DNA from: an uncultured Alphaproteobacteria bacterium
GTDB taxonomy: Bacteria; Pseudomonadota; Alphaproteobacteria; HIMB59; GCA-002718135
Direction: 5' to 3'
DNA length: 64,000 nucleotides
Assembly (NCBI GenBank): GCA_902522865.1
Contig: CABYXC010000003.1
Location: 33,672 to 97,671, forward strand
Part shown: positions 1 to 64,000 of the stretch, piece by piece
Layout of the letters: each line of letters begins with the position of its first letter
Position numbering within the stretch: position 1 is the first letter of the stretch
Notes under the pieces: model-generated
Databases searched by the model: none
The model's input: only the letters and a program-made list of their open reading frames with translations
What the model was told of the DNA's origin: nothing
Program-made: the position numbers and the translations under genes

Positions 1-519
1 ATGGCTATGATGAATGAAAAGGGAGTTAGCAGTGCATGTGAAGCTGATGTATTAGGAAGTATAAGTTGTGATATTTTAAATAAGATAAATAACAGACCTT
101 CACTTTTAGTAGATGTTGTTGATTGTGATCCCAAAACTGATACTTTAGTTTTTTGGCACTGTGGATTAGCTCCAATTAGTATGGCAAAAAAAAATACAGC
201 AAGTGCAACTGTACATTCTAATAGAAGGAAAGCATTGCTATATGATTTTGCATTTAGACCTGGAAAAATAACAATATTTAGAGTTTCAAAATCTGAAAAT
301 AAATTAAAATTTATTGTTATTAAAGGTGAAGTTTTAGATAAAAAAAATTCATTTTCAGGTACTTCGGGTGTTGTGAGATTTCAAACAAATACCTATCAAA
401 AATTAGTTAGATTATTCACGTCTGGTATCGAACATCATCTAGCATTCACATATGGAGATGTATATTCAGAAATAAAAAAACTAAGTGCGCAATTAAATAT
501 TCCAATTTACACAATATGA
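1..519 (+). CDS. L-fucose/L-arabinose isomerase family protein, C-terminal fragment (5' end lies outside the window)
   Basis: The 172 aa are much shorter than this family. 'SSACEADVLGS' and 'VFWHCGLAP' resemble the FucI-like C-terminal domain. The stop overlaps the next start (ATGA). Confidence 0.5.
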   Translation: MAMMNEKGVSSACEADVLGSISCDILNKINNRPSLLVDVVDCDPKTDTLVFWHCGLAPISMAKKNTASATVHSNRRKALLYDFAFRPGKITIFRVSKSENKLKFIVIKGEVLDKKNSFSGTSGVVRFQTNTYQKLVRLFTSGIEHHLAFTYGDVYSEIKKLSAQLNIPIYTI

Positions 520-1604
520 AAATGAAAATTAAATATGGAATTGTTGGAAGTGGACTAATGGGTTGTGAACATATTTCAAATATTAATCTTATAGATTCAG
601 CTGAAGTAATTGCCGTCTCAGATAGTAATGAAAATTCAATAAATAAAGCTAAAAATCTTATCTCTAATGATATTAAAATCTATTCAAATGATAATGAAAT
701 TTTTAAAAATAATGAAGTTGATGCTTTTATTATTTCGACTCCCAATTTTACCCATCATGATATTATTAAAGAAGCATTAAAAACAAAAAAACATTTATTA
801 ATTGAAAAACCCTTATGTACAAAATTACAAGATTGTTTTGAAATTAAAAAATTATCAACTTCATATCCATCAGTAATATGGGTGGCTATGGAGTATAGGT
901 ACATGCCACCTGTTCAAAAAATGATCCAAGAAATAAATAGTAATAAAATTGGTAAGCTCAAAATGCTTTCAATTCGTGAACATAGATTTCCATTTCTCAA
1001 AAAAGTAGACGATTGGAATAGATTCCAAATAAACACCGGTGGAACATTAGTAGAAAAATGCTGTCATTTTTTTGATTTAATGCGCCTAATTACAAATAGT
1101 GAAGTTACACAAGTATATGCAAGTGGTGACCAAAGTGTAAATCATCTTAATGAAAATTATAATGGAAAAGTTCCTGATATATTGGACAATGCATTTGTAA
1201 TTTTAGATTTTAAAAATGGAATAAGAAGTTCTTTAGAACTTTGTATGTTTGCAGAAAATTCAGAAATGCAAGAAGAGCTATGTGTTGTTGGAGATAAGGG
1301 TAAAATAGAAACAGGTGTGCCAGCTGATGCATCTGGAAAAAACTCTTCAGAGGTTAGAATAGGTTTAAGAAACTCTAAAAATGCAATTAAAGAATTAGTT
1401 AAGGTAGATAAAAAAATTTTATCAGCGGGGCAGCATCATGGATCGACTTATTATCAACATTTAGAATTTATTAAAGCAATTAATAATAATTTAAAACCAC
1501 AAGTTTCTATAAACGATGGTCTTCATGCAGTGGCTATTGGAGAAGCAGCAGAGAAATCAATAAAAGAAAATCGTGTGGTTAAGATGAGTGAATTTAATCT
1601 TTAA
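516..1604 (+). CDS. Gfo/Idh/MocA family NAD(P)-dependent oxidoreductase
   Basis: N-terminal Rossmann motif 'KYGIVGSGLMG', an 'LIEKPL' motif, 362 aa. Confidence 0.8.
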   Translation: MKMKIKYGIVGSGLMGCEHISNINLIDSAEVIAVSDSNENSINKAKNLISNDIKIYSNDNEIFKNNEVDAFIISTPNFTHHDIIKEALKTKKHLLIEKPLCTKLQDCFEIKKLSTSYPSVIWVAMEYRYMPPVQKMIQEINSNKIGKLKMLSIREHRFPFLKKVDDWNRFQINTGGTLVEKCCHFFDLMRLITNSEVTQVYASGDQSVNHLNENYNGKVPDILDNAFVILDFKNGIRSSLELCMFAENSEMQEELCVVGDKGKIETGVPADASGKNSSEVRIGLRNSKNAIKELVKVDKKILSAGQHHGSTYYQHLEFIKAINNNLKPQVSINDGLHAVAIGEAAEKSIKENRVVKMSEFNL

Positions 1605-2529
1605 AATTTTCAAAAAATTTATTTGTTTTATCAATTATAAAATTACTTACTCTAACATTTGATTCAGCAGTTACACCTGCAATATGAGGTGTTAAGATGC
1701 AATTCATATCATTTGTAATATTGTTATAAAATGCTTCATTTACTGGTTCATTTTCAAAAACATCTAATGCGAAACCAGAGATATATTTATTTTTATAAGC
1801 ATCAATTAAGTCTTTCTCATTGATGATGCCACCCCTAGAAGAATTAATTATAATTGGTTGTTTTTTCATTTTAATAAAAGCTTGTCTGTCAAATAGATAC
1901 TTTGTTTCATTATTTAATGGGACATGAATAGAAATTATGTCGGCCAAATTAAGAATTTCATCAAATGAAACTTTCTTAACATTTTCTGCCTCCATTTGTT
2001 TCGAAGTTATAAAAGGATCATATGCAATACAGCTAACATCAAAAACATTTACAAGATTTAAAACTTTTTTTGAAATATCCCCAAAACCTATTAGACCAAG
2101 AGTCTTTCCTTTAAGTTCTTTTGTAACAATTGATGTCCTTGGCCATTTTCCTTGTAGAGTTTGTTCTTTAATAATGTGATTTTTTTTTAATAATGTAAGA
2201 GAAGAATTCACAACATATTCTGCAACAGAGTCAGAATTCATACCTGTTGCTGGCTGAACAATGATATTATTTTTTTTACAGTATTCTGTATCTATATTAT
2301 CAAGACCAACACCTAATCTTCCTATAAACTTTAAATTTGATGCATTTATTAAAATTTTCCTATCTAAACTTGTTTTATTCCTTACGATGATGCCATCAAA
2401 TTTCTGAATTTCTCTCTCTAAAAAATCTTTATTTTGCCAGGCATCTTTTTGATAAATTACATCAAATTTTTTATTTATATTTTGCAATGATTGTGAATCT
2501 ATAAATTCTGTAATTAAAATTTTTGTCAT
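1594..2529 (-). CDS. D-isomer-specific 2-hydroxyacid dehydrogenase (phosphoglycerate-dehydrogenase-like)
   Basis: 'GLIGFGDISK' NAD fold, 'NSSRGGIINE', catalytic-type 'TPHIAG'. Last gene of the long minus-strand operon. Confidence 0.8.
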   Translation of the reverse strand: MTKILITEFIDSQSLQNINKKFDVIYQKDAWQNKDFLEREIQKFDGIIVRNKTSLDRKILINASNLKFIGRLGVGLDNIDTEYCKKNNIIVQPATGMNSDSVAEYVVNSSLTLLKKNHIIKEQTLQGKWPRTSIVTKELKGKTLGLIGFGDISKKVLNLVNVFDVSCIAYDPFITSKQMEAENVKKVSFDEILNLADIISIHVPLNNETKYLFDRQAFIKMKKQPIIINSSRGGIINEKDLIDAYKNKYISGFALDVFENEPVNEAFYNNITNDMNCILTPHIAGVTAESNVRVSNFIIDKTNKFFENFKD

Positions 2530-3434
2530 TTAATTTTTCTAATTTTTAATTTTTTTAAAAACTTTTTTACGTTGTTTAAATTTGGTATTGAATATATGCC
2601 TCCAGCTTTCATGCATTTTAAAGTTGCAGTAGCTGCTGCCAATTGAATACTTTGAGAGTTTGATTTATTTAATGATAGAGCTGTTGCAAAAGCACCATGA
2701 AAAACATCTCCTGCACAATTCGTTTCAACTGTTTTTACTTTTGGAACATTACAATGATATAATGAGTTATTTTCAACCCAATAAACACCGTTTGATCCCA
2801 TAGTAACTGCAACAAATTTATTTGTTTCATTGAATATTTGAAAAAGAGCCTTTTGCATATTGATGTTTTTTTTATAAGTTTTCAAACCTTCTTCAGAAAA
2901 TATAGGGTGCGAAGCTTTGTGGACAATTTCAGAAATTTTATTAGAGTTTTTAAAATTATCTAGATCAGCAACACATTTAATATTTTTTTTATTGGTATTA
3001 ATAGCAATATAAGAGGCCATATCTATCCATCTCATATCTATTGAATAAATATCCTTTTTTTTAAAATTTATTTTGGGTATTTTCTTATAATCAAGTAATT
3101 TTGGATCATTGTATGCTGCTAGTAATCTTTCACCTTTTGTATCCTCAATTACAAAGCTTTGCGAAGACTGACATTTTTTAATAAAAATTGATTTACTAGT
3201 ATTAATAGAAAATTTTTTTAATTCATTTTTTAAAAAGTCTGATGAATCATCATCTCCAATTTTTCCTATGAATTTTGATTCAGAGCCCAAAATTTTTGCA
3301 GTAAATGCAGATACTGCTGCTGAACCACCTAATCTTTTATCAATACCTCTAGATAAAACTTTAATTGGTTTTTTTGGAAATTTATTAATCCTACTTATGT
3401 AATCTGTAAATATTGATCCTGCGCAAATGATCAT
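2526..3434 (-). CDS. PfkB-family carbohydrate kinase (ribokinase/sulfofructose-kinase-like fold)
   Basis: N-terminal 'RLGGSAAVSA', C-terminal 'TNCAGDVFHGAFA' (PfkB signature 2-like). 4-nt overlap with neighbours on both sides. Confidence 0.75.
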   Translation of the reverse strand: MIICAGSIFTDYISRINKFPKKPIKVLSRGIDKRLGGSAAVSAFTAKILGSESKFIGKIGDDDSSDFLKNELKKFSINTSKSIFIKKCQSSQSFVIEDTKGERLLAAYNDPKLLDYKKIPKINFKKKDIYSIDMRWIDMASYIAINTNKKNIKCVADLDNFKNSNKISEIVHKASHPIFSEEGLKTYKKNINMQKALFQIFNETNKFVAVTMGSNGVYWVENNSLYHCNVPKVKTVETNCAGDVFHGAFATALSLNKSNSQSIQLAAATATLKCMKAGGIYSIPNLNNVKKFLKKLKIRKIK

Positions 3435-3444
3435 AAAATATTAA

Positions 3445-4014
3445 TTAAAGGTATTTAACTTTACCAATAAACTTTCTAAACCTATCTCTTATAGTTATAG
3501 GATTGAGTGGAATGGGATCAGTTTTAACATTTCCAGAATTGATCTTTGAAATTATCACATATGAATTATCTTTATCATCAATGGCTTTGTTCAATTCATT
3601 AACTGTTTCCTCGCCAGAACATTCAACCACATTTTTGCAGCCAGCTCCTAATGCAACATCCTTCAAGCAAGTTTTCTCATCAGTAAATGTTCGTTGATCT
3701 CCTGTTGATCCATAAGAACCATTATCAATTATCAATAAAGTATAGTTTGATGGTGCTCTATTACCTATTGTTGCTAGAGTATTCATATTCATTAAAACTG
3801 ATCCATCACCATCTATACTAATAACGTGTTTATTTTGGGATAGTGCCAAGCCTAAGCCAATAGAAGATGATAAGCCCATACTGCCTAACATATAAAAAAA
3901 ATTTGGTTGATCACTAATTTTATATAATTCTTGAGATGGAAGACCTATATTACAAATAACTAAGTTATCTTTAAGAATATTTTGTACCTTATTTAATAAA
4001 TCAAAACGGTTCAT
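3445..4014 (-). CDS. comE: Sulfopyruvate decarboxylase beta-subunit-like protein (TPP-binding C-terminal module)
   Basis: 189 aa with TPP motif 'IDGDGSVLMNMN...IIDNGSYGSTG'. The split two-gene layout and sizes match ComD/ComE rather than fused phosphonopyruvate decarboxylase. Confidence 0.6.
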   Translation of the reverse strand: MNRFDLLNKVQNILKDNLVICNIGLPSQELYKISDQPNFFYMLGSMGLSSSIGLGLALSQNKHVISIDGDGSVLMNMNTLATIGNRAPSNYTLLIIDNGSYGSTGDQRTFTDEKTCLKDVALGAGCKNVVECSGEETVNELNKAIDDKDNSYVIISKINSGNVKTDPIPLNPITIRDRFRKFIGKVKYL

Positions 4015-4511
4015 TTATCATCTTTCATTAAATTGAAATCACATAAAATAGCTACTGGTGATTCAACAACTTTGCCATGTTTGCTAAATATTGAAATTTT
4101 ATCTAGTTCTTTTTCAGAAGAGCAATGCAACATAGGTATTCTCAACGTTTGTAAAATATCTTCAGTAATCTTCGCCATTCCACCTTGCGCTCCTACTGGC
4201 TCACCAGGTGTGCCCCTGTAACTAATTAAAAAAACAACAGGCATTTGATATAATTGTAATAGAGAAACAATTGCATTCACTGAATTTCCAATCCCTGTAT
4301 TCTGCATCATTATACACGGGAATTTATTTCCTAAATAAGCTCCAGCACAAATACCCATACCTTCTTCCTCTCTTGGTACAGCCGAATAATAAACATCTTT
4401 ATCATTTTCAAGAATATCAATCATGTTGGCTAATAACTTACAAGGAACACTTAAGTAAAAATCTACTCCACCTTTTTTTAAATTATCTATGATTTTTTTA
4501 CTAATTTTCAT
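4011..4511 (-). CDS. comD: Sulfopyruvate decarboxylase alpha-subunit-like protein (TPP pyrimidine-binding module)
   Basis: 166 aa with 'REEEGMGICAGAYLG' and 'MQNTGIGNSVNA'. Overlaps comE-like by 4 nt. Confidence 0.6.
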   Translation of the reverse strand: MKISKKIIDNLKKGGVDFYLSVPCKLLANMIDILENDKDVYYSAVPREEEGMGICAGAYLGNKFPCIMMQNTGIGNSVNAIVSLLQLYQMPVVFLISYRGTPGEPVGAQGGMAKITEDILQTLRIPMLHCSSEKELDKISIFSKHGKVVESPVAILCDFNLMKDDK

Positions 4512-4557
4512 TTATGCGGATGTCTATAGATATAAAATTATAAAACAATAAATTAAT

Positions 4558-5610
4558 TTATTTAAAATCATTTCTTAATTTTATTTTTGTATTTGAATTA
4601 TATGTTTCGCCTACTTTTAATATAGTTGATGGAAAATTTGGTTGATTAATAGCATCTGGAAAAATTTGCGTCTCTAGACACATACCATATTGTAATCCAT
4701 AATTTCGATTATGTTTGCCATGATATGAATCTTTCATCATATTACCAGTATAAAATTGTATTCCAGGTTGATCAGTCGAGTATTCAACTCCCATACCAGT
4801 AATATTACTGTAGATGGAAGCTATAGATTGATCAATAGAATGATCTTTGAGAACATAATTGTGATCAATACCACCGCCATCTAAAAAAGATTTATTTATT
4901 TCAAATGAATTATTAAGATCATATTTTGTATTAACTACATCGAATAGTTTACCAGTAGGAATTGATCCCTCATCAGTTTCGCAAATTTGATTAGATGATA
5001 TTCTTACAACATGGTCAGTAATATTTTTATAATTATCTTTATGGCCATGAAAATTCCAATAGTTATGATTAGTCATATTAACAATAGTATCTTGATCTGT
5101 AGTAGCATTAAAGGAAATTAGAATTTCGTTATTATTATTAAGTTCGTAAATAGTTTTACAATTTAGGTTGCCTGGATAATTTTCTTCTAAATGTTTAGAC
5201 TGGTAAGTGAGCTCTACTTTTATACTTTGGCTTGTTTTTTTAATATCAGCTATTTTCCAAATCTTTTTATTAAAACCTACCTCTCCACCATGAAGATGAT
5301 CAGGTTCAGTATTAGAATGTAAATTATATTCTTTCCCATTAAGAGTAAATTTACTTTGCCCTATTCTATTACAAACTCTTCCAATAATTGAATTGAAATA
5401 TCCATGAGCTTCCAGGCAATCATCTAAATTACCATAACCTAATAAAACATCCTCTGTTTCAGAGACATTCGAAGAAGTTGGAATACAAACTTCACTCATA
5501 TAACCACCATAAGTATAAAAACTAAAACTATAATTGTTTGAGTTAATAATATTAACTATGTCAATATCTAAACCTTTATCATTTTGAAGTTTGGTAATTT
5601 TATATTCCAT
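4558..5610 (-). CDS. Aldose 1-epimerase (mutarotase) family protein
   Basis: 'IGRVCNRIGQSKFTLNGKEYNL' and 'HLHGGEVGFNKKIW' match the GalM-type signature. Confidence 0.8.
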   Translation of the reverse strand: MEYKITKLQNDKGLDIDIVNIINSNNYSFSFYTYGGYMSEVCIPTSSNVSETEDVLLGYGNLDDCLEAHGYFNSIIGRVCNRIGQSKFTLNGKEYNLHSNTEPDHLHGGEVGFNKKIWKIADIKKTSQSIKVELTYQSKHLEENYPGNLNCKTIYELNNNNEILISFNATTDQDTIVNMTNHNYWNFHGHKDNYKNITDHVVRISSNQICETDEGSIPTGKLFDVVNTKYDLNNSFEINKSFLDGGGIDHNYVLKDHSIDQSIASIYSNITGMGVEYSTDQPGIQFYTGNMMKDSYHGKHNRNYGLQYGMCLETQIFPDAINQPNFPSTILKVGETYNSNTKIKLRNDFK

Positions 5611-6509
5611 TATGTTTTCCTTAATCTTTGAAAATTATTTTTTCTTTGTTGAAGATAAATGATTAATCCACCTAAAACTATGAAAAAAGCACCTGGGAAA
5701 AGTTGATCAACTGGCCATTCTGCAAAGAATATCCAACCTAAAATAAGTGCAAAAAATATCTCGATATAATCAAAAGGCATAATTTTACTAAGTTCTGCTT
5801 TTCTAGCACCATATATTAAAAGTAAAGTTCCAGATCCTCCTGCAATCCCCATGACACAAACTACTAAGAAATCATTTATACTTTTGAAATTTTCCCACAT
5901 ACCAAAAAATACCACTAACATACATGCAACTATGATTGTCCCTGTTTGACCATACAAGTTGATAAGTGGTGAAGGAACATGATCCTCAAAACTTAAGGAT
6001 GTTACTCTTGCTAATGAATATCCAAAAGCAGCAAGTATAGGAAGTAATAACATATAATTAAAATCTGATGACCAAGGTTGCATAATTAAAACGATCCCTA
6101 CAAAACCAGAAATTACTGCACTCATTTTGTACCAACCAAATTTTTCACCTAATAAAGGAATAGCAAGAAGGGTGACCATCATTGGCCCAGTGTATTCCAT
6201 GGTAGCGACTAAAGCAAAAGGTAAGTAAGCATAAGAAGTATAGAGACATAATTGAGCCAATGCTACAAATACTCCGCGGAATAATCCTAACTTCCATTGC
6301 GTTATTTTTATTTGTCTACCATTTCGATGCCAATCATGTGAAAAATATAAAGCAATAACACAAGGGATCATTCCAAATAAATTTCTAAAAACAGAAAGTT
6401 GAGCTGCTGGATATTCGTTTCGTAAAAACTTTATCGCAATCCCCATACAATCCAATAAAAACAAACCTGAAAGTGATAATAAAACAGCTAAAAATAAATT
6501 ATTTTTCAT
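5610..6509 (-). CDS. DMT superfamily (EamA-like) transporter
   Basis: About 10 hydrophobic segments in 299 aa. 1-nt overlap with the epimerase gene. Confidence 0.7.
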   Translation of the reverse strand: MKNNLFLAVLLSLSGLFLLDCMGIAIKFLRNEYPAAQLSVFRNLFGMIPCVIALYFSHDWHRNGRQIKITQWKLGLFRGVFVALAQLCLYTSYAYLPFALVATMEYTGPMMVTLLAIPLLGEKFGWYKMSAVISGFVGIVLIMQPWSSDFNYMLLLPILAAFGYSLARVTSLSFEDHVPSPLINLYGQTGTIIVACMLVVFFGMWENFKSINDFLVVCVMGIAGGSGTLLLIYGARKAELSKIMPFDYIEIFFALILGWIFFAEWPVDQLFPGAFFIVLGGLIIYLQQRKNNFQRLRKT

Positions 6510-6519
6510 TAATCATAAT

Positions 6520-7581
6520 CTATTGTTCTAAAATAATTTCTTTTCCTACTTCTTGACTTTTATAAATTCCATCTAAAATTTTCATTACTTGTAGAGAGTG
6601 TTCAGCCGGAATAGCAACTGGTTGATCATTTGCAACAAACTCTGCAAACTCGATACATTCTTTGGCATGAGGTTCAATAGTGTCTTTTAAATTTCCTTCA
6701 ATTTTTTTAGTTATATGAGTTTGAGAAATGATATCATTTTTTATAATCTCACAATTAGGCCAATGCAAACCAGCTTCTCTTCCGTATAACCATACCTGCA
6801 TATCTTCTATTTTATCTTCTGGTAGTTTATGATGAAGCATCCATGATACTTCAAGCATCAAGGTTGCACCATTTTTAAACCTAACAAACGCAGCTGCAAA
6901 ATCTTCAACGTTCATTGCTTCCTTATCGTACTCTCCATTGTAACTGAAAGAATTTGGCTGCTTTGCTAATTCTGTTTTTGACACACCCGTCACAGAAAGT
7001 GGTTCTGGATTGTTCATAAACCAAAGAGTTAAATCTAATACGTGCACCCCTATATCAATACAAGGCCCTCCTCCTGAATTTTCTTTTTTTAAAAAACCAA
7101 GTGAGACTGGTAAAAAATTTCTTCTAAGCATCCAAGAACGTGCATGATATATCGAACCAATTGATATGGATTGATCTTTTATTAATTGAGAATCTTTTCT
7201 GAATCTAAAGTGTTGAGCACACATTAATTTTTTTTTCGTTTGATCTCTTACTTCAATCATTTTTTTTATTTGTGAGGCATTTGGAGCTAAGGGTTTTTCA
7301 CATAAAACATCTTTGCCTGCTTGCATTGCTTTAATTGCTAAATCACAATGATAGTTATTAGGCGCACAAATATCTATTACATCTATATCTGGATCATTAA
7401 TCATGTCTAAGGGATCAAGATATAATTTTTTTATTTGATTTGTATTACCCCAATCTTCGAGAGTTGATTTGTTTATATCAGAGCCTGCTATTAATTCAGC
7501 ATGTTCTGACATGCGCCAACCAGGTACATGTAACTTCGCAATACCCCCGACTCCGATAATGCCAACTTTTATTTTACTCAT
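6520..7581 (-). CDS. Gfo/Idh/MocA family oxidoreductase
   Basis: 'KVGIIGVGGIAK' Rossmann motif, 'LCEKPL' motif, 353 aa. Confidence 0.8.
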   Translation of the reverse strand: MSKIKVGIIGVGGIAKLHVPGWRMSEHAELIAGSDINKSTLEDWGNTNQIKKLYLDPLDMINDPDIDVIDICAPNNYHCDLAIKAMQAGKDVLCEKPLAPNASQIKKMIEVRDQTKKKLMCAQHFRFRKDSQLIKDQSISIGSIYHARSWMLRRNFLPVSLGFLKKENSGGGPCIDIGVHVLDLTLWFMNNPEPLSVTGVSKTELAKQPNSFSYNGEYDKEAMNVEDFAAAFVRFKNGATLMLEVSWMLHHKLPEDKIEDMQVWLYGREAGLHWPNCEIIKNDIISQTHITKKIEGNLKDTIEPHAKECIEFAEFVANDQPVAIPAEHSLQVMKILDGIYKSQEVGKEIILEQ

Positions 7582-7597
7582 ATTTATATTTTTAAAT

Positions 7598-8587
7598 TTA
7601 GATATTTATCCATTTTTTTTCTTTTTCTGATTGGTAAATTGATTTCATTATACTACTTCTCAATGCTGCTTCTGAAGGAGTAACTAGGTTTTTAGTATTG
7701 TTATCAATTAATGAATTGAGAAACAAATCAAATGCATGTGGTAATGTTTCTGGTAAATTTTCTTCTATTCTTTCTATTTTTTTACCTTCCTTATTTTCAT
7801 TTATAATTAATTGCTCATTCGTTGTTCTTGCGTGAGCTTTTGTGCCACTTACAAAAATAGTGTATGGCTGAGCTATATCTATCCATCCCGCAGCAATACT
7901 AGCTATCAACCCACTTTTAAATTTTATTAATGCTTCTCCACTCTCTTCACAGTCTGGATATTGATTATATACTTTTGTAAAGGTTGCACTAACTGACTCA
8001 ACATCAGAAAAAAACCATAAAAGAAGATCTAAAACATGTGTTCCTAAATCACCGAAAGCTCCAACTCCAGCAACTTTGGGATCTGTCATCCATTGATATT
8101 TTTTGAAAATATCCCTCATAATACCATCGTGACAATTAACGAGTCGAATTCTTGAAATTTCGCCAAAATAATTAGTAGTAATTAGTTCTTTAAGTTTTAT
8201 GTAAACAGGATTGCTTCTCATGAAATATCCAGTTTGAAAAATTATATTTGAAGACTCAATAAGATTTGCCATTTCAAAAGAATCTTTTTTTCCTATCCCC
8301 AAAGGTTTTTCTATAAAACAGTGTTTTTTATTCTCGGTAATCTTTTTAACTAATTCATAGTGCAAATTAGTTTCTGAACATACAATAACACCATCTAAAT
8401 TAGGTTCTTTCAATAAATCAAGATAGTTATCATAATTCTTACATTGCAGTTTTTCAGAATCACTTTTTGACCTGTTCTTGTCTTTGTCCCAAACACCAAT
8501 GCAATTAATTTGATTGTTTGAAATTACGTTAGCAATAAAATTTGGCGTATGAATATGTGAGGTTCCAATAAATGCGATATTTTTCAT
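7598..8587 (-). CDS. Gfo/Idh/MocA family oxidoreductase
   Basis: 'IAFIGTSHIH' N-terminus, 'FIEKPL' motif, 329 aa. Confidence 0.75.
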   Translation of the reverse strand: MKNIAFIGTSHIHTPNFIANVISNNQINCIGVWDKDKNRSKSDSEKLQCKNYDNYLDLLKEPNLDGVIVCSETNLHYELVKKITENKKHCFIEKPLGIGKKDSFEMANLIESSNIIFQTGYFMRSNPVYIKLKELITTNYFGEISRIRLVNCHDGIMRDIFKKYQWMTDPKVAGVGAFGDLGTHVLDLLLWFFSDVESVSATFTKVYNQYPDCEESGEALIKFKSGLIASIAAGWIDIAQPYTIFVSGTKAHARTTNEQLIINENKEGKKIERIEENLPETLPHAFDLFLNSLIDNNTKNLVTPSEAALRSSIMKSIYQSEKEKKWINI

Positions 8588-8605
8588 TCCGATTATTAAA
8601 ACTAC

Positions 8606-9592
8606 TTATAGAGCACAACACTGATCGACCCAATGACCTGGTTCAACTTCAGTAAGCCCCATTTTTATTTCTCCACCTTTGCAATCTATTCCGGGATTAG
8701 GACATCTAGTTCTAAACACACAACCTGGAGGTGGATTTAATGCGCTAGGAATTTCTCCTTTTAGCTCTATAGCTTGAGATCTCTTTTCTGGATCAATTGA
8801 TGGAATAGAAGATAATAATGCTTTTGTATAAGAATGTTTAGGGTTCTTAAATAATTGTCTAGAGGGTCCCATTTCAACTATATGACCCAAATACATAACT
8901 GCAACGACATCACATACATGCGCTACTACACTTAAATCATGACTTATGAATAAGTAAGTAAGGTTTAGTTCAGTTTGAAGTTGTTTTAAAAGATTTAATA
9001 TATCTGCTTGTATTGATACATCTAAAGCAGCAACACTTTCATCTGCTACAATAAATTTTGGATTACTTACTAAGGCTCTTGCAATTGATATCCTTTGCCT
9101 TTGTCCTCCAGAAAATGCATGAGGAAACCTTCTAAGATGTTCAATATTTAATCTACATTTAGCTGCTATATCTCTTACTCTTTCATCAGTCTCTTGTCTT
9201 GAATTTGTTATTTTCATAACTTCTAAAGGTTCTGCTATAATATCTCTAACTGTCATTCTTGGGCTTAAAGCAGCATAAGGATCTTGAAAGATTAGTTGGG
9301 CTTTTTTTCTATATTCTTTTAAATCTTGTTTGTTCATATTTGTTAGATCATAATCTCTTTCATTATCATGAAAAATAACATTTCCTGAGCTAATTTTGTT
9401 AGCTCCAAGTATTGCCCTGCCAAGAGTAGTTTTTCCTGAACCAGACTCACCTACTAAACCAAAAAAAGATCCTTTTTGAATTTTGATATTAATATTGTTT
9501 ACAGCATGTATTTTTTGTTTTTTTGAAATAAAATTCTCTTGATAATCAAAATTTACAGAAACATTATTTACTGAAATTAAATTATTATCCAT
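8606..9592 (-). CDS. Dpp/Opp-type ABC transporter ATP-binding protein (DppF/OppF-like)
   Basis: Walker A 'GESGSGKTT', signature 'FSGGQRQR', Walker B 'FIVADES', C-terminal oligopeptide-transporter domain. I moved the start to the internal Met ('MDNNLISV') at 9592. The track ORF start at 9646 would overlap the upstream ATPase by 62 nt. Confidence 0.85.
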   Translation of the reverse strand: MDNNLISVNNVSVNFDYQENFISKKQKIHAVNNINIKIQKGSFFGLVGESGSGKTTLGRAILGANKISSGNVIFHDNERDYDLTNMNKQDLKEYRKKAQLIFQDPYAALSPRMTVRDIIAEPLEVMKITNSRQETDERVRDIAAKCRLNIEHLRRFPHAFSGGQRQRISIARALVSNPKFIVADESVAALDVSIQADILNLLKQLQTELNLTYLFISHDLSVVAHVCDVVAVMYLGHIVEMGPSRQLFKNPKHSYTKALLSSIPSIDPEKRSQAIELKGEIPSALNPPPGCVFRTRCPNPGIDCKGGEIKMGLTEVEPGHWVDQCCAL

Positions 9593-10574
9593 TTTGACCA
9601 CACTTAATTCCACACTGATCAACCCAGTGACCTGGTTCAACTTCAATTAATTTCATTTCAATTTTACCATCTTTACCCTCTGGATTGTGATGAGGGCATC
9701 TAGTTCTAAACACACAGCCTGTAGGTCTATCTAATGGACTTGGAATATTTCCAGGTATTGGGGATAATGGTGCATCTAAGTTATTTATATCAGGCAAGGC
9801 TTGCAATAAACCTTTTGTATAAGGATGTTTGGGATTTTTAAGAATCTCATTTACTGGACCTTTTTCTACTACACTCCCTAAATACATTACTGCTACATGA
9901 TCAGCTACCTGGGCAATAACACCTAGATCATGAGTAATAAATATTACTCCCATTTGATATTCTTTTATAATATCTTTAATTAAGTTAATTACCTGAGCTT
10001 GAATTGTAACGTCTAAGGCAGTTGTTGGCTCATCTGCCAATAAAAGTTTTGGCATAGTTGAAAGCGCCATAGCTATCATCGCTCTTTGACGCATTCCTCC
10101 AGATAATTCAAATGCATATTGATTAAACCGTTTTTCTGCATCTGCAATACCTACTCTTTTAAGCATATTTATAGATATAGATTTTGCTTCATCTTTATTA
10201 ATATTTTTATGTATTAGTAATTGCTCAACCATTTGCGCACCAATTTTTATAGCTGGAGCAAAACTTGCCATAGGCTCTTGAAAAATCATTGATACTTTTC
10301 CACCTCTAATTTTTTTTAAGTCTTGTTTAGAAGTAAATTGAAGAACATTTTCGTTATCTAATATTATTTCTGCATCTTCATTATAAGAGGTGTTACCTGG
10401 GTTTAATTTCATAATTGATTTAGCTGTCACAGATTTACCTGATCCAGATTCACCAACTATACCTAGTACTTCACCTTGATCTACAGAAAGTGAAATGTTT
10501 TCAACTGCTGTAATTCTACCTTCATCAGTATCAAATTTTACATCTAAGTTTTTTACTTCTAATAAATGACTCAT
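9585..10574 (-). CDS. Dpp/Opp-type ABC transporter ATP-binding protein (DppD/OppD-like)
   Basis: Walker A 'GESGSGKS', signature 'LSGGMRQR', Walker B 'LLLADEP'. Confidence 0.85.
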   Translation of the reverse strand: MSHLLEVKNLDVKFDTDEGRITAVENISLSVDQGEVLGIVGESGSGKSVTAKSIMKLNPGNTSYNEDAEIILDNENVLQFTSKQDLKKIRGGKVSMIFQEPMASFAPAIKIGAQMVEQLLIHKNINKDEAKSISINMLKRVGIADAEKRFNQYAFELSGGMRQRAMIAMALSTMPKLLLADEPTTALDVTIQAQVINLIKDIIKEYQMGVIFITHDLGVIAQVADHVAVMYLGSVVEKGPVNEILKNPKHPYTKGLLQALPDINNLDAPLSPIPGNIPSPLDRPTGCVFRTRCPHHNPEGKDGKIEMKLIEVEPGHWVDQCGIKCGQNG

Positions 10575-10575
10575 A

Positions 10576-11736
10576 TTATTTTACCTTATGAGGATCTGCT
10601 GCATCACGTAACCCATCCCCTACATAAACAAATGTTAAAATTAATACGACTAAGAAAAATACAGGTATAAAATACCATTGATAGTTTAAAAGTACGTCAG
10701 CCTTTGTTGCATTTTGCAAAAGTACACCTAAAGAGTTTACGGGTTCTCTTAAACCAAGTCCAATAAAACTTAAAGCCGTTTCAGATAATAACATATATGG
10801 AAAACTAATGACTAAATCGACAATAATGTAGCTAGTGAAACTTGGTAATAAATGTCTTAAAATAATGTGAGTAGAAGATGCTCCACAAAGTTTAGCAGCA
10901 AGAATATATTCTTGGCTTCTTTCGCTAAGTAGATGTGTTCTTACTCTTCTAGCAAGTGTTGGCCATGAAATTAATCCAAGTAAACAAGATATAAAAAAGA
11001 AACGTAATTCAGAACTCCATTCTAATGGTGCAAAAGCAGCAAGACACATAAAGAGAGGTATTGGTGGAACCGTTCGAATTGCATCAGTAAACATTTGAAG
11101 TACACTATCAATCCAACCACCATAATAACCTGAAATTCCTCCAATAATTAGCGATAGTACAAATGATATAAAAACACCAAGTGTACCTACAGCTAGCGAA
11201 ATATAAATTGCACTTAACGTTCTACTAAATAAATCTTTTCCTGCTTTATCTGTTCCAAATATGTGAATTCCACCCTCTTCGACGCCAAATAAATGGGTAT
11301 TAAATGTAAAACCTGGAATTTTAAAATCTAAAATTTTACCTGGAAGATTTATATTAAAATCAAAAATTTTATATTCCCAACCTTCGACAAAAAAATAAAC
11401 GTATCTTCTTTTTTCTGTATCAACTTTATACACCCATCTGAAATTTGTATCTGCTCCTCTATACTTTTCTAATGTGTGTAAAAACGGCCTAGCAGAAAAT
11501 CCATTATCATCCCAAAACATTGGAATTTGAGGTGCTCCATTTTCATAATCTTTATCTCTTCCTTTAATTGTTGGATCATAAGGTGATAGAAAATCTGCAA
11601 AGAGACTACAAATAATCATAAACAATAAAATAGAGCCAGCAATCATAGCTGATCTATTTCCGAAGAAGCGTGTTCTTACTAACTGCATTTGTGTTGCAGT
11701 ATAATAAGCCTCTTTTTTTTGATTACTAACCTCCAC
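10576..11736 (-). CDS. Dpp/Opp-type ABC transporter permease (DppC/OppC-like)
   Basis: Multi-pass membrane protein with a BPD-transport EAA-like loop ('ILAAKLCGASSTHIILRHLLP'). Confidence 0.8.
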   Translation of the reverse strand: MEVSNQKKEAYYTATQMQLVRTRFFGNRSAMIAGSILLFMIICSLFADFLSPYDPTIKGRDKDYENGAPQIPMFWDDNGFSARPFLHTLEKYRGADTNFRWVYKVDTEKRRYVYFFVEGWEYKIFDFNINLPGKILDFKIPGFTFNTHLFGVEEGGIHIFGTDKAGKDLFSRTLSAIYISLAVGTLGVFISFVLSLIIGGISGYYGGWIDSVLQMFTDAIRTVPPIPLFMCLAAFAPLEWSSELRFFFISCLLGLISWPTLARRVRTHLLSERSQEYILAAKLCGASSTHIILRHLLPSFTSYIIVDLVISFPYMLLSETALSFIGLGLREPVNSLGVLLQNATKADVLLNYQWYFIPVFFLVVLILTFVYVGDGLRDAADPHKVK

Positions 11737-12739
11737 CCATAACTCCTTTTCTTATTCTTGGATCAATTATAGCTAAAATAATGTCAGTTATAAAATTAAC
11801 AAAAACAATTGTTGCTGTTAAAAGAAAAATAATTGCACCTGCTAATTGCTGATCATTTGACCTTGCTAAAGCTTCAATCAATAATGCACCAGCTTCGGTA
11901 AGAATTAAAATTAAGGCCACAATCGGTAATGCACTAAATATTCGATTAAGGTCAAAACCTATAGAATTGATAACTGGACCTAAAGAATGTTTTGCAGGAT
12001 ATCTCCACAATAAACTCATTCCAGATATTCCTCTAGCTCTTGCAGCCATTACATATAATTTATCATTTTCATCTAACATTAGCGCTCTAACTGTCTGAAG
12101 AGCAAAGGCAGTGGCATTCCAACCTAAAACAAAAATGGGGAGCCAAGCTCTGCTTAAAAAATCAAATAATTTTGCTGATGACCATGGTTCGTTTTCATAT
12201 TCTTGAGAGAATAAACCTGTCATTGTATCCCCATAATAAACAGTCATAAAAAGCATAATACAGAGTGCTACTAAAAAGTTGGGGAGAGCTATTCCAAGAT
12301 AACTAATAAATTTAAGGGTATTATCTAAAGAAGCATATTTTGTCGTGGCCGATATAATCCCAACTGGTATGGCTATTAAATATGAAAATATTAGTGCAAC
12401 CAAACATATTGTTAGAGATAAAGTAAATCTTCCACTTAATAATTCATTAATATTCATTCTTAAAATACAACTGTCACCAAAATCTCCATTAAAAACTATA
12501 TTAGAAACCCATTTGCCATATCTATACAAAAAAGGTTTATCTAAACCTAAACGAATTTTTTCTTTTTCTATGTCTTCATAAGTTATTTGTGATCCTTGTG
12601 TATTTTTAAATGCTAGATATCTTTCAGCACAAGTTCCAGGAACTAATTCCATTAATGAAAAAACAATAAAGCATACAAGAAGCAAAGTTATAATTGCAAG
12701 TCCTGCTCTTGTGAGAGTAAATTGTATAAAATTAATCAT
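11726..12739 (-). CDS. Dpp/Opp-type ABC transporter permease (DppB/OppB-like)
   Basis: Multi-pass membrane protein with 'YVMAARARGISGMSLLWRYPAKH' EAA loop and C-terminal 'DPRIR'. Confidence 0.8.
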   Translation of the reverse strand: MINFIQFTLTRAGLAIITLLLVCFIVFSLMELVPGTCAERYLAFKNTQGSQITYEDIEKEKIRLGLDKPFLYRYGKWVSNIVFNGDFGDSCILRMNINELLSGRFTLSLTICLVALIFSYLIAIPVGIISATTKYASLDNTLKFISYLGIALPNFLVALCIMLFMTVYYGDTMTGLFSQEYENEPWSSAKLFDFLSRAWLPIFVLGWNATAFALQTVRALMLDENDKLYVMAARARGISGMSLLWRYPAKHSLGPVINSIGFDLNRIFSALPIVALILILTEAGALLIEALARSNDQQLAGAIIFLLTATIVFVNFITDIILAIIDPRIRKGVMGGG

Positions 12740-12767
12740 ATAAAATAATTAGGAGACAAGGATAATT

Positions 12768-12800
12768 AAAAAAAGAAAAGCGGCAATATATAATTGCCGC
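12768..12800 (-). terminator. Intra-operon rho-independent terminator/attenuator after the binding-protein gene
   Basis: GCGGCAAT(12780-12787)/ATTGCCGC(12793-12800) stem with a 5-nt loop. On the minus strand it is followed by a U-rich tract (plus-strand A-run 12768-12779). A T7 run at 12801-12807 makes it formally bidirectional. Confidence 0.65.
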
Positions 12801-12825
12801 TTTTTTTATTATTTATTGAGTTAAA

Positions 12826-14880
12826 TTACTCGTCTAACCACCATTGAGTAGCTAGGTATGGGTATGTTCTATAATACTCATACGAAGTAGTTTTAAACTG
12901 CGTAAAGTTTTTCAAAGCATTTCTATGATAAGTTGGGAAAGGTGCTTTCACCGTACCAATCAATAGACTTTGCTCTGTTAACATTGTTGCAATTTTTTCA
13001 CCCCACTCATTAGACTCAGCAGTACCAAGAGCGTAAGATTGGAATTTATCAATTCCATCACTTAAGTCATATACCCACTGAGGAGGTTTAGTACCTTCGT
13101 CACCATTACTATCAATGTATGCTGCCCAATCTAAACCTTGTGTATGGTTAAAGTAGTTACCAAACGGAGGTTTAAATGTTTCTGGGTTACCAGCAACAAT
13201 TGCTAATGGTTGACCTTTATCCCAAACATGAACGTCAAGTTGGTTAGCAGCTTGCGAACCACGATATTCATCTGGAGTTACCTCTTTAAAAGTAGTTTTT
13301 ACTCCTACTTCATTGAAGTATCTTGCAACAAGTTCAACTTCAACACCACCAATACCTTGAGTAGCATAGTCAATGTTAATAGCTAGAGCATCACCATTTG
13401 GTAATTCTCTAAATCCATCACCATCAACGTCTTTTAATCCTACTTCATCAAGAAGAGCATTTGCTCCATCTGGATCGTATTGAGTCATATGCATTTTTAT
13501 ACTTTCAGGGACGAAGTCAGGTGCAGGAGAAAATCCTACAAACTGCTCAACTTTACCTAAACCGTAATATGCAACTTCGTTGATCTCGTCTCTATTCATA
13601 GCAATTGACATTGCTTGACGGAAACGAATATCCCCATAGACTTTACGTTTTTCAGGATCAGGATGTGTTACATTAAAACTAAATAATGCAGCACCACAAC
13701 CTGGATTGATTTGAACTTGATATCCACCAGACTCAGCACCATCAAGTAATTGAGGAGCGGACTCTAATTGAACAGACTGTGATTTATAATCAACTTCACC
13801 ATTAACAAGTTTTAACAATCTTATTTCATTTTCATTGATGTATCTTTCATTTTGATAATCAATGTATGGTAATTGATTTCCAGCTGTATCAACTTGGAAA
13901 AAGTATGGGTTAGCTGCATAGACTCTACCTTCAGTAGTATCTTCAATAGTCATGTAAGCTTCTAAAGAAGGATAAGCTGCATAAGGTAATCCAGCAACTA
14001 GATCTGGTTTAGCTAGTAAAGGAGTTGGAGTATCAGTCCAACCTGAGTTACCATAATATGCTGCTAAAGCATCATAACCATCTGCAAATCCTAATGCCTG
14101 AGCATTTGCATCAGCATTTGAATCAATTTCCGGATGGAATTGTTCTAGGAAATGTGAAGGCATGAAGAACTGGTTATATGACCATGCAATAGTTGCAGTT
14201 AAACCAGGGAACGGAGATGGTAAGTTAAATCTTACTGTTTGATCATCAATTACATCAACAGTCATTGGCTCACCACCAACTAAAAGATATGGATATGGTT
14301 TTTCACGAATCTTTGGATTCATCATCAAATCTTCGTACCAAAACTCAACATCTCTAGCTACAAAAGGTTCACCATTTGACCACTTGTGACCTTTACGTAA
14401 CATGAATGTTAAAGTAGTAAAATCATCATTCCACTCATAATCTTTAGCAACGTTTGGAACAATTGTAGTTAAGTCATCAGCAAAACGTAATAAGTTTACG
14501 TGTCTTGTAGATAGCATATCAGAAGTTCCAGCTTCAGTTGCATTCGATAAGAAGTTTATTGTATTTCCATATTTACCAATAGACTCATATGGTACTACAA
14601 CAAGTGGCTCATCAGGTAATCTATCCTCAACTGGAGGTAGACTTCCTGGGTTACCTTGTATTGTAGCGTTTATGCTAGCAATATTTGGATTATCTGAAAA
14701 CTTCATAGTACAGCCGGCTGCACTTTCATATTCTGATAACTCATATTGCTGAGGATATTTTCCGCCTGTCTGTGCATCGTTCATTGTTGTACCTACGCAA
14801 TGACCACCTGCAAAAGAGCTTCCACTCCAGACAAAGGTTGCGGAAGAAAATACTAACGCTATGAATAGTTTTTTTAACAT
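12826..14880 (-). CDS. ABC transporter substrate-binding protein, family 5 (peptide/oligosaccharide/opine type), secreted
   Basis: 684 aa with an N-terminal signal peptide ('MLKKLFIALVFSSATFVWSGSSFA'). First gene of the operon; codon usage looks like a highly expressed gene. Confidence 0.8.
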   Translation of the reverse strand: MLKKLFIALVFSSATFVWSGSSFAGGHCVGTTMNDAQTGGKYPQQYELSEYESAAGCTMKFSDNPNIASINATIQGNPGSLPPVEDRLPDEPLVVVPYESIGKYGNTINFLSNATEAGTSDMLSTRHVNLLRFADDLTTIVPNVAKDYEWNDDFTTLTFMLRKGHKWSNGEPFVARDVEFWYEDLMMNPKIREKPYPYLLVGGEPMTVDVIDDQTVRFNLPSPFPGLTATIAWSYNQFFMPSHFLEQFHPEIDSNADANAQALGFADGYDALAAYYGNSGWTDTPTPLLAKPDLVAGLPYAAYPSLEAYMTIEDTTEGRVYAANPYFFQVDTAGNQLPYIDYQNERYINENEIRLLKLVNGEVDYKSQSVQLESAPQLLDGAESGGYQVQINPGCGAALFSFNVTHPDPEKRKVYGDIRFRQAMSIAMNRDEINEVAYYGLGKVEQFVGFSPAPDFVPESIKMHMTQYDPDGANALLDEVGLKDVDGDGFRELPNGDALAINIDYATQGIGGVEVELVARYFNEVGVKTTFKEVTPDEYRGSQAANQLDVHVWDKGQPLAIVAGNPETFKPPFGNYFNHTQGLDWAAYIDSNGDEGTKPPQWVYDLSDGIDKFQSYALGTAESNEWGEKIATMLTEQSLLIGTVKAPFPTYHRNALKNFTQFKTTSYEYYRTYPYLATQWWLDE

Positions 14881-14967
14881 ATATTTTCTCCTATAAGATA
14901 AATTTATCGTATGATTTTGTTTGTAAACAATTTTGATTTTTTAGCAAAAATATTTGACGTTTTTATT

Positions 14968-14989
14968 ACAATTTTTTTAAAAAAATTGT
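14968..14989. promoter_or_regulatory. Perfect 22-bp palindrome ACAATTTTTTT/AAAAAAATTGT in a divergent promoter region
   Basis: Read directly from the sequence. It overlaps a possible TTGACG(14955-14960)-N17-TAAAAA promoter facing the sulfatase gene. A second 6-2-6 inverted repeat, TTGTTT-GT-AAACAA, lies at 14917-14930. Confidence 0.3.
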
Positions 14990-15031
14990 GTATTTCTTCT
15001 TAATTAATTACTTTAATAATCATTAGTAAAT

Positions 15032-16567
15032 ATGGAAAAATCCAAAAAATCTGTTCTTTTTATATGTGCTGATCAATGGCGTTTTGACTGCTTTAGCTTC
15101 CTAAATCATCCATATGCTCTAACACCAAACTTAGACAAACTTGCAAAACAAAGTGTAGTTTTTAAATCACATTTTGCTGGAATTGTCCCTTGTGGTCCAT
15201 CTAGAACTACTATGCTTACAGGTTTATATCCATTTATACATCGTTCAGTATATAATGGCGCTCCTCTTGATAAAAGATTTACAAATATCGCTAAAGAAGT
15301 TCGTAAACTAAATTATAATCCAAGACTTTACGGATACACTGATACTTCTTGGGATCCAAGATACTTGGATCCAAAAGATAAAAAAAATTTTACATATGAA
15401 TCACCAATGGAAGGATTTGATGATGGTTGTGTTTTACCAGGGGGAAAACCTGAGCCTTGGGCTAACCATCTTAATCAAAATGGTTTTGAAATTAATAAAG
15501 CAGAAGATTTGTACAAAGGAAGAAAGCCTAAAGATGATCAAGCGTATATTTATGAACCATATTATATTCCAACTGAATTTTCAGACACCGCATTTTTAGC
15601 AGACAAAGTTGTTAATGACTTAAAAAAGGTTAAAGATTCATTTTTTATGCATGTATCTTTTTTAAAACCACACCCACCCTTTCATGTAGCTGATCCATGG
15701 TTTAGTAAATTTAATCCAGATAGTATTAACTTATCTAAAAATGATATTTCACTGAAAGAATTATCAAAAAAACATCCACTACTTGAAGAGTTATGTAAAA
15801 AATTTTTACTAAAAGAAAATTTCTCTGAAATTAATTATGATCTTTTAAAAGATCAAGATATCAAAAATATTATGAGTGTCTATTTTGCTATGTGCGCAGA
15901 AGTTGATTTTAATATTGGTAAAATTTTGAATGCTCTTAAAGAATCAGGGCAAGAAGAAAATACAATGATAATTTTTACTAGTGATCATGGAGAGATGTTA
16001 AATGAAAATAATTTATGGGGGAAATTAGGTTGGTGGGACTCTTCTTATAGAATTCCATTATTTATTTATCTGCCTCAAAACAATCCAAAAGAAATTAACC
16101 ATTTAACAGAATCTGTAGATGTTGCTCCTACAATTTTAGAATGGCTTGGTGGTGACATCCCCATTGATTGGAATGGTCAATCACTGATGCACAATATCAA
16201 TCATAAATACGAAAAATCACCTAATAAAGAATATGTTGTTTTTGATTATGATTTTAGAGAAAGTACTTCATTTGTTAAAGATAAAAAATTAGCGCCCGAA
16301 CAATGTAATCTATCGGTCATTAGAAATAATAAATGGAAATATGTTCATTTTCCTTCATTGCCATGTTTATTATTTGATTTAGAAAAAGATCCTGAGGAAA
16401 TAAATGATCTATCAGACTTAAGAGAATTTAAAGATATAAAACATAAACTAGTATCAAAATTGTTAAGTCACCGCATGATTCATCAGGAGCGACAATTATC
16501 AAACACTAAACTTTCCAGTTCAGGTGTTAATACAAAATCTGGACCATTTAGCAGAAAAATGGAATAA
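15032..16567 (+). CDS. Sulfatase family protein, Cys-type (formylglycine) active site, apparently cytoplasmic
   Basis: 'LFICADQ' metal-binding N-terminus, 'CGPSRTTMLTG' (C-x-P-x-R, Cys54 = 15191-15193), 'SDHGEML'. No signal peptide is evident. Confidence 0.8.
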   Translation: MEKSKKSVLFICADQWRFDCFSFLNHPYALTPNLDKLAKQSVVFKSHFAGIVPCGPSRTTMLTGLYPFIHRSVYNGAPLDKRFTNIAKEVRKLNYNPRLYGYTDTSWDPRYLDPKDKKNFTYESPMEGFDDGCVLPGGKPEPWANHLNQNGFEINKAEDLYKGRKPKDDQAYIYEPYYIPTEFSDTAFLADKVVNDLKKVKDSFFMHVSFLKPHPPFHVADPWFSKFNPDSINLSKNDISLKELSKKHPLLEELCKKFLLKENFSEINYDLLKDQDIKNIMSVYFAMCAEVDFNIGKILNALKESGQEENTMIIFTSDHGEMLNENNLWGKLGWWDSSYRIPLFIYLPQNNPKEINHLTESVDVAPTILEWLGGDIPIDWNGQSLMHNINHKYEKSPNKEYVVFDYDFRESTSFVKDKKLAPEQCNLSVIRNNKWKYVHFPSLPCLLFDLEKDPEEINDLSDLREFKDIKHKLVSKLLSHRMIHQERQLSNTKLSSSGVNTKSGPFSRKME

Positions 16568-16574
16568 TAAAGAT

Positions 16575-17624
16575 ATGTTAACGACTGTTATAGGCGCCTA
16601 TCCAAAACCAAGCTACTTAAAAATAACTGATTGGTTTAATGCTTCTGGTGGCACAGACACAGAATATCCAACTAAATTTTACGAAGATGAAATAAAAAAA
16701 ATGGGCGATAATGTTGAAGAGTTATTTAATAAAGCTACCAAAGAAATAATTAGTGATCAGGAAGAATGCGGTATTGATATCCTAACCGATGGTGAAGTTA
16801 GAAGAGAAAATTATATTCACTATCATTGTAGATATTTAGAAGGAATTGATTTTGCAAATCTCACAGAAAAAGTTGCTAGGACAGGGAATTATAAATGCTG
16901 GTTACCAACAATAACTTCAAAAGTTAAAGCAAAAAAATCTTTTTTAGTTGAAGAGTGGAAAAAAAATCAGAGTTTAACCAATAAAGATTTAAAAATTACT
17001 ATTCCTGGACCAATGACTATAACAGACACCATAGCAAATACATTTTATGATTCAGATGAACATATGGGTGAAGACTTAGCTGATGCTATTAATGTAGAAA
17101 TTAAAAGATTGGTTGATGCAGGATGTAAATATATTCAAGTCGATGAACCGTTGTTTGCTAGAAAACCAGAAAATGCTCTTAATTTTGGAATCAAAAACCT
17201 AGAAAGATGTTTTAAGGATATTAATAATCAAAGTATTGAAAAAATTACTCATATTTGTTGCGGCTATCCTGATAAATTAGATGCAGTAGATTATCCAAAA
17301 GCGCCTTTAGATTCTTACAGTAAAATTAGTAAAGCTTTAGATGAGTCAATTATAGATACAGTTTCTATTGAAGATGCTCATCGATATAATGATTTAAATT
17401 TTTTAAAAGATTTTAAACAAACAAAAGTCATTTTTGGTTTAGTAAAAATAGCAAGCTCTCAAGTAGAGTCTAAAGAAGAAATTGTCTCGAGAATAAATGA
17501 TGCATTAAAGTTTATTGATACGGAACAATTAATTGTTGCTCCTGATTGCGGCCTTGGTCACTTACCTCGAGATTTAGCAAAAATAAAATTAAAAATAATG
17601 GTGGAAGCTGCTGATAGTTTCTAG
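16575..17624 (+). CDS. MetE C-terminal-domain-like protein (cobalamin-independent methionine synthase family, Zn-dependent alkyl transferase fold)
   Basis: 'TTVIGAYPKP' N-terminus; likely Zn ligands 'HICCGYPD' and 'APDCGLGHL'. I set the start at the ATG at 16575, 7 nt after the sulfatase stop, instead of the track start at 16524, which overlaps the sulfatase. Confidence 0.7.
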   Translation: MLTTVIGAYPKPSYLKITDWFNASGGTDTEYPTKFYEDEIKKMGDNVEELFNKATKEIISDQEECGIDILTDGEVRRENYIHYHCRYLEGIDFANLTEKVARTGNYKCWLPTITSKVKAKKSFLVEEWKKNQSLTNKDLKITIPGPMTITDTIANTFYDSDEHMGEDLADAINVEIKRLVDAGCKYIQVDEPLFARKPENALNFGIKNLERCFKDINNQSIEKITHICCGYPDKLDAVDYPKAPLDSYSKISKALDESIIDTVSIEDAHRYNDLNFLKDFKQTKVIFGLVKIASSQVESKEEIVSRINDALKFIDTEQLIVAPDCGLGHLPRDLAKIKLKIMVEAADSF

Positions 17625-18736
17625 TGGACTAAAGTTTCTGGATTAGCATAATCATAATTTAAATCATCAGCAATAGCTTTATATGTAACGGCGCCTTTAA
17701 AAATATTTAAACCATTCATAAAATTTTTATCATTTTTTAAAGCATCATTAAAACCGTTAGAAGCTAAGTTTTGAATAAATGGTAAAGTAACTGCATTTAA
17801 AGCAAGTGTAGAAGTTCTAGGAACTCCCCCTGGCATATTTGCAACACAGTAATGAACAACGTCATCAACAACATATGTAGGGTTTGCATGAGTTGTTGGT
17901 TTACTAGTTTCAACACAACCACCTTGATCAATTGCAACATCAACAATTACAGATCCACTTTTCATCTCTTTGATCATGTCCTTAGTTATAATTTTTGGAG
18001 CATTAGAGCCTGGAACAAGCACACCACCAATTAGTAAATCACATTCAGAAATATAATCTTTTAGATTTATTTTATCACTGTGTAGAGGTTCTATTTTATC
18101 ACCAAATTTTTCTTGTAATTCTTCTAATCTTTTTTCTGATTTATCAACGATGAAAACTTTTGCTTGCATACCGGTAGCAATTATTGCTGCATTTTCACCT
18201 ACAACACCTCCACCTAAAATTAAGACATTTCCAGGTTGAACCCCAGGAGCACCTCCTAAGAGTAAACCACTTCCACCCTTATGTTTTTCAAGTGAATACG
18301 CACCAGCTTGAATCGACATTCTGCCGGCAACAGCACTCATAGGTGCAAGAAGTGGTAATTTATTATTATGATCACTTACTGTTTCATAAGCTATACAAAT
18401 TGAATTTGAATCAATTAAACCCTTTGTCAATTCTGGAGCTGCTGAAAGATGTAAGTAAGTAAACAAAATTTGGTTTTCTCTTATCATTGATACTTCATTC
18501 ATTAGAGGTTCTTTTACTTTTACAATCATTTCAGAATCATTGAAAATATCCTCAGCTGAATTTGCAATTTTTGCACCTGATAATTCATAATCACTATTTG
18601 AAAATCCAGCACCAATACCGGCATCTTTTTGAATTAGTACTGTATGTTTATTCTTTACTAATTCTTTAACACTTTGCGGAGTAAGCCCAACCCTAGACTC
18701 CTGAGCTTTAATCTCAGAGGGAACACCTATTTTCAT
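17621..18736 (-). CDS. ald: Alanine dehydrogenase
   Basis: 'MKIGVPSEIKAQESRVGLTP' N-terminus and 'ILGGGVVGENAA' NAD fold, 371 aa. Confidence 0.9.
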   Translation of the reverse strand: MKIGVPSEIKAQESRVGLTPQSVKELVKNKHTVLIQKDAGIGAGFSNSDYELSGAKIANSAEDIFNDSEMIVKVKEPLMNEVSMIRENQILFTYLHLSAAPELTKGLIDSNSICIAYETVSDHNNKLPLLAPMSAVAGRMSIQAGAYSLEKHKGGSGLLLGGAPGVQPGNVLILGGGVVGENAAIIATGMQAKVFIVDKSEKRLEELQEKFGDKIEPLHSDKINLKDYISECDLLIGGVLVPGSNAPKIITKDMIKEMKSGSVIVDVAIDQGGCVETSKPTTHANPTYVVDDVVHYCVANMPGGVPRTSTLALNAVTLPFIQNLASNGFNDALKNDKNFMNGLNIFKGAVTYKAIADDLNYDYANPETLVH

Positions 18737-20076
18737 TATCTGTCATGCATATAGTTTGAGATACCTGTTCTTAATTTTTCAATTATCTCATCAATATGTT
18801 TTTTTTCACAAGTAAATGGAGGTGCAACAATTAAACAATCACCTGTTGCTTTCAAGCTTAAGCCTGCTTCAAATAATTTTTTAAAACAAGCATATCCAGC
18901 TTTGCCTAAACGCTCATCCATTTTAATATCAATTCCTCCCATCATTCCATATCCTCTTATATCAGTAATGATATCTAAGTCTTTCAAAGTAAATAAACCA
19001 TCTAAGAAATATGGAGACATATCTTTTGCCCTATTAAATAAATCTTCTTTCTCGATTATATCTTGCATTGCTAAACCTGCTGCCATTGAAACAGGTATAG
19101 CAGAATAAGTATAACCATGAAAAAATTCTATAGCTCCTGTAGGTGAAGCATCAACAATAGTGTCATAGATATGATCACGTGAAGCTACTGCGCCTAAAGG
19201 TACAACACCATTAGTAATTGCTTTAGCCATTGTCATGATATCTGGACAAACATCAAAAGCTTGAGCTGCAAATGGGGCGCCCATTCTTCCCCAGCCAGTA
19301 ATAACTTCATCAAAAATTAAAAGAATTCCGTGTTTGTCACAAATTTCTCTTAGTCTTTTTAAATATCCTCTTGGCGGAACTAAAGTTCCTGTTGATCCTG
19401 CTACTGGCTCAACAATACATGCAGCAATATTTTCAGCACCTATGTTACCAGCAATCCTTTCAAGATCATCTGCTAGATCAGCACCTGTTTCAGGTTCGCC
19501 CTTTACAAATAAATTTTCAGGTAAATGAGTATGTCTTAGATGATGTACATTTGGCATGAGAATATTTGAGAAAGTTTTTCTATTAGCAATCATTCCGCCA
19601 ACAGAAATTCCTCCAATATTCATTCCATGATAACCTCTTTCTCTTCCTACTATGTGAGATCTATGACCTTCTCCTTTTGCTTTAAAATATGCTATGGCTG
19701 TCTTAATTGCTGTTTCTACAGCTGATGAACCACAAATAGTAAAAAATATTTTATTTAAATCTTCGGGCGTATGTTTTGAAACTTTTCTAGCTAAATCAAA
19801 TGAACCACCAAAACCTTGTTGAAATGGTTGAACATAATCTAATTGCTCTAATTGTTTAGATACTGCTTCTCTTATTTCTGGTCTTGAATGACCCGCTGGA
19901 CTACAAAATAATCCTGAGCTAGCATCAATTAATTTATTTCCATAATGATCAGTATAATAAACACCTTCTGCCTTAACCATTAATCTTGGACTATTTTTAT
20001 AGTCTCTATTAGATGTAAATGGCATCCAATGTTCTTCTAATGAATTAGGTATTTCAGTTCTTTTTTCTAAGTCCAT
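18736..20076 (-). CDS. Class-III omega-amino acid:pyruvate aminotransferase (candidate taurine/beta-alanine:pyruvate aminotransferase)
   Basis: 'HWMPFTSNRDYK', 'GRERGYHGMNIGGISVGG', 'LIFDEVITGWGRMG' and PLP-lysine context 'TMAKAITNG'. 1-nt overlap with ald. Confidence 0.85.
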   Translation of the reverse strand: MDLEKRTEIPNSLEEHWMPFTSNRDYKNSPRLMVKAEGVYYTDHYGNKLIDASSGLFCSPAGHSRPEIREAVSKQLEQLDYVQPFQQGFGGSFDLARKVSKHTPEDLNKIFFTICGSSAVETAIKTAIAYFKAKGEGHRSHIVGRERGYHGMNIGGISVGGMIANRKTFSNILMPNVHHLRHTHLPENLFVKGEPETGADLADDLERIAGNIGAENIAACIVEPVAGSTGTLVPPRGYLKRLREICDKHGILLIFDEVITGWGRMGAPFAAQAFDVCPDIMTMAKAITNGVVPLGAVASRDHIYDTIVDASPTGAIEFFHGYTYSAIPVSMAAGLAMQDIIEKEDLFNRAKDMSPYFLDGLFTLKDLDIITDIRGYGMMGGIDIKMDERLGKAGYACFKKLFEAGLSLKATGDCLIVAPPFTCEKKHIDEIIEKLRTGISNYMHDR

Positions 20077-20126
20077 CTTTTTTCTTATTAAAGATTGAGT
20101 ATATGAAATTATCGATAAATCAAAGA

Positions 20127-20152
20127 ATATTTCTTACACAATAAAGAAATAT
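20127..20152. promoter_or_regulatory. Inverted repeat ATATTTCTT-N8-AAGAAATAT in the aminotransferase/pta divergent region
   Basis: 9-bp perfect arms read directly, centred in the 118-bp intergenic region 20077-20194. Confidence 0.3.
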
Positions 20153-20194
20153 CATAGGAAAAATTGTAGCAGTGGTATAGAGAGAATACCAAAT

Positions 20195-21094
20195 ATGAGC
20201 ACATTACCAGAAGATCTTAAAAGTAAAGCTTTAGAGACTCCCGACATACCAGCAGCAGTTGTGTGCCCCAATCAGGAAAGCATATTATCAGCTGTAATTG
20301 AAGGTAAGAATATGAACCTCATCGATCCAACTTTAATTGGAAATAAAAGTTTAATTGCAGAAACAGCGAAAAAATTAAGTTTGGATATTTCTAATTTTAA
20401 TATTGTAGAGGCTAAAGATGAAGAGGATAGTGCTTCAATTGCTTGTCAAATTTCTAATGAAAATAAAAGTAAAATCATAATTAAAGGGAATCTTCATACT
20501 GATATTTTAATGCGCTCTTATTTAAAAAAAGAATTTAATTTACTTGATGGTAGAAGATTAAGTCATATTTGGCATATGACTACACCGCAGCTTAAAAAAC
20601 CTCTTTTTATTACTGATGGCGCCTTAAATGTTTTACCAAGAGTTGATATAAAATTACAAATTCTTAAAAATGCTGTTCAATTTTGTAATAAATTAAATAT
20701 TAGTAAACCAAAAGTTGCAATTTTATCAGGTACAGAAGATCCAATTGAAAGCATGCCAAGTTCAGTTGATGCCAAAAAAGTTATGGAACTTGCGTCAGAA
20801 GAAAAAATTAATGCTTTTATTCATGGACCACTCGCTTTTGATAATGCTGTTTCTGAGGAAGCGGCTACAATAAAAGGAATCAAAAATGATGTTGCTGGTG
20901 ATGCTGATATACTATTAGTGCCTAATTTAGAAACTGGAAATTCTTTATCCAAAATAATGGTTTATTTTATGAATGCTTGTGCTGCGGGAATAGTAATTGG
21001 TGGTAAAGTACCAGTTGTAGTCCCTAGCAGAGCAGATAGTAAAAATTCTAAACTTGCATCAATTATGGCAGCTGTAGTTGCTGCAAATAACTAA
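20195..21094 (+). CDS. pta: Phosphate acetyl/butyryl-transferase family protein (short Pta form)
   Basis: 299 aa PTA_PTB-like protein ('KGNLHTD', 'DGALNV', 'DADILLVPNLETGN'). Its position divergent from aminotransferase-ald fits Xsc-linked Pta. Confidence 0.7.
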   Translation: MSTLPEDLKSKALETPDIPAAVVCPNQESILSAVIEGKNMNLIDPTLIGNKSLIAETAKKLSLDISNFNIVEAKDEEDSASIACQISNENKSKIIIKGNLHTDILMRSYLKKEFNLLDGRRLSHIWHMTTPQLKKPLFITDGALNVLPRVDIKLQILKNAVQFCNKLNISKPKVAILSGTEDPIESMPSSVDAKKVMELASEEKINAFIHGPLAFDNAVSEEAATIKGIKNDVAGDADILLVPNLETGNSLSKIMVYFMNACAAGIVIGGKVPVVVPSRADSKNSKLASIMAAVVAANN

Positions 21095-21117
21095 TTAGTA
21101 AATAAATTTTAGCTCGA

Positions 21118-21975
21118 ATGCTTTTAAGACATTACTTTTTAATTTTAATAATCACTTTTTTATTTGGAAGTGCCTACCCTGTTCAGAAAGTAATTTTTAA
21201 TGAAAATGTACCACCATTATTAATGGGAAGTTTAAGAATGTTAGTGGTTTTCATATGCCTTTTGCCTTTTTGGAGATTTAGAATTCCTGAAAAAAAATAC
21301 TGGTTACCACTTCTCTTTTTTTCAATTGCTATGGGTTTTTTAGCAAATGTTTTTATGACATTATCTTTAAATGAAGCAAATATAGTTTCTCCAATCATTA
21401 TTGGTTCTCAATTAGCTGTACCATTTGCAATATTATTAAGCTCATTTTTTTTAAAAGAGAAAGTAAGTATTAAAAAATGGGTACTAATATTTATTTCTTT
21501 TTTTGGCATCATTTTATTGGGCTTTGATCCATTAATAAGAAATGAAATTTATGCATTATTCTTAATTACGTTAATGGCATTCTTCTATGCTAGTGCACAA
21601 GTATTTTCCAGGTACCTAAAAGATTTAGAAGTCACTCTCACAAATGCAGTAATGGGACTTGTTGGATTTGTATTACTAATTATTTCATCATCAATATTTG
21701 AAGGACAAACAGTAAACGAAATAAAAAATATTAGTTTTCAATCATGGTTATTAATATTGCATTCAGGGATCTTTGTTTCAATCGCTGCTCACATGTCGAT
21801 GTTCTATTTATATAAGATGTATCCTGTTAATAGGGTATTTCCATTTTACGCTTTATTTCCTGTATTTGGTGTGTTGTTAACATTTATAATTTTTTATGAA
21901 ATACCAACTTTAATTACTTTTATTGGAGGTATAATTGTAATTGTAGCAACTTATTTTATAAATAAAGAAAATTAA
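21118..21975 (+). CDS. DMT superfamily (EamA-like) transporter
   Basis: 10 predicted hydrophobic helices in 285 aa. Follows pta by 23 nt. Confidence 0.7.
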   Translation: MLLRHYFLILIITFLFGSAYPVQKVIFNENVPPLLMGSLRMLVVFICLLPFWRFRIPEKKYWLPLLFFSIAMGFLANVFMTLSLNEANIVSPIIIGSQLAVPFAILLSSFFLKEKVSIKKWVLIFISFFGIILLGFDPLIRNEIYALFLITLMAFFYASAQVFSRYLKDLEVTLTNAVMGLVGFVLLIISSSIFEGQTVNEIKNISFQSWLLILHSGIFVSIAAHMSMFYLYKMYPVNRVFPFYALFPVFGVLLTFIIFYEIPTLITFIGGIIVIVATYFINKEN

Positions 21976-21982
21976 ATTTTGA

Positions 21983-22750
21983 TTATTTAGCTGTCCATCC
22001 TCCATCAATTACTAACGAAGAGCCAGTCATCATTGATGCGGCATCTGAAGCAAGATACACTACAGCACTAGCAATATCACTTTCTGTTGCTACTTTTCCT
22101 AAAGGTATGTTTTCAATTACAGATTTTTTAAAACTTTTATCTTTAAAAAATTTTTTGACCATTGGGGTTTCCACAAATGTAGGGCAAACGGAATTAACTC
22201 TGATGTTGTGCTTAGCCAAATCAATAGCCATCCCTTTGGTAAGACCTTCAACACCAAACTTAGTCATATTATAAACACTTCTAAGAGGAGCACCTACTTT
22301 ACCTAACTGAGAAGAAATATTTATTATTGATCCACCAATTTTTTTTCTATTTTTTGATTTAAGCATAACTTTTGTAGCTAATTGAGCAATATCGAATGAT
22401 GCTTTAATATTAAGATCAACCACTTCACTCATATCTTTTCTTTTAATTTTGGTGAAATATTCAGGTCTATTTGTGCCAGCATTATTTACTAATATGTCTA
22501 ATTTATTGATTTCAGAAAATATTTTTTTTATTTCTTTTAAATTAGTTACATCACACACATAGTAACTACATTTCTTTTTGAGTTTTTTAATTTTGCTTTG
22601 AATAATTAAAAGATCTTTCTCTGTACGACTAAGAATTATTACATTTGCGCCTGCTTCTGCTAATGCTATAGCACATGCTTTACCTATGCCTTTGCCTGAC
22701 CCTGTCACAAGAGCAGTCTTATTTTTTACATTAAAATTTTTTAGAAACAT
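21983..22750 (-). CDS. Short-chain dehydrogenase/reductase (SDR)
   Basis: 'TGSGKGIG' cofactor motif, 'NNAG', catalytic 'YNMTK'. Confidence 0.85.
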   Translation of the reverse strand: MFLKNFNVKNKTALVTGSGKGIGKACAIALAEAGANVIILSRTEKDLLIIQSKIKKLKKKCSYYVCDVTNLKEIKKIFSEINKLDILVNNAGTNRPEYFTKIKRKDMSEVVDLNIKASFDIAQLATKVMLKSKNRKKIGGSIINISSQLGKVGAPLRSVYNMTKFGVEGLTKGMAIDLAKHNIRVNSVCPTFVETPMVKKFFKDKSFKKSVIENIPLGKVATESDIASAVVYLASDAASMMTGSSLVIDGGWTAK

Positions 22751-22763
22751 TTGATCTGATTAT

Positions 22764-23423
22764 TTACAATGAAAAAATAGATTGATCTAATAAATTCATT
22801 TTTTTAATACACATTTGAAAACTATCTTCTAAATGGTAATCACCTGGGAACCCAATGCATTTAATTCCAGCGTTTACAGCAGAATTACTACTTTCTTCAG
22901 TATCCTCTATTGCAAGACAATCTTCTGGCTGTAAATTTAATTTATCTAATGTGACTTTGTATATTTCTGGATGTGGTTTTTCATTTTTAACAAATGATTT
23001 ATTACCAATGAATTCAAATTCTTCTTTTGAAATTTGACCCGAAAGACTTTCAAATACTGCATCGACATTATTTAAAGTTGTAGAAGTTGAGAAAGCAAGT
23101 TTAATATTATTATCTTTTGTATACTTAATTATTTCACCAACGCTCTTTCTTAATTTTTGTTTATTCTGAATAATGTATGAGCTAAAGATTTCTGTTTTTC
23201 TATTTCTAATTTGTGAAGCATTTACATTAGTATTATTTTTTTCAGCAAAATCTTCTACCCTTTTTGTCCCGCCAGATTTTTTTAACAAAATTTTATAATC
23301 TTGCTCATCCCAATACCAATCAAGTCCAGCTTCTTTAAAAGCTTCATTAAATGAGTTACGTTGAATGTTAGAAGATTCAATTAGTGTCCCGATAGATCCA
23401 AATATAAGTGCTTTATATTTCAT
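22764..23423 (-). CDS. HAD-superfamily (beta-phosphoglucomutase-like) protein with a degenerate motif I
   Basis: Motifs II-IV are recognisable ('FSTSTT', 'KPHPEIY', 'AIEDTEES'). Motif I reads 'LIFGSIGTL' instead of DxDGT; I confirmed this by retranslating 23380-23423. Confidence 0.6.
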   Translation of the reverse strand: MKYKALIFGSIGTLIESSNIQRNSFNEAFKEAGLDWYWDEQDYKILLKKSGGTKRVEDFAEKNNTNVNASQIRNRKTEIFSSYIIQNKQKLRKSVGEIIKYTKDNNIKLAFSTSTTLNNVDAVFESLSGQISKEEFEFIGNKSFVKNEKPHPEIYKVTLDKLNLQPEDCLAIEDTEESSNSAVNAGIKCIGFPGDYHLEDSFQMCIKKMNLLDQSIFSL

Positions 23424-23441
23424 AAGATTAGAAATTTATTA

Positions 23442-24323
23442 TTAACCTTTTACTGCTCCAGCAGTTAAACCACTTATTAATTGTCTTTGGAAAAACATGA
23501 TTATCATAAAAAGTGGTGCAGTTGCTGAAACAACACTTGAGACTGCCCACATATAATTTCCACTATGTTCAATTGTGCCCAAATAAGCATTAATTTTAGG
23601 AACCATAGTATAATTCTGCTGATTTAAAAGAAGTGAAGTAACTGTAAAATCATTATAGGCTAACATCATGCTGAATAAACCTGCGGTAACAACTCCAGGC
23701 CACATAACAGGCATTATAACAAAGCGAAACGCTTGAAAATATGAACAGCCATCAATTAGTGCACTTTCATCTAACTCTTTAGGAACTGTTTTAAAGAAGG
23801 AATAAAGTAACCATAATGTAAAGGGTTGATTGATTGCAACTAAAACAATTATGGTAGTTGGAAGTATGCCCCAAACATTCAATTGGAAGAAAGGAAACAG
23901 ATAACCAGAAACTAATGTAATGTGTGGCATCGCTCTAAAAATCAAGGCAGCTATTAAAATCCAAAAAGTATATTTATATGTCGATCGAGACAAGGCATAA
24001 GCACCCAATGTTCCTAAAAATAAAGAGATCGTAACAACTGAAACAGTGATAATAATTGTATTCATTGTTGCTTTCCAAAATTCACCTTCAGTCCAAGACT
24101 CTACATATGCCTTAACTGTAGAAGTATCTCCTGTTTCTATCAAAGTATTAACTCCTGTGACTGCAAACATCCAATCAGCTCTTGAGAAAAAGTCGGCTTT
24201 TACTTTAAATGATCCCCAAAAAGTCCATATAAAAGGAAACACAGAAATAATTAACCAAGCAAGAATAAAAAAACTATTTATTAAAATTAGTTGTTTTGAG
24301 TATCTATTAATTTTTGATTCCAT
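23442..24323 (-). CDS. Carbohydrate ABC transporter permease (MalG/UgpE-like)
   Basis: 6 TM segments with EAA loop 'ESALIDGCSYFQAFRFVIMP'. Confidence 0.8.
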   Translation of the reverse strand: MESKINRYSKQLILINSFFILAWLIISVFPFIWTFWGSFKVKADFFSRADWMFAVTGVNTLIETGDTSTVKAYVESWTEGEFWKATMNTIIITVSVVTISLFLGTLGAYALSRSTYKYTFWILIAALIFRAMPHITLVSGYLFPFFQLNVWGILPTTIIVLVAINQPFTLWLLYSFFKTVPKELDESALIDGCSYFQAFRFVIMPVMWPGVVTAGLFSMMLAYNDFTVTSLLLNQQNYTMVPKINAYLGTIEHSGNYMWAVSSVVSATAPLFMIIMFFQRQLISGLTAGAVKG

Positions 24324-24324
24324 A

Positions 24325-25353
24325 TTATCTTTCTGTCCTAAATTCTCTCCATGTTCTTATAAGTACTGGTGTTAATAGAATTGCTACACCAATAATAGTT
24401 AACATAGATGTTGCTCCTGCAGATCCAAATAACATTTTGTTTTCACTTCTTAAGTCATTATAAATCATCCAAGAAAGTGATTGAGCAACTCCTTCAGCAG
24501 CAAAACCGATTATTGGCTCAAGAACCCTAAAATTATCCATTAGACAAATTAATATAATAAATGTTGCTACCGGATAAAGATGTGGAATAACAATGTGTCT
24601 GACTCGTTCATATCTTGAGGCGCCATCTATGATCGCTGCCTCAATTGGATCTTGAGGAACAGTTTGTAATGCAGCATAAAAGACAACAAAAGCAAATGGT
24701 GTATTGTGCCAAATCCCATAAATAATCAGAGTAATCCAAGTCAATTGACTTGAGGACTTTAGTGATAGGTTTGGATCATCAAATAAGAATTGAATAAATG
24801 AACCTAATATTCCCTTAGCATCTATCATCCAAAATAAAACAAGAGATCCAATCAATGGTGTTACAATCATAGGCAGTATAACACCAAAAATGGTTGGGCC
24901 TTTTAAACTTTTTGTAATGGTGTTTACACTTAAAGCAACGATGAAACCTAAAACTACAACTGGTGGCGTAACTGCAAAACAAAATGTAAGTGTAAATAAA
25001 AGTGCTTTGTAAAAAGGTAAATTTAGTAAGGTATCCGTAAACTCAGCTATGGATGAGGAATTAGTCCAAGCCTCTTTAATTTCATCAAAAGCCAAATGGT
25101 TTCTATCGCCGTATGTTCCTAAACCATTGAATCTTCCAAGAGGTTGTTCTTCTTGTAATTTTGTTGTTGCTTCAATATCAACTTTTGTTTCTGTTTTGCA
25201 TCCAAATGGATCACATTTTTCTACTTCCATTAAAATTTGTTCAGGCTCAATGTGAAGAGATTGAAAAAAACTAGAAATAATTGGAAGGCCAATAAATAAT
25301 AGCATTGCCAATCCACTTGGAAAGAAGAACCAAAAAAATGTTCTGTGGGGCAT
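24325..25353 (-). CDS. Carbohydrate ABC transporter permease (MalF/UgpA-like)
   Basis: EAA loop 'EAAIIDGASRYERVRHIVIPHL' and a long first periplasmic loop. Confidence 0.8.
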   Translation of the reverse strand: MPHRTFFWFFFPSGLAMLLFIGLPIISSFFQSLHIEPEQILMEVEKCDPFGCKTETKVDIEATTKLQEEQPLGRFNGLGTYGDRNHLAFDEIKEAWTNSSSIAEFTDTLLNLPFYKALLFTLTFCFAVTPPVVVLGFIVALSVNTITKSLKGPTIFGVILPMIVTPLIGSLVLFWMIDAKGILGSFIQFLFDDPNLSLKSSSQLTWITLIIYGIWHNTPFAFVVFYAALQTVPQDPIEAAIIDGASRYERVRHIVIPHLYPVATFIILICLMDNFRVLEPIIGFAAEGVAQSLSWMIYNDLRSENKMLFGSAGATSMLTIIGVAILLTPVLIRTWREFRTER

Positions 25354-25365
25354 CTATTTCTTACT

Positions 25366-25397
25366 AAAAAAAAAGTGGAACATAATAATGTTCCACT
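25366..25397 (-). terminator. Intra-operon rho-independent terminator/attenuator after the binding-protein gene
   Basis: Perfect 10-bp stem AGTGGAACAT(25374-25383)/ATGTTCCACT(25388-25397) with a 4-nt loop. On the minus strand it is followed by a U9 run (plus-strand A9, 25366-25374). Confidence 0.7.
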
Positions 25398-25419
25398 TTA
25401 TCATAAATATTTATACGGT

Positions 25420-26655
25420 TTATAGAAATCCTTGCTCAGTAGCTTTTGCTACATAAGCAGCTTCTACATCCGCTAATGCTTTTTCAGCAGACTCATTTCC
25501 TTGAAGGAATTCAACAAGTTCTGTGCTCAAAGCACCATGTAATAGACTCATGTATGGTAAGCTTGGGTAAGGTGTTGCACCTCTATTAGCAGCGTCAACA
25601 ACTGGCCCTGCTGTATCTCCAGGCGAATAACCATCAATCAACCAAATTGTTGCATTTGGATTAGCATTTGCCATTTCTGTTGAAGTTGCTGCACCTAAAA
25701 GAGCTCTAAAAGATGCTTCTGCATTTTCATCAGAAGTGTTTGTTGCAATTCCAAATCCATCCCACCATAGAGTTGTTGCTGGCTTACTTCCACCACCTAC
25801 AGATGGAGAAGGAGCTAATCTAGTATCAGCTTTAATTGCTTGATCACCTTCGTCATCTAACAATGAAGCTGCACCTGAGTTCCAGATATGCATTAATGCT
25901 ACATTACCAGACTCCCATTCTTCTTTAACTGCATTTGTATCTTGAGTTAAGAAATCAGGGTTACTTACTTCGGTTAATCTTTTAAGCATATTAAGAGCAG
26001 CTACACCTTTAGCGTTATTTACACTAACTTCAGCTGTTCCAGCTTTAAAGAAATCACCTCCATGACCTAGGTACATGTTTACAAACTCTTGACCTAAGTT
26101 CCATCCAGATTTGAAAGCACCAGCATATGGGTTAGCCATTTTACCAGAAGCTTTAATTTTTTCTGCAGCCGCAATTACCTCTTCATATGTTGAAGGAACT
26201 GCGATACCTAAATCATTAAGAATACTTTCTCTGTACCAAAGATGTTGAGCATTAGCCATAAATGCTACTGCATAAATTTTACCATCAATCACGATTTTTT
26301 GATTGTCTTGTAATGCACTTCCGTATTTAGCAACTAAATCATCAAGTGGACGAATTAAGTTATCATTCATTAAAGTTGTAATTGAACCATTAGTAACAAG
26401 TTTAGCAGAGAATTCAGCTGGGTTAGCTGAAAGTGCTGCAACTTGTAATTTATTATGATCAACAGAATGTGTTACAGAAAAATCTGCATCAGGTCCTGCA
26501 CAACTTTTTACTTCATCCATGAAAATTCTGTATGTTGTAAATTCGTTTGCTAGAATCTTTATTGATCCATCTGTTACTCCACAAGGTGAGTGCCCACCGG
26601 CATATGCACTTGTGCTAACAAATGTGAACAATAGAGCTATTAATAGTTTTTTCAT
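25420..26655 (-). CDS. Carbohydrate-type ABC transporter substrate-binding protein (family 1), secreted
   Basis: Signal peptide 'MKKLLIALLFTFVSTSAYA'; 411 aa; higher GC and expression-type codon usage. Confidence 0.8.
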   Translation of the reverse strand: MKKLLIALLFTFVSTSAYAGGHSPCGVTDGSIKILANEFTTYRIFMDEVKSCAGPDADFSVTHSVDHNKLQVAALSANPAEFSAKLVTNGSITTLMNDNLIRPLDDLVAKYGSALQDNQKIVIDGKIYAVAFMANAQHLWYRESILNDLGIAVPSTYEEVIAAAEKIKASGKMANPYAGAFKSGWNLGQEFVNMYLGHGGDFFKAGTAEVSVNNAKGVAALNMLKRLTEVSNPDFLTQDTNAVKEEWESGNVALMHIWNSGAASLLDDEGDQAIKADTRLAPSPSVGGGSKPATTLWWDGFGIATNTSDENAEASFRALLGAATSTEMANANPNATIWLIDGYSPGDTAGPVVDAANRGATPYPSLPYMSLLHGALSTELVEFLQGNESAEKALADVEAAYVAKATEQGFL

Positions 26656-26677
26656 ATATTTCCCCTTATTAATAAAG

Positions 26678-26690
26678 TGTGAAATTCACA
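26678..26690. promoter_or_regulatory. Palindrome TGTGAA-A-TTCACA upstream of the binding-protein gene
   Basis: Perfect 6-1-6 palindrome, 23 nt upstream of the start codon at 26655. Confidence 0.4.
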
Positions 26691-26746
26691 TTTAAGTATA
26701 AATCCTTTATATTGGTATTAGAAAATAATGCAATAATATGAATTGA

Positions 26747-26764
26747 TATTCAAGATTTTGAATA
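26747..26764. promoter_or_regulatory. Candidate operator TATTCA-AGATTT-TGAATA
   Basis: Perfect 6-N6-6 palindrome, 20 nt upstream of the LacI-family gene start. An extra TGAAT half-site lies at 26739-26743. Confidence 0.5.
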
Positions 26765-26783
26765 TTGAAATGGGGGATAATTC

Positions 26784-27782
26784 ATGAGTTTTAAAAAGAC
26801 TGCGACATCACAGGACGTAGCAAAACTAGCAGGAGTATCCCAATCAGCTGTTTCTAGATGTTTTACAAAAGGTGCTAGCATTTCTAGTAGAACAAAATTG
26901 AGAGTCTTGGAAGCAGCTAGAAAATTAAAATATAAAGCACCTAATATATCTTCTAATTCAATATCTAATGACGATAGCGGATTAGTTGCTGTCATTTTAC
27001 CTTACGTTACAAGCAGATATTATCCAGAAGTTTTAATAGAGTTACATGAAGCACTTAGGAATGGGGGGTTTAGAATTTTATTAATTACAACTGATGATGG
27101 AGAAGAATTAGATGAAAAATTAATACAGCCATACTTAAAAGAAAAACTCATTGCAATAATATCCGCAACAAAACCCACTGATAAATTTGTCGAAGATTGC
27201 AATCAAAAAAGAATACAATTTATTGCTTATAATAGAAGTTGGAATATACCAACGATAAGTTCCGTTGCATGTGATCATCGTAACGGAGGAGAATTAGTTG
27301 CAGAATATTTTACAAAGAAAAATCATAAAAATATTGGCCTCATTGAAGGACCAAAAGGATCTTATGTTAGCGATGAGCGATGCAAAGGTTTTAAAAATTA
27401 TCTTAAAAATAATAAAAAAATTAAATTAAATATTGAAAAAGGTTTTTTTACTTATGAAGGTGGATATCAAGCAACTGAAAAAATTTTTAATAAAAACATA
27501 AGTGCAATATTTTGCGCTGACGACACAATGGCGTTTGGATGTTTAGATTATATTAAAAAAAATACTTCATTAAAAACACTTTCTCAATTAGAAATTATTG
27601 GTTATGACGATATATCAATGTCAGCTTGGGAATCATATAACCTTACAACTGTAAGACAACCTATTAGACAAATGTCAAAAATAGCAACTCAGTTAATAAA
27701 TGAATATATTAAAGATCCAGATTTTGAACCTATAAATCATATTGTACAGGGAAGACTTATAAAAAGAAAAACTACAAAATAA
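26784..27782 (+). CDS. LacI-family transcriptional regulator
   Basis: N-terminal HTH 'TSQDVAKLAGVSQSAVSRCF' plus a periplasmic-binding-protein-like sugar domain, 332 aa. Confidence 0.85.
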   Translation: MSFKKTATSQDVAKLAGVSQSAVSRCFTKGASISSRTKLRVLEAARKLKYKAPNISSNSISNDDSGLVAVILPYVTSRYYPEVLIELHEALRNGGFRILLITTDDGEELDEKLIQPYLKEKLIAIISATKPTDKFVEDCNQKRIQFIAYNRSWNIPTISSVACDHRNGGELVAEYFTKKNHKNIGLIEGPKGSYVSDERCKGFKNYLKNNKKIKLNIEKGFFTYEGGYQATEKIFNKNISAIFCADDTMAFGCLDYIKKNTSLKTLSQLEIIGYDDISMSAWESYNLTTVRQPIRQMSKIATQLINEYIKDPDFEPINHIVQGRLIKRKTTK

Positions 27783-27783
27783 T

Positions 27784-28203
27784 TTATTTAAATTTTAATC
27801 CCATTTGTTCGAAAACACCATGGTTATCTACCATAACATAATTATCTAAAAATTTTCCATCTTTAATGGTCCAAAAATCTGAAAATTGCATTTTTATAGA
27901 TTTGCCTGTTGGCTCTACTCCAAGATATGTTCCACTATGCGTGCCTGTTAAAAATCCCGTTGCACTAATCCACTCACCTTCTGCAACCACAATATCATTT
28001 TTTACATGATAATCTGGAAATGCTTCATAAAAAGGTTTTAGAACTTTATATTTAAAATTTTCTATACCATGGATATCACCAAAACCTGGAGGGCCGTGCC
28101 AGACCATATTATCATGCCAGTACTTGTGTTGTGCTTCTAGATCTTGAGCATTAAGTGCATCATACATATCAGCTAATAATTTTTTACTTTCATCTAAAGT
28201 CAT
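27784..28203 (-). CDS. NTF2-like/SnoaL-type protein ('predicted ester cyclase' type), single domain
   Basis: 139 aa. 'MYDALNAQDLE...W..NMVWHGPPGFG...FPDYH...GTH.G.YLG..PTGK' is the typical SnoaL-like pattern. Confidence 0.6.
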   Translation of the reverse strand: MTLDESKKLLADMYDALNAQDLEAQHKYWHDNMVWHGPPGFGDIHGIENFKYKVLKPFYEAFPDYHVKNDIVVAEGEWISATGFLTGTHSGTYLGVEPTGKSIKMQFSDFWTIKDGKFLDNYVMVDNHGVFEQMGLKFK

Positions 28204-29339
28204 TTTTTATCTCCTAAAATTTGCATTAGAATTGCAAGCTCATTAAAACCAGTCCACTCTTTAATAATTTTATTATTTTTAATTTCCCATTGAGTGATTC
28301 CCCACAAATACACTTCTCTATTAGATGGTTGGCCATATGAGCCATTCCCTTTATGCGTTCCTACTGCGCCCCAACGAACCGATACTAAGTAACCATCTTT
28401 TGTATTTCCCATCCAGTATAAATCTTCAATACTGAGTGCAAGATCAGGAAACGAAGCTAAAAGTGATATTATAAATTTTCTTAATTGCAAAACTCCTTTA
28501 AATTTACGACCAGTTGAACCTTCAAATTCTACCTTACTAGAGTATGCTTTATTTATTGCAGAAAAGTTTCGTCTATTCCAAATTGTATCATAAACTGCAT
28601 GAACAAACTCTCTTACATTTGTAATTTTATCTGGAATATCAAAACTAATTGGTTTTAATTTGGTAATATTTCTTGTTGGTTTAGAGTTTTTAAAATGAGG
28701 AGCATAGGGCCCTGCAATTCCCTCATGAACAAGTTGCTTGGCAACTTGATTTAAATCTAATCCGAGTTGTTTAATTAAACCTGCTGTATCGTAAACAACA
28801 TTTTCATAATAAATTTCATTATTTTTTGCTACACAATTTGCAATACAAAATAATCTTACTTTTTTACCAGTTGGTGTAGAAAATTTGCTAAATCCTGTAT
28901 TTGTTCCAGTAATAATTGTTCTATGAGAAGTATGAAAACTTGCATTTTGATCTCCTGCCCAAATAACTTCATCTGCAAATAATCGAATATCTGGAAAGGC
29001 GTTGTTTGTGTGTATTGTATCAGCAACTATTTTTTCAGATCCAGATTGTAAACCAAACTCATCCCAAACTCTGCAATCTTTACTGTAGGTGTCATAGATA
29101 TAACCAATATTTTTTTCTTCCCATATTTGATACGTAATCCTTACAATATAATCAATTATATTTTTATACTGATCCTCAAACCCCTTCATTGATTGATGTT
29201 TAAGTTTTTTTGGTTTTGGATTTAATGATTTAGCTGTTCCTCCACCCCCGTATGCTTTTAATGAAATATCATAACTCTTAGGCATATGATGATCTTGAAG
29301 AGCTTCTGGTCTTTTATCTGTAATTTTATTAAATTTCAT
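28200..29339 (-). CDS. Tandem NTF2-like/SnoaL-type protein (two domains), paralog of 31584..32576
   Basis: Shares 'MKGF..Q(Y/F)K...DYI..ITYQIWE' and 'TG.K(V/L)....IA.C' with the paralog. The paralog begins at the equivalent of internal Met51, so an alternative start at 29189 would give about 329 aa. Confidence 0.55.
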   Translation of the reverse strand: MKFNKITDKRPEALQDHHMPKSYDISLKAYGGGGTAKSLNPKPKKLKHQSMKGFEDQYKNIIDYIVRITYQIWEEKNIGYIYDTYSKDCRVWDEFGLQSGSEKIVADTIHTNNAFPDIRLFADEVIWAGDQNASFHTSHRTIITGTNTGFSKFSTPTGKKVRLFCIANCVAKNNEIYYENVVYDTAGLIKQLGLDLNQVAKQLVHEGIAGPYAPHFKNSKPTRNITKLKPISFDIPDKITNVREFVHAVYDTIWNRRNFSAINKAYSSKVEFEGSTGRKFKGVLQLRKFIISLLASFPDLALSIEDLYWMGNTKDGYLVSVRWGAVGTHKGNGSYGQPSNREVYLWGITQWEIKNNKIIKEWTGFNELAILMQILGDKK

Positions 29340-29373
29340 AATTTGTATTTATATTGAGATACATTTAAAAATA

Positions 29374-29391
29374 TTTCAAAGCAATGAAATT
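29374..29391. promoter_or_regulatory. Candidate operator variant ATTTCA-AAGCAA-TGAAAT
   Basis: Perfect 6-N6-6 palindrome, 35 nt upstream of the minus-strand start at 29339. Confidence 0.45.
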
Positions 29392-29393
29392 TT

Positions 29394-29411
29394 ATTCAAA
29401 AAAATGAATAT
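29394..29411. promoter_or_regulatory. Candidate operator TATTCA-AAAAAA-TGAATA
   Basis: Perfect 6-N6-6 palindrome, 36 nt upstream of the plus-strand start at 29447. Its centre is 20 bp from the neighbouring site. Confidence 0.5.
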
Positions 29412-29446
29412 TGTCTTTTTTAGTTTATTAATATAATCAAAATGAA

Positions 29447-30451
29447 ATGACTGATCTCCAAGCAGAAAAAAAATTAGTATTAGATTATTTCAATGAAATA
29501 GATAGTTGCAACATTGATTCATTATCTGAAGTGATATCCAAATACACATCAGAAGATTTTAGTATGAAATGCACACATCCGTTTAACGAATTAGGCAGTA
29601 TAGATCTTGTTGCTAATGATCTTTGGAAACCAATTAAAAATTCATTTTCACCTATACAACGTCGATTAGATATATTTTATGCTGGGATAAATTCACTAGA
29701 TAAAAATAAAGGGAAATGGATCTCCAGTATGGGTCATTTCATGGGTGTTTTCAATAAACCGTTTGTAGGTCTTAAACCAAATTATAAATCTATTTTATTA
29801 AGATTTGCTGAATTTTATAAAGTGGAGAATAATAAAATTACTGAAGGAGCGATTTTTTTAGATGTAATGAATTTAATGCAGCAACTAGGTCTTTCTATAA
29901 TTCCTGAATCTACAGGTCTTGTTTGTGTAACGCCAGGACCAATGAATCATAAAGGTCTAAAATTTGATATTTCTAATAAAAGTGAAAGTCAAAAAACATT
30001 AGATTTAATTCATAGAATGCGTGATCGACTTGTTAAAGGATCTAAAATGCAATCTTATAAAGAAGAATTAGAATTAGATTGGCATGATGACATGATTTGG
30101 TGGGGACCGGGAGGAATAGGAGCTTCATATACTATTGATGGTTATCAAAAAGGTCACACAAAACCATTTCAAGATGGCTTAGAGTTTGTTCGTTTCAATG
30201 GACACATACTTAGTAGCTCTGAAGATGATCTAGGTGGTTGGTTTGGTTGGCCAAATTTAATTATGAAACCTAAAGGAGAATATTTAGGATTAACAAATGC
30301 AAGTGATATTGAATCAGAAATGAGAGTTGTAGATTTATATCGAAGAGATGGAGATAGACTGGCCGAAAACTGGATCTTTATTGATCATTTACATTTTTTA
30401 AAAAAACTAGGAGTGGATCTTTTAGAAAGAGCAAAATTTTTAAATCAGTAA
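29447..30451 (+). CDS. Tandem NTF2-like/SnoaL-type protein, paralog of 33651..34748
   Basis: The C-terminal half ('DWHDDMIWWGPGGIG...ENWIFIDHLHFLKKLGVD') parallels the 139-aa protein and the C-half of 33651..34748. Confidence 0.5.
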   Translation: MTDLQAEKKLVLDYFNEIDSCNIDSLSEVISKYTSEDFSMKCTHPFNELGSIDLVANDLWKPIKNSFSPIQRRLDIFYAGINSLDKNKGKWISSMGHFMGVFNKPFVGLKPNYKSILLRFAEFYKVENNKITEGAIFLDVMNLMQQLGLSIIPESTGLVCVTPGPMNHKGLKFDISNKSESQKTLDLIHRMRDRLVKGSKMQSYKEELELDWHDDMIWWGPGGIGASYTIDGYQKGHTKPFQDGLEFVRFNGHILSSSEDDLGGWFGWPNLIMKPKGEYLGLTNASDIESEMRVVDLYRRDGDRLAENWIFIDHLHFLKKLGVDLLERAKFLNQ

Positions 30452-31579
30452 TTAGATAACTTTTGAGGCAAGTTTAGTGCCCTCAACTAATGCTTGGAGC
30501 TTTTCATAACAAATTTTTTCATCAATTTTTCCAAAACCAGCAAATGTACTAAAACCACAATCTGTCCCTGCCATTAATTGATCTTTTGGAATGACTGTAG
30601 AAAACTGAATTAATCTATCTGCAACAACTTCTGGATGTTCAACAAAATTAGAGGTTGAGTCGATTACACCAGGTACTAGGACTTTATCTTTTGGTAACTT
30701 TATATCTTGAAAAACTTTCCATTCATGTGCGTGCCTAGGATTAGAAGATTCAATGAGAAAGTATTTTACCTTTGATTTCAAAATTATAGGTAATATTTTC
30801 TCTAGAGCAATATCATGTGTGTGGGGTCCTTCATAATTGCCCCAACATATATGCATTCTAGTTTGCTCAACATCTACATTAGATAATGCTGAGTTTAGGC
30901 ATTCAATTTGCAGCTCTGCACGTTTAATAAACTCATCTTCAGATAAATTTTTAAAATTCATATGTCTTGCTAAAGCAAGGTCTGGGCAATCTAATTGAAC
31001 TTGGATATCTGATTTTGTTATTAGCTCATATTCTTTAGCCATAATATTAGATAATTTATCCAAATATTCATCTTCGGTACTATAAAATTTATTTGGCATA
31101 AAAACATTTATGACACCAGGTGATGCTGAGTTCATAAATGCATGTCGGTGATTAAGTTTATCAAGTGAATTTTTAAAATTATTTATATCGTGTAGAAGAG
31201 ACGTTTCATCTTTTACTTTTAATTCGTTTGTACAACATGGTCTGGTATAAGTTGGCGTACCACCACTTTTAGCAATCTTTTCTTTGTATTCTGGAAAATC
31301 ATCAAGATCAGCAGGTGCTCTTCTTTCGCTTTCACCTGAGAATCCATCAATTCTATCTTTAATGTAAGTAGCATAACTAATTTTACTCATCTCGCCATCA
31401 CTGACAAAATCAATTCCAACATCAAGTTGTTTCTTCACCACACTTTCGACGTTGTTTTTTAATACTTCATCAAAACTACTTTGACTGAAATTTTCACCTT
31501 TATCTTTTGCAAATAAAAATTCTGAAAGTTCTTTTGATCTAGGAAGGCTTCCAACATGTGTTGTCAAAATATTAGACAT
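30452..31579 (-). CDS. MetE-like protein (cobalamin-independent methionine synthase II family, Zn alkyl-transferase fold)
   Basis: 'TTHVGSLPRS' N-terminus; likely Zn ligands 'HICWGNYEGPH' and 'GTDCGFSTF'. Its stop directly abuts the convergent gene (30451/30452). Confidence 0.7.
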   Translation of the reverse strand: MSNILTTHVGSLPRSKELSEFLFAKDKGENFSQSSFDEVLKNNVESVVKKQLDVGIDFVSDGEMSKISYATYIKDRIDGFSGESERRAPADLDDFPEYKEKIAKSGGTPTYTRPCCTNELKVKDETSLLHDINNFKNSLDKLNHRHAFMNSASPGVINVFMPNKFYSTEDEYLDKLSNIMAKEYELITKSDIQVQLDCPDLALARHMNFKNLSEDEFIKRAELQIECLNSALSNVDVEQTRMHICWGNYEGPHTHDIALEKILPIILKSKVKYFLIESSNPRHAHEWKVFQDIKLPKDKVLVPGVIDSTSNFVEHPEVVADRLIQFSTVIPKDQLMAGTDCGFSTFAGFGKIDEKICYEKLQALVEGTKLASKVI

Positions 31580-31583
31580 TAAA

Positions 31584-32576
31584 TTAACCTGTTTTTAATA
31601 AAATCTGTTTCCAGATCATGGTTTCATCATAGAGAACCCATTCATTTTTAATACCTCTTGCTCCAAATTCTACATGATTAATACCCATTATATAAATTTT
31701 CGAATTAGAGGCTTTCCCAAAAAGACCATCTCCTTCATGTTTACCTACTATAGACCATCGTACTGAGGCTTTTTTAGGTTCATATTTTTCTTCAGTAAAA
31801 GCAATGTGCTCGACTGAGAACAATGCGTTAGGAAAAGCATTTCTTAATTGTTTCCAAAATTTTATTACCTCATCTCTACCATAGTGAGTTTTTCCCCCTG
31901 GTTGAAATTGCTGTATGGCTCTGTCATAACTATCATTTATTGTTTTCTGTAAATTGATGTTCATAATAGAGGTTAAGATATTTGCATATAATTCTCCAAT
32001 GTTACCAGATGCTAATGTAGGAGATTTATAAATTGATTTAACAGGTGTATTTTCATCAAAGGGTTTACTAGCTTTTTCAGGACCACCCTCGTCTTTAATA
32101 AGATTGCTTGCAAATTTCTTGGGGTCAATTCCAATTTGTCTCACAATTGCTCCTTGATCTCTCACAAGCCACTCATCATAAACTTGATTATTCATACATG
32201 CACAATCAGCAATAGTGCGGTAATACAGTTTTTTTCCTGTCGCTTTCCCATAAATCCCATCAACAGAATGAGTAGAGGTTGATAAAATGCGGTGTGATGA
32301 AAAATATCCCTCTTCATCACTTCCTGTCCAAATTACATCTTCACCTAAAAGTGTTCTGTCGGGAAATAGTTTTTTACTAGCATAAGTACTTTCTATTACC
32401 GGGTCTGCACCATAAATTACTCCAGATGGAGATCTTGTAGGTGTTGGAAGATTTACGTTTGGGGTATCAGCATAATAATCTCTTATTGCTTCAACATCGT
32501 TGTTTTCCCAAATTTGATATGTGATCTTTAAAATATAATCAGGAAAATCTTTGAATTGTGCATCAAATCCTTTCAT
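31584..32576 (-). CDS. Tandem NTF2-like/SnoaL-type protein, paralog of 28200..29339
   Basis: 330 aa with 'DYILKITYQIWENN' and a second domain ending 'NEWVLYDETMIWKQI'. Confidence 0.55.
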   Translation of the reverse strand: MKGFDAQFKDFPDYILKITYQIWENNDVEAIRDYYADTPNVNLPTPTRSPSGVIYGADPVIESTYASKKLFPDRTLLGEDVIWTGSDEEGYFSSHRILSTSTHSVDGIYGKATGKKLYYRTIADCACMNNQVYDEWLVRDQGAIVRQIGIDPKKFASNLIKDEGGPEKASKPFDENTPVKSIYKSPTLASGNIGELYANILTSIMNINLQKTINDSYDRAIQQFQPGGKTHYGRDEVIKFWKQLRNAFPNALFSVEHIAFTEEKYEPKKASVRWSIVGKHEGDGLFGKASNSKIYIMGINHVEFGARGIKNEWVLYDETMIWKQILLKTG

Positions 32577-32587
32577 ATAATTAATAT

Positions 32588-33559
32588 TTAATTAGTTTGT
32601 CGTATTATAAATAAATTACCATCATGATTACTTATCTGTCTTATTGAACGAAGTGAATTTTTTGGAACAGAAAAAGTATCTTTTTCTTTAATTACAACTT
32701 TGTCTCCATCACAATCTATTTCCCATTCACCAGATAAACAATGATACACTTCTGATTTCTCCAGTTTGTATTCATGTATATGAGCACTCTTGCCGTTGAG
32801 AAGTGAAAGGCTAAAACCTGTTGCATGCGGTATATTAGGGGTAAAAGATTTATCATGAATTTGAAACTGATCAATGTAGTTGATAATTTTATTAGATTGA
32901 TAGTGATCATCATCGACAAAATATTTATCTTTATCATTAAATCGAATAACAAACTTTTCTATGTCTTCTGAAGAGTAATGATCGAAACTCTCTAATTCAT
33001 TATCTTCTAGTGGCTGAATAATTTTAGTTTCATCTGTTATTTTCTGTTTCTGTGTGTCGATTAAAGAATTATCATTCATTAATACCATGCCAGATTCTTT
33101 TGCATCTTTTAAAAGTTTAGGTGTCCAAGTAATAACACCTGGATCATTTTCACCTAACACAACAAACATTAAAGCTTCTTCATCACTTACATTTTGAAAA
33201 CCTCTGAACATGTTTGTGGGAAAAGAAGCGATGTCACCTTTTTTTAGTATTACTTCTCCTTCTGTGCCATCAACACCCCAATAAAAACGCCAGGCACCTG
33301 AGTGAATTATAAAAACTTCTGCTGTTGTGTGACTATGTAATCCAGAGCCATTCATCGGCGCAGCACTGACAGCACCAATATTAAAGCCATGTTCTTCAGC
33401 TATTTTAACATTTTGTTTAGCATCTTCACTTACACCAGGTCCTATAACTGAATAATTTTTCCTATCTTGATGACCTTTTAGTTTTCCCTCAACAAATGGT
33501 ATATTACTAGGAATAAGTTCATCGAATTTGGCTAATCTAGATGTAATATTAATTGACAT
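32588..33559 (-). CDS. Bicupin protein (two cupin barrels)
   Basis: The N-domain 'GSGLHSHTTAEVFIIHSG' fits G-x5-HxH-x3-E. The C-domain has 'HIHEYKLEKSEVYHCLSGEW'. Confidence 0.55.
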   Translation of the reverse strand: MSINITSRLAKFDELIPSNIPFVEGKLKGHQDRKNYSVIGPGVSEDAKQNVKIAEEHGFNIGAVSAAPMNGSGLHSHTTAEVFIIHSGAWRFYWGVDGTEGEVILKKGDIASFPTNMFRGFQNVSDEEALMFVVLGENDPGVITWTPKLLKDAKESGMVLMNDNSLIDTQKQKITDETKIIQPLEDNELESFDHYSSEDIEKFVIRFNDKDKYFVDDDHYQSNKIINYIDQFQIHDKSFTPNIPHATGFSLSLLNGKSAHIHEYKLEKSEVYHCLSGEWEIDCDGDKVVIKEKDTFSVPKNSLRSIRQISNHDGNLFIIRQTN

Positions 33560-33574
33560 ATTGTAATGATCTTT

Positions 33575-33593
33575 TATTCATTTTTTTTGAATA
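33575..33593. promoter_or_regulatory. Candidate operator variant TATTCA-TTTTTTT-TGAATA (N7 spacer)
   Basis: Perfect arms, 16 nt upstream of the bicupin start at 33559. Confidence 0.4.
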
Positions 33594-33594
33594 T

Positions 33595-33612
33595 TATTCA
33601 AAATAATGAATA
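33595..33612. promoter_or_regulatory. Candidate operator TATTCA-AAATAA-TGAATA
   Basis: Perfect 6-N6-6 palindrome, 39 nt upstream of the start at 33651. Its centre is about 19.5 bp from the neighbouring site. Confidence 0.5.
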
Positions 33613-33650
33613 AATCAATTATTATTTAACAATAGTGTTATTAAATTATT

Positions 33651-34748
33651 ATGGCAAATAAAATACAAAACTTTGATACAGGTGAGAAAGATAACTCAAA
33701 CATAATTCATTTAGATCTTGATCCAAAGATAAATATTGAAAACAAAATATATTTTAAAAATTTATTAAAAAAAATTACCGAGTGCTCTTTAGATAATTTA
33801 GAAGAAAATCTTGAAAATTTATATCATGTAGATGCTGAGTTTAATGGATTTCATCCAATTAATGAAATTAAAGGAATTGAAGAAATAAAAAATAAATATT
33901 TAATACCTCTAAAGAAGGCATTCCCCGATCTCGAAAGAAGAAATAATCTAGTTATTGGAGGAGCATTTAGAGATAAAGTTTTTGTTTCATTTATTAGTCA
34001 TTTAACTGGAACTTTTAAAAATGAGTGGTTGGGCGTAAAGCCGACTAACAAAACAATTTATCTTAGAACATGTGAAGCGCATCAGATTACAAATAATAAA
34101 ATAATAAAATCCTATACATTAATTGATACTGTAGATTTTATCCGTCAGGCTGGATATTGGCCTATAAATAAATCTCTTGGGGTAGAAGGGATGTGGCCTA
34201 GTCCAATCACAGGTGATGGAGAAAATAATCAAAATTTAGATAAGGAACTGTCTCTTCGATCTTTGAATCAAGATTTAACCATGCAAAGAAGTTTAAATAT
34301 TAAACCCGAGACTGAGCCAGGTCTATCAAAAGATCAAATAAGGGAGAAATTAATTAATCATCCTCAACAAGATTATTGGCATCCAAAAATGATGTGGTAT
34401 GGGCCAAGTGGTATAGGTACAGCTAGAGGTTTAGATGGTTTTATTGATCATCATCAACTCCCATTTAGACTTACATTCAAGGACAGAGATTATTGGAAAA
34501 TCGGTCATTATATTGAAATTGGAGATGGAAATTATTCTATGACTGGTGGTTGGCATAGTATTCAGTGTGTTCATGGATCAAGTGATTGGCTAGGATATAA
34601 ACCTACTCAAAAAAAAATAACAATGAGAGTCATGGATTTTTATTTACATCATGAAGGGTTAATTAGAGAAAATTGGGTTCCAATCGATATAGCACACATA
34701 TTAGATCAAATAGGCATTGATATCTTTAAATTAATTCATAAAAAATAA
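33651..34748 (+). CDS. Tandem NTF2-like/SnoaL-type protein, paralog of 29447..30451
   Basis: 365 aa. The C-half '[15 protein letters not shown]...[18 protein letters not shown]' parallels the paralog. Confidence 0.5.
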
Positions 34749-34750
34749 TT

Positions 34751-36070
34751 ATGGCAATTGAATATTTAAAAAAAGGTTTAGATGAAAAACAAAGAATTGA
34801 AGATAATGATAAAGTAAAAAAAATTGTTGAGGAAACGTTAAGTAAAATTGAATCAGAAGGTGATAAATATGTTAGAGAGTTATCTCAAAAATTTGATAAC
34901 TATTCTCCAGATAGTTTTAGATTAAGTGAAGATCAAATAAATCAATTAATGAGTGAAGTCTCTGATCATGACAAAGAAGATATTAAATTTGCTCAAAAAC
35001 AAGTGCGATCATTTGCGGAAGCACAACTTAAAACTTTAAGTGAATTAGAAGTAGAAACGCATCCAGGCGTTATTCTTGGTCATAAGAATATACCAGTGCA
35101 AGCAGTTGGATGTTATGTACCTGCTGGAAAATTCCCAATGGTAGCTTCTGCTCATATGTCAGTTGTTACTGCCTCTGTTGCTGGGGTTCCAAGAATTGTT
35201 GCTACTACGCCACCTTTTAAAGGTAAGCCAAATCCAGCTGTCGTTACAGCAATGAAAATGGGCGGTGCTCACGAAATTTATGTTTTGGGAGGAATGCAAG
35301 GAGTTGGTGCTATGGCTATAGGTACAGAAACTATTAAACCTGTAGATATGCTTGTTGGACCTGGCAATGCATTTGTTGCTGAAGCAAAAAGACAATTGTA
35401 TGGCAAAGTTGGTATCGATTTATTTGCTGGTCCAACTGAAACAATGGTTATTGCAGATGAAACTGTTGATGGTGAAATATGTGCAACAGACTTATTAGGA
35501 CAAGCCGAACATGGATATAATTCTCCTGCTGTGATGATAACAAACTCAAGAAAACTTGCAGAAGAAACATTTAAAGAAATTGATAGAATTTTAGAAATTT
35601 TACCTACTAAAGAAACAGCAAGTACAAGCTGGAGAGATTATGGAGAAATAATTTTATGTGATACCTATGAGGAGATGTTATCTAAAGCAAATGAAATAGC
35701 TTCAGAGCATGTTCAAGTTATGACAAAAAAAGATGATTGGTTTTTAGAAAAAATGACATCTTATGGTGCTTTATTTTTGGGTGCTAGAACTAATGTTGCT
35801 AATGGTGATAAAGTTATAGGCACTAACCATACTCTTCCTACTAAAAAAGCTGGAAGATATACTGGTGGTTTGTGGGTTGGTAAGTTCATTAAAACCCACA
35901 CTTATCAAAAGATTACAACCGATGAAGCAGCTACACTTATTGGAGAATATGGATCTAGACTTTCACACCTTGAAGGATTTATTGGTCACGCTGAACAATG
36001 TAACGTTAGAGTGAGAAGATATGGGAAAAAAAATGTTGGATATGGAAAACCAGCAGGAGAAAAAATTTAG
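34751..36070 (+). CDS. Histidinol-dehydrogenase-family NAD-dependent dehydrogenase; candidate sulfopropanediol 3-dehydrogenase (HpsN-like) rather than housekeeping HisD
   Basis: HisD-family motifs '[29 protein letters not shown]' and 'LLGQAEHG'. It has '[15 protein letters not shown]' where HisD has, from memory, a YVPGG..YPSS-type motif. It sits in a non-his context, 2 nt after an NTF2-like gene. Confidence 0.6.
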
Positions 36071-36071
36071 C

Positions 36072-36467
36072 TTATTTTAATTCCCCTTTAACTCTCATTT
36101 CATTTCTAATTTTTGTTGCCGAGATATCATGTATTTCTTTTCCTAAATCATGTTCTGTAAATGAATAACCAACTCCTCTTCCATAAGAAATATCAATAAT
36201 GTTTGGAACTTTAACAACTACATATTCTTTTCCATCAGTAAAACCATGTTGAGCTAAACCTTCATTAATTTTTGCTTTTACTTCTTCAAATTGAAATGGA
36301 TTGTCAGCTTGACCTTCTACACCTGCATCTACACCTCCCACGTCACGATACATAATACATACCTGACCTGTTTTCTGAAGTGCTCTTTTAAATAATTCTG
36401 TATGTCCGTCATGCCATGGTTGCCATCTACCTAACATTTGTACTGTTGGTTTTTTCCAATCAAACAT
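36072..36467 (-). CDS. Small nucleotidyltransferase-fold protein (cytidylyl/adenylyl-transferase-like, HxGH motif)
   Basis: 131 aa. 'GRWQPWHDGHTELFKRAL' matches the (T/H)xGH signature, and there is a C-terminal 'ISATKIR' motif. Confidence 0.5.
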   Translation of the reverse strand: MFDWKKPTVQMLGRWQPWHDGHTELFKRALQKTGQVCIMYRDVGGVDAGVEGQADNPFQFEEVKAKINEGLAQHGFTDGKEYVVVKVPNIIDISYGRGVGYSFTEHDLGKEIHDISATKIRNEMRVKGELK

Positions 36468-36873
36468 TTTTAATCTCCTTTGCTAGATTTTCTATTTCTT
36501 CATCTAATAAAAATTTAGTTATTTTAATGTCAGTTTTATTTGGTTGTTCAAACATTTTATTTGTATCTTCAAACCTACCTTCTTTAATAGTATCCAGCCA
36601 GATAACAAAATCAGGCTCAAAAGCTTCTCTTGCTTTTTCAGTTGGTGCTACGAAGTCACAAATTACCCATCTTCCATTTTGTTTTTCGAAATCGGCAAAT
36701 GTTTTCATTCTATTGGCTTGTCGTATTCTACCTTCCATCGTAAAATCCCAATCGTTTGCTGACTTCCTGACTACATCTGCGTTATACCAAGCACAATTAT
36801 CAATTACTTTAATAAGCCTTTCAGCTAACCAAGTTTTGCCAGCACCAGGAAGACCACAAATAAGTATTTTCAT
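36460..36873 (-). CDS. Short P-loop kinase, adenylyl-sulfate (APS) kinase-like
   Basis: 137 aa. Walker A 'GLPGAGKT'; 'YNADVVRKSANDWDFTMEGRIRQANRM...VICDFVAPT' aligns by eye to the CysC core 'LDGDNVR..L..DLGFS..DR.ENIRR...VI..FISP'. 8-nt overlap (ATGTTTGA) with the downstream gene. Confidence 0.45.
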   Translation of the reverse strand: MKILICGLPGAGKTWLAERLIKVIDNCAWYNADVVRKSANDWDFTMEGRIRQANRMKTFADFEKQNGRWVICDFVAPTEKAREAFEPDFVIWLDTIKEGRFEDTNKMFEQPNKTDIKITKFLLDEEIENLAKEIKNV

Positions 36874-36884
36874 ATGATTATAAT

Positions 36885-37676
36885 TTATATTTTAGCGATA
36901 AAATTAGGGTTAATAACACTTTCTTTCGTATTGTATAGTAATATATTTTTATTAAAATCTTTAACTGAACCACCTGCCTCTTCAAGAATAATATGTCCCG
37001 CAGCAATATCCCATTCTGAAGTTGGACCTAGTCTTGGATAGATATTTGCCTTACTTTCAGCTAAGTAACAAAATTTAAGAGAACTACCAATTTGGATTAA
37101 CTCAAAATTATTACAATTATCATTTATCCAATTATCAAAATCTTTATTAGAATGTGATCGACTACCAATAACCTTTGTTAAATTACTTTTGTCTTTTACT
37201 GAATTTATTTTTATAAAATCTTTAGTTGTTTCAATATTTGACTCTGTAATTAATTTATATGCGCCATTGTTTTTTAAAGCATAATAAAGCAAAGACTTAG
37301 CAGGCGCATATATAATACCAAATATTGGTGAATTATTTTTTATTAATGCAATATTAACTGTAAATTCTCCATTTTTTTTTATAAACTCTTTAGTTCCATC
37401 TAATGGATCTATTAACCAATATGAATTCCAAGTTTTTCTTTCTTTCCATTCTATTAGACTTTCTTCGCTTAATATAGGAACATTCGGGCTAAAAGATTTT
37501 AATCTATTTAAAATTAAATTATTTGATTTTATATCAGCTTCGGTAATAGGTGAATTATCATCTTTTATTTCTACATTAAAAGATTTTTTATATACTTTTT
37601 GAATTTCCTTACCTGCATCTATAGCAGTATTTAATATTTTTAATAAATTTTTTGATTTATGTAATTCTAAGTTCAT
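36885..37676 (-). CDS. cysQ: 3'(2'),5'-bisphosphate nucleotidase (CysQ, inositol-monophosphatase fold)
   Basis: 'ILSEES', 'WLIDPLDGTKEFI' and 'WDIAAGHIILEEAGG' motifs. Confidence 0.8.
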   Translation of the reverse strand: MNLELHKSKNLLKILNTAIDAGKEIQKVYKKSFNVEIKDDNSPITEADIKSNNLILNRLKSFSPNVPILSEESLIEWKERKTWNSYWLIDPLDGTKEFIKKNGEFTVNIALIKNNSPIFGIIYAPAKSLLYYALKNNGAYKLITESNIETTKDFIKINSVKDKSNLTKVIGSRSHSNKDFDNWINDNCNNFELIQIGSSLKFCYLAESKANIYPRLGPTSEWDIAAGHIILEEAGGSVKDFNKNILLYNTKESVINPNFIAKI

Positions 37677-37710
37677 GATTCTTTTAACAGAATTTTTTTA
37701 TTAATTAAAA

Positions 37711-38622
37711 TTATATGTAAATGAAATACATATATCCAAAATACAAAGTTAATCCAATAATTCCATAAATACGTCCAATTTTTTTTACAAAAATCATAAA
37801 CATTAAAATTAATGCTGTAGTTGATAACATGAAGTATAAGTCTTGATTTACTAAAACTTCAGGAACTTTAAAATTACCAAAAAATGAACTAATACCTAGA
37901 ACACCTAATACATTATAAATATTAGACCCCAGAATATTTCCTAAAGCGAAATCAATCTTTTTTCTAAAGGCAGAAACAATACCAACTGCAAGTTCTGGAA
38001 GGGAAGTTCCAAAAGCTACTAATGATAATCCAATTACTGAAGCTGGAACATTATAAGTTCTTGCAATATTAATTGCTGAATCAACAAGTAAATCTGCGCC
38101 AAATACTAAACATGCTATACCTATTATAATTAATATTAATGAGATTGTTATTGAATAATCGTTTTTATCTATTTCTAAATTATCAATTTCTCCTTTTTTT
38201 ATTTGAACATACATTAGATAAATCAATGATGTAATTGCAACTAATCCAAAAATAAAATTAAAATAAAAAAAAGTCATAATAATTAATACAATTCCTAAAA
38301 TAATATTTATCCAAGCTTGGTTAATTTGATTTTTATTTATATTTACAATTGGAAAAATTAATGTTGTAGTGGCCATTACAAGTATCAAGTTTGCAATATT
38401 ACTTCCAACTACAGCGCCTAAAGCAAGATCCGAAAAATCATTAAGAACTGCATTAATGCTGCTTGCCAATTCAGGTAATGATGTTCCCCCAGCTACAATT
38501 ACAACACCAATTGCAAACAATGAGATATTAATCTTTCTTCCAAAACTAACTGAACCTCTTATAATTATTTCAGCACCTAAAACTAGAAGCCCTAATCCAA
38601 TTATCGAAAATAAAATATCCAT
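37711..38622 (-). CDS. Ca2+/Na+ antiporter family (YrbG-like) membrane protein
   Basis: Two internal alpha-repeats ('GTSLPELASS' and 'GTSLPELAVG'), 303 aa. Confidence 0.75.
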   Translation of the reverse strand: MDILFSIIGLGLLVLGAEIIIRGSVSFGRKINISLFAIGVVIVAGGTSLPELASSINAVLNDFSDLALGAVVGSNIANLILVMATTTLIFPIVNINKNQINQAWINIILGIVLIIMTFFYFNFIFGLVAITSLIYLMYVQIKKGEIDNLEIDKNDYSITISLILIIIGIACLVFGADLLVDSAINIARTYNVPASVIGLSLVAFGTSLPELAVGIVSAFRKKIDFALGNILGSNIYNVLGVLGISSFFGNFKVPEVLVNQDLYFMLSTTALILMFMIFVKKIGRIYGIIGLTLYFGYMYFIYI

Positions 38623-38696
38623 TGAAAATTTTTAATTATTTAAGTTAGTTATATGTTTAAATTAAATAGTATATAATAAATAAATTTTTCTAAATT

Positions 38697-40301
38697 ATGA
38701 ACGAAAGTTTTGACTATATTATTATTGGTGCAGGTACAGCTGGTTGCATATTAGCAAATAGACTTTCAGAGAATGAAAACATTAAAGTACTCTTGATTGA
38801 GGCTGGAGGCAAAGACACTAATCCTTGGATACATATTCCGGGTGGTTATTTTAAAACAATGCATAATCCTAAAACTGATTGGTGCTTCACAACTGAAGAG
38901 GAAAAATTTTGTAATTATAGAAAAATGCTTATTCCAAGAGGAAAAACATTGGGTGGAAGCTCATCAATTAATGGGATGTTATATATAAGAGGTCATGCAA
39001 ATGACTACAATTACTGGAGACAATTAGGTAATATTGGATGGTCTTGGGAAGACGTATTACCGTACTTTAAAAAATCTGAAGATTACAGAATTTCTAAAAG
39101 TGAATTTCATGGTACCAATGGACCCATCAAAGTAGAGAAAATTAGATCAAATTTTAAATTATTGGATTTATTTTTAGAGGCCTCTCAAGAATTTGGATAC
39201 AAAAAAAATGAAGACTTTAACGATGGTGACAATGAAGGAATGGGTTATTTTCCAATGACAATTGATAAAGGGTATAGATGTAGTGCTGCAGTTGCTTTCT
39301 TAAATCCTATAAAAAATAGAAAAAATTTAAAAATTATAACCAAGGCACATGTTAAAAAATTAACAATTGAAAATTTAAAAGTAAAAACTGTAAATTTATG
39401 GAAAAACAATGAAGAATTTTCATATTCTGTAAATAAAGAAGTTTTATTGTCTGCAGGAACAATTGGATCTCCTCACATATTACAAGCTTCAGGTATTGGT
39501 CCAGGTAAATTATTAAATGAAAATAATATTAATATTGTAAAAGAAATTAAAGGTGTTGGAAAAAATTTAACCGATCATTTAATGTTAAGACCAGTTTACA
39601 AAATTAAAAACTTAGAAACATTAAACGATATATATCACAGTTTTACTAAAAAATTTTTAACAGGATTAAATTATCTAATTTATAAAAAAGGACCTTTAAC
39701 AGTTGGAGCAAGTTACTTGTGCGGCTTTATTAAAAGTGATTCGTATTTAGAAAACCCTAATTTACAATTTCATATTTCGCCAGCTAGTACAGATTTATTA
39801 GGAAAAGCAGAACTTCATAAATTTCCAGCATTCACTCCTACAATAACAAATATTCGTCCAACAAGTAGAGGGTCTATAGAAATTAAATCTGCAGATACAA
39901 GAATTTATCCTCAAATAAAAATGAACTACTTATCTACTGAAGAAGATAGGGAAATTGCAGGTAAGTCTTTAAAAATTGTAAGAAAAATAGTTTTAGAATC
40001 AAAAGCATATAAAAATTATGAACCAGAAGAATATAGACCAGGAATACAATTTAAAGATAATGAATCTCTCGCTAAGGAAGCGGGTAAATTTGCAAACACT
40101 ATTTTTCATCCAGTAAGTACCTGTAAAATGGGTAATGATGAAAATTCAGTTGTAAGTGATAATCTCAAAGTAAAAGGAATACATAACTTAAGAGTTGTTG
40201 ATGCATCTGTGATGCCAACTATAACATCAGGTAATACGAATGCCCCTACTATGATGATTGCTGAGAAAGCATCAGACTTAATTATTAGAGATCAGAAATA
40301 A
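38697..40301 (+). CDS. GMC-family FAD oxidoreductase (choline-dehydrogenase-like)
   Basis: 'DYIIIGAGTAGCILANRLSE' FAD motif, 'GKTLGGSSSINGMLYIRG' GMC signature 1, C-terminal 'HPVSTCKMG' and 'VVDASVMP'. Confidence 0.85.
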   Translation: MNESFDYIIIGAGTAGCILANRLSENENIKVLLIEAGGKDTNPWIHIPGGYFKTMHNPKTDWCFTTEEEKFCNYRKMLIPRGKTLGGSSSINGMLYIRGHANDYNYWRQLGNIGWSWEDVLPYFKKSEDYRISKSEFHGTNGPIKVEKIRSNFKLLDLFLEASQEFGYKKNEDFNDGDNEGMGYFPMTIDKGYRCSAAVAFLNPIKNRKNLKIITKAHVKKLTIENLKVKTVNLWKNNEEFSYSVNKEVLLSAGTIGSPHILQASGIGPGKLLNENNINIVKEIKGVGKNLTDHLMLRPVYKIKNLETLNDIYHSFTKKFLTGLNYLIYKKGPLTVGASYLCGFIKSDSYLENPNLQFHISPASTDLLGKAELHKFPAFTPTITNIRPTSRGSIEIKSADTRIYPQIKMNYLSTEEDREIAGKSLKIVRKIVLESKAYKNYEPEEYRPGIQFKDNESLAKEAGKFANTIFHPVSTCKMGNDENSVVSDNLKVKGIHNLRVVDASVMPTITSGNTNAPTMMIAEKASDLIIRDQK

Positions 40302-42071
40302 TTATTGTACTACTGTATCTTGAGGGTCTATACCGGCAACTTCAACTGGTGCTTTCATAGCATCTCTTCTAAAAGGTTCTCCCAGTTCTTGGTTTAACAT
40401 TACTTCTATAAAAGTAGTTATACCTTCCATTTGATCCTTGCAAGATTGTTGCAAAGCTTCTGTTAGTTCCTCTTGAGTGTGAACTTTAATACCTCTAAAT
40501 CCACACGCTTCTGCAATCTTTGCATAGCTTAATTTAGGATCAAGTTCTGTTCCAACAAAATTATTATTATACCAAAGTGTAGTATTTCTTTTCTCCGCTC
40601 CCCATTGATAATTTCTAAAAATTATCATTGTAATATTTGGCCAACCTTCTCTATTACATGAAGTCATTTCACTCATACTTATTCCAAATGCGCCGTCACC
40701 TGCAAAACCAACAACTGGTGTATTTGGACAACCTATTTTTGCTCCAATTACTGATGGAAAACCATAACCACATGGTCCAAATAAACCCGGTGCTAAATAC
40801 TTTCTACCATTCTCAAATGTAGGATAAGCATTACCGATTGCACAATTATTTCCTATATCACTTGATATAATTGCATCTTCAGGAAGACCTGCTTGAATAG
40901 CTCGCCATGCCATTCTTGGTGACATTTTCTCTGGTTCTCTATCTCGTGAATCTTTATTCCAAGATGTGCCAGGATCATCTTCTTCATGATCAAGGCCAGT
41001 TAATGTTTGAAGCCAAGCTGACTTTGTCTTATGAATTAACTCTTCTCTTTCTCTTCTATCTTTATCACCTGCATTTGTTGTAAGGTTTTCTAAAATTTGT
41101 TCTGCAACTAGTTTTGCGTCTCCACAAATACCAACACTTATTTTTTTTGTTAAACCAATTCGATCGGAATTGATATCAACTTGAATGACATCCGCATTTT
41201 TTGGCCAATAATCTATTCCATAACCTGGTAAAGTTGAGAAAGGATTTAACCTTGTGCCAAGTGCGAGAACTACATCTGCCTTAGATATTATTTCCATTGC
41301 TGCTTTAGATCCATTGTAACCTAAAGGACCAACCGCAAGAGGATGTTTGCCAGGAAAACTATCATTGTGTTGGTATCCGCAAGCAACTGGAGCACTTAAT
41401 TTTTCAGCAAGTTTTTTGCAATCATCAATAGCGTCAGCTAAAATCACTCCAGCACCAGATAAAATGACTGGGAATTTTGCATTAGATAAAAGATCAGCAG
41501 CTTCTTTAATTGCTTCTGTTCCACCTGCAGGTCTTTCAAATTTAATTATAGGTGGCAGATCAATATCAACAACTTGAGTCCAAAAATCTCTTGGTATATT
41601 TAATTGAGCAGGAGCAGATCCTTTAATAGCTTTTGAAATAACTCTATTTAAAACTTCTGCAACTCTTGAGGGATCTCTTACTTCTTCTTGATAGCACACC
41701 ATATCTTTAAATAAGTTCATTTGCTCGACTTCTTGGAAACCTCCTTGACCAATAGTTTTGTTAGCTGCTTGAGGAGTAACTAAGAGCATTGGAGTATGAT
41801 TCCAAAAAGCAGTTTTTATAGGTGTAACTAAGCCAGTTATACCAGGACCATTTTGCGCAATACACATTGCGATTTTTCCTGTTGATCTTGTATAGCCATC
41901 AGCCATAATTCCACCATTTGACTCATGAGCAACATCCCAAAATGTTATTCCAGCCTTAGGAAAAAGATCTGATATTGGCATAAACGCAGATCCAATTATT
42001 CCAAAAGCGTGCTGAATACCGTGTTTTTGTAAAACTTTTACGAAAGCCTCTTCTGTTGTCATTTTTGCCAT
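40302..42071 (-). CDS. xsc: Sulfoacetaldehyde acetyltransferase (TPP-dependent)
   Basis: 589 aa. There is near-continuous similarity to my recollection of characterised Xsc ('TTEEAFVKVLQ.HGI.HAFGIIGSA', 'VTPQAANKTIGQGGFQEV', 'VCYQEEVRDPSR', 'NPFSTLPGYGIDYWPK', 'IQVDIN.DRIGLTKK'). Confidence 0.9.
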   Translation of the reverse strand: MAKMTTEEAFVKVLQKHGIQHAFGIIGSAFMPISDLFPKAGITFWDVAHESNGGIMADGYTRSTGKIAMCIAQNGPGITGLVTPIKTAFWNHTPMLLVTPQAANKTIGQGGFQEVEQMNLFKDMVCYQEEVRDPSRVAEVLNRVISKAIKGSAPAQLNIPRDFWTQVVDIDLPPIIKFERPAGGTEAIKEAADLLSNAKFPVILSGAGVILADAIDDCKKLAEKLSAPVACGYQHNDSFPGKHPLAVGPLGYNGSKAAMEIISKADVVLALGTRLNPFSTLPGYGIDYWPKNADVIQVDINSDRIGLTKKISVGICGDAKLVAEQILENLTTNAGDKDRREREELIHKTKSAWLQTLTGLDHEEDDPGTSWNKDSRDREPEKMSPRMAWRAIQAGLPEDAIISSDIGNNCAIGNAYPTFENGRKYLAPGLFGPCGYGFPSVIGAKIGCPNTPVVGFAGDGAFGISMSEMTSCNREGWPNITMIIFRNYQWGAEKRNTTLWYNNNFVGTELDPKLSYAKIAEACGFRGIKVHTQEELTEALQQSCKDQMEGITTFIEVMLNQELGEPFRRDAMKAPVEVAGIDPQDTVVQ

Positions 42072-42203
42072 ATTAAATCCTTAATATATTATTCTTTCCT
42101 ACATTAAATTAATTATTAAATGAACTACAATAATCTTGTTAGTTATTTATTAATTTTATAAAATTCCTATTTAATGAAAAAATAATTATTTACGATTGAT
42201 AAA

Positions 42204-44036
42204 ATGACGCTTCCTGGACAAGAGATTATTAAGGCTACATCTAAAACTTTGCCTAATCAACCTGGTGTATACCAAATGCAAGATGAAAAGGGTAATATTC
42301 TATATATTGGAAAAGCAAAAGTATTATCTAATAGAGTAAAGAATTATCTATCTTTAAATAACTTAACCAGAAGAATTCAAAGAATGGTTAGTCTAACTAA
42401 ATCAATGAACTTCTTTGTCACAAATACAGAGTTAGAAGCAATCATACTTGAATGTAATTTAATTAAAAAACATAAACCTCGATTTAATGTTCTGTTAAGA
42501 GACGATAAATCATTCCCTTATATATTTATTTCATCAGAACATGATTTTCCTAGAATTGAAAAACACCGCGGTCCTCAAAAGAAAAAAGGTAGATATTATG
42601 GACCATTTGCAAGTCCAGATGCAGTAAATAGAACTATTAATACAATACAACGAATATTTCTTTTAAGATCATGCACAGACAAAGAGGTAAGTGCAGGAAA
42701 TAAACTGTGTTTCAATTTTTATCTTAAAAGATGTTCTGGTCCTTGCGGAGGAAAAATAACGAAAGAAGCCTATTCAAAATTAATAGAGGCAGCAGATGAT
42801 TTTCTAAGTAGTGGCAATTCTCAAAAAATACAAAAAAATTTCACAGATCAAATGTATAAGGCATCAAAAAAAAATAATTTTGAATTAGCAGCATCTTTAA
42901 GAGATAGACTTAAAGCTTTAAGACATATTGAACAAAATAATTCAATTAAGATTAAGGATATAAAAAATGCTGACATTTTTGCAATAACGTCAAATGAAGG
43001 AAAAACATGTATTTATGGAAGTTTTTTTAGAAATAATACATCTTATGGTGGCAAAGCTTTCTTTCCAGATCATGACAACTTATTAGATCACGAGGAAATA
43101 ATGTTAGGTTTCCTAAATATATTTTATGCAGAAAAAGATATTCCTGACACAATTATTACTAACATTACTATCGATAAAAATAATAATTCACAAATTTTAG
43201 GAAAAAATTTTGATAAAACAAAATTCATTAAACCAATAAAAGGACCTAAAAAAAATTTACTTAAATTTGCAGAAAAAAATTCTAAAATAAATTTAGATAT
43301 CAAATTAAATAAACTTAAATCTTTTGATAATTTTAATGCAGAAATAAAAAAAATATTCAAACTCAAAGATGAAATTATAAAAATAGAAGCTTACGATAAT
43401 AGCCATACATTTGGAAAACATCCTATAGGTGTAATGGTCGCCTATAATCAAAATGGATTTATAAAATCAAATTATAGAAAATTTAATATTCGATTTGATC
43501 TTGAAGAAAACAAAAATAAAGTTGATGATTATTATATGATGAAAGAAATGCTTACTAGGAGATTTAATAATTCAAAATTTCAAGACGAATTAGATTTGCC
43601 AAGTTTATTGCTTATAGATGGAGGCAAAGGACAATATAATTCTGCAAAAAAAGTATTAGATAGTTTAAAAATAGATATACCAATTATCTCTATGGCAAAA
43701 GGTGAGGAAAGAGATGCAGGTAGAGAAATTCTGATACATGATAAATTTACACATAGATTAAATGAAAATAATCCTCTTCTCCACTTTTTACAAAATATTA
43801 GAGATGAAGTGCACAGATTTGCAATAACAACACATCGATCAAAAAGAGCGAAAATGAGTGTCAGATCTGTGTTTGATGAAATAGAAGGAGTAGGTCCTGA
43901 AAGAAAGAAAATTTTAAAAAAACACTTTGGTACAGTGGAAAAATTAAAATTAGCTAGTTTAGATGAATTAAAAGAGATTAAATCTATACCTGAGTCAATT
44001 CTAACAAAAATTTATGAATATTTTCATAGCGTTTAA
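42204..44036 (+). CDS. uvrC: Excinuclease ABC subunit C
   Basis: GIY-YIG N-terminus ('GVYQMQDEKGNILYIGKA'), UVR domain, C-terminal HhH ('IEGVGPERKKILKKHFG'). Confidence 0.95.
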   Translation: MTLPGQEIIKATSKTLPNQPGVYQMQDEKGNILYIGKAKVLSNRVKNYLSLNNLTRRIQRMVSLTKSMNFFVTNTELEAIILECNLIKKHKPRFNVLLRDDKSFPYIFISSEHDFPRIEKHRGPQKKKGRYYGPFASPDAVNRTINTIQRIFLLRSCTDKEVSAGNKLCFNFYLKRCSGPCGGKITKEAYSKLIEAADDFLSSGNSQKIQKNFTDQMYKASKKNNFELAASLRDRLKALRHIEQNNSIKIKDIKNADIFAITSNEGKTCIYGSFFRNNTSYGGKAFFPDHDNLLDHEEIMLGFLNIFYAEKDIPDTIITNITIDKNNNSQILGKNFDKTKFIKPIKGPKKNLLKFAEKNSKINLDIKLNKLKSFDNFNAEIKKIFKLKDEIIKIEAYDNSHTFGKHPIGVMVAYNQNGFIKSNYRKFNIRFDLEENKNKVDDYYMMKEMLTRRFNNSKFQDELDLPSLLLIDGGKGQYNSAKKVLDSLKIDIPIISMAKGEERDAGREILIHDKFTHRLNENNPLLHFLQNIRDEVHRFAITTHRSKRAKMSVRSVFDEIEGVGPERKKILKKHFGTVEKLKLASLDELKEIKSIPESILTKIYEYFHSV

Positions 44037-44063
44037 AAAATTCTTCATCTACAAAGAATAGAA

Positions 44064-44606
44064 ATGAATATATCAAATATTCTAACTATAATTAGAATTG
44101 CTATAATCCCAATTATAGTTCTTTGTATATATCTTACGAATCCATACTTTGGCTGGATTGCCTTTATATTATTTTGTTTAGCTGGAATAACAGATTACTT
44201 TGATGGTTATTTAGCAAGGCTAAGAAATGAAGTTACAAATTTTGGTACATTTCTTGATCCAATTGCAGATAAATTATTAGTAGCAGCTGTGATTCTTATT
44301 TTAACTTCCAAAGGTGTAATAAAAGATTGGGATACTATTCCTGCACTAATAATATTATTAAGAGAAATAACAGTATCAGGTTTAAGGGAATACTTGGCAG
44401 GGATAAAAATCAGTATTCCAGTTTCAAGAATTGCAAAAGCAAAAACCTTTCTTCAGCTAGCCGCACTTGGATTACTTATATTATCCGAGAGTAATCTAAA
44501 TTTATTATTTATTTTTTATTTAGGTAAGATTTTTCTATGGATTGCTGGTATTCTAACCCTCTATACAGCCTATGATTATATTAAAGGATCAATAAAACAT
44601 TTTTAA
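44064..44606 (+). CDS. pgsA: CDP-diacylglycerol--glycerol-3-phosphate 3-phosphatidyltransferase
   Basis: CDP-alcohol phosphatidyltransferase motif 'DYFDGYLAR...G.FLDPIADK'. Confidence 0.85.
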   Translation: MNISNILTIIRIAIIPIIVLCIYLTNPYFGWIAFILFCLAGITDYFDGYLARLRNEVTNFGTFLDPIADKLLVAAVILILTSKGVIKDWDTIPALIILLREITVSGLREYLAGIKISIPVSRIAKAKTFLQLAALGLLILSESNLNLLFIFYLGKIFLWIAGILTLYTAYDYIKGSIKHF

Positions 44607-44611
44607 ATAAA

Positions 44612-44857
44612 ATGAGAATTCGATATTTTGCTTGGATTAAGGATATAACAAATAAGGATGATGACATAATTGATATAAATCACCCAAAAACCATACAAGA
44701 ATTAAAAAAATATTTAGAAAATTTATATCCTGAGCTAAAAAAACATTTTTTACAAGATGTTTTAAGATTTGCAGTTAATCAGGAATATGTTTCAGAAAAT
44801 TTGAAATTAAACCCAATTGATGAAATTGCAATCTTTCCACCAGTTAGTGGCGGGTAA
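44612..44857 (+). CDS. moaD: Molybdopterin synthase sulfur-carrier subunit
   Basis: 81 aa ending in 'PPVSGG'. It immediately precedes moaE with a 1-nt overlap. Confidence 0.7.
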   Translation: MRIRYFAWIKDITNKDDDIIDINHPKTIQELKKYLENLYPELKKHFLQDVLRFAVNQEYVSENLKLNPIDEIAIFPPVSGG

Positions 44858-45273
44858 TGATAAAAATACAAAAAAAAAATTTTAATTTAGAAGAAGAAAT
44901 AGAAAAAATTAAAAATAAACATTCAGACATAGGAGCGCTAACTTCTTTTGTTGGGTATGTAAGAGATTTAAATAACAATAAAGATGTAAAATATTTAAAT
45001 TTAGAAGTTTATCAAGAAATGGCATTTAAAGAATTATCAAAAATCGAAAATAACGCGATTAAAAAATGGAGTTTAATTGATACTTTGATCATTCATAGAT
45101 ATGGAAAATTAATTGTTAATGAAAAAATTGTTTTAGTTTGTTGTTTTTCACAACATAGAAAAAATAGTTTTGAAGCTTGTGAATTTATTATGGATTATTT
45201 AAAAAAAGACGCCCCATTCTGGAAAAATGAATTTTATTATAAAGATGATGAATGGTTAGAAAATTCTAGCTAG
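44857..45273 (+). CDS. moaE: Molybdopterin synthase catalytic subunit
   Basis: 138 aa. 'GALTSFVGYVRD' and 'DAPFWKNE' are MoaE-like. Confidence 0.8.
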   Translation: MIKIQKKNFNLEEEIEKIKNKHSDIGALTSFVGYVRDLNNNKDVKYLNLEVYQEMAFKELSKIENNAIKKWSLIDTLIIHRYGKLIVNEKIVLVCCFSQHRKNSFEACEFIMDYLKKDAPFWKNEFYYKDDEWLENSS

Positions 45274-46150
45274 CGTTTTTAACCATTTCGCTAAAATCAT
45301 TCATAAATTTAAAAGTAGTAGTATTATCACCTGTATTATATTTGAAATCATCAATAGATCTAATAGGAGTAATTTCTGCAGCAGTTCCCGTTAAAAAAGC
45401 TTCATCATAATTTCCAATTTCGTCGGGCAATAAATGCTTTTCTGTTATTTCAAAACCTTGATTAGTTGCCATTTCAATAACTGTTTGACGTGTAATCCCA
45501 TTAAGAAAACAATCTGGGATAGGAGTATGGATATTATTATCTTTAATAAAAAAAATATTTGCTCCTGTGCCTTCAGCAACATAACCTCTATAGTCTAACA
45601 TCAAGGCATCGTGATAGCCTTTTTTTTCTGCAAATTCTTTTGACAGAGTACAAATAATGTAGGGTCCAGAAGCTTTTGCTTCATATGGAGCAGTATCTGG
45701 GGCAGGCCTTTTCCAAGGAGACGTAATTAATCTCAAACCTGCTTTTTGATCTTCAATTTTAAAATAAGTTGCCCAATCATCCCAAACAGCAATAGCTACA
45801 TTGATATTCGATTTACCCGTTGATAAACCCATTTGATCTCCACCTCTCCAAGCTAGTGGTCTTACATAACAATTTTTATAATTCATTTTATCAATAAGTT
45901 CATATTTTGCTTTATTGATTTGATCATGTGTAAAAGGAATTTCCATTCCAATTATTTCAGCAGATTTAAAAAACCTTTTAGTATGCTCCTCTGATTTAAA
46001 GATCTTTCCATTATAAGCTCTTTCCCCTTCAAAAACTGCGCTCGCATAATGAAGACCTTGCGAGATAATATGGGAATTAGCATCCTGCCATGGAATTATT
46101 TTACCATTCATCCATATCCATCCATCTCTGTTTTCAAATGATTTAAGCAT
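45266..46150 (-). CDS. ilvE: Branched-chain amino acid aminotransferase (class IV)
   Basis: 'GLHYASAVFEGERAY', 'EGTGANIFF' and 'GITRQTVIE' motifs, 294 aa. The stop overlaps moaE by 8 nt (convergent). Confidence 0.85.
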   Translation of the reverse strand: MLKSFENRDGWIWMNGKIIPWQDANSHIISQGLHYASAVFEGERAYNGKIFKSEEHTKRFFKSAEIIGMEIPFTHDQINKAKYELIDKMNYKNCYVRPLAWRGGDQMGLSTGKSNINVAIAVWDDWATYFKIEDQKAGLRLITSPWKRPAPDTAPYEAKASGPYIICTLSKEFAEKKGYHDALMLDYRGYVAEGTGANIFFIKDNNIHTPIPDCFLNGITRQTVIEMATNQGFEITEKHLLPDEIGNYDEAFLTGTAAEITPIRSIDDFKYNTGDNTTTFKFMNDFSEMVKNAS

Positions 46151-46209
46151 ATTCTTTATTAACTTTTTTTAATGACAATTGAGTATCAGTGATGCATAAT
46201 TAAGTCAAT

Positions 46210-46695
46210 ATGGCTGACCTAAATAAGTTGTTAACACCTCTTTTTTTAAATGAGGGCGAAATTAGAAAGATTATTGAGCTATTATTTTTCTCATATAGAG
46301 ATTTTACAGAAGGTCCTGATAAAGTTTTGGAAAAAATAAATTTTGGTAGAGCTCATCATCGAGTGATATATTTTGTTGGAAAACAAAAAAATCTTACAAT
46401 TAAGGAACTCCTTTCAATATTGAAAATAACTAAACAAAGTTTGTCTAGAGTATTGAGCCAACTTGTAAACGAGAAATATATTATATTATCTGTTGGTGAA
46501 GATAAGCGTACTAAAAAATTAATACTTTCAAAAAAAGGGCAAGAATTAGAGCAAAGATTATCTGAAATTCAAATTAAAAAAATACGCAATGTTTTATTAA
46601 AATTTAATGAGATGGATATAAATGGTTTTAAAAAAATATTGTATGAGATGGTTGATGATAAAAATAAAGAAAAGTTTGATGAAATAAATAGATAA
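46210..46695 (+). CDS. MarR/PetP-like winged-helix transcriptional regulator
   Basis: 161 aa with wHTH 'LTIKELLSILKITKQSLSRVLSQLVNEKYI'. It directly precedes the response regulator. Confidence 0.65.
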   Translation: MADLNKLLTPLFLNEGEIRKIIELLFFSYRDFTEGPDKVLEKINFGRAHHRVIYFVGKQKNLTIKELLSILKITKQSLSRVLSQLVNEKYIILSVGEDKRTKKLILSKKGQELEQRLSEIQIKKIRNVLLKFNEMDINGFKKILYEMVDDKNKEKFDEINR

Positions 46696-46697
46696 TA

Positions 46698-47378
46698 ATG
46701 AATAAAAATATCTTGATTGTTGATGATGATAAAAGATTGCGAGAACTCCTTAAAGATTATTTAACAGAAAAAAATTTACAAGTTTATCAAAGTGAGGATT
46801 ACAACGAAGCAAAAGAAATTTTATCTCTTGTTTTGTTTGATTTAATCATTCTTGATAGAATGATGCCAAGTGGTGATGGTATAGAGCTTATTGAGCATGT
46901 AAAACAATTTTCAAATACACCAATAATTATGCTGACAGCAATGGGAGAAGACAAAGATAAAATTGATGGATTAAAAATTGGTGCTGATGATTATTTATCT
47001 AAACCATTTGAGCCAGAAGAATTATTTTTAAGGATTAAAAATTTACTAGATTTATTTGAAAACCTCAAAAACAAAAAAATTAAAATTTCGTTTGGTGAAT
47101 TTACCTTTGATACATCTAGTTTAAAATTACAAAAAAATGATAGATTAATTTATTTAACAGAGGGAGAAAATAATTTACTTGTAAAATTAATAAATAAAAG
47201 AAATGATATTGTTTTAAGAGAAGAACTAGCAGACCAGGAATTTGATGAAACTGAACTTAGAAAAGTTGATGTACAAGTTACACGTTTAAGACAAAAAATT
47301 GAAACAAATGCAAAACAACCTCAATTTATTAAAACAATTAGAGGTAAAGGATATAAATTAATTTGTAATGAAATTTAA
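46698..47378 (+). CDS. OmpR-family two-component response regulator
   Basis: Receiver domain ('ILIVDDD', phospho-Asp context 'LIILDRMMP', 'DDYLSKPF') plus a winged-helix output ('VDVQVTRLRQKIE', 'IKTIRGKGY'). Confidence 0.85.
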   Translation: MNKNILIVDDDKRLRELLKDYLTEKNLQVYQSEDYNEAKEILSLVLFDLIILDRMMPSGDGIELIEHVKQFSNTPIIMLTAMGEDKDKIDGLKIGADDYLSKPFEPEELFLRIKNLLDLFENLKNKKIKISFGEFTFDTSSLKLQKNDRLIYLTEGENNLLVKLINKRNDIVLREELADQEFDETELRKVDVQVTRLRQKIETNAKQPQFIKTIRGKGYKLICNEI

Positions 47379-48670
47379 TGATTAGAAAAATAATACCTTC
47401 TACGCTAATTGGAAGATCAATAATTATCATCTTTGTTCCTATAATTATTATAGTTCTAATTACTTCTTTTGTTTTTTATCAAACATCCTGGAGTATTATC
47501 TCTAAAAGATTAACTGAGTCTGTAGCTGCAGATATTAATGTTTTAGTAAAATTAATTGATAGTGATCTTACTAACATTGCGATTAATATAGCAAATCAAG
47601 ATTTTAAAATGAAAATTAATATTATTAATGATAAACAATTATTATCTTCAAAATTTAGTTTAAATTCAGGAATATTATCTAATAGACTAAATCAATCCTT
47701 AAGTAATTTAAAAAAAATATTTGATTATGATTTATCTAATCTTGAAGAAGGTGTTTTAATATACATCCAAATTGATGATGATATTTTAGAAATTAATGTT
47801 GATAAAGATAGACTATATAGTGAATCCGCTTTTGTCTTTCTGCTTTGGATGATTTTTGCTTCTATTATTCTTTTTTTTATGTCTTACTTTTTAATGAGTA
47901 GACAATTAAGACCCCTTAAAAGACTGGCGATAATTGCTGAGACATTTGGAAGAGGTTTAGATGCTCCAGATATCAAGACTGCGGGCGCATATGAAATAAG
48001 ACAAACTGCTAATGCTTTCAATCAGATGAGGACAAGAATTAAAAGATTTTTAAAGCAAAGAACAGAAATGCTGGCTGGTGTTAGCCATGATCTTAGAACT
48101 CCTTTAACGCGAATGAAATTACAAATTTCATTGATGAAAGATGAAAAAGCAAAATCTGAACTAGAAGTAGATGTTAATGAAATGACTTCAATGTTAGATA
48201 GTTATGTTAGTTTTGTAAAAACAGAATCACCTGAACCAATAGAAACAATTATAATAAATGAATTAATTGGTGATATTGTAAAAACTGTTGAAAAAAATGT
48301 TGTTAAGTTAACTGTAAAAGAAAAAAACACTATTCAAACTTCTGGGAGGCAGATCCAACTTAAAAGAGCATTCAATAACATAATTGATAATTCAAAAAGA
48401 TATGCAAAAAAAATTGAGATAATTCTTTATACAAATGAAAAAGATTGTGTCATTGAATTTAATGATGATGGTGAGGGTATACCAAGAGATAAATATGAAG
48501 ATGTATTTAAACCATTTTTTACTTTAGATCCCTCCAGGAACAAACTTAAAGGAGAAAGTGGTTTAGGATTAACTATTACAAGAGATATTATTAGATCACA
48601 TGGAGGTGATGTAAAGTTATCTGACTCAAATCTAGGAGGTCTTCAACTTAAAGTTTTACTTCCTCTTTGA
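47378..48670 (+). CDS. EnvZ-like sensor histidine kinase
   Basis: Two TM segments, HAMP, H-box 'LAGVSHDLRTPLTR', N-box 'NNIIDNSKRYA', G-boxes 'DDGEGIP' and 'GESGLGL'. 1-nt overlap with the regulator gene. Confidence 0.85.
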   Translation: MIRKIIPSTLIGRSIIIIFVPIIIIVLITSFVFYQTSWSIISKRLTESVAADINVLVKLIDSDLTNIAINIANQDFKMKINIINDKQLLSSKFSLNSGILSNRLNQSLSNLKKIFDYDLSNLEEGVLIYIQIDDDILEINVDKDRLYSESAFVFLLWMIFASIILFFMSYFLMSRQLRPLKRLAIIAETFGRGLDAPDIKTAGAYEIRQTANAFNQMRTRIKRFLKQRTEMLAGVSHDLRTPLTRMKLQISLMKDEKAKSELEVDVNEMTSMLDSYVSFVKTESPEPIETIIINELIGDIVKTVEKNVVKLTVKEKNTIQTSGRQIQLKRAFNNIIDNSKRYAKKIEIILYTNEKDCVIEFNDDGEGIPRDKYEDVFKPFFTLDPSRNKLKGESGLGLTITRDIIRSHGGDVKLSDSNLGGLQLKVLLPL

Positions 48671-48672
48671 TT

Positions 48673-49020
48673 TTAAAATAATTTACCACCATTATTTACC
48701 GGTTTATCTGGAGACAATAAAACTGGTTCATTTTCTAAATCTGGAACACCAAGAACTAATACTTCTGAAATTATTTTACCAATTTGTTTGGGTTTAAAGT
48801 TTACAACAGCAATAACTTGTTTATTAATTAATTCATCACTTTTATAATATTTTTGTAATTGTGCAGAGGTTTTTTTTATACCAACTTTTTCACCAAAATC
48901 TATTTTCAAAATTATGGATGGTTTTTTAAGTTCATTGTATTCATAGGCATCAATTACTGTTCCTATTCTTATATCTACATCTTCAAATTCTTTGTAATTT
49001 ATAAAATTATTAGAGTTCAT
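48673..49020 (-). CDS. tRNA-binding domain protein (CsaA/YgjH-like)
   Basis: 115 aa. 'FEDVDIRIGTVIDA' and 'VNFKPKQIGKIISEVLVLG' are typical of the OB-fold tRNA-binding domain. Confidence 0.7.
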   Translation of the reverse strand: MNSNNFINYKEFEDVDIRIGTVIDAYEYNELKKPSIILKIDFGEKVGIKKTSAQLQKYYKSDELINKQVIAVVNFKPKQIGKIISEVLVLGVPDLENEPVLLSPDKPVNNGGKLF

Positions 49021-49553
49021 GAAAATTTTATAACTTTTTCAATAGTGTTTAAATATTTATCTAAGGCACTCATGGTTTTTTCTAAACTTTCATTTTCATC
49101 ATTAAACCAAGTATATAGAGTTATATAATAAAGAGCAAAAATAATTTTTATTTTTATAACACCCTGAATACCACTAGGATTAATATTTGCAAAAGTAACA
49201 ATTAAAATTTTGCTCTCAATTAATTTAGGAATAAGTTTTAATACTCCTTGTGGTCTAGTCATAAAATGATTAATAATATTTTTTACAGAAGTTCTATATT
49301 CATTCAATATATCATAACGTGCCATCATTATTTCAAACAACATATCTCTCTGTGATGACTTTTCTATATTAGCAAGATTTTTTTTTAATTGAAAATCAAA
49401 GAAGTCATTAATATTCAAAATTAAATCAATTTTGTTATTCATATTTGGCAATTTAGTATTAGATAAAAAATTTTTAAGATTAATGTCTCTTAATTTTTTT
49501 TTCTCTAAATATTGTAAAGTCTTTTTTGCTAGAGATATTTTATTTTGATTCAC
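49017..49553 (-). CDS. Conserved helical protein, possibly COQ9/TetR-C-like (weak call)
   Basis: 178 aa, helical and K/N-rich. Overlaps its neighbours by 4 nt and 1 nt, so it is likely real. The family assignment rests on vague resemblance only. Confidence 0.3.
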   Translation of the reverse strand: MNQNKISLAKKTLQYLEKKKLRDINLKNFLSNTKLPNMNNKIDLILNINDFFDFQLKKNLANIEKSSQRDMLFEIMMARYDILNEYRTSVKNIINHFMTRPQGVLKLIPKLIESKILIVTFANINPSGIQGVIKIKIIFALYYITLYTWFNDENESLEKTMSALDKYLNTIEKVIKFS

Positions 49554-50365
49554 TAACCTTCACCTTGTTGTTTTGCTCTTGTATATGCTGCCTTAAAAAC
49601 TTGATTAAATATATTATCAACCTTATTTATTTTCATTTTCTTGATTCCTGCTTCGGTTGTACCACCTATAGTTGCAACAGTTTCAACCATTTTTTCAGCA
49701 GAAATATTATTTGAGTTTAGTAGATTTAAAGAACCTCTAAAAGTTTCATTAATTAAAATTTTAGCTATTTTTTTGGAAAAACCTAAATTAATTGCAGATT
49801 TTTCCATAATATCAATTAATTGAAATATGAAACCCGGACCACTCCCTGATACTGCTGTTGCTTTGTCTATAAAAGTTTCACTATTAAAAAAAAGAGTTTT
49901 GCCACTCAAAGAGAACAATTTATCAATCTCTTTAATTTCTTTTTTATTAATAGATTTATCTGTATAAATGCAATGAACACCCTCTCCTATTAAAGCGGGC
50001 ATGTTTGGCATTACTCTTACAATTTTGCTAATATTTAATAAATTTTTTTTAAAAATTTCTGTTTTTTTGCCAGCTATTACACTTATTGCTATAGATTTTT
50101 TATTAAAATTTGCATTTTTTAATTCTTTAAAGACATTTGTTAATTCAAGAGGTCGAGTTGCAAATATTATATAATCAAAATTATTTTGATTATTAATATC
50201 ATCAATTGATTTAAAAAATTTTATTTTCTTATTTCTATTTCTTTTTTTAAGAATTGAATATTTTTTTTTATCTATAACACTGATGGTGTAATTCTTAAAA
50301 TTAGACCATCCAGACATTAAAGATCCTCCCATATGACCACATCCAATTAATAAGATATTCTTCAT
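49553..50365 (-). CDS. proC: Pyrroline-5-carboxylate reductase
   Basis: 'ILLIGCGHMGGSL' Rossmann motif and C-terminal 'ATIGGTTEAGI' ProC signature. Confidence 0.85.
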   Translation of the reverse strand: MKNILLIGCGHMGGSLMSGWSNFKNYTISVIDKKKYSILKKRNRNKKIKFFKSIDDINNQNNFDYIIFATRPLELTNVFKELKNANFNKKSIAISVIAGKKTEIFKKNLLNISKIVRVMPNMPALIGEGVHCIYTDKSINKKEIKEIDKLFSLSGKTLFFNSETFIDKATAVSGSGPGFIFQLIDIMEKSAINLGFSKKIAKILINETFRGSLNLLNSNNISAEKMVETVATIGGTTEAGIKKMKINKVDNIFNQVFKAAYTRAKQQGEG

Positions 50366-50397
50366 CTATTTATAATATAGCAGTTTTATTATAAAAA

Positions 50398-50886
50398 TTA
50401 AGCTCTACCAATAACTTCAAAATTAGAAAATTTTATAGCTTCTTTAGGAGGAATATCGTCAAAGAGAACTTGCTGAAAACTTGGATAAAATTTTTCACAT
50501 TCATAAATTCCAATATCAACAAGATCTTCAAATTTCTTGTGCAATGTTTCTGTTGAATTATTTGATAATAAAGTGTGTCTAAAAGCTGGGATACCATTTT
50601 TACTTGTTATATCAAAATGCCCAATCCATAAGTTCTCATTTATAAGTCCAAGTAGTTCATACGCCTTATTGAGTTTAGTTTCAGGAAACTTAATATCAAA
50701 AGTTATTGAAAAACTTAGCGCATTAATATTTTCAGACCATGTGAAATATAACCTGTAAGCACACCAATGGGATGCTATCTCAGCAACTAATTCATGATCG
50801 GCAGCCCTACTAAAATTCCATTTTTTTTGATGAATAACATCTTCAATTATATCTATAGGATTTAACAATATATTCTCATTTTCCAT
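50398..50886 (-). CDS. YbjN-domain protein
   Basis: 162 aa. This is the conserved alphaproteobacterial position upstream of proC; 'LVAEI...W..YRL.F.W' pattern. Confidence 0.55.
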   Translation of the reverse strand: MENENILLNPIDIIEDVIHQKKWNFSRAADHELVAEIASHWCAYRLYFTWSENINALSFSITFDIKFPETKLNKAYELLGLINENLWIGHFDITSKNGIPAFRHTLLSNNSTETLHKKFEDLVDIGIYECEKFYPSFQQVLFDDIPPKEAIKFSNFEVIGRA

Positions 50887-50994
50887 ACACTATATAGTCA
50901 TGGCACATATAATAAGTACTATATATTGATTACTAGATTGGACTCGTATTTTGCAAGGAAAAATCCATAAAAAATGTGAATTAATTCAGGATTC

Positions 50995-51285
50995 CTATCT
51001 TTTTGATTTCTTTTTAATAGTTTTTTTCTTTTTAACTGTTTTTTTCTTAGATTTTACTGATCTTGAAGATGTCTTTTTTAATTTTTCATTTTCCATCATT
51101 ACTTTTTGCACCATTTTTTTCAGCGCATCAAATTCATCTTTTTTAACAAGATTCATTTTTTTTATTATTTTGTTAACTCGTAAAGATACAATTGTTTCAA
51201 TCTCTTCTTTAACACCTGAAAAAGTGCTCATAGCATCCACCGCAAATTTTGATAAATCGGAAAGTATTTTGTTTCTATCAACCAT
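50995..51285 (-). CDS. UbiK/BMFP-family small coiled-coil protein
   Basis: 96 aa. 'LSKFAVDAMSTFSGVKEEIE...VKKDEFDALKKMV' plus a Lys-rich tail. Preferred over the opposite-strand low-complexity ORF. Confidence 0.5.
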   Translation of the reverse strand: MVDRNKILSDLSKFAVDAMSTFSGVKEEIETIVSLRVNKIIKKMNLVKKDEFDALKKMVQKVMMENEKLKKTSSRSVKSKKKTVKKKKTIKKKSKR

Positions 51286-51308
51286 GTTATAATATTAAAT
51301 ATAGATAA

Positions 51309-52100
51309 ATGAATTTTATTCAACCATCAATAGATCCTGTCATCTTATCAATCGGTTTCATTGAGATAAGATGGTACAGTTTAGCATATATCTTGGGATT
51401 TCTATTAGGAATTTATATTATTAAAAAATTAAACGCAATTTATGGGAATCAATACAGTAATAAAAATATAGATAGCTTTCTTATTTGGGCAGTATTAGGT
51501 GTAATTATCGGAGGACGAACAGGTTATGTGATTTTTTATCAACTTAATGAATTTTTAACTAATCCTTTTTATCTATTTGAAATTTGGAATGGAGGAATGT
51601 CATTTCATGGTGGGTTGACGGGTATAATAATAAGTACCCTAATATTTGCAAAAATTAATGGAAAAAGTTTTTTCTACCTATCTGATTTAGTTTCAATCGT
51701 TGCTCCTATTGGATTATTCTTTGGTAGAATTGCAAACTTTATTAATACAGAACTAATAGGTAGACCAACTGATTTTTATATTTCAGTTATTTATCCATCA
51801 ATAGATAATATACCAAGGCATCCTTCTCAAATATATGAAGCTTTTCTCGAAGGAATTATTTTATTTCTCATATTATTAATCTATTTTTATAAGATAAAAA
51901 AATACAAAATTTATGGAGTAATTAGTGGTCTGTTTTTAGTATTTTATTCCATATTTAGATTTATAATTGAATACGTCAGAGAACCAGATTTGCACCTAGG
52001 ATTATTTTTTAATTTTATTTCAATGGGTCAAATACTATGTATACCTTTTTTTATTTTTGGAATATTAATAATTATCAATGTTAAGCAAAAGAAAAATTAA
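51309..52100 (+). CDS. lgt: Prolipoprotein diacylglyceryl transferase
   Basis: 'IRWYSLAYILGF', 'GGMSFHGGL', 'GRIANFIN.EL.GRPT' and 'HPSQIYEA' motifs. Confidence 0.9.
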   Translation: MNFIQPSIDPVILSIGFIEIRWYSLAYILGFLLGIYIIKKLNAIYGNQYSNKNIDSFLIWAVLGVIIGGRTGYVIFYQLNEFLTNPFYLFEIWNGGMSFHGGLTGIIISTLIFAKINGKSFFYLSDLVSIVAPIGLFFGRIANFINTELIGRPTDFYISVIYPSIDNIPRHPSQIYEAFLEGIILFLILLIYFYKIKKYKIYGVISGLFLVFYSIFRFIIEYVREPDLHLGLFFNFISMGQILCIPFFIFGILIIINVKQKKN

Positions 52101-53133
52101 TAAAGTAAAACTTCTTAACAATAAAAAAAATTTTCGTTTAGATAAATTTATAGAAACGGCTCTTTTCGCAAGTAATGGTTATTACCTAAGAAAAAAAACT
52201 ATAGGAAGAAAATTTGACTTTGTTACATCTCCAGAAATTTCACAAATGTTTGGAGAAATTATTGGTGTGTATTTGGTTTATCATTGGAAAGAAAAAATTA
52301 ACTCAAAATTTAATTTAATTGAATTAGGACCAGGGAATGGAACCTTATTTAAAGATATTGAAAGAACTGCAAAAATACTTCCTAACTTTTTCGAAAATGC
52401 TAATGTTAATTTAATAGAAATAAATAAAGAATTAAAAAAAATACAAGAGAAAAATTTAAATTATTTTAAGCAATCAAAAATTAGATGGTCAAAAGCTTTA
52501 AATTTCACATCTAAACTACCTTCAATAATATATTCAAATGAATTTTTTGACTGCTTTCCTGTAAGGCAATTTTTAAATAATAATAATAATAATTGGTTTG
52601 AAAGATATGTGAAATTCAATGAAAAGGAAAATAAATATTATTCTATAAATAAACGAGTAATTAGTAAAAAAATATTAGATTATTTAAATAAATACAAAAG
52701 ACAAAAAATTTATGAAGTTTCTTTTTCAAGAAATAAATATTTCGAGCAAATTTGCAAATATCTAAAAAAAAATAGAGGTATATGTATTTTAATCGATTAT
52801 GGATATAATAAAAAATTAAAAAGCTTTACGTTACAAGCAATATATAATCATAAAAAAACCAGTATATTTGAAAATATAGGGCAACAAGACATTTCAAGTC
52901 ATGTAAATTTCAATGAATTAATTGAAATAGCAAAACAAAACAAATTACAAATCAACGAATTTGTTACACAAAGAGATTTTTTAATAAAATATGGCATACT
53001 AGAACGAAAGAAAAAATTGCTAACTAAAAATCCAAATTTAAATAAAAATTTATTAGATGAACAAGTGGATAGATTAATTAATGTTGATAGGATGGGAAAA
53101 TTATTTAAATGTCTTGTTGTTTCTAACTTATGA
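52078..53133 (+). CDS. Class I SAM-dependent methyltransferase, DUF185/NDUFAF7-like
   Basis: 'DFVTSPEISQMFGE' and 'LIELGPGNGTL' motifs. Conserved lgt-DUF185-yfiH order. Contains an (AAT)5 Asn run at about 52573-52590. Confidence 0.65.
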   Translation: MLSKRKINKVKLLNNKKNFRLDKFIETALFASNGYYLRKKTIGRKFDFVTSPEISQMFGEIIGVYLVYHWKEKINSKFNLIELGPGNGTLFKDIERTAKILPNFFENANVNLIEINKELKKIQEKNLNYFKQSKIRWSKALNFTSKLPSIIYSNEFFDCFPVRQFLNNNNNNWFERYVKFNEKENKYYSINKRVISKKILDYLNKYKRQKIYEVSFSRNKYFEQICKYLKKNRGICILIDYGYNKKLKSFTLQAIYNHKKTSIFENIGQQDISSHVNFNELIEIAKQNKLQINEFVTQRDFLIKYGILERKKKLLTKNPNLNKNLLDEQVDRLINVDRMGKLFKCLVVSNL

Positions 53134-53894
53134 TTACTAAAAATTATTTTACACATGCAAAAATCAAGTCTTTTGTTAAAGCTGGTTTTTTTACTAGAAA
53201 TGGTGGAGTATCAAAAAAAGAAAACTATTCATTGAACTGTAGCTTAAACAGCAAAGATAGAAAGGTAAATGTAAAAAAAAATATTGATATTTGTTTAAAA
53301 AATTTAAAAATCAAAAAAAAAATTAAATTTATAAGTCAAATACACTCCAACAAGATTGTAGAAATTAATAAAAAAAATATAGGTAATAAATATTCTGGAG
53401 ATGGATTAATCACAAGTAATAAGCAGATAGCTTTAGGGGTTTTAACTGCAGATTGCTGTCCAATTTTTATTTTTGATAAAAATAGAAAATATATTTGTGC
53501 TCTTCATTCAGGTTGGAAAGGTGCATTAAAAAATATAGCAGCTAAAAGTATAGGATATTTTGTTAAACAAAAAATAATAAAAAAAAAAATTGTGGTTCTT
53601 ATTGGTCCTTGTTTGAGCTTTAAAAACTTTGAAGTATCAAAAGACTTTAAAAGTAAGTTTATAAGCAAAAATAAAAAATACTCTATTTTCTTCAAACACA
53701 AAAATAAAGACAAAGATTTATTTAATTTTAGAGGATTGATTAACTATCAATTTAAGGAATTGGGTATTAAAAATATATATAATATTAACAAAGATACCTT
53801 CTCAAATAAGAGAGTTTTTTTTAGCCATCGAAGAGAATCACAAAAATTTAGAGATACTGGAAGAATGCTCAATATCATTGCATTTAATGATTAA
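53130..53894 (+). CDS. YfiH/PgeF-family (laccase-domain) purine nucleoside phosphorylase-like protein
   Basis: 'VLTADCCPI', 'LHSGWKG' and 'IGPCL' motifs. Confidence 0.75.
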   Translation: MITKNYFTHAKIKSFVKAGFFTRNGGVSKKENYSLNCSLNSKDRKVNVKKNIDICLKNLKIKKKIKFISQIHSNKIVEINKKNIGNKYSGDGLITSNKQIALGVLTADCCPIFIFDKNRKYICALHSGWKGALKNIAAKSIGYFVKQKIIKKKIVVLIGPCLSFKNFEVSKDFKSKFISKNKKYSIFFKHKNKDKDLFNFRGLINYQFKELGIKNIYNINKDTFSNKRVFFSHRRESQKFRDTGRMLNIIAFND

Positions 53895-53941
53895 TTTTGG
53901 TTGATCTATTATTATTCTAATATAGTAATTAATTTGATTAT

Positions 53942-54877
53942 ATGAAAATAATCGCCTGTAATAGTAGCAAATCCCTAGCAGAAAAAATTTCTAAACATAT
54001 TAATGTTCCATTAGCAGATGCCTCTGTCAGAACTTTTAACGATAGAGAAATATTTGTCGAAATAAATGAAAATATTAGAGGTGAAGATGTTTTTATTATT
54101 CAATCTACATCACATCCAGCAAATGACCATTTAATGGAACTTTTAATTACAATAGATGCTGCAAGAAGGGGATCAGCAAAAAGGATTACTGCTGTTATCC
54201 CATATTATGGATATGCAAGACAAGATAGAAAGACTGGGCCTAGAACACCAATCACTGCCAAACTTGTAGCAAATTTAATTACATCCGCGGGCGCTGATAG
54301 GGTATTAACAATGGATTTACATGCTGGTCAAATTCAAGGTTTTTTTGATATTCCTTTAGATAATATTTTTTCTGTAAGACCGATAATCGATGATGTCAAA
54401 GAAAGATTTAATGGAAATAAAGATTTAGTTGTTGCTTCACCTGATGTTGGAGGTGTTGTTAGAGCTAGAGCTTTTGCTAAAAGATTAGAAGCCGGACTGG
54501 CAATTGCCGATAAAAGAAGAGAAAAAGCTGGTGAGTCTGAAGTAATGAATATCATAGGAGATGTAAAAGATAAAACTTGTATCTTACTAGATGATATAGC
54601 TGATTCTGCAGGCACGTTATGCAACGCTGCTGAAGCTCTGAGTAAAAATGGGGCTAAAGAAATTTATTCTTATATTGTACACGGTGTATTATCCGGAGAT
54701 GCGCTAAAAAAGATTGAAAATTCAAGCATAAAAGAATTGGTCTTAACAGATACAATAGAGCCTTCTAAAGAGGTAAAAAGCACAAAAAACATTAGACATA
54801 TTAGTATTGCTCCTTTAATGGGTGATGCGATAAAAAGGATTAACACTGATACTTCAGTGTCCGCCCTTTTCGATTAA
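53942..54877 (+). CDS. prs: Ribose-phosphate pyrophosphokinase
   Basis: '[10 protein letters not shown]', '[11 protein letters not shown]' and '[12 protein letters not shown]' motifs. Confidence 0.95.
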
Positions 54878-54891
54878 ATTTTTTTTATTTT

Positions 54892-55569
54892 ATGAGTGAT
54901 TTTAAAGCGATAGAAAGAAATAAAGATATTGGTTCAAATCATAATCTTTTAATGAAGGGATTAGTCCCTGGTATTATTTATGGCAAGGGAACTGAGCCTA
55001 AGAAAATTGCTCTAGAAGATAAAATACTCAAAAAATTAATGGGTACTGGTTCTTTTTATTCAACAATTATCGATCTAGATGTCGATGGAAAGAAAGAAAA
55101 AATACTTCCTAAACAATTGCAATATCACCCTGTTAGTGATCGACTTATACATTTTGATTTTTTAAGAGTACAAGAAAATACAAAAGTAAATGTTGAAATT
55201 CCTGTTGAGTTTTTAAATCAAGATAAATGTCCTGGTCTGAAAAAAGGTGGAGTTTTAAATACTGTTAGAAGACTTGTTGAACTAACATGTAATGCGAATA
55301 ATATACCTAGCAAACTAGAATTTGATTTAGTTGAAAGTGAAATAGGTGATGCAGTTAAAATTAGTAATATTCAACTACCTGAGGGAGTAACTCCTACTAT
55401 ATCAGATAGAGACTTCGTAATAGCTACTTTAGTTCCGCCAACTGTAGAAGTTGAAACTAAAACTGAAGAAACAACTGAAGAAGGTGCGGCAGAAGGTGGT
55501 GAAGAAAAATCAGAGGAAAAGAAGGAAGAATCTTCTGATAATAAAGAAGAAAATAAAGAATCTAAGTAA
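54892..55569 (+). CDS. rplY: 50S ribosomal protein L25/general stress protein Ctc
   Basis: 'GLVPGIIYG', 'HPVSDRLIHFDF' and an acidic/Lys-rich C-terminal tail. Confidence 0.85.
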   Translation: MSDFKAIERNKDIGSNHNLLMKGLVPGIIYGKGTEPKKIALEDKILKKLMGTGSFYSTIIDLDVDGKKEKILPKQLQYHPVSDRLIHFDFLRVQENTKVNVEIPVEFLNQDKCPGLKKGGVLNTVRRLVELTCNANNIPSKLEFDLVESEIGDAVKISNIQLPEGVTPTISDRDFVIATLVPPTVEVETKTEETTEEGAAEGGEEKSEEKKEESSDNKEENKESK

Positions 55570-55590
55570 CTTTACTTTATATTTCATTAT

Positions 55591-56151
55591 ATGTTTTTAA
55601 TTTGTGGACTTGGAAACCCAGGTGTAAATTATAATAATACCAGACATAATGTAGGCTTCCATTTAGCGGATAATATAATCTCACATCTTAATTTAGATAA
55701 AATCAAAGAAGATAAAATAAAAGAATTATATTCAGGTCTAATAAATAATCAAAAAATCTTTGTATTAAAACCTCTTACATTTATGAATTTGTCTGGAAAA
55801 GCTGTTTCAGAAATTATAAATTTTTATAAAATAAAATTAGACCATACTTTTGTTATACATGATGACCTGGATTTAGAATTATCCAAAGTAAAAATAAAAC
55901 AAGGTGGCGGAAACGGAGGTCATAATGGGTTGGAAAGTATTGATCAATTTATAGGAGAAAATTATTTTAGAATACGTATTGGAATTGATCATCCTGGGCA
56001 TAAAGATTTAGTTTCAAGTTATGTTTTAAATAAGTTTTCAAAATCAGAAGAAGAAATAATAAATAAAAAAATTGATAAAATGGTTAAAAATATAGAATTA
56101 ATATTTTCAGATATTCCTCTATTTTTAACAAAAATCAGTGAGCAAAATTAA
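55591..56151 (+). CDS. pth: Peptidyl-tRNA hydrolase
   Basis: 'GLGNPG..Y..TRHNVGF' and 'GGGNGGHNGL' motifs. Confidence 0.9.
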   Translation: MFLICGLGNPGVNYNNTRHNVGFHLADNIISHLNLDKIKEDKIKELYSGLINNQKIFVLKPLTFMNLSGKAVSEIINFYKIKLDHTFVIHDDLDLELSKVKIKQGGGNGGHNGLESIDQFIGENYFRIRIGIDHPGHKDLVSSYVLNKFSKSEEEIINKKIDKMVKNIELIFSDIPLFLTKISEQN

Positions 56152-56153
56152 TT

Positions 56154-57254
56154 ATGGGATTTAAGTGTGGGATAGTTGGGTTGCCAAATGTTGGTAAATC
56201 CACTTTATTCAATGCTCTTACCCAATCAAATAAAGCGGAAGCTGCAAATTATCCATTTGCAACAATAGAACCAAATATAGGAAGAGTTGCAGTGCCCGAT
56301 GACAGATTAGACAAACTTGCGATCATTGGAAAGAGTGAAAAAATAATTCCTTCTTTTATGGATTTTGTTGATATTGCTGGATTAGTAAAAGGAGCCTCAC
56401 AAGGAGAAGGTTTAGGAAATAAATTTTTAGGACATGTTAGGGAAGTTGACGCCATAGCACATGTTGTTAGATGCTTTGAAGATACTAATATTACTCATGT
56501 ATCTTCAAAAATTGATCCATTAGATGATATTGAAACAATAAATTTAGAATTGCAATTAGCTGATCTTGAAAGCTTAAATAATAAAAAAACTAGTTTAGAA
56601 AAAAAATTAAAAGCAAACGATAAAGAAGCTAAGCATCAATTTGATATAATAAATAAAATCTTACAAATGCTAGATACTAATAGTATTTTAAAAATTGATG
56701 AATTTGCTAGTAATGAAATTGACTTTGTAAATAGTCTTAACTTAATTAGTCTAAAGCCTACTATGTACATATGTAACGTAGATGAAGAATCTATTCATAC
56801 TGGAAACGAGTTATCAAAAAAAGTCATGGAGTTTGCCAAAAAAAATAATCATTCTGTAGTTTTAATCTCTGCATCAATAGAAGCACAAATAGCAGAATTA
56901 GATAATGAAGAAGAAAAACTTGAATTTCTTAAAGAACTTAATTTAGATCAAACAACATTAAATAAGGTTATAAAATCAGGATATGAACTTTTAGGTTTGA
57001 TAAACTATTTTACATGTGGTCCAAAAGAAACAAGATCATGGACAATAAAAAAAGAAACACTCGCACCTCAAGCTGCTGGAAAAATTCACACTGATTTTGA
57101 AAAAGGATTTATTAGAGCAGAAACTGTCTCTTACAACGACTATATAGAAAATAATGGTGATGCTGGAAGTAGAGATTCAGGAAAGCTAAGACAAGAAGGT
57201 AAAGATTATATCGTCAAAGATGGTGATGTAATGAACTTTTTATTTAATGTCTAA
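56154..57254 (+). CDS. ychF: Redox-regulated ATPase YchF
   Basis: 'GIVGLPNVGKSTLFNALT', 'DIAGLVKGAS.GEGLGN' and C-terminal TGS-like 'FIRAE'. Confidence 0.95.
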   Translation: MGFKCGIVGLPNVGKSTLFNALTQSNKAEAANYPFATIEPNIGRVAVPDDRLDKLAIIGKSEKIIPSFMDFVDIAGLVKGASQGEGLGNKFLGHVREVDAIAHVVRCFEDTNITHVSSKIDPLDDIETINLELQLADLESLNNKKTSLEKKLKANDKEAKHQFDIINKILQMLDTNSILKIDEFASNEIDFVNSLNLISLKPTMYICNVDEESIHTGNELSKKVMEFAKKNNHSVVLISASIEAQIAELDNEEEKLEFLKELNLDQTTLNKVIKSGYELLGLINYFTCGPKETRSWTIKKETLAPQAAGKIHTDFEKGFIRAETVSYNDYIENNGDAGSRDSGKLRQEGKDYIVKDGDVMNFLFNV

Positions 57255-58000
57255 GTGACGTCTCGCCAAAGTCTGTTTTTTGCTAAGTACACAATTGTTC
57301 CTAGAATAATAAAGAATAATATTACTTTGATACCTAAATTTTTTCTTTCTTCCATTTCTGGTTCAGCAGCCCAGTGAAGAAAATGTGTTACATCAGCCGA
57401 TAACTGTTCTGCATTATTATCAGTGCCATCATCATAATCTACACTTCCATCGGCTATAGGTGCTGGCATAGCTATTTGATTTCCAGCCATCCATTTATTG
57501 TACCACATTCCATTACCGACCTCCATTCCCTTTGGAGGTTCAACATAACCAAGAAGAAGGTTATAAATATAATCAACTCCGTATTTTCTAGCTTTTGTAA
57601 TTACACTTAAATCAGGAGGATAGGCTCCATTATTATTTGCTCTTGCTTCATTGTCATTGGCGTATGGATTAACAAATCTGTCTGCTGGTCTAGCTGGTCT
57701 TTCAAACATTTCTCCATCATCGTTTGGACCGTCTAAAACAGTATATTCAGAAGCAATTACTTTTACTTGAGCTTCGGAAAAACCAACATCAATAAGATCT
57801 CTGTAATACAGAAGTTTCATTGAATGACATCCAGCACACACTTCTCTATAAACTTTATAACCCCTTTGAATTGCAGCTCTATCAAAAGTTCCCGTTACAC
57901 CTTTAAAAGACCAATCATGTTTTGGCATCTTTTCAGCACTCATTTCTGCAGCAAATATATTTGAAGAGAAGAATAGAAAAATAATAAGTAAGAGGCGCAT
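57251..58000 (-). CDS. petC: Cytochrome c1 of the bc1 complex
   Basis: Signal peptide, heme motif 'CAGCHS', 'PPDLS' and a C-terminal TM anchor. The stop overlaps ychF by 4 nt (convergent). Confidence 0.85.
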   Translation of the reverse strand: MRLLLIIFLFFSSNIFAAEMSAEKMPKHDWSFKGVTGTFDRAAIQRGYKVYREVCAGCHSMKLLYYRDLIDVGFSEAQVKVIASEYTVLDGPNDDGEMFERPARPADRFVNPYANDNEARANNNGAYPPDLSVITKARKYGVDYIYNLLLGYVEPPKGMEVGNGMWYNKWMAGNQIAMPAPIADGSVDYDDGTDNNAEQLSADVTHFLHWAAEPEMEERKNLGIKVILFFIILGTIVYLAKNRLWRDVT

Positions 58001-59292
58001 TATAGATTAGTATCTTTTTGCATTGCTGGTGCAGGCATTCCTTTTTCTCCTCCACCAATATTAGGGGCTATGTTTTTAGCATAAACATCACTAATACTGA
58101 GCGGTAACTTACTTGGCTTTTCTATCCAACCAACAAATGGAGTAATAATGAAGAAAAAACCAAAGTAGTAAAGTAAACCCACTCTTGCAATTAAAAGATA
58201 TAAACCTTCAGCAGGAAGCATACCAACGTAACCTAATGCGAAAAAATTAACAAAAAAGCCCATCATAAACCATTTATATATTGGTCTATAATTACAACTT
58301 CTTACTTTTGATCTATCTAGCCAAGGTAGAACGAATAGAATTACTATCGCACCAAACATAAGGAGAACTCCTCCCAATTTGTCAGGTACTGCTCTTAAAA
58401 TTGCATAAAAAGGTGCAAGATACCAGTTTGGAACAATGTGAGCTGGTGTAACAAGTGGATCAGCTGGAATATAATTATCAACTTCAGCCATAAGATTTGG
58501 CCCAAAGAAAATTACTGCAGAAATAGCAACACCAAAAGCACACATAGCTACTGTATCTTTAATTAACATATATGGAAAAAAGTTTACTGAGTCATTGTTA
58601 GTTTTAATATCAATCCCATCAGGGTTATTTGAACCATGAACATGGACTGCAGCAACATGTAATCCTACAACACCAAAAATAACAAATGGTAAAACGTAAT
58701 GAAGAGCAAAGAAACGATTTAAAGTAGCATTTCCAACATTGTAATCACCAAGAAGCCATGTTTTTAATCCTTCACCAATAAATGGAATTGCACTAAATAA
58801 ATTAGTTATAACTGTTGCTCCCCAATAAGACATTTGTCCCCATGGTAAAGTGTAGCCAAGAAAAGAAGTTGCCATCATTAATAAAAATATGAATACACCT
58901 AAAATCCAATTAAGCTCTCTTGGATATTTGTAAGACCCAAAATACATTGCTCTTACTATATGAATGTAAACTATGATGAAGAAAAAGGCTGCGCCATTAG
59001 AATGGATGTATCGCATTAACCAACCGTAATTGACATCTCGCATTATTCTTTCAACACTATCAAATGCCATATCAGTGTGTGGTGTGTAATTCATTGCAAG
59101 AAAAATTCCACTTACTATCATTGTAACAAGCGTAATTGTTGCTAATGCACCAAAACTCCAAAAATAATTACAATTTTTAGGCATTGGATAATCACCGTAT
59201 TCTTTTTTGAAGTAAGAAATAATTGGTAAACGAAACTCTATCCAATTGAGGACAGGATTTTTAAACTGATGTACTTTTCTATTCTTATCCAT
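58000..59292 (-). CDS. petB: Cytochrome b of the bc1 complex
   Basis: 'WSFGALA', 'RYIHSNGAAFFF' and 'PEWY'-equivalent 'VPNWYLAPFYAILR', 430 aa. Confidence 0.95.
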   Translation of the reverse strand: MDKNRKVHQFKNPVLNWIEFRLPIISYFKKEYGDYPMPKNCNYFWSFGALATITLVTMIVSGIFLAMNYTPHTDMAFDSVERIMRDVNYGWLMRYIHSNGAAFFFIIVYIHIVRAMYFGSYKYPRELNWILGVFIFLLMMATSFLGYTLPWGQMSYWGATVITNLFSAIPFIGEGLKTWLLGDYNVGNATLNRFFALHYVLPFVIFGVVGLHVAAVHVHGSNNPDGIDIKTNNDSVNFFPYMLIKDTVAMCAFGVAISAVIFFGPNLMAEVDNYIPADPLVTPAHIVPNWYLAPFYAILRAVPDKLGGVLLMFGAIVILFVLPWLDRSKVRSCNYRPIYKWFMMGFFVNFFALGYVGMLPAEGLYLLIARVGLLYYFGFFFIITPFVGWIEKPSKLPLSISDVYAKNIAPNIGGGEKGMPAPAMQKDTNL

Positions 59293-59293
59293 G

Positions 59294-59821
59294 TTATCCT
59301 ATCTTTATAGTATTATCATTTAAAAAGGTATAGGGCGGAACGTCCAAGTTTTTTGGTGCTGGTCCCTTTCTTATCCTACCTGATGTATCGTAATGTGAAC
59401 CATGACACGGGCAGTACCAACCATCGTACTCACCTTTCATATCAGAAACCTTCTGACCAAGTGGAACACAACCTAAGTGTGTACATACTCCCACTAAAAC
59501 TAACCATTCTTCTTTTTGTACTCTATCTGCATCATCTTGTGGATCTCTTAAGTCAGAAGCTTGAACCATTTTAGCTGCATCAATCTCATCTTTTGTTCTT
59601 TTTTTTATGAAAACAGGTTTTCCACGCCACTTTATTGTTATACTTTGACCTTCTTCAATGGCACTAATATCTACTTCTGTTGATCCTGCAGCTAATGTGT
59701 CTTCTGCTGGACTCATACTTTTTAGAAAAGGCCATATAAAAGCAGCTGTTCCAACAGCACCAAGCGTTACGGTGCTAAGTTGTAGGAAATCTCTTCTCTT
59801 ATTTTTGGGTTTTTTAGCCAT
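59294..59821 (-). CDS. petA: Ubiquinol-cytochrome c reductase Rieske Fe-S subunit
   Basis: Tat-like N-terminus 'RRDFL'; Rieske boxes 'CTHLGC' and 'CPCHGS'. Confidence 0.9.
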
Positions 59822-59916
59822 TTATTGTGAATTTCTTATATCTTAATTACTCAAAAAAATACTTTTTAAATATGTGCCAGCGTGACGCAAGTAATAAAAT
59901 AATATAGTAAAAAAAC

Positions 59917-60363
59917 ATGAGAATTGCTCTATTTGAACCCGACATACCACAGAATGCAGGAAACATATTTAGACTAGGTGCCTGTCTTGGAATACCAGTA
60001 GATATAATAGAGCCAGCTGGCTTTGTGATTGATGATAAGAGATTAAAAAGAGCATCAATGGATTACTATGATTATCTAGAATTAAAAAAACATTTAAGTT
60101 GGGAAAAATTTTATGAGTGGTCAAAAGATAACTCATATCGACTCATTCTTCTAACAACGAAAAGTAAAAAAAGTTATTTCGATTATAAATTTCAATCAAA
60201 TGATATTATTTTATTTGGCAGAGAAAGTGCAGGAGCACCTGATTTTGTCCATAGCTCTGTCGATGAAAGATTAACAATACCAATGATAAAGGGGCCTAGA
60301 TCGATTAATCTTAGTAGTTCAGTTGCTATTGTAGCTGGTGAAATGTTACGTCAATTAGCTTAA
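59917..60363 (+). CDS. trmL: tRNA (cytidine/uridine-2'-O)-methyltransferase TrmL (SpoU family)
   Basis: 148 aa. 'IALFEPDIPQNAGNIFR', 'LLFGRESAG' and 'SLNLS'-like 'SINLSSSVAI'. Confidence 0.8.
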   Translation: MRIALFEPDIPQNAGNIFRLGACLGIPVDIIEPAGFVIDDKRLKRASMDYYDYLELKKHLSWEKFYEWSKDNSYRLILLTTKSKKSYFDYKFQSNDIILFGRESAGAPDFVHSSVDERLTIPMIKGPRSINLSSSVAIVAGEMLRQLA

Positions 60364-61217
60364 GCTAAGCTTCCCATTTTTCCTTCTTGATAGTCCATCA
60401 TTGCTTGCTTGATTTCACCTTCAGAATTAGCCACAAAAGGACCATAACGTGCAACAGGTTCTTTAAGTGGCTTACCTGCTAAAACTAGGTAGGATCCTTT
60501 TTCTGATATTGATGTAAGTTGAATCTCATCACTTGACTGATCAAAGTAAATCATATCACCTTTATTAGCGATTTTATCTTCCTCGTTAAATTGTAATTGA
60601 CCATCGATAATATAGATCATAAGATTTTGTTCTTTATCAACATTAAACTTTGTCATATCTGGTTTTGAAAATTGAATATCAAATATTGATACAGGTGAAT
60701 ATGTTTGAACTTTGGATTTGGTTCCATTTATTTCTCCCACAAGAACTTTAATTTCTATATTTGCATTTTCAGATACTGTTGGAATAGTGTTTCTTTTAAT
60801 ATGTTGGTACCAAGGTTTAACTTTTTTATTTTTTTTTGGAAGGTTAACCCAGATTTGTAAACCTTGCATGATACCACCACTCTTCTTAAATTTTTCTGTT
60901 ACTAACTCAGAATGGATTAAACCTGACCCAGTTGTCATCCATTGAACATCACCAGTTTCAATTTCTGCTTGTCCGCCAAATGAATCTCTATGCTCTACTT
61001 CACCACCAAGCATATAAGTAATTGCCTCAAATCCACAATGAGGATGTGCTGGTACACCAGTTGCACCTCCCGGTTCATAATTAATTGGGCCGAAATGATC
61101 AAAAAGAAGAAATGGATCATTTTCTCTCATTCCGGGGATAGGGAAAGCTCTCGTTACAGGTATCCCGTCACCCTCGAAAGTCTTCATACACTCTTTAATT
61201 TCTAATGCTTTTCTCAT
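60360..61217 (-). CDS. Pirin-family protein (bicupin)
   Basis: 'GVPAHPHCGFEAITYML.GE.EHRDS' and 'GDVQWMTTGSGLIHSE' pirin signatures. Confidence 0.85.
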   Translation of the reverse strand: MRKALEIKECMKTFEGDGIPVTRAFPIPGMRENDPFLLFDHFGPINYEPGGATGVPAHPHCGFEAITYMLGGEVEHRDSFGGQAEIETGDVQWMTTGSGLIHSELVTEKFKKSGGIMQGLQIWVNLPKKNKKVKPWYQHIKRNTIPTVSENANIEIKVLVGEINGTKSKVQTYSPVSIFDIQFSKPDMTKFNVDKEQNLMIYIIDGQLQFNEEDKIANKGDMIYFDQSSDEIQLTSISEKGSYLVLAGKPLKEPVARYGPFVANSEGEIKQAMMDYQEGKMGSLA

Positions 61218-61251
61218 TTGTATTTTAAATTATTATAAAAAATATATAGGT

Positions 61252-61341
61252 ATGATTATGAAAAATCAAAATCCAAACCCACCAAAGTGTGGTTGCAGCT
61301 GCAGCTGTTGTTGCACTTGTGAAGGTGGAGATTGCTGTTAA
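61252..61341 (+). CDS. Small ORF too short for the supplied track: 29-aa Cys-rich peptide MIMKNQNPNPPKCGCSCSCCCTCEGGDCC (metallothionein-like)
   Basis: I translated it by hand from the 190-bp gap between pirin and the DUF1636-like gene. It has 9 Cys in the last 17 residues. The coding stretch is a roughly 50% GC island in otherwise very AT-rich intergenic DNA. An alternative start at 61258 would give 27 aa. There is no strong SD. Confidence 0.4.
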   Translation: MIMKNQNPNPPKCGCSCSCCCTCEGGDCC

Positions 61342-61408
61342 TAATACATTCTAAATTAAACAAAATTCAGAAATAAATAATTATAATTTAATTTTTTTTA
61401 AAATTTTA

Positions 61409-61816
61409 CTATTTTAAATTAATAATAATATCTGACTTACTATTTATTGGAGGAAATCTACCAACGATATTAGATCTATATATTTCAGGTCTATGTCTAC
61501 GTCTCAAAAAACCATCATCAGATTTGCCATAGGATAATAGCAGTTCCTCTATTGAATCAATATAAGCAGAATTTTCAGGATCTATATCTCCAAACACATA
61601 GGTAAAACAATTTTCTGCGGTAAAGGATACAATACATGAACGTTTACAATTACTCATGCAATTTACACCTCTTAAAGTTACATTTTTTGTATTTTTAAAT
61701 TTATCAATTAATTTTTGTGCAAGTTTTTCTCCTGCAAGTTTATTATTATTTTGAGCTTTATTAAGGGTACATGTGAGACAAACAGATAATATTATTTCTT
61801 TTTGTTTTTTTGACAT
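61409..61816 (-). CDS. DUF1636-like predicted metal-binding (thioredoxin-like ferredoxin fold) protein
   Basis: 135 aa with Cys clusters 'CLTC' and 'CMSNCKRSC', which I recall as typical of proteins found beside cobW-like genes. Confidence 0.5.
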   Translation of the reverse strand: MSKKQKEIILSVCLTCTLNKAQNNNKLAGEKLAQKLIDKFKNTKNVTLRGVNCMSNCKRSCIVSFTAENCFTYVFGDIDPENSAYIDSIEELLLSYGKSDDGFLRRRHRPEIYRSNIVGRFPPINSKSDIIINLK

Positions 61817-61837
61817 TTTTATTCTAAATTTAATAAT

Positions 61838-62092
61838 CTAATGGGTGTGGTTTGTTAGATTATTAATATCTGACTCCTCTATTTCTTCTATTGATTTTGC
61901 AACTCGCCAATTTTTCATTGATCCGTCTTCATTTCTTGCAGTAATTACAGTTTCGATTGGTGGACAATCAGGCTCATGACAACTGAGCTCAGCAATACTT
62001 ATTATAGTATTTTCTGGTAATTTATATTTCTTGGAAATTAGATGTTTAAGATTTCTTATTTTTTCAACATTTTGAGTTTTACGATTAAACAT
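61838..62092 (-). CDS. Hypothetical small protein (84 aa) with a 'CHEPDCPP' motif and a C-terminal 'HTH' His pair
   Basis: The ORF is tightly packed between the WD40 and DUF1636-like genes (10-nt and 21-nt gaps). I do not recognise a family. Confidence 0.4.
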   Translation of the reverse strand: MFNRKTQNVEKIRNLKHLISKKYKLPENTIISIAELSCHEPDCPPIETVITARNEDGSMKNWRVAKSIEEIEESDINNLTNHTH

Positions 62093-62102
62093 ATTTTCTC
62101 CT

Positions 62103-63140
62103 TTAATTGTCTGCCCATAAAGATGATAAAAGAATAGAACCTTTCATATCCCCAATTAATATTTGTGAATTATCACTAGATATCGCTATTGTTGAAACTT
62201 CCGAACCTGTTGAACTTCTAATCATAATTGGTTTTTTACTTTCATCAATTTCTGCTAATAAAACTGACCCATCTGTAAAACCGGTGAAAACAGCTTTTTC
62301 TCCATTTAGTGCTTTAACAAATGTTGCAAGTTCTTTACCACCGTTTGCAACAACAATTGGCTTTCTCCCCATTGGTCCTTCTTTACCATCAAATGGCCAG
62401 CAAACTGCATCACTGGATCCAGATGTTACCAAATACGGTGTATCACCAACCCAAGTAAAACTTTTAATTTTTGATGGATAACCTCTCATTGCTAAATCAG
62501 CTTTGTCGTTTATGCGCCAACCATGAATTTGATTTTCTTGCATTGCAGTTACAATATATTTTGTATCTGGGCTAAACGTTACAGTTCCATGCGATCCTTT
62601 CCATGTAAAATTTGATGCTGTCCATTTATTATTATTAAGTTTCCACACTGTTACTCCACCGTATCTTGAGACCGCAAGACGCTTGCCTTTATTATCAAAT
62701 GCTAATCCAGCAACAGTACTTTGATGCTCTAAAGTTTGTGGTTTATCTTTGTTTTTTGTCCAAATATAAACAGTCTTTCCTGATGAACAAACTTTAGTAT
62801 CTTTGTGGGAAGCTACACAGTCAACCCACTTTGAACCAAAATTAAAAATTTCATCAATATTTCCATCAGATGATATTTTTAGAAAACGTCCATCTTCTCC
62901 TCCCGTTAACACATGATCTTCATAATTTGTCATACTCAACACTACACCCTTATGTGCTTTAACAGTTTTAGGATCAGATCCAGATTGAAAAAATCTTACA
63001 GTACCGTCTCCAAATCCTACCGCAATTTGATCACGAATTGTAACCGCTTCTGTAGCTGGGGCTCCAATATTAAAAATTGAACCTCTTCTCTCAAGTTCAG
63101 TTTTATTTGATTCTTGAAGTTTTTCTAAATCAGCGTTCAT
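62103..63140 (-). CDS. WD40/beta-propeller repeat protein
   Basis: 345 aa with repeated roughly 40-aa units ending in hydrophobic-W/D patterns ('GGEDGRFLKIS', 'IHGWRI', 'SGSSDAVCWPF', 'GDMKGSILLSSLW'). 4-nt overlap with the upstream GTPase gene. Confidence 0.6.
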   Translation of the reverse strand: MNADLEKLQESNKTELERRGSIFNIGAPATEAVTIRDQIAVGFGDGTVRFFQSGSDPKTVKAHKGVVLSMTNYEDHVLTGGEDGRFLKISSDGNIDEIFNFGSKWVDCVASHKDTKVCSSGKTVYIWTKNKDKPQTLEHQSTVAGLAFDNKGKRLAVSRYGGVTVWKLNNNKWTASNFTWKGSHGTVTFSPDTKYIVTAMQENQIHGWRINDKADLAMRGYPSKIKSFTWVGDTPYLVTSGSSDAVCWPFDGKEGPMGRKPIVVANGGKELATFVKALNGEKAVFTGFTDGSVLLAEIDESKKPIMIRSSTGSEVSTIAISSDNSQILIGDMKGSILLSSLWADN

Positions 63141-64000
63141 GCTGATTTACAATTTTCAAAGCCTTCCTTAAGATTCATATTATCAAGATCACGACCAATA
63201 AATACTACTCGAGAACTTCTATCTTTTCCTTTAGGCCAAGGTCCCATTGGTGAAGCATCCATGAGCATGTGTACTCCTTGAAATACATATCGCTCTTCTT
63301 CACCTTTAAAGTTCAAAATTCCTTTTGATCGAAGTATGTCCTGACCCTTAGTCCTGAGTAAATTTCCAAACCAATCTTGGAACTTATCCATATCTAATGG
63401 TGTATCAGATACAAAGGATAGACTAGTAACATCATCATCATGTTCATGATCATGATCTGATTCAAGAAAGTCAGGTTCAATATCTAATACTCTATCTAGA
63501 CTAAATGCATTTAAGCCTACGATTTCCTCAAGAGGTGCATCACAACGTGTTGTTTTAATAATCTTAGCAAAAGGATTAATTTTTCTAATACGATCATTAA
63601 CTTTTACAATGTCATTATCTCCAACAAGTTCAACTTTATTTAACAAAATTACATCAGCAAAAGCAATTTGTTCTTCTGCTTCATGATGATCGACTAATTG
63701 AGAACTTAGATGAACAGCATCGGCAACTGTAACAATTGCATCTAATTTTGTACGATCAGCAACATCTTGATCAACAAAGAAGGTTTGTGCTACTGGTGCT
63801 GGATCTGCTAAACCAGTTGTCTCAACAATAATTGCATCAAGCTTATCAGCACGTTTCATTAAGCCACTTAGAATTCTAATTAAATCACCTCTAACAGTGC
63901 AACAAATGCACCCGTTGTTCATTTCAAATACTTCTTCATCAGCATCAACAACAAGATCATTGTCGATACCTTGTTCACCAAATTCATTAACTATGACAGC
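63137..64000 (-). CDS. COG0523 (CobW/ZigA/YeiR-type) G3E-family metallochaperone GTPase, N-terminus beyond the window end
   Basis: 'GCICCTVRGDL' metal-binding motif, 'VETTGLADP', 'LLNKVEL' and an acidic His-rich linker 'ESDHDHEHDDD'. The frame stays open upstream of the track Met to position 64000 ('AVIVNEFGEQGIDNDL'). Confidence 0.85.
   Translation of the reverse strand, partial: AVIVNEFGEQGIDNDLVVDADEEVFEMNNGCICCTVRGDLIRILSGLMKRADKLDAIIVETTGLADPAPVAQTFFVDQDVADRTKLDAIVTVADAVHLSSQLVDHHEAEEQIAFADVILLNKVELVGDNDIVKVNDRIRKINPFAKIIKTTRCDAPLEEIVGLNAFSLDRVLDIEPDFLESDHDHEHDDDVTSLSFVSDTPLDMDKFQDWFGNLLRTKGQDILRSKGILNFKGEEERYVFQGVHMLMDASPMGPWPKGKDRSSRVVFIGRDLDNMNLKEGFENCKSA

Follow-up and report, generated by a model that had tools for sequence, protein, structure and literature searches.

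A candidate sulfoquinovose utilisation island in the HIMB59 group of ocean Alphaproteobacteria

Which substrate is served by an operon that joins a Dpp/Opp-type ABC importer to sugar-type enzymes and a split decarboxylase resembling sulfopyruvate decarboxylase? The operon lies in a 64,000-nucleotide stretch of HIMB59 DNA, referred to here as the window. Bacteria of the HIMB59/AEGEAN-169 group are abundant, streamlined inhabitants of the ocean and are currently not counted among its consumers of sulfoquinovose (SQ), a sulfo-sugar of plants and algae. We consider it probable that the 13-gene operon and a convergent sftI-sqgA pair form an SQ utilisation island with a tandem pathway, sulfo-EMP followed by conversion of sulfolactate to sulfite; this is predicted from sequence, without biochemical data. 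The cluster most likely imports SQ and degrades it fully to acetyl-CoA and sulfite. Each module is known; neither their combination, nor the host group, nor the candidate binding protein seems to have been described before.

Results

Organization of the operon

As originally predicted, the ORF listing contained 13 co-oriented ORFs on the minus strand, spanning 14880 to 1594, with frequent overlaps and no gap above 86 nt. Adjacent ORFs overlap by 1-11 nt or stand 1-46 nt apart, and transporter and enzyme genes are separated by only 10-18 nt. Two junctions are exceptional: a 62-nt overlap at ORF 8606-9646, produced by a mechanically listed TTG start, and an 86-nt gap behind the binding-protein gene. 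This gap contains a strong hairpin with a T-tail (12776-12804, minus strand; 12-bp stem with 5 G-C pairs), a possible attenuator that could leave the binding-protein gene partly uncoupled from the remaining operon. Pfam assignments matched the gene order proposed earlier: SBP_bac_5 (684 aa), two BPD_transp_1, two ABC_tran plus oligo_HPY, two GFO_IDH_MocA, EamA, Aldose_epim, TPP_enzyme_N (166 aa), TPP_enzyme_C (189 aa), PfkB and 2-Hacid_dh. The expected convergent pair, a FucI_C fragment (1-519) and a third Gfo/Idh/MocA gene (516-1604), was also present and was identified as an SftI-type isomerase and an SqgA homologue.

Candidate enzymes of the upper pathway

The plus-strand fragment at 1-519 is the 3' end (172 codons; Pfam Fucose_iso_C) of an SftI-type sulfoquinovose isomerase gene, which encodes 457 aa when complete in near-identical SAG contigs. 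A full-length orthologue (L009:8631-10004; 97-100% identical) matched a single NCBIfam model, NF048012 (sulfoquinovose isomerase SftI), over its full length with 282 bits; this is well below the equivalog cut-off of 700 and weighs against the proposed pathway. No PDB sequence homologue of the isomerase was found. The plus-strand gene at 516-1604 encodes a homologue of SqgA, the GH188 NAD+-dependent sulfoquinovosidase, with PDB matches to FlSqgA (8QC2, E=1.7e-106), ArSqgA (8QC3, 1.2e-104) and RdSqgA (8ZN9, 4.6e-96). Its residues K98, Y127, R157, L161, K163, E180 and H184 reproduce the catalytic set of RdSqgA and do not vary among 80 homologues. The idea that a Gfo/Idh/MocA protein serves as an NAD-dependent glycosidase therefore holds for this gene outside the operon and not for the internal Gfo pair.

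The GalM-type aldose 1-epimerase (4558-5610, minus strand; Pfam Aldose_epim, 2.8e-69) is the proposed sulfoquinovose mutarotase, and its gene always adjoins ComD in relatives. It had been expected to be of the YihR type, which was not borne out: it scored 257 bits on galM_Leloir and merely 4e-07 on the PRK15172 aldose-1-epimerase model, taken as a stand-in for a YihR-type model, and tblastn with E. coli YihR gave no match in any locus. Assignment of the PfkB kinase (2526-3434, minus strand) to the YihV type was substantiated. E. coli sulfofructose kinase (7AG6) was its closest PDB match (E=6.5e-48), ahead of a runner-up at 7e-28 and ribokinases at ~1e-17; the kinase is 36% identical to EcYihV and retains D13, K27, S95, R138 and D244, and has Ala in place of N109 in the sulfonate triad of YihV, a point against the proposed pathway.

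Conservation of the locus among relatives

Chance does not explain the arrangement, since more than 15 independent contigs from relatives repeat it. HIMB59 contigs repeat an SftI-SqgA pair converging on SlcC-SFK-ComE-ComD-mutarotase-EamA-ABC, and related HIMB59 loci keep the importer, EamA, mutarotase and ComDE beside SQ genes. Absence of the decarboxylase from orthologous operons would have refuted its linkage; its retention in these relatives supports it. The EamA/DMT membrane transporter gene (5610-6509, minus strand; Pfam EamA), whose product is inferred to export sulfite or a sulfonate, has the ABC genes on one side and the mutarotase gene on the other in all related loci.

The two internal Gfo/Idh/MocA oxidoreductase genes, both accessory insertions, vary between clades, and their role is unknown. 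The first (6520-7581, minus strand) is DgpA-like, of the glycoside 3-oxidoreductase type (PDB DgpA1 9.9e-53, DgpA 1e-49), and is missing from five loci that otherwise retain the operon (L012, L013, L034, L089 and L092). The second (7598-8587, minus strand) has an identical presence/absence pattern; its top PDB matches reach merely ~1e-16, and it lacks a close characterised relative.

Conservation also supplies the evidence for a different division of the locus, which we regard as unlikely but not negligible. The family-5 importer, EamA, mutarotase, ComDE and a sulfatase would form a core acting on another anionic or sulfated sugar or a sulfonate, and the SQ genes (sftI, sqgA, kinase, SlcC) would be a separate unit served by a CUT1-type importer. 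Loci L002-L007 indeed carry importer-EamA-mutarotase-ComDE and the sulfatase without an SQ gene within 10 kb, and their binding protein is merely 64% identical while the permeases hold at 90-95% (90-99% among HIMB59 loci). Between HIMB59 clades, SQ-side genes are 54-66% identical versus 84-98% for ComD and the permeases, suggesting separate histories. In relatives' contigs a second ABC importer, of the CUT1 type, is divergent from sftI; HIMB59, Pseudothioglobus and Rhizobiales all have such a CUT1 importer oriented divergently to the SQ genes, and it could be the true SQ importer. The sulfatase (15032-16567, plus strand; Pfam Sulfatase), a PehA-like Cys-type enzyme with a CGPSR motif, is a divergent, conserved neighbour of unknown role (NF045661 410.8 bits, cut-off 900). 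Its L002 copy is 86% identical and divergent from the binding-protein gene, and genes for sulfatases and FGE occur repeatedly in the island. Against such a division, the window kinase and SlcC genes share a tightly packed transcription unit with ComDE and the importer, and SlcC would supply the sulfopyruvate that ComDE needs. Moreover, the CUT1 module beside sftI is variable, occurring in two types, whereas the family-5 system is constant, and no SQ-binding protein in the PDB is detectably similar to the CUT1 binding protein. Of the sulfonated or sulfated sugar originally predicted as substrate, the sulfonated option, sulfoquinovose, gained support; the sole pointer to a sulfated one is the neighbouring sulfatase.

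Candidate enzymes of the lower pathway

The phosphoglycerate-dehydrogenase (PGDH)-like D-2-hydroxyacid dehydrogenase at 1594-2529 (minus strand; Pfam 2-Hacid_dh) has type-IIIH PGDH 1wwk as its top PDB match (2.3e-50), and characterised SlcC falls in or beside the type-IIIH clade (PMC6303947). Homologous genes adjoin SqgA in HIMB59, Pelagibacteraceae and Pseudothioglobus; in the SqgA loci of Rhizobiales their neighbours are SuyB-like and ComC-like genes. Because the Rhizobiales loci unite YihV-YihT-SftI-SqgA with SuyB-like, SlcC-like and ComC-like genes, a set representing the known sulfolactate racemase/lyase route (PMC12421959), they support the assignment independently. From family and context we infer an SlcC-type (S)-sulfolactate dehydrogenase that makes sulfopyruvate.

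The decarboxylase subunits ComE (beta; 3445-4014, minus strand) and ComD (alpha; 4011-4511, minus strand) both met the cut-offs of their sulfopyruvate decarboxylase models: TIGR03846 with 221.9 bits (cut-off 221.5) and TIGR03845 with 157.0 bits (cut-off 147.95). ComE contains the GDG...N thiamine-diphosphate motif. Its margin is only 0.4 bit, its sole PDB relative is labelled a putative phosphonopyruvate decarboxylase (beta subunit), the adjoining dehydrogenase is PGDH-like, and a UxuA dehydratase gene adjoins ComE in L002-type loci. These points leave room for another 2-oxoacid as substrate, such as phosphonopyruvate, 3-phosphohydroxypyruvate from the PGDH-like enzyme or a 2-keto-3-deoxy-sulfosugar acid, yet we find this improbable. 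On the phosphonopyruvate decarboxylase model TIGR03297 (cut-off 312.5), ComE and ComD reached 133.7 and 96.9 bits, 60-88 bits below their sulfopyruvate scores and ~180-215 bits short of the cut-off, in line with the type first proposed for the pair. PEP mutase was seen in none of the loci examined, and Xsc, Pta, HpsN and taurine genes in the window indicate a sulfoacetaldehyde hub.

Sulfoacetaldehyde acetyltransferase, Xsc, was confirmed at its predicted location (40302-42071, minus strand; TIGR03457 954.6 bits, cut-off 676.4). Alanine dehydrogenase, class-III aminotransferase and Pta-like phosphotransacylase genes (17621-21094) cover entry of taurine into the sulfoacetaldehyde node and exit from it as acetyl-phosphate. 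HpsN, sulfopropanediol (DHPS) 3-dehydrogenase (34751-36070, plus strand), matched PDB entry 8V35, an enzyme of that name, at 1e-118 versus 3.3e-76 for the top histidinol dehydrogenase. HpsN is reported to be R-specific and SQ gives S-sulfolactaldehyde, a point against the tandem pathway.

The family-5 importer

The importer comprises a 684-aa family-5 (cluster C) solute-binding protein (12826-14880; SBP_bac_5), two Dpp/Opp-type permeases (10576-12739; BPD_transp_1, OppC_N) and two Dpp/Opp-type ATPases (8606-10574; ABC_tran plus oligo_HPY), all on the minus strand. The best PDB matches of the binding protein were T. maritima OppA 5IPW (8e-73), whose ligand is unknown, and the pectin/galacturonate-binding SPH1118 (4e-60), followed by alpha-galactoside and chitobiose binders. 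Arg57 of SPH1118 contacts GalUA at its C6 carboxylate and MES at its sulfonate. The nearest relatives of known ligand thus bind sugars, and the closest takes a C6-anionic sugar and a sulfonate. We propose that the protein binds sulfoquinovose or sulfoquinovosyl glycerol; binding data are lacking. An ordinary di/oligopeptide importer placed by chance beside unrelated sugar or inositol genes, as the public annotation (peptide/nickel transport protein) and weak IolG matches of both internal Gfo proteins might suggest, is very hard to sustain, since peptide binders (DppA, OppA) matched at 1e-11 or worse, transporter and enzyme genes are closely spaced in an arrangement conserved in more than 15 loci, and IolD, IolE and IolB-type genes were not found. 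The preference for a sulfonated-sugar or glycoside route is strengthened further by the SQ-enzyme neighbours.

Missing steps

Tblastn detected neither an aldehyde dehydrogenase nor an aldolase of the YihT, class-I FBA or HpcH type in any part of the 64 kb. Counting against the proposed pathway, neither these 64 kb nor the 10 kb upstream on near-identical contigs yielded an SFP aldolase, a transaldolase-like candidate or an aldehyde dehydrogenase. Among annotated ORFs of at least ~180 aa (shorter ones lay outside the scan), there was no classical glycosidase. The predicted absence of both aldolase and classical glycosidase is upheld within these limits. Upstream of position 1, the near-identical contigs contain the rest of the SftI-type gene. 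In a sister clade, a YihT-type aldolase gene (K193, S226, S227, R253) precedes sftI at the same site.

Discussion

In the proposed tandem pathway, the family-5 ABC system would import SQ or sulfoquinovosyl glycerol (inferred). SqgA would cleave the glycoside through transient NAD+-dependent oxidation at C3, as homology and catalytic residues suggest, and the mutarotase may equilibrate the anomers (inferred). Sulfofructose would be formed by the SftI-type isomerase (homology below the equivalog cut-off) and sulfofructose-1-phosphate by the YihV-type kinase (homology). An aldolase, which the sister clade has as a YihT-type enzyme and which was not found at the window clade's locus, would then yield DHAP and (S)-sulfolactaldehyde, and an unidentified dehydrogenase would yield (S)-sulfolactate. 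The SlcC-type enzyme is inferred from family and context to produce sulfopyruvate, which ComDE, meeting its profile cut-offs, would convert to sulfoacetaldehyde. Xsc would release acetyl-phosphate and sulfite and Pta would form acetyl-CoA, both being encoded in the window; sulfite or a sulfonate may leave the cell through EamA (inferred).

The island shares glycoside cleavage, mutarotation, sulfofructose isomerisation and YihV-type phosphorylation with sulfo-EMP of E. coli (YihQRSTUV) and Arthrobacter spp. (SqgA, SlaB), and in the sister clade only also YihT-type aldol cleavage to DHAP and sulfolactaldehyde. As in Arthrobacter, GH188 SqgA takes the place of GH31 YihQ. In contrast to sulfo-EMP, the isomerase is SftI-type rather than YihS, the mutarotase GalM-type rather than YihR and the importer a family-5 ABC system; YihU reductase and SlaB dehydrogenase are lacking, as is an aldolase at the window clade's locus, and the C3 sulfonate is processed onward rather than excreted. 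In a 2026 review, sulfo-EMP is listed for Gammaproteobacteria and Actinobacteria and ends in DHPS or sulfolactate.

The island has its ComDE-Xsc-Pta sequence in common with Roseovarius nubinhibens ISM and adds sulfosugar genes and an SlcC-type dehydrogenase. Work by Denger and colleagues in 2009 reportedly traced sulfolactate in R. nubinhibens ISM to sulfopyruvate, to sulfoacetaldehyde (ComDE) and to acetyl-phosphate and sulfite (Xsc), then Pta; the substrate is said to be free external sulfolactate, the dehydrogenase SlcD, and no sulfosugar genes are said to be attached. The tandem sulfofucolytic/sulfolactate-sulfolyase pathway of Paracoccus wurundjeri likewise combines sulfosugar cleavage and C3-sulfonate mineralisation in one organism, running through S-sulfolactaldehyde, S-sulfolactate, SlcC and sulfopyruvate, and its sulfolactaldehyde dehydrogenase is unidentified too (mBio 2025, PMC12421959). 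Its upper route is Entner-Doudoroff-type on sulfofucose, whereas that of the HIMB59 island is EMP-type on sulfoquinovose; P. wurundjeri frees sulfite and pyruvate through ComC and SuyAB (PMC12421959), and the island would rely on ComDE decarboxylation and Xsc desulfonation.

Island SqgA shares its fold and seven catalytic or binding residues with GH188 FlSqgA, ArSqgA and RdSqgA, and also resides in an SQ cluster without a GH31 enzyme. Estimated from ~45-50% identity to non-marine homologues, it is ~45-50% identical to characterised GH188 members and probably falls short of the 54% cut-off applied in ocean surveys; their hosts are Roseobacteraceae, Arthrobacter and Flavobacterium, that of the island HIMB59. 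Finally, cluster-C SPH1118 of Sphingomonas sp. A1 is, like the island protein, a large family-5 protein of the carbohydrate-binding branch (E=4e-60). The sugar that SPH1118 recognises is a hexopyranose anionic at C6, and the MES sulfonate is bound as well; the ligand-contact residues of the island protein were not compared. SPH1118 belongs to a pectin-catabolism gene context, whereas that of the island binding protein is sulfosugar catabolism.

A GH188 homologue convergent on the operon

The forward-strand gene at 516-1604, which converges on a 13-gene minus-strand operon, is the key to the locus. Over residues 4-357 its product matched three PDB structures, FlSqgA (8QC2, E = 1.7e-106), ArSqgA (8QC3, 1.2e-104) and RdSqgA (8ZN9, 4.6e-96), and the next PDB match reached only 4e-30. 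These three proteins are the NAD+-dependent sulfoquinovosidases on which the GH188 family was founded (PMC10755693; PMC12780224). The catalytic and sulfoquinovose (SQ)-binding residues of RdSqgA, K98, Y127, R156, L160, K162, E179 and H183 (PMC12780224), have counterparts with identical spacing in the window's SqgA (K98, Y127, R157, L161, K163, E180 and H184), all invariant in 80 aligned homologues; the comparison was made with the published residue list, without RdSqgA itself in the alignment. The original prediction had raised the possibility that a Gfo/Idh/MocA-fold protein acts at this locus as an NAD-dependent glycosidase. The convergent gene bears this out as a GH188 homologue with the residues kept, and NAD+-dependent cleavage of SQ glycosides is inferred from its sequence.

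The FucI-like fragment just ahead of it (1-519, forward strand) is the end of a 457-aa gene that is whole in near-identical contigs. Its sole NCBIfam match was the SftI sulfoquinovose isomerase model, covered over its full length at 282 bits against an equivalog cut-off of 700. The isomerase is not of the YihS type, as tblastn gave no match, and a PDB search with it returned none.

Organization of the operon and its importer

Within the window, which has a G+C content of about 30%, 13 minus-strand ORFs follow one another from 14880 down to 1594. Neighbouring ORFs mostly overlap slightly or lie 1-46 nt apart. Two junctions depart from this: 86 nt separate the first gene from the second, and ORF 8606-9646, listed mechanically from a TTG start, thereby overlaps its neighbour by 62 nt. 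Pfam domain calls reproduced the gene order proposed earlier: an SBP_bac_5 protein of 684 aa (12826-14880), two permeases, two ATPases with an oligo_HPY tail, two Gfo/Idh/MocA proteins (7598-8587 and 6520-7581), an EamA protein (5610-6509), an aldose 1-epimerase (4558-5610), a TPP_enzyme_N protein of 166 aa (4011-4511) followed by a TPP_enzyme_C protein of 189 aa (3445-4014), a PfkB kinase (2526-3434) and a D-2-hydroxyacid dehydrogenase (1594-2529). The 86-nt gap carries, on the coding strand, a 12-bp hairpin followed by T's (12776-12804); the gap after a binding-protein gene is the usual site of partial termination. No riboswitch or other RNA regulator was matched by Rfam within the window, and a promoter scan was uninformative, its matches being no more numerous than in shuffled sequence.

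The top PDB match of the family-5 binding protein, TmOppA (5IPW), has no known ligand. Among matches with known ligands, SPH1118 (4e-60), an alpha-galactoside binder (1.6e-28) and a chitobiose binder (7e-27) ranked far ahead of DppA/OppA, to which the likeness was weak (1e-11 to 1e-6). Judged by sequence, the protein is thus far nearer to sugar binders than to DppA/OppA, in line with the proposal that the system would not be a peptide importer. Arg57 of SPH1118 holds the C6 carboxylate of galacturonate and also the sulfonate of MES. Because SPH1118 grips both groups, a C6-sulfonated hexose is a plausible ligand of the window's protein; this is an inference, made without alignment of the contact residues and without binding data. 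A homologue search with the binding protein gave only matches of at least 82% identity and was uninformative on other taxa. Pectin or uronate uptake was also considered, prompted by the likeness to SPH1118 and by a UxuA gene next to ComE in loci of the L002 type (related contigs described below). The UxuA gene is convergent there and absent from the window, and the operon holds no other uronate genes, so the reading was rejected.

Beside the SQ genes of HIMB59, the family-5 system is the constant transporter, and the CUT1 module that flanks them opposite to it exists in two unrelated forms. Upstream of window position 1, as seen in related contigs (L009, 902-8495; L089, 1-9753), lies a divergent CUT1 operon encoding SBP_bac_1, two permeases, a second 2-hydroxyacid dehydrogenase, MalK and two further Gfo/Idh/MocA proteins; L089 adds a 402-aa protein, a xylose-isomerase-like TIM barrel and another Gfo. 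The region resembles 3-keto-glycoside pathways. Other HIMB59 genomes carry at the same site an unrelated module of SBP1, FGE and a 607-aa protein. The upstream CUT1 binding protein was rejected as a SmoF homologue, since it matched no SQ-binding protein in the PDB and its best matches (5e-08) were generic sugar binders. A third sugar-type ABC locus (21983-27782) comprises an SDR, a HAD hydrolase, two permeases and SBP_bac_1; a LacI regulator is encoded divergently, and the locus lacks its own ATPase gene.

Kinase, dehydrogenase and oxidoreductases

The best PDB match of the PfkB kinase was the E. coli sulfofructose kinase YihV (6.5e-48), followed at a distance by the next protein (7e-28) and by ribokinases (about 1e-17). 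Mutarotase and kinase had together been likened to the YihR/YihV enzymes of sulfoglycolysis. The match lends support to the kinase half of this comparison; the mutarotase is GalM-like, not YihR-like. The sulfonate triad of YihV is K-R-N, formed by K27, R138 and N109 (PMC8006165). Aligned with the YihV sequence of the E. coli genome, the window's kinase retains D13, K27, S95, R138 and the catalytic D244; N109 is replaced by Ala, with an Asn two positions later.

In the PDB, the 2-hydroxyacid dehydrogenase (1594-2529) comes closest to short type-IIIH phosphoglycerate dehydrogenases (1wwk, 2.3e-50). SlcC, the characterised (S)-sulfolactate dehydrogenase, belongs to the SERA/PGDH clade or is placed next to it, and does not use 3-phosphoglycerate (PMC6303947). 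Our assignment of the window's enzyme to the SlcC type rests on this clade placement and on gene context, without direct alignment to SlcC of C. salexigens. SlcC-type genes are linked with ComDE in HIMB59 loci. Such a dehydrogenase joins SQ genes with ComC/SuyAB in Rhizobiales and with ComDE/Xsc in HIMB59, and these two different downstream partners are the strongest contextual argument that the enzyme oxidises sulfolactate to sulfopyruvate.

One of the two internal Gfo proteins (6520-7581) is DgpA-like, of the glycoside 3-oxidoreductase type (about 1e-50 in the PDB search), and the other (7598-8587) has no close characterised relative there. Cleavage of C-glycosides by the DgpA-like protein was rejected, since the window encodes no DgpB/C-type TIM-barrel partner and the pair is dispensable in sister loci. 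Inositol catabolism fares no better: the weak IolG/IolC matches ranked below those to DgpA, SqgA and YihV, and none of IolD, IolE and IolB turned up.

A ComDE-like decarboxylase and the sulfoacetaldehyde hub

The two TPP-domain proteins scored above the cut-offs of the sulfopyruvate decarboxylase models, ComD clearly (TIGR03845, 157.0 bits against 147.95) and ComE by a marginal pass (TIGR03846, 221.9 against 221.5). Their subunit form fits ComDE, with two separate proteins of about 165 and 185 aa bearing the N- and C-terminal TPP domains. One alternative, a phosphonopyruvate decarboxylase, draws on the sole PDB relative of ComE, a "putative phosphonopyruvate decarboxylase beta subunit" (2e-22); no ComE-labelled chain was among the PDB matches, so that this label carries little weight. 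The corresponding model (TIGR03297) gave 133.7 and 96.9 bits against a cut-off of 312.5, a shortfall of about 180-215 bits, and no PEP mutase is present among the annotated genes of the window or the related loci. The choice of sulfopyruvate over phosphonopyruvate rests on profile scores, not on phylogeny. An exact-match look-up of the window's ComE found nothing; metagenomic members of the ComE and binding-protein clusters number in the hundreds to thousands.

The surroundings of ComDE fit a sulfopyruvate decarboxylase, with the SlcC-type dehydrogenase in the same operon as the proposed source of sulfopyruvate, and with Xsc and Pta within the window to use up sulfoacetaldehyde. Xsc had been predicted at 40302-42071 and scored 954.6 bits against a cut-off of 676.4. 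The Pta-like gene comes after a pair encoding a taurine-type aminotransferase and alanine dehydrogenase. This segment (17621-21975) holds the alanine dehydrogenase, the class-III aminotransferase, the divergent Pta-like phosphotransacylase and a second EamA transporter, and amounts to a taurine-to-sulfoacetaldehyde entry and an acetyl-phosphate exit beside the SQ operon. The gene at 34751-36070 is not a housekeeping HisD, as it matched HpsN, the sulfopropanediol (DHPS) dehydrogenase, at 1e-118 and true HisD at only about 3e-76. Directly upstream of hpsN, a run of four proteins of 330-379 aa with SnoaL-like domains (28200-34748) is accompanied by a cupin (32588-33559) and a protein consisting only of the MetE catalytic domain (30452-31579). 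A GMC oxidoreductase (38697-40301, forward strand), convergent with xsc, is choline-dehydrogenase-like (572 bits against a cut-off of 605); it may be an isethionate dehydrogenase of the IseJ type that supplies sulfoacetaldehyde, though this is only a presumption. Beyond about 42 kb come housekeeping genes, so that positions 1 to about 42 kb form a sulfonate island centred on sulfoacetaldehyde.

Related loci within and outside HIMB59

The window's SqgA is 96-97% identical to that of the single-cell genomes AG-893-M20, AG-422-N03 and AG-892-J17, which are classified as o__HIMB59; f__GCA-002718135; g__AG-337-I02 (supplement of PMC10734472). This lineage is the AEGEAN-169 group, formerly SAR11 subclade V. 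The window's arrangement is repeated in four related contigs (L008, L010, L023 and L027). In five others (L012, L013, L034, L089 and L092) the operon occurs without the internal Gfo pair, so that the pair is an optional insertion. In a sister clade that includes L012, L089 and L092-L094, kinase and SlcC are about 55% identical to those of the window, and ComD and the permeases 84-98%. Immediately upstream of sftI this clade encodes a 339-aa DeoC/LacD-family aldolase, which in L012, L089 and L092 keeps the Schiff-base K193 of YihT and its S226, S227 and R253 pocket. With this aldolase, all core sulfo-EMP steps stand in one locus together with SqgA, mutarotase, SlcC and ComDE. A third locus type (L002-L007) keeps only the importer, EamA, mutarotase and ComDE with a divergent sulfatase; the sulfatase is 86% identical to the window's, the binding protein only 64%.

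In the window the sulfatase is a PehA-like Cys-type enzyme (CGPSR motif) followed by a second protein of the MetE catalytic domain only (15032-17624). It is divergent from the binding-protein gene, a position that is conserved, and in L034 and L090-L094 the island has sulfatase and FGE genes on its opposite side as well.

Outside HIMB59, the gene order in Ca. Pseudothioglobus aerophilus is DeoR-aldolase-SftI-SqgA-kinase-SlcC. In Rhizobiales it is kinase-aldolase-SftI-SqgA, followed by a GntR regulator, an altronate-dehydratase-family protein (SuyB type), an SlcC-like dehydrogenase 38-39% identical to the window's and an Ldh_2 protein (ComC type). The SuyB/SlcC/ComC trio is the known sulfolactate racemase/lyase route, which Paracoccus wurundjeri was recently shown to couple to the cleavage of sulfofucose (PMC12421959). 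The Rhizobiales loci would be a tandem of sulfo-EMP and sulfolactate lyase, for which we found no description for sulfoquinovose in the literature examined. Examples of the YihV-YihT-SftI-SqgA operon are an Aliihoeflea sp. and a Hyphomicrobiales MAG (L061, 11685-16014; L077, 9516-14250).

Contigs of Pelagibacteraceae, the canonical SAR11 (L014-L031), including those of the cultured strains Ca. Pelagibacter sp. HIMB1495 (L026) and Ca. P. ubique HTCC8051 (L031), also encode an SqgA homologue (about 9995-11077). It is 62-65% identical, keeps all catalytic residues and is convergent on an SlcC-like gene. A TRAP transporter and a 587-aa di-haem CCP_MauG protein precede it; PhyH and 2OG-Fe(II) oxygenases, ApbA, DUF1907, a PanB-like protein, an HpcH aldolase, an aldehyde dehydrogenase and a 614-aa TPP enzyme follow. 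This locus fits no described SQ pathway.

A proposed route from sulfoquinovose to acetyl-CoA

We propose a route in which SQ or sulfoquinovosyl glycerol would be imported, glycosides would be cleaved by SqgA and the anomers equilibrated by the mutarotase. SftI would convert SQ to sulfofructose, the YihV-type kinase would phosphorylate it, and aldol cleavage of sulfofructose-1-phosphate (SFP) would yield DHAP and (S)-sulfolactaldehyde. After oxidation of the latter to (S)-sulfolactate, SlcC would form sulfopyruvate, ComDE sulfoacetaldehyde, Xsc acetyl-phosphate and sulfite, and Pta acetyl-CoA. The SqgA, SftI, kinase, SlcC, ComDE, Xsc and Pta steps rest on homology; import, the mutarotase step and any part played by EamA are inferred.

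The aldol cleavage has no gene at the locus in the window's clade. As the original prediction had stated, no aldolase was detectable, and this applies to the YihT, class-I FBA and HpcH types anywhere in the 64-kb window. Near-identical contigs show no SFP aldolase in the 10 kb upstream, and a search of the window's clade through homologues and gene context recovered only the canonical position of the sister clade. In the window's clade the aldolase's place ahead of sftI is taken directly by the divergent operon of the CUT1 sugar importer. A class-II or housekeeping aldolase could still be encoded elsewhere in the genome, the rest of which was not covered. For the next step, neither an aldehyde dehydrogenase was detectable anywhere in the window nor a YihU homologue found in it, and the sole candidate for converting sulfolactaldehyde to sulfolactate is HpsN, reported to be R-specific. 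The step is likewise unassigned in the Paracoccus study (PMC12421959).

Taken together, these observations allow a broader conjecture, which we offer tentatively and regard as less likely than not. HIMB59/AEGEAN-169, with Pelagibacteraceae through their own SqgA loci, would be a large unrecognised oceanic sink for SQ glycosides. Of the six sugar carbons, an undescribed tandem of sulfo-EMP followed by SlcC, ComDE and Xsc would recover three as DHAP and two as acetyl-CoA and lose only one, as CO2. The importer would be the first family-5 (cluster C) ABC system to bind SQ. In the window's clade, which lacks a dedicated SFP aldolase and has gained the DgpA-like oxidoreductase pair, C-C cleavage would fall to an enzyme new to sulfoglycolysis.

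Implications and comparison with known sulfonate metabolism

The host is unexpected and abundant. The marine output of SQ compounds is estimated at about 1.5 Pg C per year (PMC13436972). The marine literature examined credits Alteromonadaceae and Roseobacteraceae as SQ consumers and does not name SAR11 or HIMB59 as degraders, and in ocean surveys Pelagibacter counts as a secondary consumer of small sulfonates (PMC12780224; PMC13436972). One survey filtered sequences at 54% identity to a Roseobacter SqgA (PMC12780224). We infer that this filter probably excludes the HIMB59 and SAR11 sequences, because no Roseobacter locus is among the best 80 relatives, whose identity goes down to 44%. The HIMB59 literature examined makes no mention of sulfonate or sulfoquinovose. 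A study of AEGEAN-169 reports "raffinose/stachyose/melibiose" ABC transporters and galKMT genes, perhaps names given automatically to loci of this type.

Should HIMB59 and similar streamlined oligotrophs take SQ glycosides fully to acetyl-CoA and sulfite in one cell, estimates of SQ removal in the open ocean would need revision, as would those of DHPS and sulfolactate released for cross-feeding. In that event the "raffinose/melibiose transporter" and "galM" labels in accounts of AEGEAN-169 sugar metabolism would probably also call for reinterpretation, provided that this is the locus meant. A new SQ-binding protein family and the still-missing sulfolactaldehyde-to-sulfolactate step both have candidates in the locus.

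In the literature searched, we found no discussion of SQ gene clusters with sulfopyruvate decarboxylase, the terms co-occurring only in a gut-microbiota study, and did not find the combination of modules described. Each module is already known, namely GH188, sulfo-EMP, SlcC, ComDE and Xsc. A 2026 review describes sulfo-EMP for Gammaproteobacteria and Actinobacteria only, with DHPS or sulfolactate excreted.

Follow-up and report, generated by a model that had tools for sequence, protein, structure and literature searches.

Within the 64-kb window (the whole stretch of 64,000 nucleotides that was analyzed), the gene pair at 15,032–17,624 is most likely a lineage-specific junction of two modules, because its MetE-like member appears to belong to a second, older module. 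The best explanation, which we consider fairly probable, is that an ester-opening cassette of an importer, with a hydrolase of the phosphonate monoester hydrolase/phosphodiesterase (PMH) branch, has been joined to a separate MetE-like/taurine-type module. The importer would bring in a solute, and the PMH would then hydrolyze a monoanionic ester in it after uptake, most likely a phosphodiester or a phosphonate monoester and less likely a sulfate monoester. The second module, for a taurine-type catabolic route, would comprise the MetE-like protein together with an alanine dehydrogenase, an omega-aminotransferase, Xsc and Pta, and would be served in other lineages by a PotD-type importer; the products of the PMH may feed it. 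The family placement, the active-site signature, the synteny statistics, the cassette swapping and the maturase distribution were observed directly. The organism is best placed in the order HIMB59/AEGEAN-169, which has two families with genomes of 1.4–1.7 Mb and 29–31% GC.

Family Placement and Active Site of the Hydrolase

The 511-aa protein encoded at 15,032–16,567 (+ strand; stop TAA at 16,565–16,567) matched the Pfam Sulfatase domain (PF00884; E 2.8e-51; 175 bits, cut-off 25) over residues 8–373 and carries a CGPSR motif with Cys54. Domain and motif both place it in the type-I (formylglycine) sulfatase fold, which confirmed the Cys-type sulfatase-family ORF described in an earlier sequence-only reading. 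Its metal-ligand strand begins at residue 8 (MEKSKKSVLFICADQ), leaving no space for a signal peptide, and the cytoplasmic location proposed in that reading was thereby supported.

A likeness to choline sulfatases had also been proposed, and this part did not hold. The top NCBIfam model was PehA with 411 bits, below the cut-off of 900 of the equivalog NF045661, and the protein is, by profile, a relative within the PehA family and not an equivalog. The arylsulfatase model (182 bits) and the choline-sulfatase model (BetC, TIGR03417/S1_12; 179 bits, cut-off 433) both remained far under their cut-offs, and no match to the Choline_sulf_C domain (PF12411) was found in the Pfam search. In the PDB, the solved PMHs 4uph, 2vqr, 2w8s and 4upk gave full-length matches (E 7e-92 to 5e-82), the arylsulfatases SpAS1 (4upi, 5e-52) and SpAS2 (4upl, 8e-44) gave weaker ones, and the choline sulfatases matched the C-terminal part alone (residues 185–462; E 6e-28). 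These E-values put the protein nearer to the characterized PMHs than to the arylsulfatases that share their clade. Its branch (“D-PMH”) is that of the PMHs, which SulfAtlas files as S1_0, [quoted passage not shown] and such a non-sulfatase branch was the outcome that the sequence-only reading had itself named as contradicting it. Hence, the choline-sulfatase assignment was overturned by the model score, the missing domain, PDB matches of only ~1e-28 and residues of the PMH type, and an arylsulfatase identity was likewise set aside, given the model scores, the order of the PDB matches and the signature residues. Judged by its sequence, the protein is a member of the PMH/phosphodiesterase branch of the type-I sulfatase fold, neither a choline- nor an aryl-sulfatase. 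The low PehA score (411/900) and the identity of only ~40–45% to characterized PMHs count against this reading.

The formylglycine motif C54-G-P-S-R58 lies at 15,191–15,205 (+), with the Cys54 codon at 15,191–15,193, and the motifs CADQ (Asp14/Gln15) and SDHGEML (Asp318/His319) were also found; all three had already been noticed from the sequence. The CGPSR motif (Cys54/Pro56/Arg58), Asp14, Asp318 and His319 were invariant in 25 homologues, and so were Tyr102 and Asp104 of the segment Tyr102-Thr103-Asp104 (15,335–15,343, +). In the alignment to 2vqr and 4uph, HisA is Asp104, LysA is Tyr102 and AspB is Gln15, so these three residues stand where arylsulfatases have His, Lys and Asp. The HisA position is His in all known arylsulfatases and Asp or Thr in PMHs, and LysA is Tyr in PMHs (PMC5488252).

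These residues bear on an alternative in which the enzyme would be a cytoplasmic sulfatase acting on an imported organosulfate (choline-O-sulfate or a sugar sulfate, e.g., glucose-6-sulfate), with the MetE-like protein handling the methylated or alcohol product. Sulfate monoesters are monoanionic, as PMH substrates are; nevertheless, Tyr102/Asp104 in place of Lys and the universal His, together with the low scores of both sulfatase models, make this alternative quite unlikely.

The solved enzymes RlPMH (2vqr), BcPMH (PehA, 2w8s), AkPMH (4uph) and SpPMH (4upk), of ~510 aa, have in common with the 511-aa protein the CxPxR nucleophile motif, Asp-Gln as the first metal motif, a LysA position occupied by Tyr, SDHGE and the lack of a signal peptide. 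AkPMH also shares the GYTDT motif of the “D-PMH” subtype, the majority PMH form (PMC5488252). Unlike the solved PMHs, the 511-aa protein comes from a streamlined marine oligotroph, is fixed beside an Opp/Dpp-type importer and a core-MetE-like gene, and is encoded mostly in genomes from which FGE is absent. BetC (S1_12; 6fny, 7pth) is likewise a cytoplasmic Cys-type enzyme of the same fold that acts on a small imported osmolyte ester, but the 511-aa protein differs from it in its PMH-type active site and in having no Choline_sulf_C domain.

The Importer and Its Exchangeable Hydrolase

The PMH gene is divergent from an Opp/Dpp-type ABC importer (8,606–14,880, −; Pfam), which consists of a 684-aa SBP_bac_5 binding protein (SBP; 12,826–14,880), two permeases (11,726–12,739 and 10,576–11,736) and two ATPases (9,585–10,574 and 8,606–9,646), all on the − strand. 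The divergence from a Dpp-type operon, already described from the sequence, was found for the SBP gene in 60 of 61 loci. Furthermore, the unit of importer and PMH is seen again in two MAGs that have no MetE-like gene, one from Kiloniellaceae (L225) and another proteobacterial one (L240); in both, an orthologous ABC system lies directly beside the PMH homologue (58–59% identity for the SBP, 62–72% for permeases and ATPases). The 60 loci and these two other lineages support the earlier suggestion of a tie to the neighboring transporter.

The ABC operon and the PMH gene have a divergent intergenic region in common (14,881–15,031), with a perfect palindrome, ACAATTTTTTTAAAAAAATTGT, at 14,968–14,989; the SBP-proximal part of this region (…AGCAAAAATATTTGAC…ATTGTGTATTTCT) is retained in PMH-less sister genomes. 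The distal genes of the importer operon (1,594–8,587, −) encode two GFO/IDH/MocA oxidoreductases, an EamA transporter, an aldose 1-epimerase, the sulfopyruvate decarboxylase alpha and beta subunits, a PfkB kinase and a D-2-hydroxyacid dehydrogenase. Both oxidoreductase genes are missing in the sister genome G016. With sulfopyruvate decarboxylase, Xsc and the taurine-type module, the window is an organosulfonate island, a setting that favors the sulfatase alternative and counts against the PMH reading.

Within the HIMB59 order, the PMH is patchy (72 of 187 genomes). In ten PMH-less sister loci, the PMH slot is occupied by a 302-aa PHP/CehA-McbA-type metallohydrolase, and the importer, MetE-like, Ald, aminotransferase and Pta genes are all retained; the two hydrolases never occur together at this locus. 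The PMH is an optional, swappable partner of the importer in this order. For the PHP-type replacement, the nearest match was to carbamate-ester hydrolases (77 bits, cut-off 80), and it is thus no proof of a phosphoester substrate; a solved relative was sought and none was found. The PMH is interchangeable with this unrelated hydrolase.

A comparable logic of import and cleavage is found in the agrocinopine system of Agrobacterium, in which AccA (SBP_bac_5) imports a phosphodiester-linked sugar conjugate and the cytoplasmic phosphodiesterase AccF splits it for catabolism. The esterases of the two systems are non-homologous, and the parallel is one of logic. PMHs are a classic example of catalytic promiscuity and, to our knowledge, the natural or physiological substrates of the family as a whole are not known; an importer-linked PMH in a very abundant surface-ocean lineage offers a handle for finding one. 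Phosphonate and phosphodiester esters are the major P forms in marine high-molecular-weight organic matter (PMC5649143), and cytoplasmic ester opening would for this reason matter to the marine cycles of P, C, and S.

Possible Maturation of Cys54

The sequence-only reading had noticed no maturase in the 64 kb. This was true, and the search of the whole 1.41-Mb assembly (73% complete) was likewise negative: no FGE (PF03781) was found in the window or in the assembly, and no anSME above the cut-off, the best hit (27.8 bits against 349) being a generic radical-SAM protein. At 73% completeness, the absence of FGE from this particular cell is unproven. The three PMH-positive genomes with a completeness of 90% or more (G038, G079, and G090) likewise had neither FGE nor anSME, and overall the same was true of 60 of the 70 genomes carrying the PMH.

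FGE was detected in 18 of 105 congeners, where its neighbor is another sulfatase, of 424 aa, that belongs to a sugar-type ABC cassette; in G016 it is encoded directly beside this evident sulfatase cassette. It occurred in 10/70 PMH-positive vs. 8/34 PMH-negative genomes. Being beside another sulfatase and uncorrelated with the PMH, FGE is not the dedicated partner of the latter, and a nearby or distant maturase for the PMH was rejected on these grounds and on the negative assembly search. That the evident sulfatase of the genus has FGE alongside and the PMH mostly has no such partner also argues against the sulfatase alternative.

In E. coli, PMHs acquire their formylglycine independently of FGE, and Cys-to-Ser variants are still measurably active (PMC5488252). 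By analogy, Cys54 may be converted via an FGE-independent route, as for PMHs made in E. coli, or may stay unmodified. The 60 carriers make up a natural case for the unsolved FGE-independent formation of formylglycine.

For want of a maturase, the PMH could also be seen as a passenger gene in a recombination hot spot, functionally idle or in decay. Its patchy presence, the many carriers without FGE and a copy in G002 that is interrupted by an internal TAA and not found in its usual context would agree with this. However, ~70 genomes have an intact frame, with identities that range from 100% to 56%, every catalytic residue is invariant, and the behavior of the E. coli-made PMHs shows that a missing FGE need not mean an inactive enzyme; an idle or decaying gene is therefore highly improbable.

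PMH Homologues Beyond the Order

The neighbors of 68 distant PMH homologues were clustered, and only ABC-transporter components recurred (10–12 loci); no single conserved pathway that would be a universal partner of the family was found among these homologues. At least six further distant loci have the PMH beside or at the end of other ABC importer operons, in keeping with a link to import. PhnW/PhnA/PhnY or PhnX genes adjoin the PMH in L070/L181, L071, L193, L198, and L239, and a genome of the HIMB59 order (L068/L300) has the gene order PMH, MetE-like (A), PhnA, PhnY, PhnW; these loci favor the PMH reading. Such phn adjacency is rare (~5 of ~70 distant loci; ~4–5 loci in the clustering), which counts against that reading. 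The correlation of the PMH with the aminoethylphosphonate (AEP) pathway within the genus was uninformative, since PhnA is nearly universal there (92 of 105 genomes).

Additionally, cysW/cysA is found no more than a few kb away in ~10 of the 68 distant loci, and in L240 the PMH is followed by cysK. This proximity would fit sulfate scavenging and speaks for the sulfatase alternative and against the PMH reading, but it is limited to a few related families, in mostly convergent orientation and several genes off.

The MetE-Like Gene and the Taurine-Type Module

A 7-nt spacer separates the stop of the hydrolase from the ATG (16,575) of the MetE-like gene (16,575–17,624, +), as the sequence-only reading had noted. 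A GTG at 16,524, given as the start in a mechanical ORF list, was rejected: 17 homologues begin at MLTTVIGAYPKP, and the true start is therefore ATG 16,575. The two genes had been called translationally linked. The co-orientation at 7 nt stands, and the genes are probably co-transcribed; translational coupling was dropped, because spacers of 5–13 nt are usual at this junction and the mean intergenic spacer in HIMB59 is 2–3 bp (PMC10734472).

The 349-aa product is a core-MetE-like Zn-dependent (thiol) methyltransferase (paralogue A) with the Pfam domain Meth_synt_2 (E 2.3e-41, 143 bits against a cut-off of 21) and 3rpd as its best PDB match (E 3e-40). The zinc ligands His226, Cys228, Glu266, and Cys325 are retained and are conserved in 15–16 of 16 close family members, a distant paralogue C being without Glu266, and the GE.../DEP motifs are conserved across 17 homologues. 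Domain and ligands are thus those of a MetE C-terminal zinc methyltransferase. A canonical MetE is contradicted by the length of 349 aa, the missing folate-binding N-terminal domain (Meth_synt_1, 23.5 bits, <27) and the TIGR01371 score (117 vs. 930), and the core methionine synthase models also stayed under their cut-offs (PRK04326, 218 vs. 406; PRK09121, 194 vs. 392).

The protein resembles the core MetEs MesA–D (Price et al., 2021; PMC7857596) and Shewanella 3rpd in its Meth_synt_2 barrel, its His-x-Cys/Glu/Cys site and its GE/DEP motifs, and MesA–D likewise have no folate-binding half. Unlike the curated methionine synthases, it scores at half of the cut-offs and has a signature of its own, IGAYPKP; it lies among catabolic genes (taurine, AEP, quaternary amines) and not in a biosynthetic setting. 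No corrinoid-protein gene was noticed among its annotated neighbors.

Downstream lie its conserved partners, the alanine dehydrogenase Ald (17,621–18,736, −) and a class-III omega-amine:pyruvate aminotransferase (18,736–20,076, −), followed by a short Pta-family phosphotransacylase (20,195–21,094, +) and an EamA transporter (21,118–21,975, +), the last two from profile matches. Sulfoacetaldehyde acetyltransferase Xsc (40,302–42,071, −; TIGR03457, 954 bits against a cut-off of 676) completes the taurine-type route. Relatives of the MetE-like protein with 45–60% identity occur in SAR11, Arenicellales, Rhodospirillales and others. In a survey of 45 MetE-like loci (Pelagibacteraceae, Arenicellales, Rhodospirillales, and others), the adjoining genes were a PotD-type SBP (29), the aminotransferase (26), Ald (25) and Xsc (20), Ald and the aminotransferase thus recurring in 25–26 diverse loci; in Pelagibacteraceae, Xsc lies between these two. 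The PMH adjoined in only 4/45, all from the HIMB59 order or closely related marine SAGs/MAGs. A PotD-type SBP was not found in the own genome; a possible link between the PotD-like SBP beside MetE-like orthologues and SAR11_1336, a glycine-betaine/DMSP binder (PMC11485210), is a lead only.

As to conservation of the pairing, PMH and MetE-like gene are adjacent in all 59 informative PMH loci of the HIMB59 order, with spacers of 5–13 nt, and beyond this lineage each partner is widespread without the other. The constant adjacency would also suit a single pathway for an imported ester of an N-methylated 2-aminoethyl-phosphonate or -sulfonate, or of another onium alcohol. Here the PMH would free the compound, the MetE-like protein would transfer the methyl group(s) of this compound to homocysteine, yielding methionine, and the primary amine would pass through aminotransferase/Ald to Xsc/Pta, or through PhnW/Y/A. 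The gene order in L068, the conserved embedding of paralogue B in an AEP/HEP cluster and the association of paralogue A with aminotransferase, Ald and Xsc across classes are consistent with this route. In other Alphaproteobacteria, the homologues lie beside dimethylglycine-dehydrogenase-like, TauD-like, carnitine and choline-sulfatase genes. One such locus (L260), in which a true choline sulfatase with Choline_sulf_C adjoins TauD-like and MetE-like genes, would equally suit the sulfatase alternative. With no PotD-type SBP in this genome, the conjugate may be the necessary source of the free amine; MetH and full-length MetE are, moreover, absent from the genus.

We know of no MetE-family enzyme that demethylates nitrogen, and the sugar-type enzymes of the importer operon are ill-suited to an aminoethyl-ester substrate. 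Whether the PMH, the PHP-type hydrolase or neither is present, the neighbors of the MetE-like gene remain the same, the unit of importer and PMH occurs elsewhere without this gene, and tiny spacers are found genome-wide in the order (PMC10734472). A single pathway is accordingly doubtful, and the two-module reading is preferred.

A tentative and rather improbable extension of the data is that MetE-like A, B, and their relatives form a new class of methionine synthase using N-methylated or onium osmolytes, with candidate methyl donors such as N-methyl- or trimethyl-taurine, N-methyl- or trimethyl-AEP, betaines and sulfonium compounds, and that in HIMB59 the PMH or PHP-type hydrolase first frees the compound. 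If so, the enzymes would supply methionine to lineages lacking MetH and MetE (HIMB59 and SAR11) and unmask a primary amine for transamination, and PMH and MetE-like protein would make up a real “de-esterify, then demethylate” pathway in HIMB59. The MetE-like family is possibly the more important one, as it makes the methionine source of bacteria that carry it and are reported to be without methionine synthases (PMC12478193) directly testable. Regarding BHMT, HIMB59 has a BHMT-like gene (PF02574) beside an SBP5 importer of the same kind as that which adjoins the MetE-like gene in other Alphaproteobacteria.

A Predicted Phosphonate Monoester Hydrolase Next to a MetE-Like Gene

The window (C3:33672-97671) is AT-rich, with a GC content of ~30%, and comes from an assembly of 1.41 Mb in 35 contigs that is 73% complete. 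Loci near-identical to it were found in open-ocean single-cell genomes ("uncultured Alphaproteobacteria AG-…"). The order, as sampled, comprised two families with genomes of ~1.4–1.7 Mb and ~30% GC, in agreement with the description of the HIMB59/AEGEAN-169 order in PMC10734472.

The ORF at 15032-16567 (+) encoded a 511-aa protein carrying C54-G-P-S-R58, CADQ, and SDHGEML, and lacking a signal peptide, since its metal-binding strand already starts at residue 8. After the stop codon TAA and a gap of 7 nt, a 349-aa MetE-like protein (Meth_synt_2; paralogue A) began on the same strand (+) at ATG 16575. An upstream GTG at 16524 was ruled out as its start because 17 homologues begin MLTTVIGAYPKP. 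The ORF, its formylglycine and metal motifs, and the spacer were thus confirmed as described in the sequence-only reading, which had taken the protein for a cytoplasmic sulfatase resembling the choline-sulfatase type.

The sulfatase identity was not borne out by sequence. Pfam called the protein Sulfatase, and among the curated models PehA ("phosphoric/sulfuric ester hydrolase") scored best (411 bits), followed by arylsulfatase (182) and choline sulfatase (179), all under the model cut-offs. Among the solved structures, the phosphonate monoester hydrolases (PMHs) 4uph, 2vqr, 2w8s, and 4upk aligned end to end (E 7e-92 to 5e-82), 4upi and 4upl, "new" arylsulfatases related to these PMHs, followed at 5e-52 and 8e-44, and the choline sulfatases reached 6e-28 with an alignment limited to residues 185-462, so that the likeness to choline sulfatases did not hold either. 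Two active-site positions distinguish PMHs from arylsulfatases: LysA is Tyr in PMHs and Lys in arylsulfatases, and HisA is Asp or Thr in PMHs and His in arylsulfatases. The second metal-motif residue is Gln in PMHs and also in the new arylsulfatases (PMC5488252). The ORF had Tyr102, Asp104, and Gln15 at the diagnostic positions, and Tyr102 and Asp104 were invariant in 25 homologues, down to 39% identity. Based on the structure matches, this signature, and the placement in SulfAtlas S1_0, which houses proteins that are [quoted passage not shown] (PMC5066984), the 511-aa protein is predicted to be a "D-PMH". Such a placement was the outcome that the sequence-only reading itself had named as refuting a sulfatase.

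Formylglycine Maturation

The absence of a maturase from the 64-kb window, already noted from the sequence alone, was corroborated, and neither FGE nor anSME was found in the 73%-complete assembly or in three PMH-positive congeners that are ≥90% complete (G038, G079, and G090). Of the 105 genomes in the genus, 18 had FGE-domain genes; these lay ~19 kb from the PMH locus, directly behind a different sulfatase of 424 aa in a sugar-type ABC cassette. As seen in the sister genome G016 (G016:C3:169500-189400; L249, ORFs 12049-18848), this cassette consisted of an SBP, two permeases, the 424-aa sulfatase, a 230-aa FGE-domain protein, and a 605-aa ORF of unknown kind; unrelated DNA occupied its position in the source genome. 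The share of genomes with FGE was not higher among PMH carriers (10/70) than among genomes lacking the PMH (8/34). When PMHs are made in E. coli in the absence of FGE, they become the formylglycine form, and Cys-to-Ser variants are measurably active (PMC5488252). By analogy with these results, and given the carriers devoid of a maturase, it is plausible that maturation proceeds independently of FGE or that the enzyme stays partly unmodified.

Two further Cys-type sulfatase-family genes without signal peptide were detected in the source genome, one of 503 aa with CMPAR (C2:115550-117061; L003:1495-3006) and one of 350 aa with CSPSR adjoining a sugar SBP (C21:7040-8092; L004:1285-2337). With the PMH included, the putative formylglycine enzymes of this genome therefore number three, and no maturase was detectable in it.

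Conservation of the Pair and Exchange of the Hydrolase

The PMH was present in 72 of the 187 genomes of the order, essentially in one genus. The sample analyzed comprised 66 PMH-bearing loci from genomes and metagenomes of the HIMB59 order and its close marine relatives (100% to 56% identity), seven of them cut by contig ends. The MetE-like gene lay directly downstream of the PMH in all 59 uncut loci, with spacers of 5–13 nt (7 nt in 44/59), and the large SBP gene was divergent upstream in 60/61; many of the synteny counts in this analysis derive from close relatives and do not represent independent observations.

Ten PMH-less genomes retained the importer, MetE-like, Ald, aminotransferase, and Pta genes. 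In the PMH slot, on the opposite strand, they carried a 302-aa PHP-domain protein of the CehA/McbA metallohydrolase type (77 bits, cut-off 80), as at L072:9031-9939 (-) and likewise in L073-L080 and L087. The two hydrolases were mutually exclusive at the locus. The SBP-proximal promoter region was common to both versions, so the swap is a clean one, beginning immediately behind "…ATTGTGTATTTCT" and ending at the MetE-like start codon. No solved sequence relative of the PHP-domain protein was found; a paralogue of it was present in the source genome (C7:71869-72732). In other genera of the family, the MetE-like, Ald, aminotransferase, and Pta genes occurred with a PotD-type importer and were hydrolase-free.

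The divergent promoter region also contained a perfect 22-bp palindrome, ACAATTTTTTTAAAAAAATTGT, at 14968-14989, and the adjoining "…ATTGTGTAT…" was conserved even at loci of 63–70% identity. The palindrome may be an operator, although no regulator gene was adjacent to it. A PMH copy of 61% identity with an internal TAA stop was observed in one congener (G002:C6:33206-34735; L086) outside the usual importer/MetE-like context; the MetE-like gene of G002 was accompanied by a PotD-type importer.

PMH Homologues Outside the Lineage

A family-alignment search yielded 80 loci, 68 of them at 35–42% identity and from many proteobacterial orders. An orthologous importer (SBP 58–59% identical; permeases and ATPases 62–72%) lay immediately beside the PMH in two MAGs, neither of which had a MetE-like gene at the locus. 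In one, from the Kiloniellaceae (L225), the PMH was the final gene of the ABC operon; in the other (L240), it was divergent from the SBP gene and followed by cysK. The pair was thus conserved within the HIMB59 order and close marine relatives, but each gene also occurs apart elsewhere, and the pairing is facultative in both directions.

In at least six further loci, the PMH adjoined or ended other ABC importer operons, some with a DeoR/GlpR regulator and a distant PhnS-like SBP. Phosphonate-catabolic genes flanked the PMH in L070/L181 and L071 (LysR, PhnW, PhnA, and PhnY), L193 (PhnW and PhnX), L198 (PhnA and PhnY), and L239 (PhnW). The order importer, PMH, MetE-like (69% identical to paralogue A), PhnA, PhnY, PhnW was observed in a HIMB59-order single-cell genome (L068/L300). 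The phosphonate connection thus recurs in some lineages; however, cysW/cysA lay a few kb from the PMH in ~10 loci, which counts against it, and a sulfur connection is possible. Unbiased neighbour clustering found no universal partner beyond ABC components. The most cautious reading is that PMHs such as this one act on imported esters.

MetE-Like Proteins and Their Genomic Partners

Paralogue A, a protein with the family signature IGAYPKP, retained the zinc ligands His226, Cys228, Glu266, and Cys325, as well as the DGE… and DEP motifs, which bind homocysteine in MetE structures. It reached half of every cut-off of the curated methionine-synthase models, and its closest solved relative was the Shewanella core enzyme 3rpd. 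MetH and full-length MetE were absent from the source genome (73% complete) and from four nearly complete congeners, in agreement with PMC12478193, according to which known methionine synthases are absent from SAR11-type bacteria and the function of marine core-MetE homologues is unknown.

Paralogue B of the source genome, 50% identical to A, was located within an aminoethyl/hydroxyethyl-phosphonate (AEP/HEP) cluster (C1:132291-145457; L097:6292-19457). Besides paralogue B, the cluster comprises a UgpAEC-like ABC system, PhnA, PhnY, a UgpB-like SBP, a PhpC-type alcohol dehydrogenase, a SAM-methyltransferase-like ORF of 368 aa, a metallophosphoesterase of the calcineurin type, an ORF of 210 aa, and PhnW. 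The PhpC-type enzyme has been shown to be a HEP dehydrogenase (PMC13576164). This arrangement was kept in relatives down to 82% identity, and 92 of the 105 genomes in the genus had PhnA. At 30452-31579 (-), the window encodes a third Meth_synt_2-like paralogue (HICWGNY … TDCGFGK), which is very divergent and has lost the Glu ligand motif (NPRHAH).

A survey of paralogue A gave 45 further loci at 53–75% identity, from true Pelagibacteraceae, Arenicellales, Rhodospirillales, Kiloniellales, SAR324, and others. Their neighbours included a PotD-type SBP (29/45), a class-III aminotransferase (26), alanine dehydrogenase (25), and Xsc (20). The resulting PotD-type importer/MetE-like/Ald/Xsc/aminotransferase cluster spans two proteobacterial classes, being found in Pelagibacteraceae (L305-L316, L319, and L332) and in Arenicellales and other Gammaproteobacteria (L323, L326, L330, L331, L339, L340, and L343). 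In Arenicellales the MetE-like gene may be the last of the PotD-type operon, with unannotated intervening permease genes, because it lies on the same strand ~2.3 kb downstream of the ATPase gene. Judged by gene content, the cluster looks like a pathway of the taurine type in which the methyltransferase is unexplained and the binding protein is not TauA. The PotD-annotated SBP SAR11_1336 binds glycine betaine and DMSP (Clifton et al.; PMC11485210), and the PotD-type SBP beside the MetE-like orthologues as its counterpart is a lead only.

Among large-genome Alphaproteobacteria, 6 of 14 MetE-like loci (L252, L256, L260, L262, L263, and L264) were in quaternary-amine contexts, with an SBP_bac_5 importer, a TauD-family dioxygenase, and a dimethylglycine-dehydrogenase-like protein. 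Single loci combined the MetE-like gene with carnitine dehydrogenase and BKACE, with a true choline sulfatase, or with PhnA. The equivalent SBP5/carnitine cluster of the source genome (C5:64494-77175) has a PF02574 BHMT-like gene in place of the MetE-like one, which suggests non-orthologous displacement. As both surveys (45 and 14 loci) and the paralogue-B cluster indicate, the stable partners of MetE-like genes are amine and osmolyte catabolic genes, not the PMH.

Two Putative Modules and the Importer Operon

The PMH/MetE-like pair is best read as the junction of two modules. The first would consist of the importer and an interchangeable cytoplasmic hydrolase (PMH or PHP-type protein), and the second of the MetE-like gene with Ald, aminotransferase, Xsc, and Pta. 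Elsewhere, module 2 is served by a PotD-type importer, whose place seems to have been taken by module 1 in this genus. The 73%-complete assembly had no detectable PotD-type SBP, leaving room for the possibility that module 1 now feeds module 2 its substrate from a conjugate. The data fit two modules that simply lie side by side as well as a genuine "de-esterify, then demethylate" pathway.

By family assignment, the five ABC genes of the importer operon are followed by genes for two GFO/IDH/MocA oxidoreductases, an EamA transporter, and an aldose 1-epimerase and, more distally, sulfopyruvate decarboxylase alpha and beta (each barely above the cut-off), a PfkB kinase, and a D-2-hydroxyacid dehydrogenase. 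Since enzymes of sugar-type families are encoded downstream of the ABC genes, the imported solute probably has a sugar-like part. This fits a conjugate requiring an ester-opening step, whatever the ester may be. The two GFO/IDH/MocA genes (6512-8606) are another variable cassette inside the operon, being absent in G016 between flanks that are 80–93% identical.

Follow-up and report, generated by a model that had tools for sequence, protein, structure and literature searches.

Within the 64-kb stretch of DNA that was analysed (the window), three divergent promoter regions of a SAR11 genomic island carry arrays of one palindromic motif, which we read as the operators of a local, autoregulated LacI-family regulon of 15 genes. 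The predicted binder is the protein encoded at 26784-27782, and we put the probability of this reading at roughly 0.8. A shared dimeric factor, with the adjacent LacI-family protein as its binder, and a single regulon joining the sugar ABC operon to the SnoaL/NTF2 cluster had been proposed in a preliminary description of this DNA. Both predictions are supported: the motif is confined to the island's three divergent promoters and its half-site is the same as that of the operators of related regulators; the adjacent LacI-family protein is, judging from the sequences, very probably the binder of the arrays. NCBIfam offered no specific names for the island's enzymes, and literature searches on the cluster, the motif and LacI regulons in SAR11 returned nothing relevant, the homarine operon paper dealing with other genes.

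Each divergent region contains four half-sites (h1 to h4) arranged as ATKCA-N6-TGMAT-N4(3)-ATKCA-N6-TGMAT, giving an array of ~38 bp in which TTGMAT-type half-sites alternate in orientation (Table 1). The array can be viewed as two 18-bp palindromes with their centres 19.5-20 bp apart, the right one perfect and the left one weaker, while the inner halves of the two form a third palindrome with the canonical LacI geometry. The half-site spacing differs by region (h1-h2 N6, N6 and N7 and h2-h3 N4, N4 and N3 in regions 1, 2 and 3, respectively) and is fixed within each region. The earlier picture of one or two independent palindromes per region thus has to be replaced by a four-half-site array in every region, the site at 26727-26744 in the LacI region having been missed. 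The main sites are three exact copies of TATTCA-N6-TGAATA in the window; the positions given before for the first and the third (26747-26764 and 33595-33612) are correct, whereas the second, placed at 29394-29411, was off by 1 nt and lies at 29393-29410. Of the paired variants, the N7 site was located correctly at 33575-33593, and the ATTTCA-N6-TGAAAT site, given as 29374-29391, was measured at 29373-29390.

Table 1. Predicted regulated gene units and array sites of the island, in window positions
Feature	Positions	Strand	Sequence	Remarks
Unit 1 (predicted): sugar-type ABC binding protein, two permeases, HAD hydrolase, SDR	21983..26655	-		reads away from region 1
Region 1 auxiliary site (h1-h2)	26727..26744		AATGCA-N6-TGAATT	centre-to-centre distance to main site 20 bp
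Region 1 main site (h3-h4)	26747..26764		TATTCA-AGATTT-TGAATA	
LacI-family regulator (predicted repressor)	26784..27782	+		HTH invariant, hinge residues 52-65 hypervariable
Unit 2 (predicted): two SnoaL-domain genes (379 aa, 139 aa)	27784..29339	-		reads away from region 2
Region 2 auxiliary site	29373..29390		ATTTCA-N6-TGAAAT	degenerate
Region 2 main site	29393..29410		TATTCA-AAAAAA-TGAATA	
Unit 3 (predicted): SnoaL-domain gene (334 aa)	29447..30451	+		reads away from region 2
Unit 4 (predicted): bicupin, SnoaL-domain protein, MetE-like protein	30452..33559	-		reads away from region 3
Region 3 auxiliary site	33575..33593		TATTCA-N7-TGAATA	
Region 3 main site	33595..33612		TATTCA-AAATAA-TGAATA	
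Unit 5 (predicted): double-SnoaL protein, histidinol-dehydrogenase-like protein	33651..36070	+		reads away from region 3

The sites have the dimensions and positions of LacI/GalR-family operators. Even-length palindromes of 18 bp, within the 16-22 bp range of the family, are found at all three promoters, with one 19-bp auxiliary site (N7) as the exception, and six start codons, the regulator's own included, lie 15-71 nt from the site ends. In region 1, the main site is separated from the LacI ATG by 19 nt, and the gap to the SBP start codon is 71 nt; in region 2 the gaps are 33 nt (Sno379) and 36 nt (Sno334), and in region 3 they are 15 nt (bicupin) and 38 nt (Sno365). With its end 19 nt from the LacI ATG, the region 1 main site is placed for autoregulation, which is found in 72% of LacI-family regulators (PMC4052901).

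Dinucleotide shuffles of the whole window predicted 0.04 exact matches versus 3 observed. For the intergenic DNA alone (3291 nt, 75% AT) the expectation dropped to 0.002-0.003, and three or more matches occurred in 0 of 20000 shuffles. Chance or AT-rich composition as the source of the palindromes was ruled out by these shuffles (0.04 for the window, 0.003 for intergenic DNA), and the rough earlier estimate that the motif is rare by chance, with its copies all intergenic and in one cluster, is confirmed. Scored with a weight matrix derived from the orthologous sites, the three window sites reached 20.5-22.4 bits, with the runner-up in the window at 10.2. Versions with up to two mismatches were not enriched in the window (20 found, 16 expected), so the information resides only in the exact or the K/M pattern. 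The window has seven further divergent intergenic regions, each with 0-2 such pentamers and no array.

Conservation was then assessed in 77 orthologous SAR11 loci of ~20 kb each (1.42 Mb in total); statements on the absence of sites elsewhere on the chromosome thus cover the 64-kb window and these loci. All 143 exact matches in this set fall inside the same three divergent intergenic regions. Pooled over the three regions, all 100 distinct orthologous sequences have h3 and h4 fitting ATKCA/TGMAT, at an invariant spacing. By region, the arms of the main site are kept in 41/41 distinct sequences with 13 forms of the spacer in region 1, in 25/25 with three spacer forms in region 2 (TGCAT being allowed in locus L033), and the main site is kept in 34/34 with seven spacer forms in region 3. 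The auxiliary sites are less uniform. In region 1, h2 (TGAAT) is kept in all 41 distinct sequences and h1 varies (ATGCA, TTGCA, ATTCA); in region 2, a perfect ATTCA/TGAAT pair is confined to the L034/L035 type, and h2 reads TGAAA in 22 of the 25 distinct sequences; the N7 spacing of region 3 is kept in all orthologues (34/34 distinct sequences). The region 1 flanks cannot be aligned between locus types, and the motif is still present. The comparative footprinting proposed in the preliminary description thus shows fixed arms between varying spacers and flanks in the orthologous regions. The motif also accompanies the regulator across island variants with differing transporters and gene content.

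The regulator is the sole DNA-binding protein found in any island variant. It carries a LacI-type HTH domain (PF00356, E = 8e-11, residues 10-51) and a periplasmic-binding-protein-type effector/dimerisation core (Peripla_BP_1, Peripla_BP_3 and Peripla_BP_4), and it aligns over its full length with the CcpA, RbsR, LacI and PurR structures (residues 7-330). Its HTH is invariant among orthologues down to 68% overall identity. The hinge behaves differently: where the family has P-N-A-x-A-R-x-L, the SAR11 regulator reads APNISSNSISNDD, a Ser/Asn-rich segment, and none of the columns from K51 to G66 is invariant among 23 SAR11 orthologues. An AlphaFold model of the regulator, made from 23 orthologues, has a coil at the hinge; its mean pLDDT of 62 is too low to judge this segment.

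Relatives of the regulator at 35-50% identity, found in Gammaproteobacteria and other bacteria, share the same recognition helix, AGVSQSAVSRCF. Their loci are equivalent clusters (SDR, HisD-like, SnoaL, bicupin, aldolase, alpha/beta hydrolase, MetE-like, transporter), and their operator, TTGCAT-T-CG-A-ATGCAA, has the SAR11 half-site in the canonical arrangement. The pattern TG[AC][AC]T-n-CG-n-A[GT][GT]CA matched 92 times in 780 kb of the relatives' loci versus 0.6 expected; a promoter usually has just one site, a CG-centred inverted repeat of 14-16 bp, and sites are found both ahead of the regulator gene and in divergent promoters. Because SAR11 and the relatives have recognition helix and half-site in common, the TGMAT pentamer is probably what this helix reads. 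Common to both groups are the recognition helix, the TTGMAT half-site and the type of gene cluster. What sets SAR11 apart is that the CG is missing, each promoter has four half-sites, the main palindrome is everted and the hinge is hypervariable. The relatives' hinge is the canonical PNAIARGL, with N53, A54, A56 and L59 invariant. No intermediates of 41%-69% identity were present among the 50%-identity cluster representatives. One independent hinge-degenerate relative, P0154, has an AT-only cluster of the same pentamers; it sits on a singleton contig and has no orthologues for footprinting, so the case is anecdotal.

The hinge-helix leucine of LacI-family proteins inserts into the central CpG of the operator. 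In SAR11, no spacer in any orthologue contains a CG, so the central CG of LacI/GalR operators is absent, and no canonical CG site was found in the 77 SAR11 loci or the window. The conserved hinge-helix motif PNAIARGL is lost in the SAR11 clade alone, and the missing CG coincides with that loss. The missing CG had been noted before as a point against a LacI-family binder; its absence is confirmed, and as an objection it is undercut by this coincidence. We nevertheless count it against the main reading, since 1173 of 1303 LacI-family motifs have the CG (PMC4052901), along with the everted geometry of the strongest palindrome relative to the family's canonical half-sites and the non-uniform spacings across the three regions. 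A central pair other than CG is on record for 49 of the 1303 regulators (PMC4052901), so a missing CG alone does not exclude membership of the family.

The geometry of the arrays allows another assignment, in which the operator is the inner pair h2-N4-h3 (TGAAT-N4-ATTCA), bound by one dimer in the normal mode, and the outer half-sites and the 18-bp palindrome are secondary or stabilising. This pair keeps the 6+4+6 LacI geometry of TTGCAT-TCGA-ATGCAA minus the CG, with exact spacing and orientation in regions 1 and 2, and becomes a perfect 16-bp palindrome in some lineages (e.g. TTGAAT-AATT-ATTCAA in the L039 type). However, all 34 distinct orthologues of region 3 have N3 here, and the h2 of region 2 is degenerate (TGAAA in 22/25) whereas h3/h4 are perfect in 100/100. 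Moreover, h1 and h4 would lack a canonical partner although h4 shows full conservation, and the hinge that would enforce this geometry is not conserved in the SAR11 regulator. We consider the inner-pair operator unlikely.

It is much less probable still that the arrays belong to another transcription factor encoded elsewhere and that the LacI-family protein has different targets. The lack of the family's central CG would fit such a factor, but the half-site is that of the relatives' operators, with the recognition helix shared; motif and regulator stay together in island variants of differing content; the regulator's own start codon has a site 19 nt in front of it; and the 1.42 Mb of SAR11 loci offer no canonical CG site that the LacI-family protein could use instead. 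Least probable of all, to the point of being nearly negligible, is a non-protein origin as RNA or DNA hairpins, overlapping divergent -35-like boxes (TTGAAT) or AT-rich low-complexity sequence. The arrays are indeed foldable (region 3 reaches -12 kcal/mol, z-score -4.5), TTGAAT resembles TTGACA and the intergenic DNA is 75% AT. Against this, arm variants (TGCAT vs ATTCA) are uncompensated on the opposite arm, positions 26000-34500 gave no Rfam match, the other seven divergent regions of the window have no array, chance would give 0.003 exact matches in the intergenic DNA, and GC-rich relatives have this half-site in a transcription-factor motif centred on CG. An RNA stem was rejected specifically, its folding energies being no more than palindromes give, its arm changes uncompensated and no Rfam family matching. 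Lying upstream of both flanking genes, the arrays are not terminators.

The mechanism of the LacI-family regulon, from binding by the LacI-family protein and repression to the stoichiometry, the everted mode of binding and an inducer, is inferred as follows. The protein would bind each array, probably as two cooperating dimers or one tetramer on the same DNA face, and occupancy would block both outward-facing promoters. Fifteen genes would thereby be shut: the repressor gene itself, the ABC transporter operon and four SnoaL/bicupin/MetE-like/HisD-like units. Release would come from a small-molecule inducer bound by the repressor's sugar-binding-type core. A sigma-70 promoter scan over the regions did not exceed chance (33 matches versus 40 expected) and gives a weak hint that candidate -35/-10 boxes coincide with the arrays, so promoter overlap is only presumed. 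Everted half-sites require flexibly tethered DNA-binding domains, and such tethering is suggested, indirectly, by the hypervariable hinge and the low-confidence AlphaFold coil (pLDDT 62). We put forward tentatively, at somewhat less than even odds, that the SAR11 repressor has abandoned the hinge-helix/CpG-kink mechanism and reads everted half-site arrays with flexibly tethered headpieces, a CytR-like solution reached independently.

The predicted operator architecture of the SAR11 arrays would be new in the LacI family. With the recognition helix and half-site constant and the hinge motif, central CG and half-site arrangement differing in one clade, the locus offers a natural comparison in which the contribution of the hinge helix to operator architecture can be tested directly. 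If the proposed shift is real, the loss of the hinge/CpG kink would be traceable stepwise from canonical relatives regulating the same pathway, and it may stem from AT-pressure and genome streamlining. The predicted inducible 15-gene regulon, sitting in a variable genomic island, provides a handle on how SAR11 tunes substrate use, in the form of a single repressor with three operator arrays and a conserved set of genes. Few substrate-inducible catabolic regulons have been predicted in SAR11, and this would be one of them. The SnoaL/bicupin pathway that it would control is uncharacterised and occurs widely among marine bacteria; the relatives' motif, TTGCAT-T-CG-A-ATGCAA, defines a wider regulon for the same pathway.

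Among characterised members of the family, Escherichia coli CytR is a repressor with no canonical hinge, described in the literature as having an unstructured interdomain linker and relaxed half-site spacing and orientation; its optimal site in the absence of CRP consists of inverted octamers, AATGYAAC-GC-GTTGCATT (PMC3454398). In its half-site, TTGCAT/TTGCAA, CytR comes close to the TTGMAT of SAR11. In contrast, CytR is an anti-activator acting between two CRP sites, none of which were seen at the SAR11 arrays (no TGTGA-N6-TCACA flanks an array in any of the three regions), and the SAR11 arrays are fixed in spacing within each region. Orthology with CytR was rejected at 25% identity (BLASTP) and 127 bits against a cut-off of 436 for the NCBIfam CytR equivalog, so the SAR11 regulator resembles CytR in its possible mode of action, not in ancestry. 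A lone TGTGA...TCACA element, an N3 palindrome at 26678-26690, occurs in region 1 only.

Tandem LacI-family sites 21-22 bp apart are taken as a sign of cooperative dimers (PMC4052901), and RafR and ScrR use obligatory double sites at this distance that are CG-centred and separate (Ravcheev et al. 2014, PMC4052901). The SAR11 arrays share with them two palindromes about two helical turns apart per promoter, which we likewise read as cooperative binding of two dimers, as well as the predicted autoregulation and sites 30-140 bp upstream of start codons. They differ in their centre-to-centre distance of 19.5-20 bp and in the third, canonical-geometry palindrome that the inner halves form.

The window, which is SAR11/Pelagibacteraceae DNA, holds three exact copies of the palindrome TATTCA-N6-TGAATA, all in divergent intergenic regions of a single gene island, as the preliminary description had reported; only the middle copy had been placed 1 nt too high. 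Its estimate that such a pattern should arise well under once in 64 kb by chance was borne out: 0.04 matches were expected from dinucleotide shuffles of the whole window and 0.002-0.003 under a stricter null restricted to the window's 3291 nt of intergenic DNA (75% A+T), where 0 of 20000 shuffles reached three. Versions with up to two mismatches were not enriched in the window (20 found, 16 expected). Using a weight matrix built from orthologous sites, the three sites scored 20.5-22.4 bits and the next best window position 10.2. The motif is present in three of the approximately ten divergent intergenic regions of the window, only those of the island, and the others contain zero to two isolated pentamers.

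Six outward-facing units leave these regions, which lie between the LacI-family and ABC binding-protein genes (region 1), the 379-aa and 334-aa SnoaL genes (region 2), and the bicupin and double-SnoaL genes (region 3). A family search returned no curated family that names the enzymes of the island.

Coordinates of the island, its units and its putative operator sites in the window
Feature	Position	Strand	Content
Island	21983-36070		six units, between conserved flanks
Unit		minus	ABC transporter operon (binding protein, two permeases, HAD hydrolase, SDR)
Unit	26784-27782	plus	LacI-family gene
Unit			two SnoaL-domain genes
Unit			one SnoaL-domain gene
Unit			bicupin, SnoaL protein, MetE-like protein
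Unit			double-SnoaL protein, histidinol-dehydrogenase-like protein
Region 1, auxiliary site	26727-26744		AATGCA-N6-TGAATT
Region 1, main site	26747-26764		TATTCA-N6-TGAATA
Region 2, auxiliary site	29373-29390		
Region 2, main site	29393-29410		TATTCA-N6-TGAATA
Region 3, auxiliary site	33575-33593		N7 variant
Region 3, main site	33595-33612		TATTCA-N6-TGAATA
Three SnoaL genes, variably present	27784-30451		
Odd palindrome (13 bp)	26678-26690		TGTGAAATTCACA
Conserved TATAAT and start of 334-aa SnoaL gene	29432-29449		

Each region contains four alternating pentamer half-sites, ATKCA-N6-TGMAT-N4-ATKCA-N6-TGMAT (h1 to h4), with h1-h2 forming an auxiliary site and h3-h4 the main site. The auxiliary sites of regions 2 and 3 had been described before (the former 1 nt too high, the latter at its correct position), and the one in region 1 had been missed. 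Half-site centers are spaced by 11, 9, and 11 bp (12, 8, and 11 in region 3), approximately one helical turn per step and 31 bp in total. Region 3 always reads h1-N7-h2-N3-h3, h2 being displaced by one base with the frame of h1, h3, and h4 unchanged.

Scanning species-representative genomes yielded 77 loci encoding an orthologous regulator (68-99% identity), nearly all from SAR11 single-cell genomes. As the preliminary description had suggested, we searched these loci for the motif and footprinted the orthologous intergenic regions. All 143 exact matches in 1.42 Mb fall inside the same three regions, as do all 183 matches obtained when G/T and A/C are allowed at one arm position. The arms of the main site are fixed while its spacers vary, with 13, 3, and 7 distinct spacers in regions 1, 2, and 3, respectively. 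Among 100 distinct orthologous sequences, h3 and h4 match the pattern in all, h2 in 78, and h1 in 53. Between locus types the flanks of the regulator/transporter intergenic region are unalignable, and the site block is kept. The island itself is a mosaic: the three SnoaL genes, and region 2 with them, are missing in 39 of the 77 loci, transporter proteins fall to 40-60% identity among variants, the HisD-like protein occurs in two forms (~47% versus 83-98% identity), and some variants contain additional alpha/beta hydrolase, HAD, and RraA-like genes as insertions. Three of the loci (L042, L055, and L056; regulator identity 70-74%) carry the SAR11-type locus in MAGs filed as archaeal, Neomarinimicrobiota, and gammaproteobacterial, and are probably mis-binned SAR11 contigs.

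The LacI-family regulator is the sole DNA-binding protein in any island variant. Orthologues as distant as 68% identity all have the same helix-turn-helix, LAGVSQSAVSRCFTKGASISxRTKLRV. Residues 52-65 (APNISSNSISNDD), which align with the family's hinge helix, are hypervariable, and no column from K51 to G66 is invariant. Among 1.8 billion cluster representatives searched, the SAR11 group stood isolated, with the next full-length relatives 30-41% identical. These share the recognition helix, AGVSQSAVSR[CA]F, and have a canonical hinge, Y-[RQK]-P-N-A-I-A-R-[SG]-L. Their clusters are equivalent, with an SDR gene divergent from a HisD-like gene that is itself followed by the regulator, and also hold an alpha/beta hydrolase, an HpcH-type aldolase, several SnoaL proteins, a bicupin, a MetE-like protein, and a transporter. 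The pathway appears to be uncharacterised.

The promoters of the relatives have an operator of the canonical LacI type. It reads TGAATACGCATTCA in the closest of them, whose contig is AT-rich (36% G+C) yet has a CG-centered site, and TGCATTCGCAGTCA or TGCATTCGAAGTCA in others. Five loci served to derive the pattern TG[AC][AC]T-n-CG-n-A[GT][GT]CA, which was then run against the full set of 86 relatives' loci, those five included (L079-L165, 780 kb). It gave 92 matches in 54 loci versus 0.6 expected, 86 of them in the 81 loci not used for derivation. The consensus, TTGCAT-T-CG-A-ATGCAA, accompanies the cluster widely across many non-SAR11 bacteria. The CG pattern has no match in the 77 SAR11 loci or the window, and the SAR11-type everted pattern is nearly absent from the relatives' loci, with three matches, two being alternative readings of the self-complementary ATGCAT.

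Since the recognition helix is shared, these operators identify TTGMAT as the predicted half-site read by it, the same as in the SAR11 arrays. This identity supports and extends the earlier proposal that the palindrome is the operator of the adjacent protein, and is the strongest non-experimental evidence for such predicted binding. Arm variants such as TGCAT facing ATTCA are uncompensated, which fits a protein tolerating A or C there rather than a base-paired stem; Rfam contains no family matching the arrays.

In LacI-family complexes such as those of LacI, PurR, and CcpA, a leucine of the hinge helices enters the central CpG, and the relative placement of the two headpieces is set by these helices. 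The relatives examined have the hinge motif, the central CG, and the canonical half-site arrangement. The SAR11 clade lacks the first two, its h3-h4 pair is everted relative to the relatives' operator, and the canonical 6+4+6 geometry persists only in h2-h3, the inner pair; this pattern suggests that the headpieces are flexibly tethered. The AlphaFold model of the regulator (pLDDT 62) is too weak to back this idea. CytR of E. coli is the known precedent. According to work reviewed in PMC3454398, its linker is unstructured, it tolerates varied half-site spacing and orientation, and the site it binds best consists of two inverted octamers, AATGYAAC-GC-GTTGCATT. Orthology of the SAR11 regulator to CytR was considered and rejected.

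The main alternative, a single dimer on h2-h3, would draw on that canonical geometry, but the spacing is N3 in region 3, h2 is degenerate in region 2, and h4, which is perfectly conserved, would be left partnerless. In the family, tandem sites separated by about two turns are read as evidence that dimers cooperate, and autoregulation is seen in 72% of members (PMC4052901). We favor a model in which all four half-sites are filled, either by two cooperating dimers or by a tetramer. The bound protein would occlude both divergent promoters until released by a small-molecule inducer. A promoter consensus scan was not above chance; candidate -35/-10 pairs overlap the arrays, a conserved TATAAT follows that of region 2, and we infer that arrays and promoters overlap.

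The system is thus a predicted local, autoregulated LacI-family regulon. No paper on this cluster, motif, or regulon was found in the literature collection searched. The operator architecture (four alternating half-sites, an everted main palindrome, no central CG) is new, accompanies the loss of the hinge motif, and is found in an ecologically dominant organism.

Only 9 nt separate the end of the TATAAT from the ATG of the 334-aa SnoaL gene. This gene lacks a Shine-Dalgarno sequence, and a mini-ORF of three codons (ATGAAATGA) sits just upstream of it; its mRNA may be leaderless or nearly so. The odd palindrome, located 22 nt ahead of the start codon of the ABC binding-protein gene, includes overlapping TGAA/TTCA in canonical orientation. 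Exact copies occur in 41 of the 77 SAR11 loci and are restricted to loci whose binding protein is of the same type. Its role may be that of a second operator or of a leader element. In the closest canonical relative (L079), inverted repeats of 200-300 bp (3280-3610 and 5790-5990) flank the SDR/HisD-like pair, and several intergenic regions share a short element, GAGACCTTTGCATAAAAA; together these look like a mobile or repeated element. An independent, singleton relative on a single contig (L165) has a degenerate hinge (YSPPISQRAPSKEQ) and, in its divergent promoter (1240-1275), TATGCA...TGAAT-T-ATTCA, an AT-only cluster of the same pentamers with no CG. It is a possible second example in which a lost hinge is accompanied by a site lacking CG.
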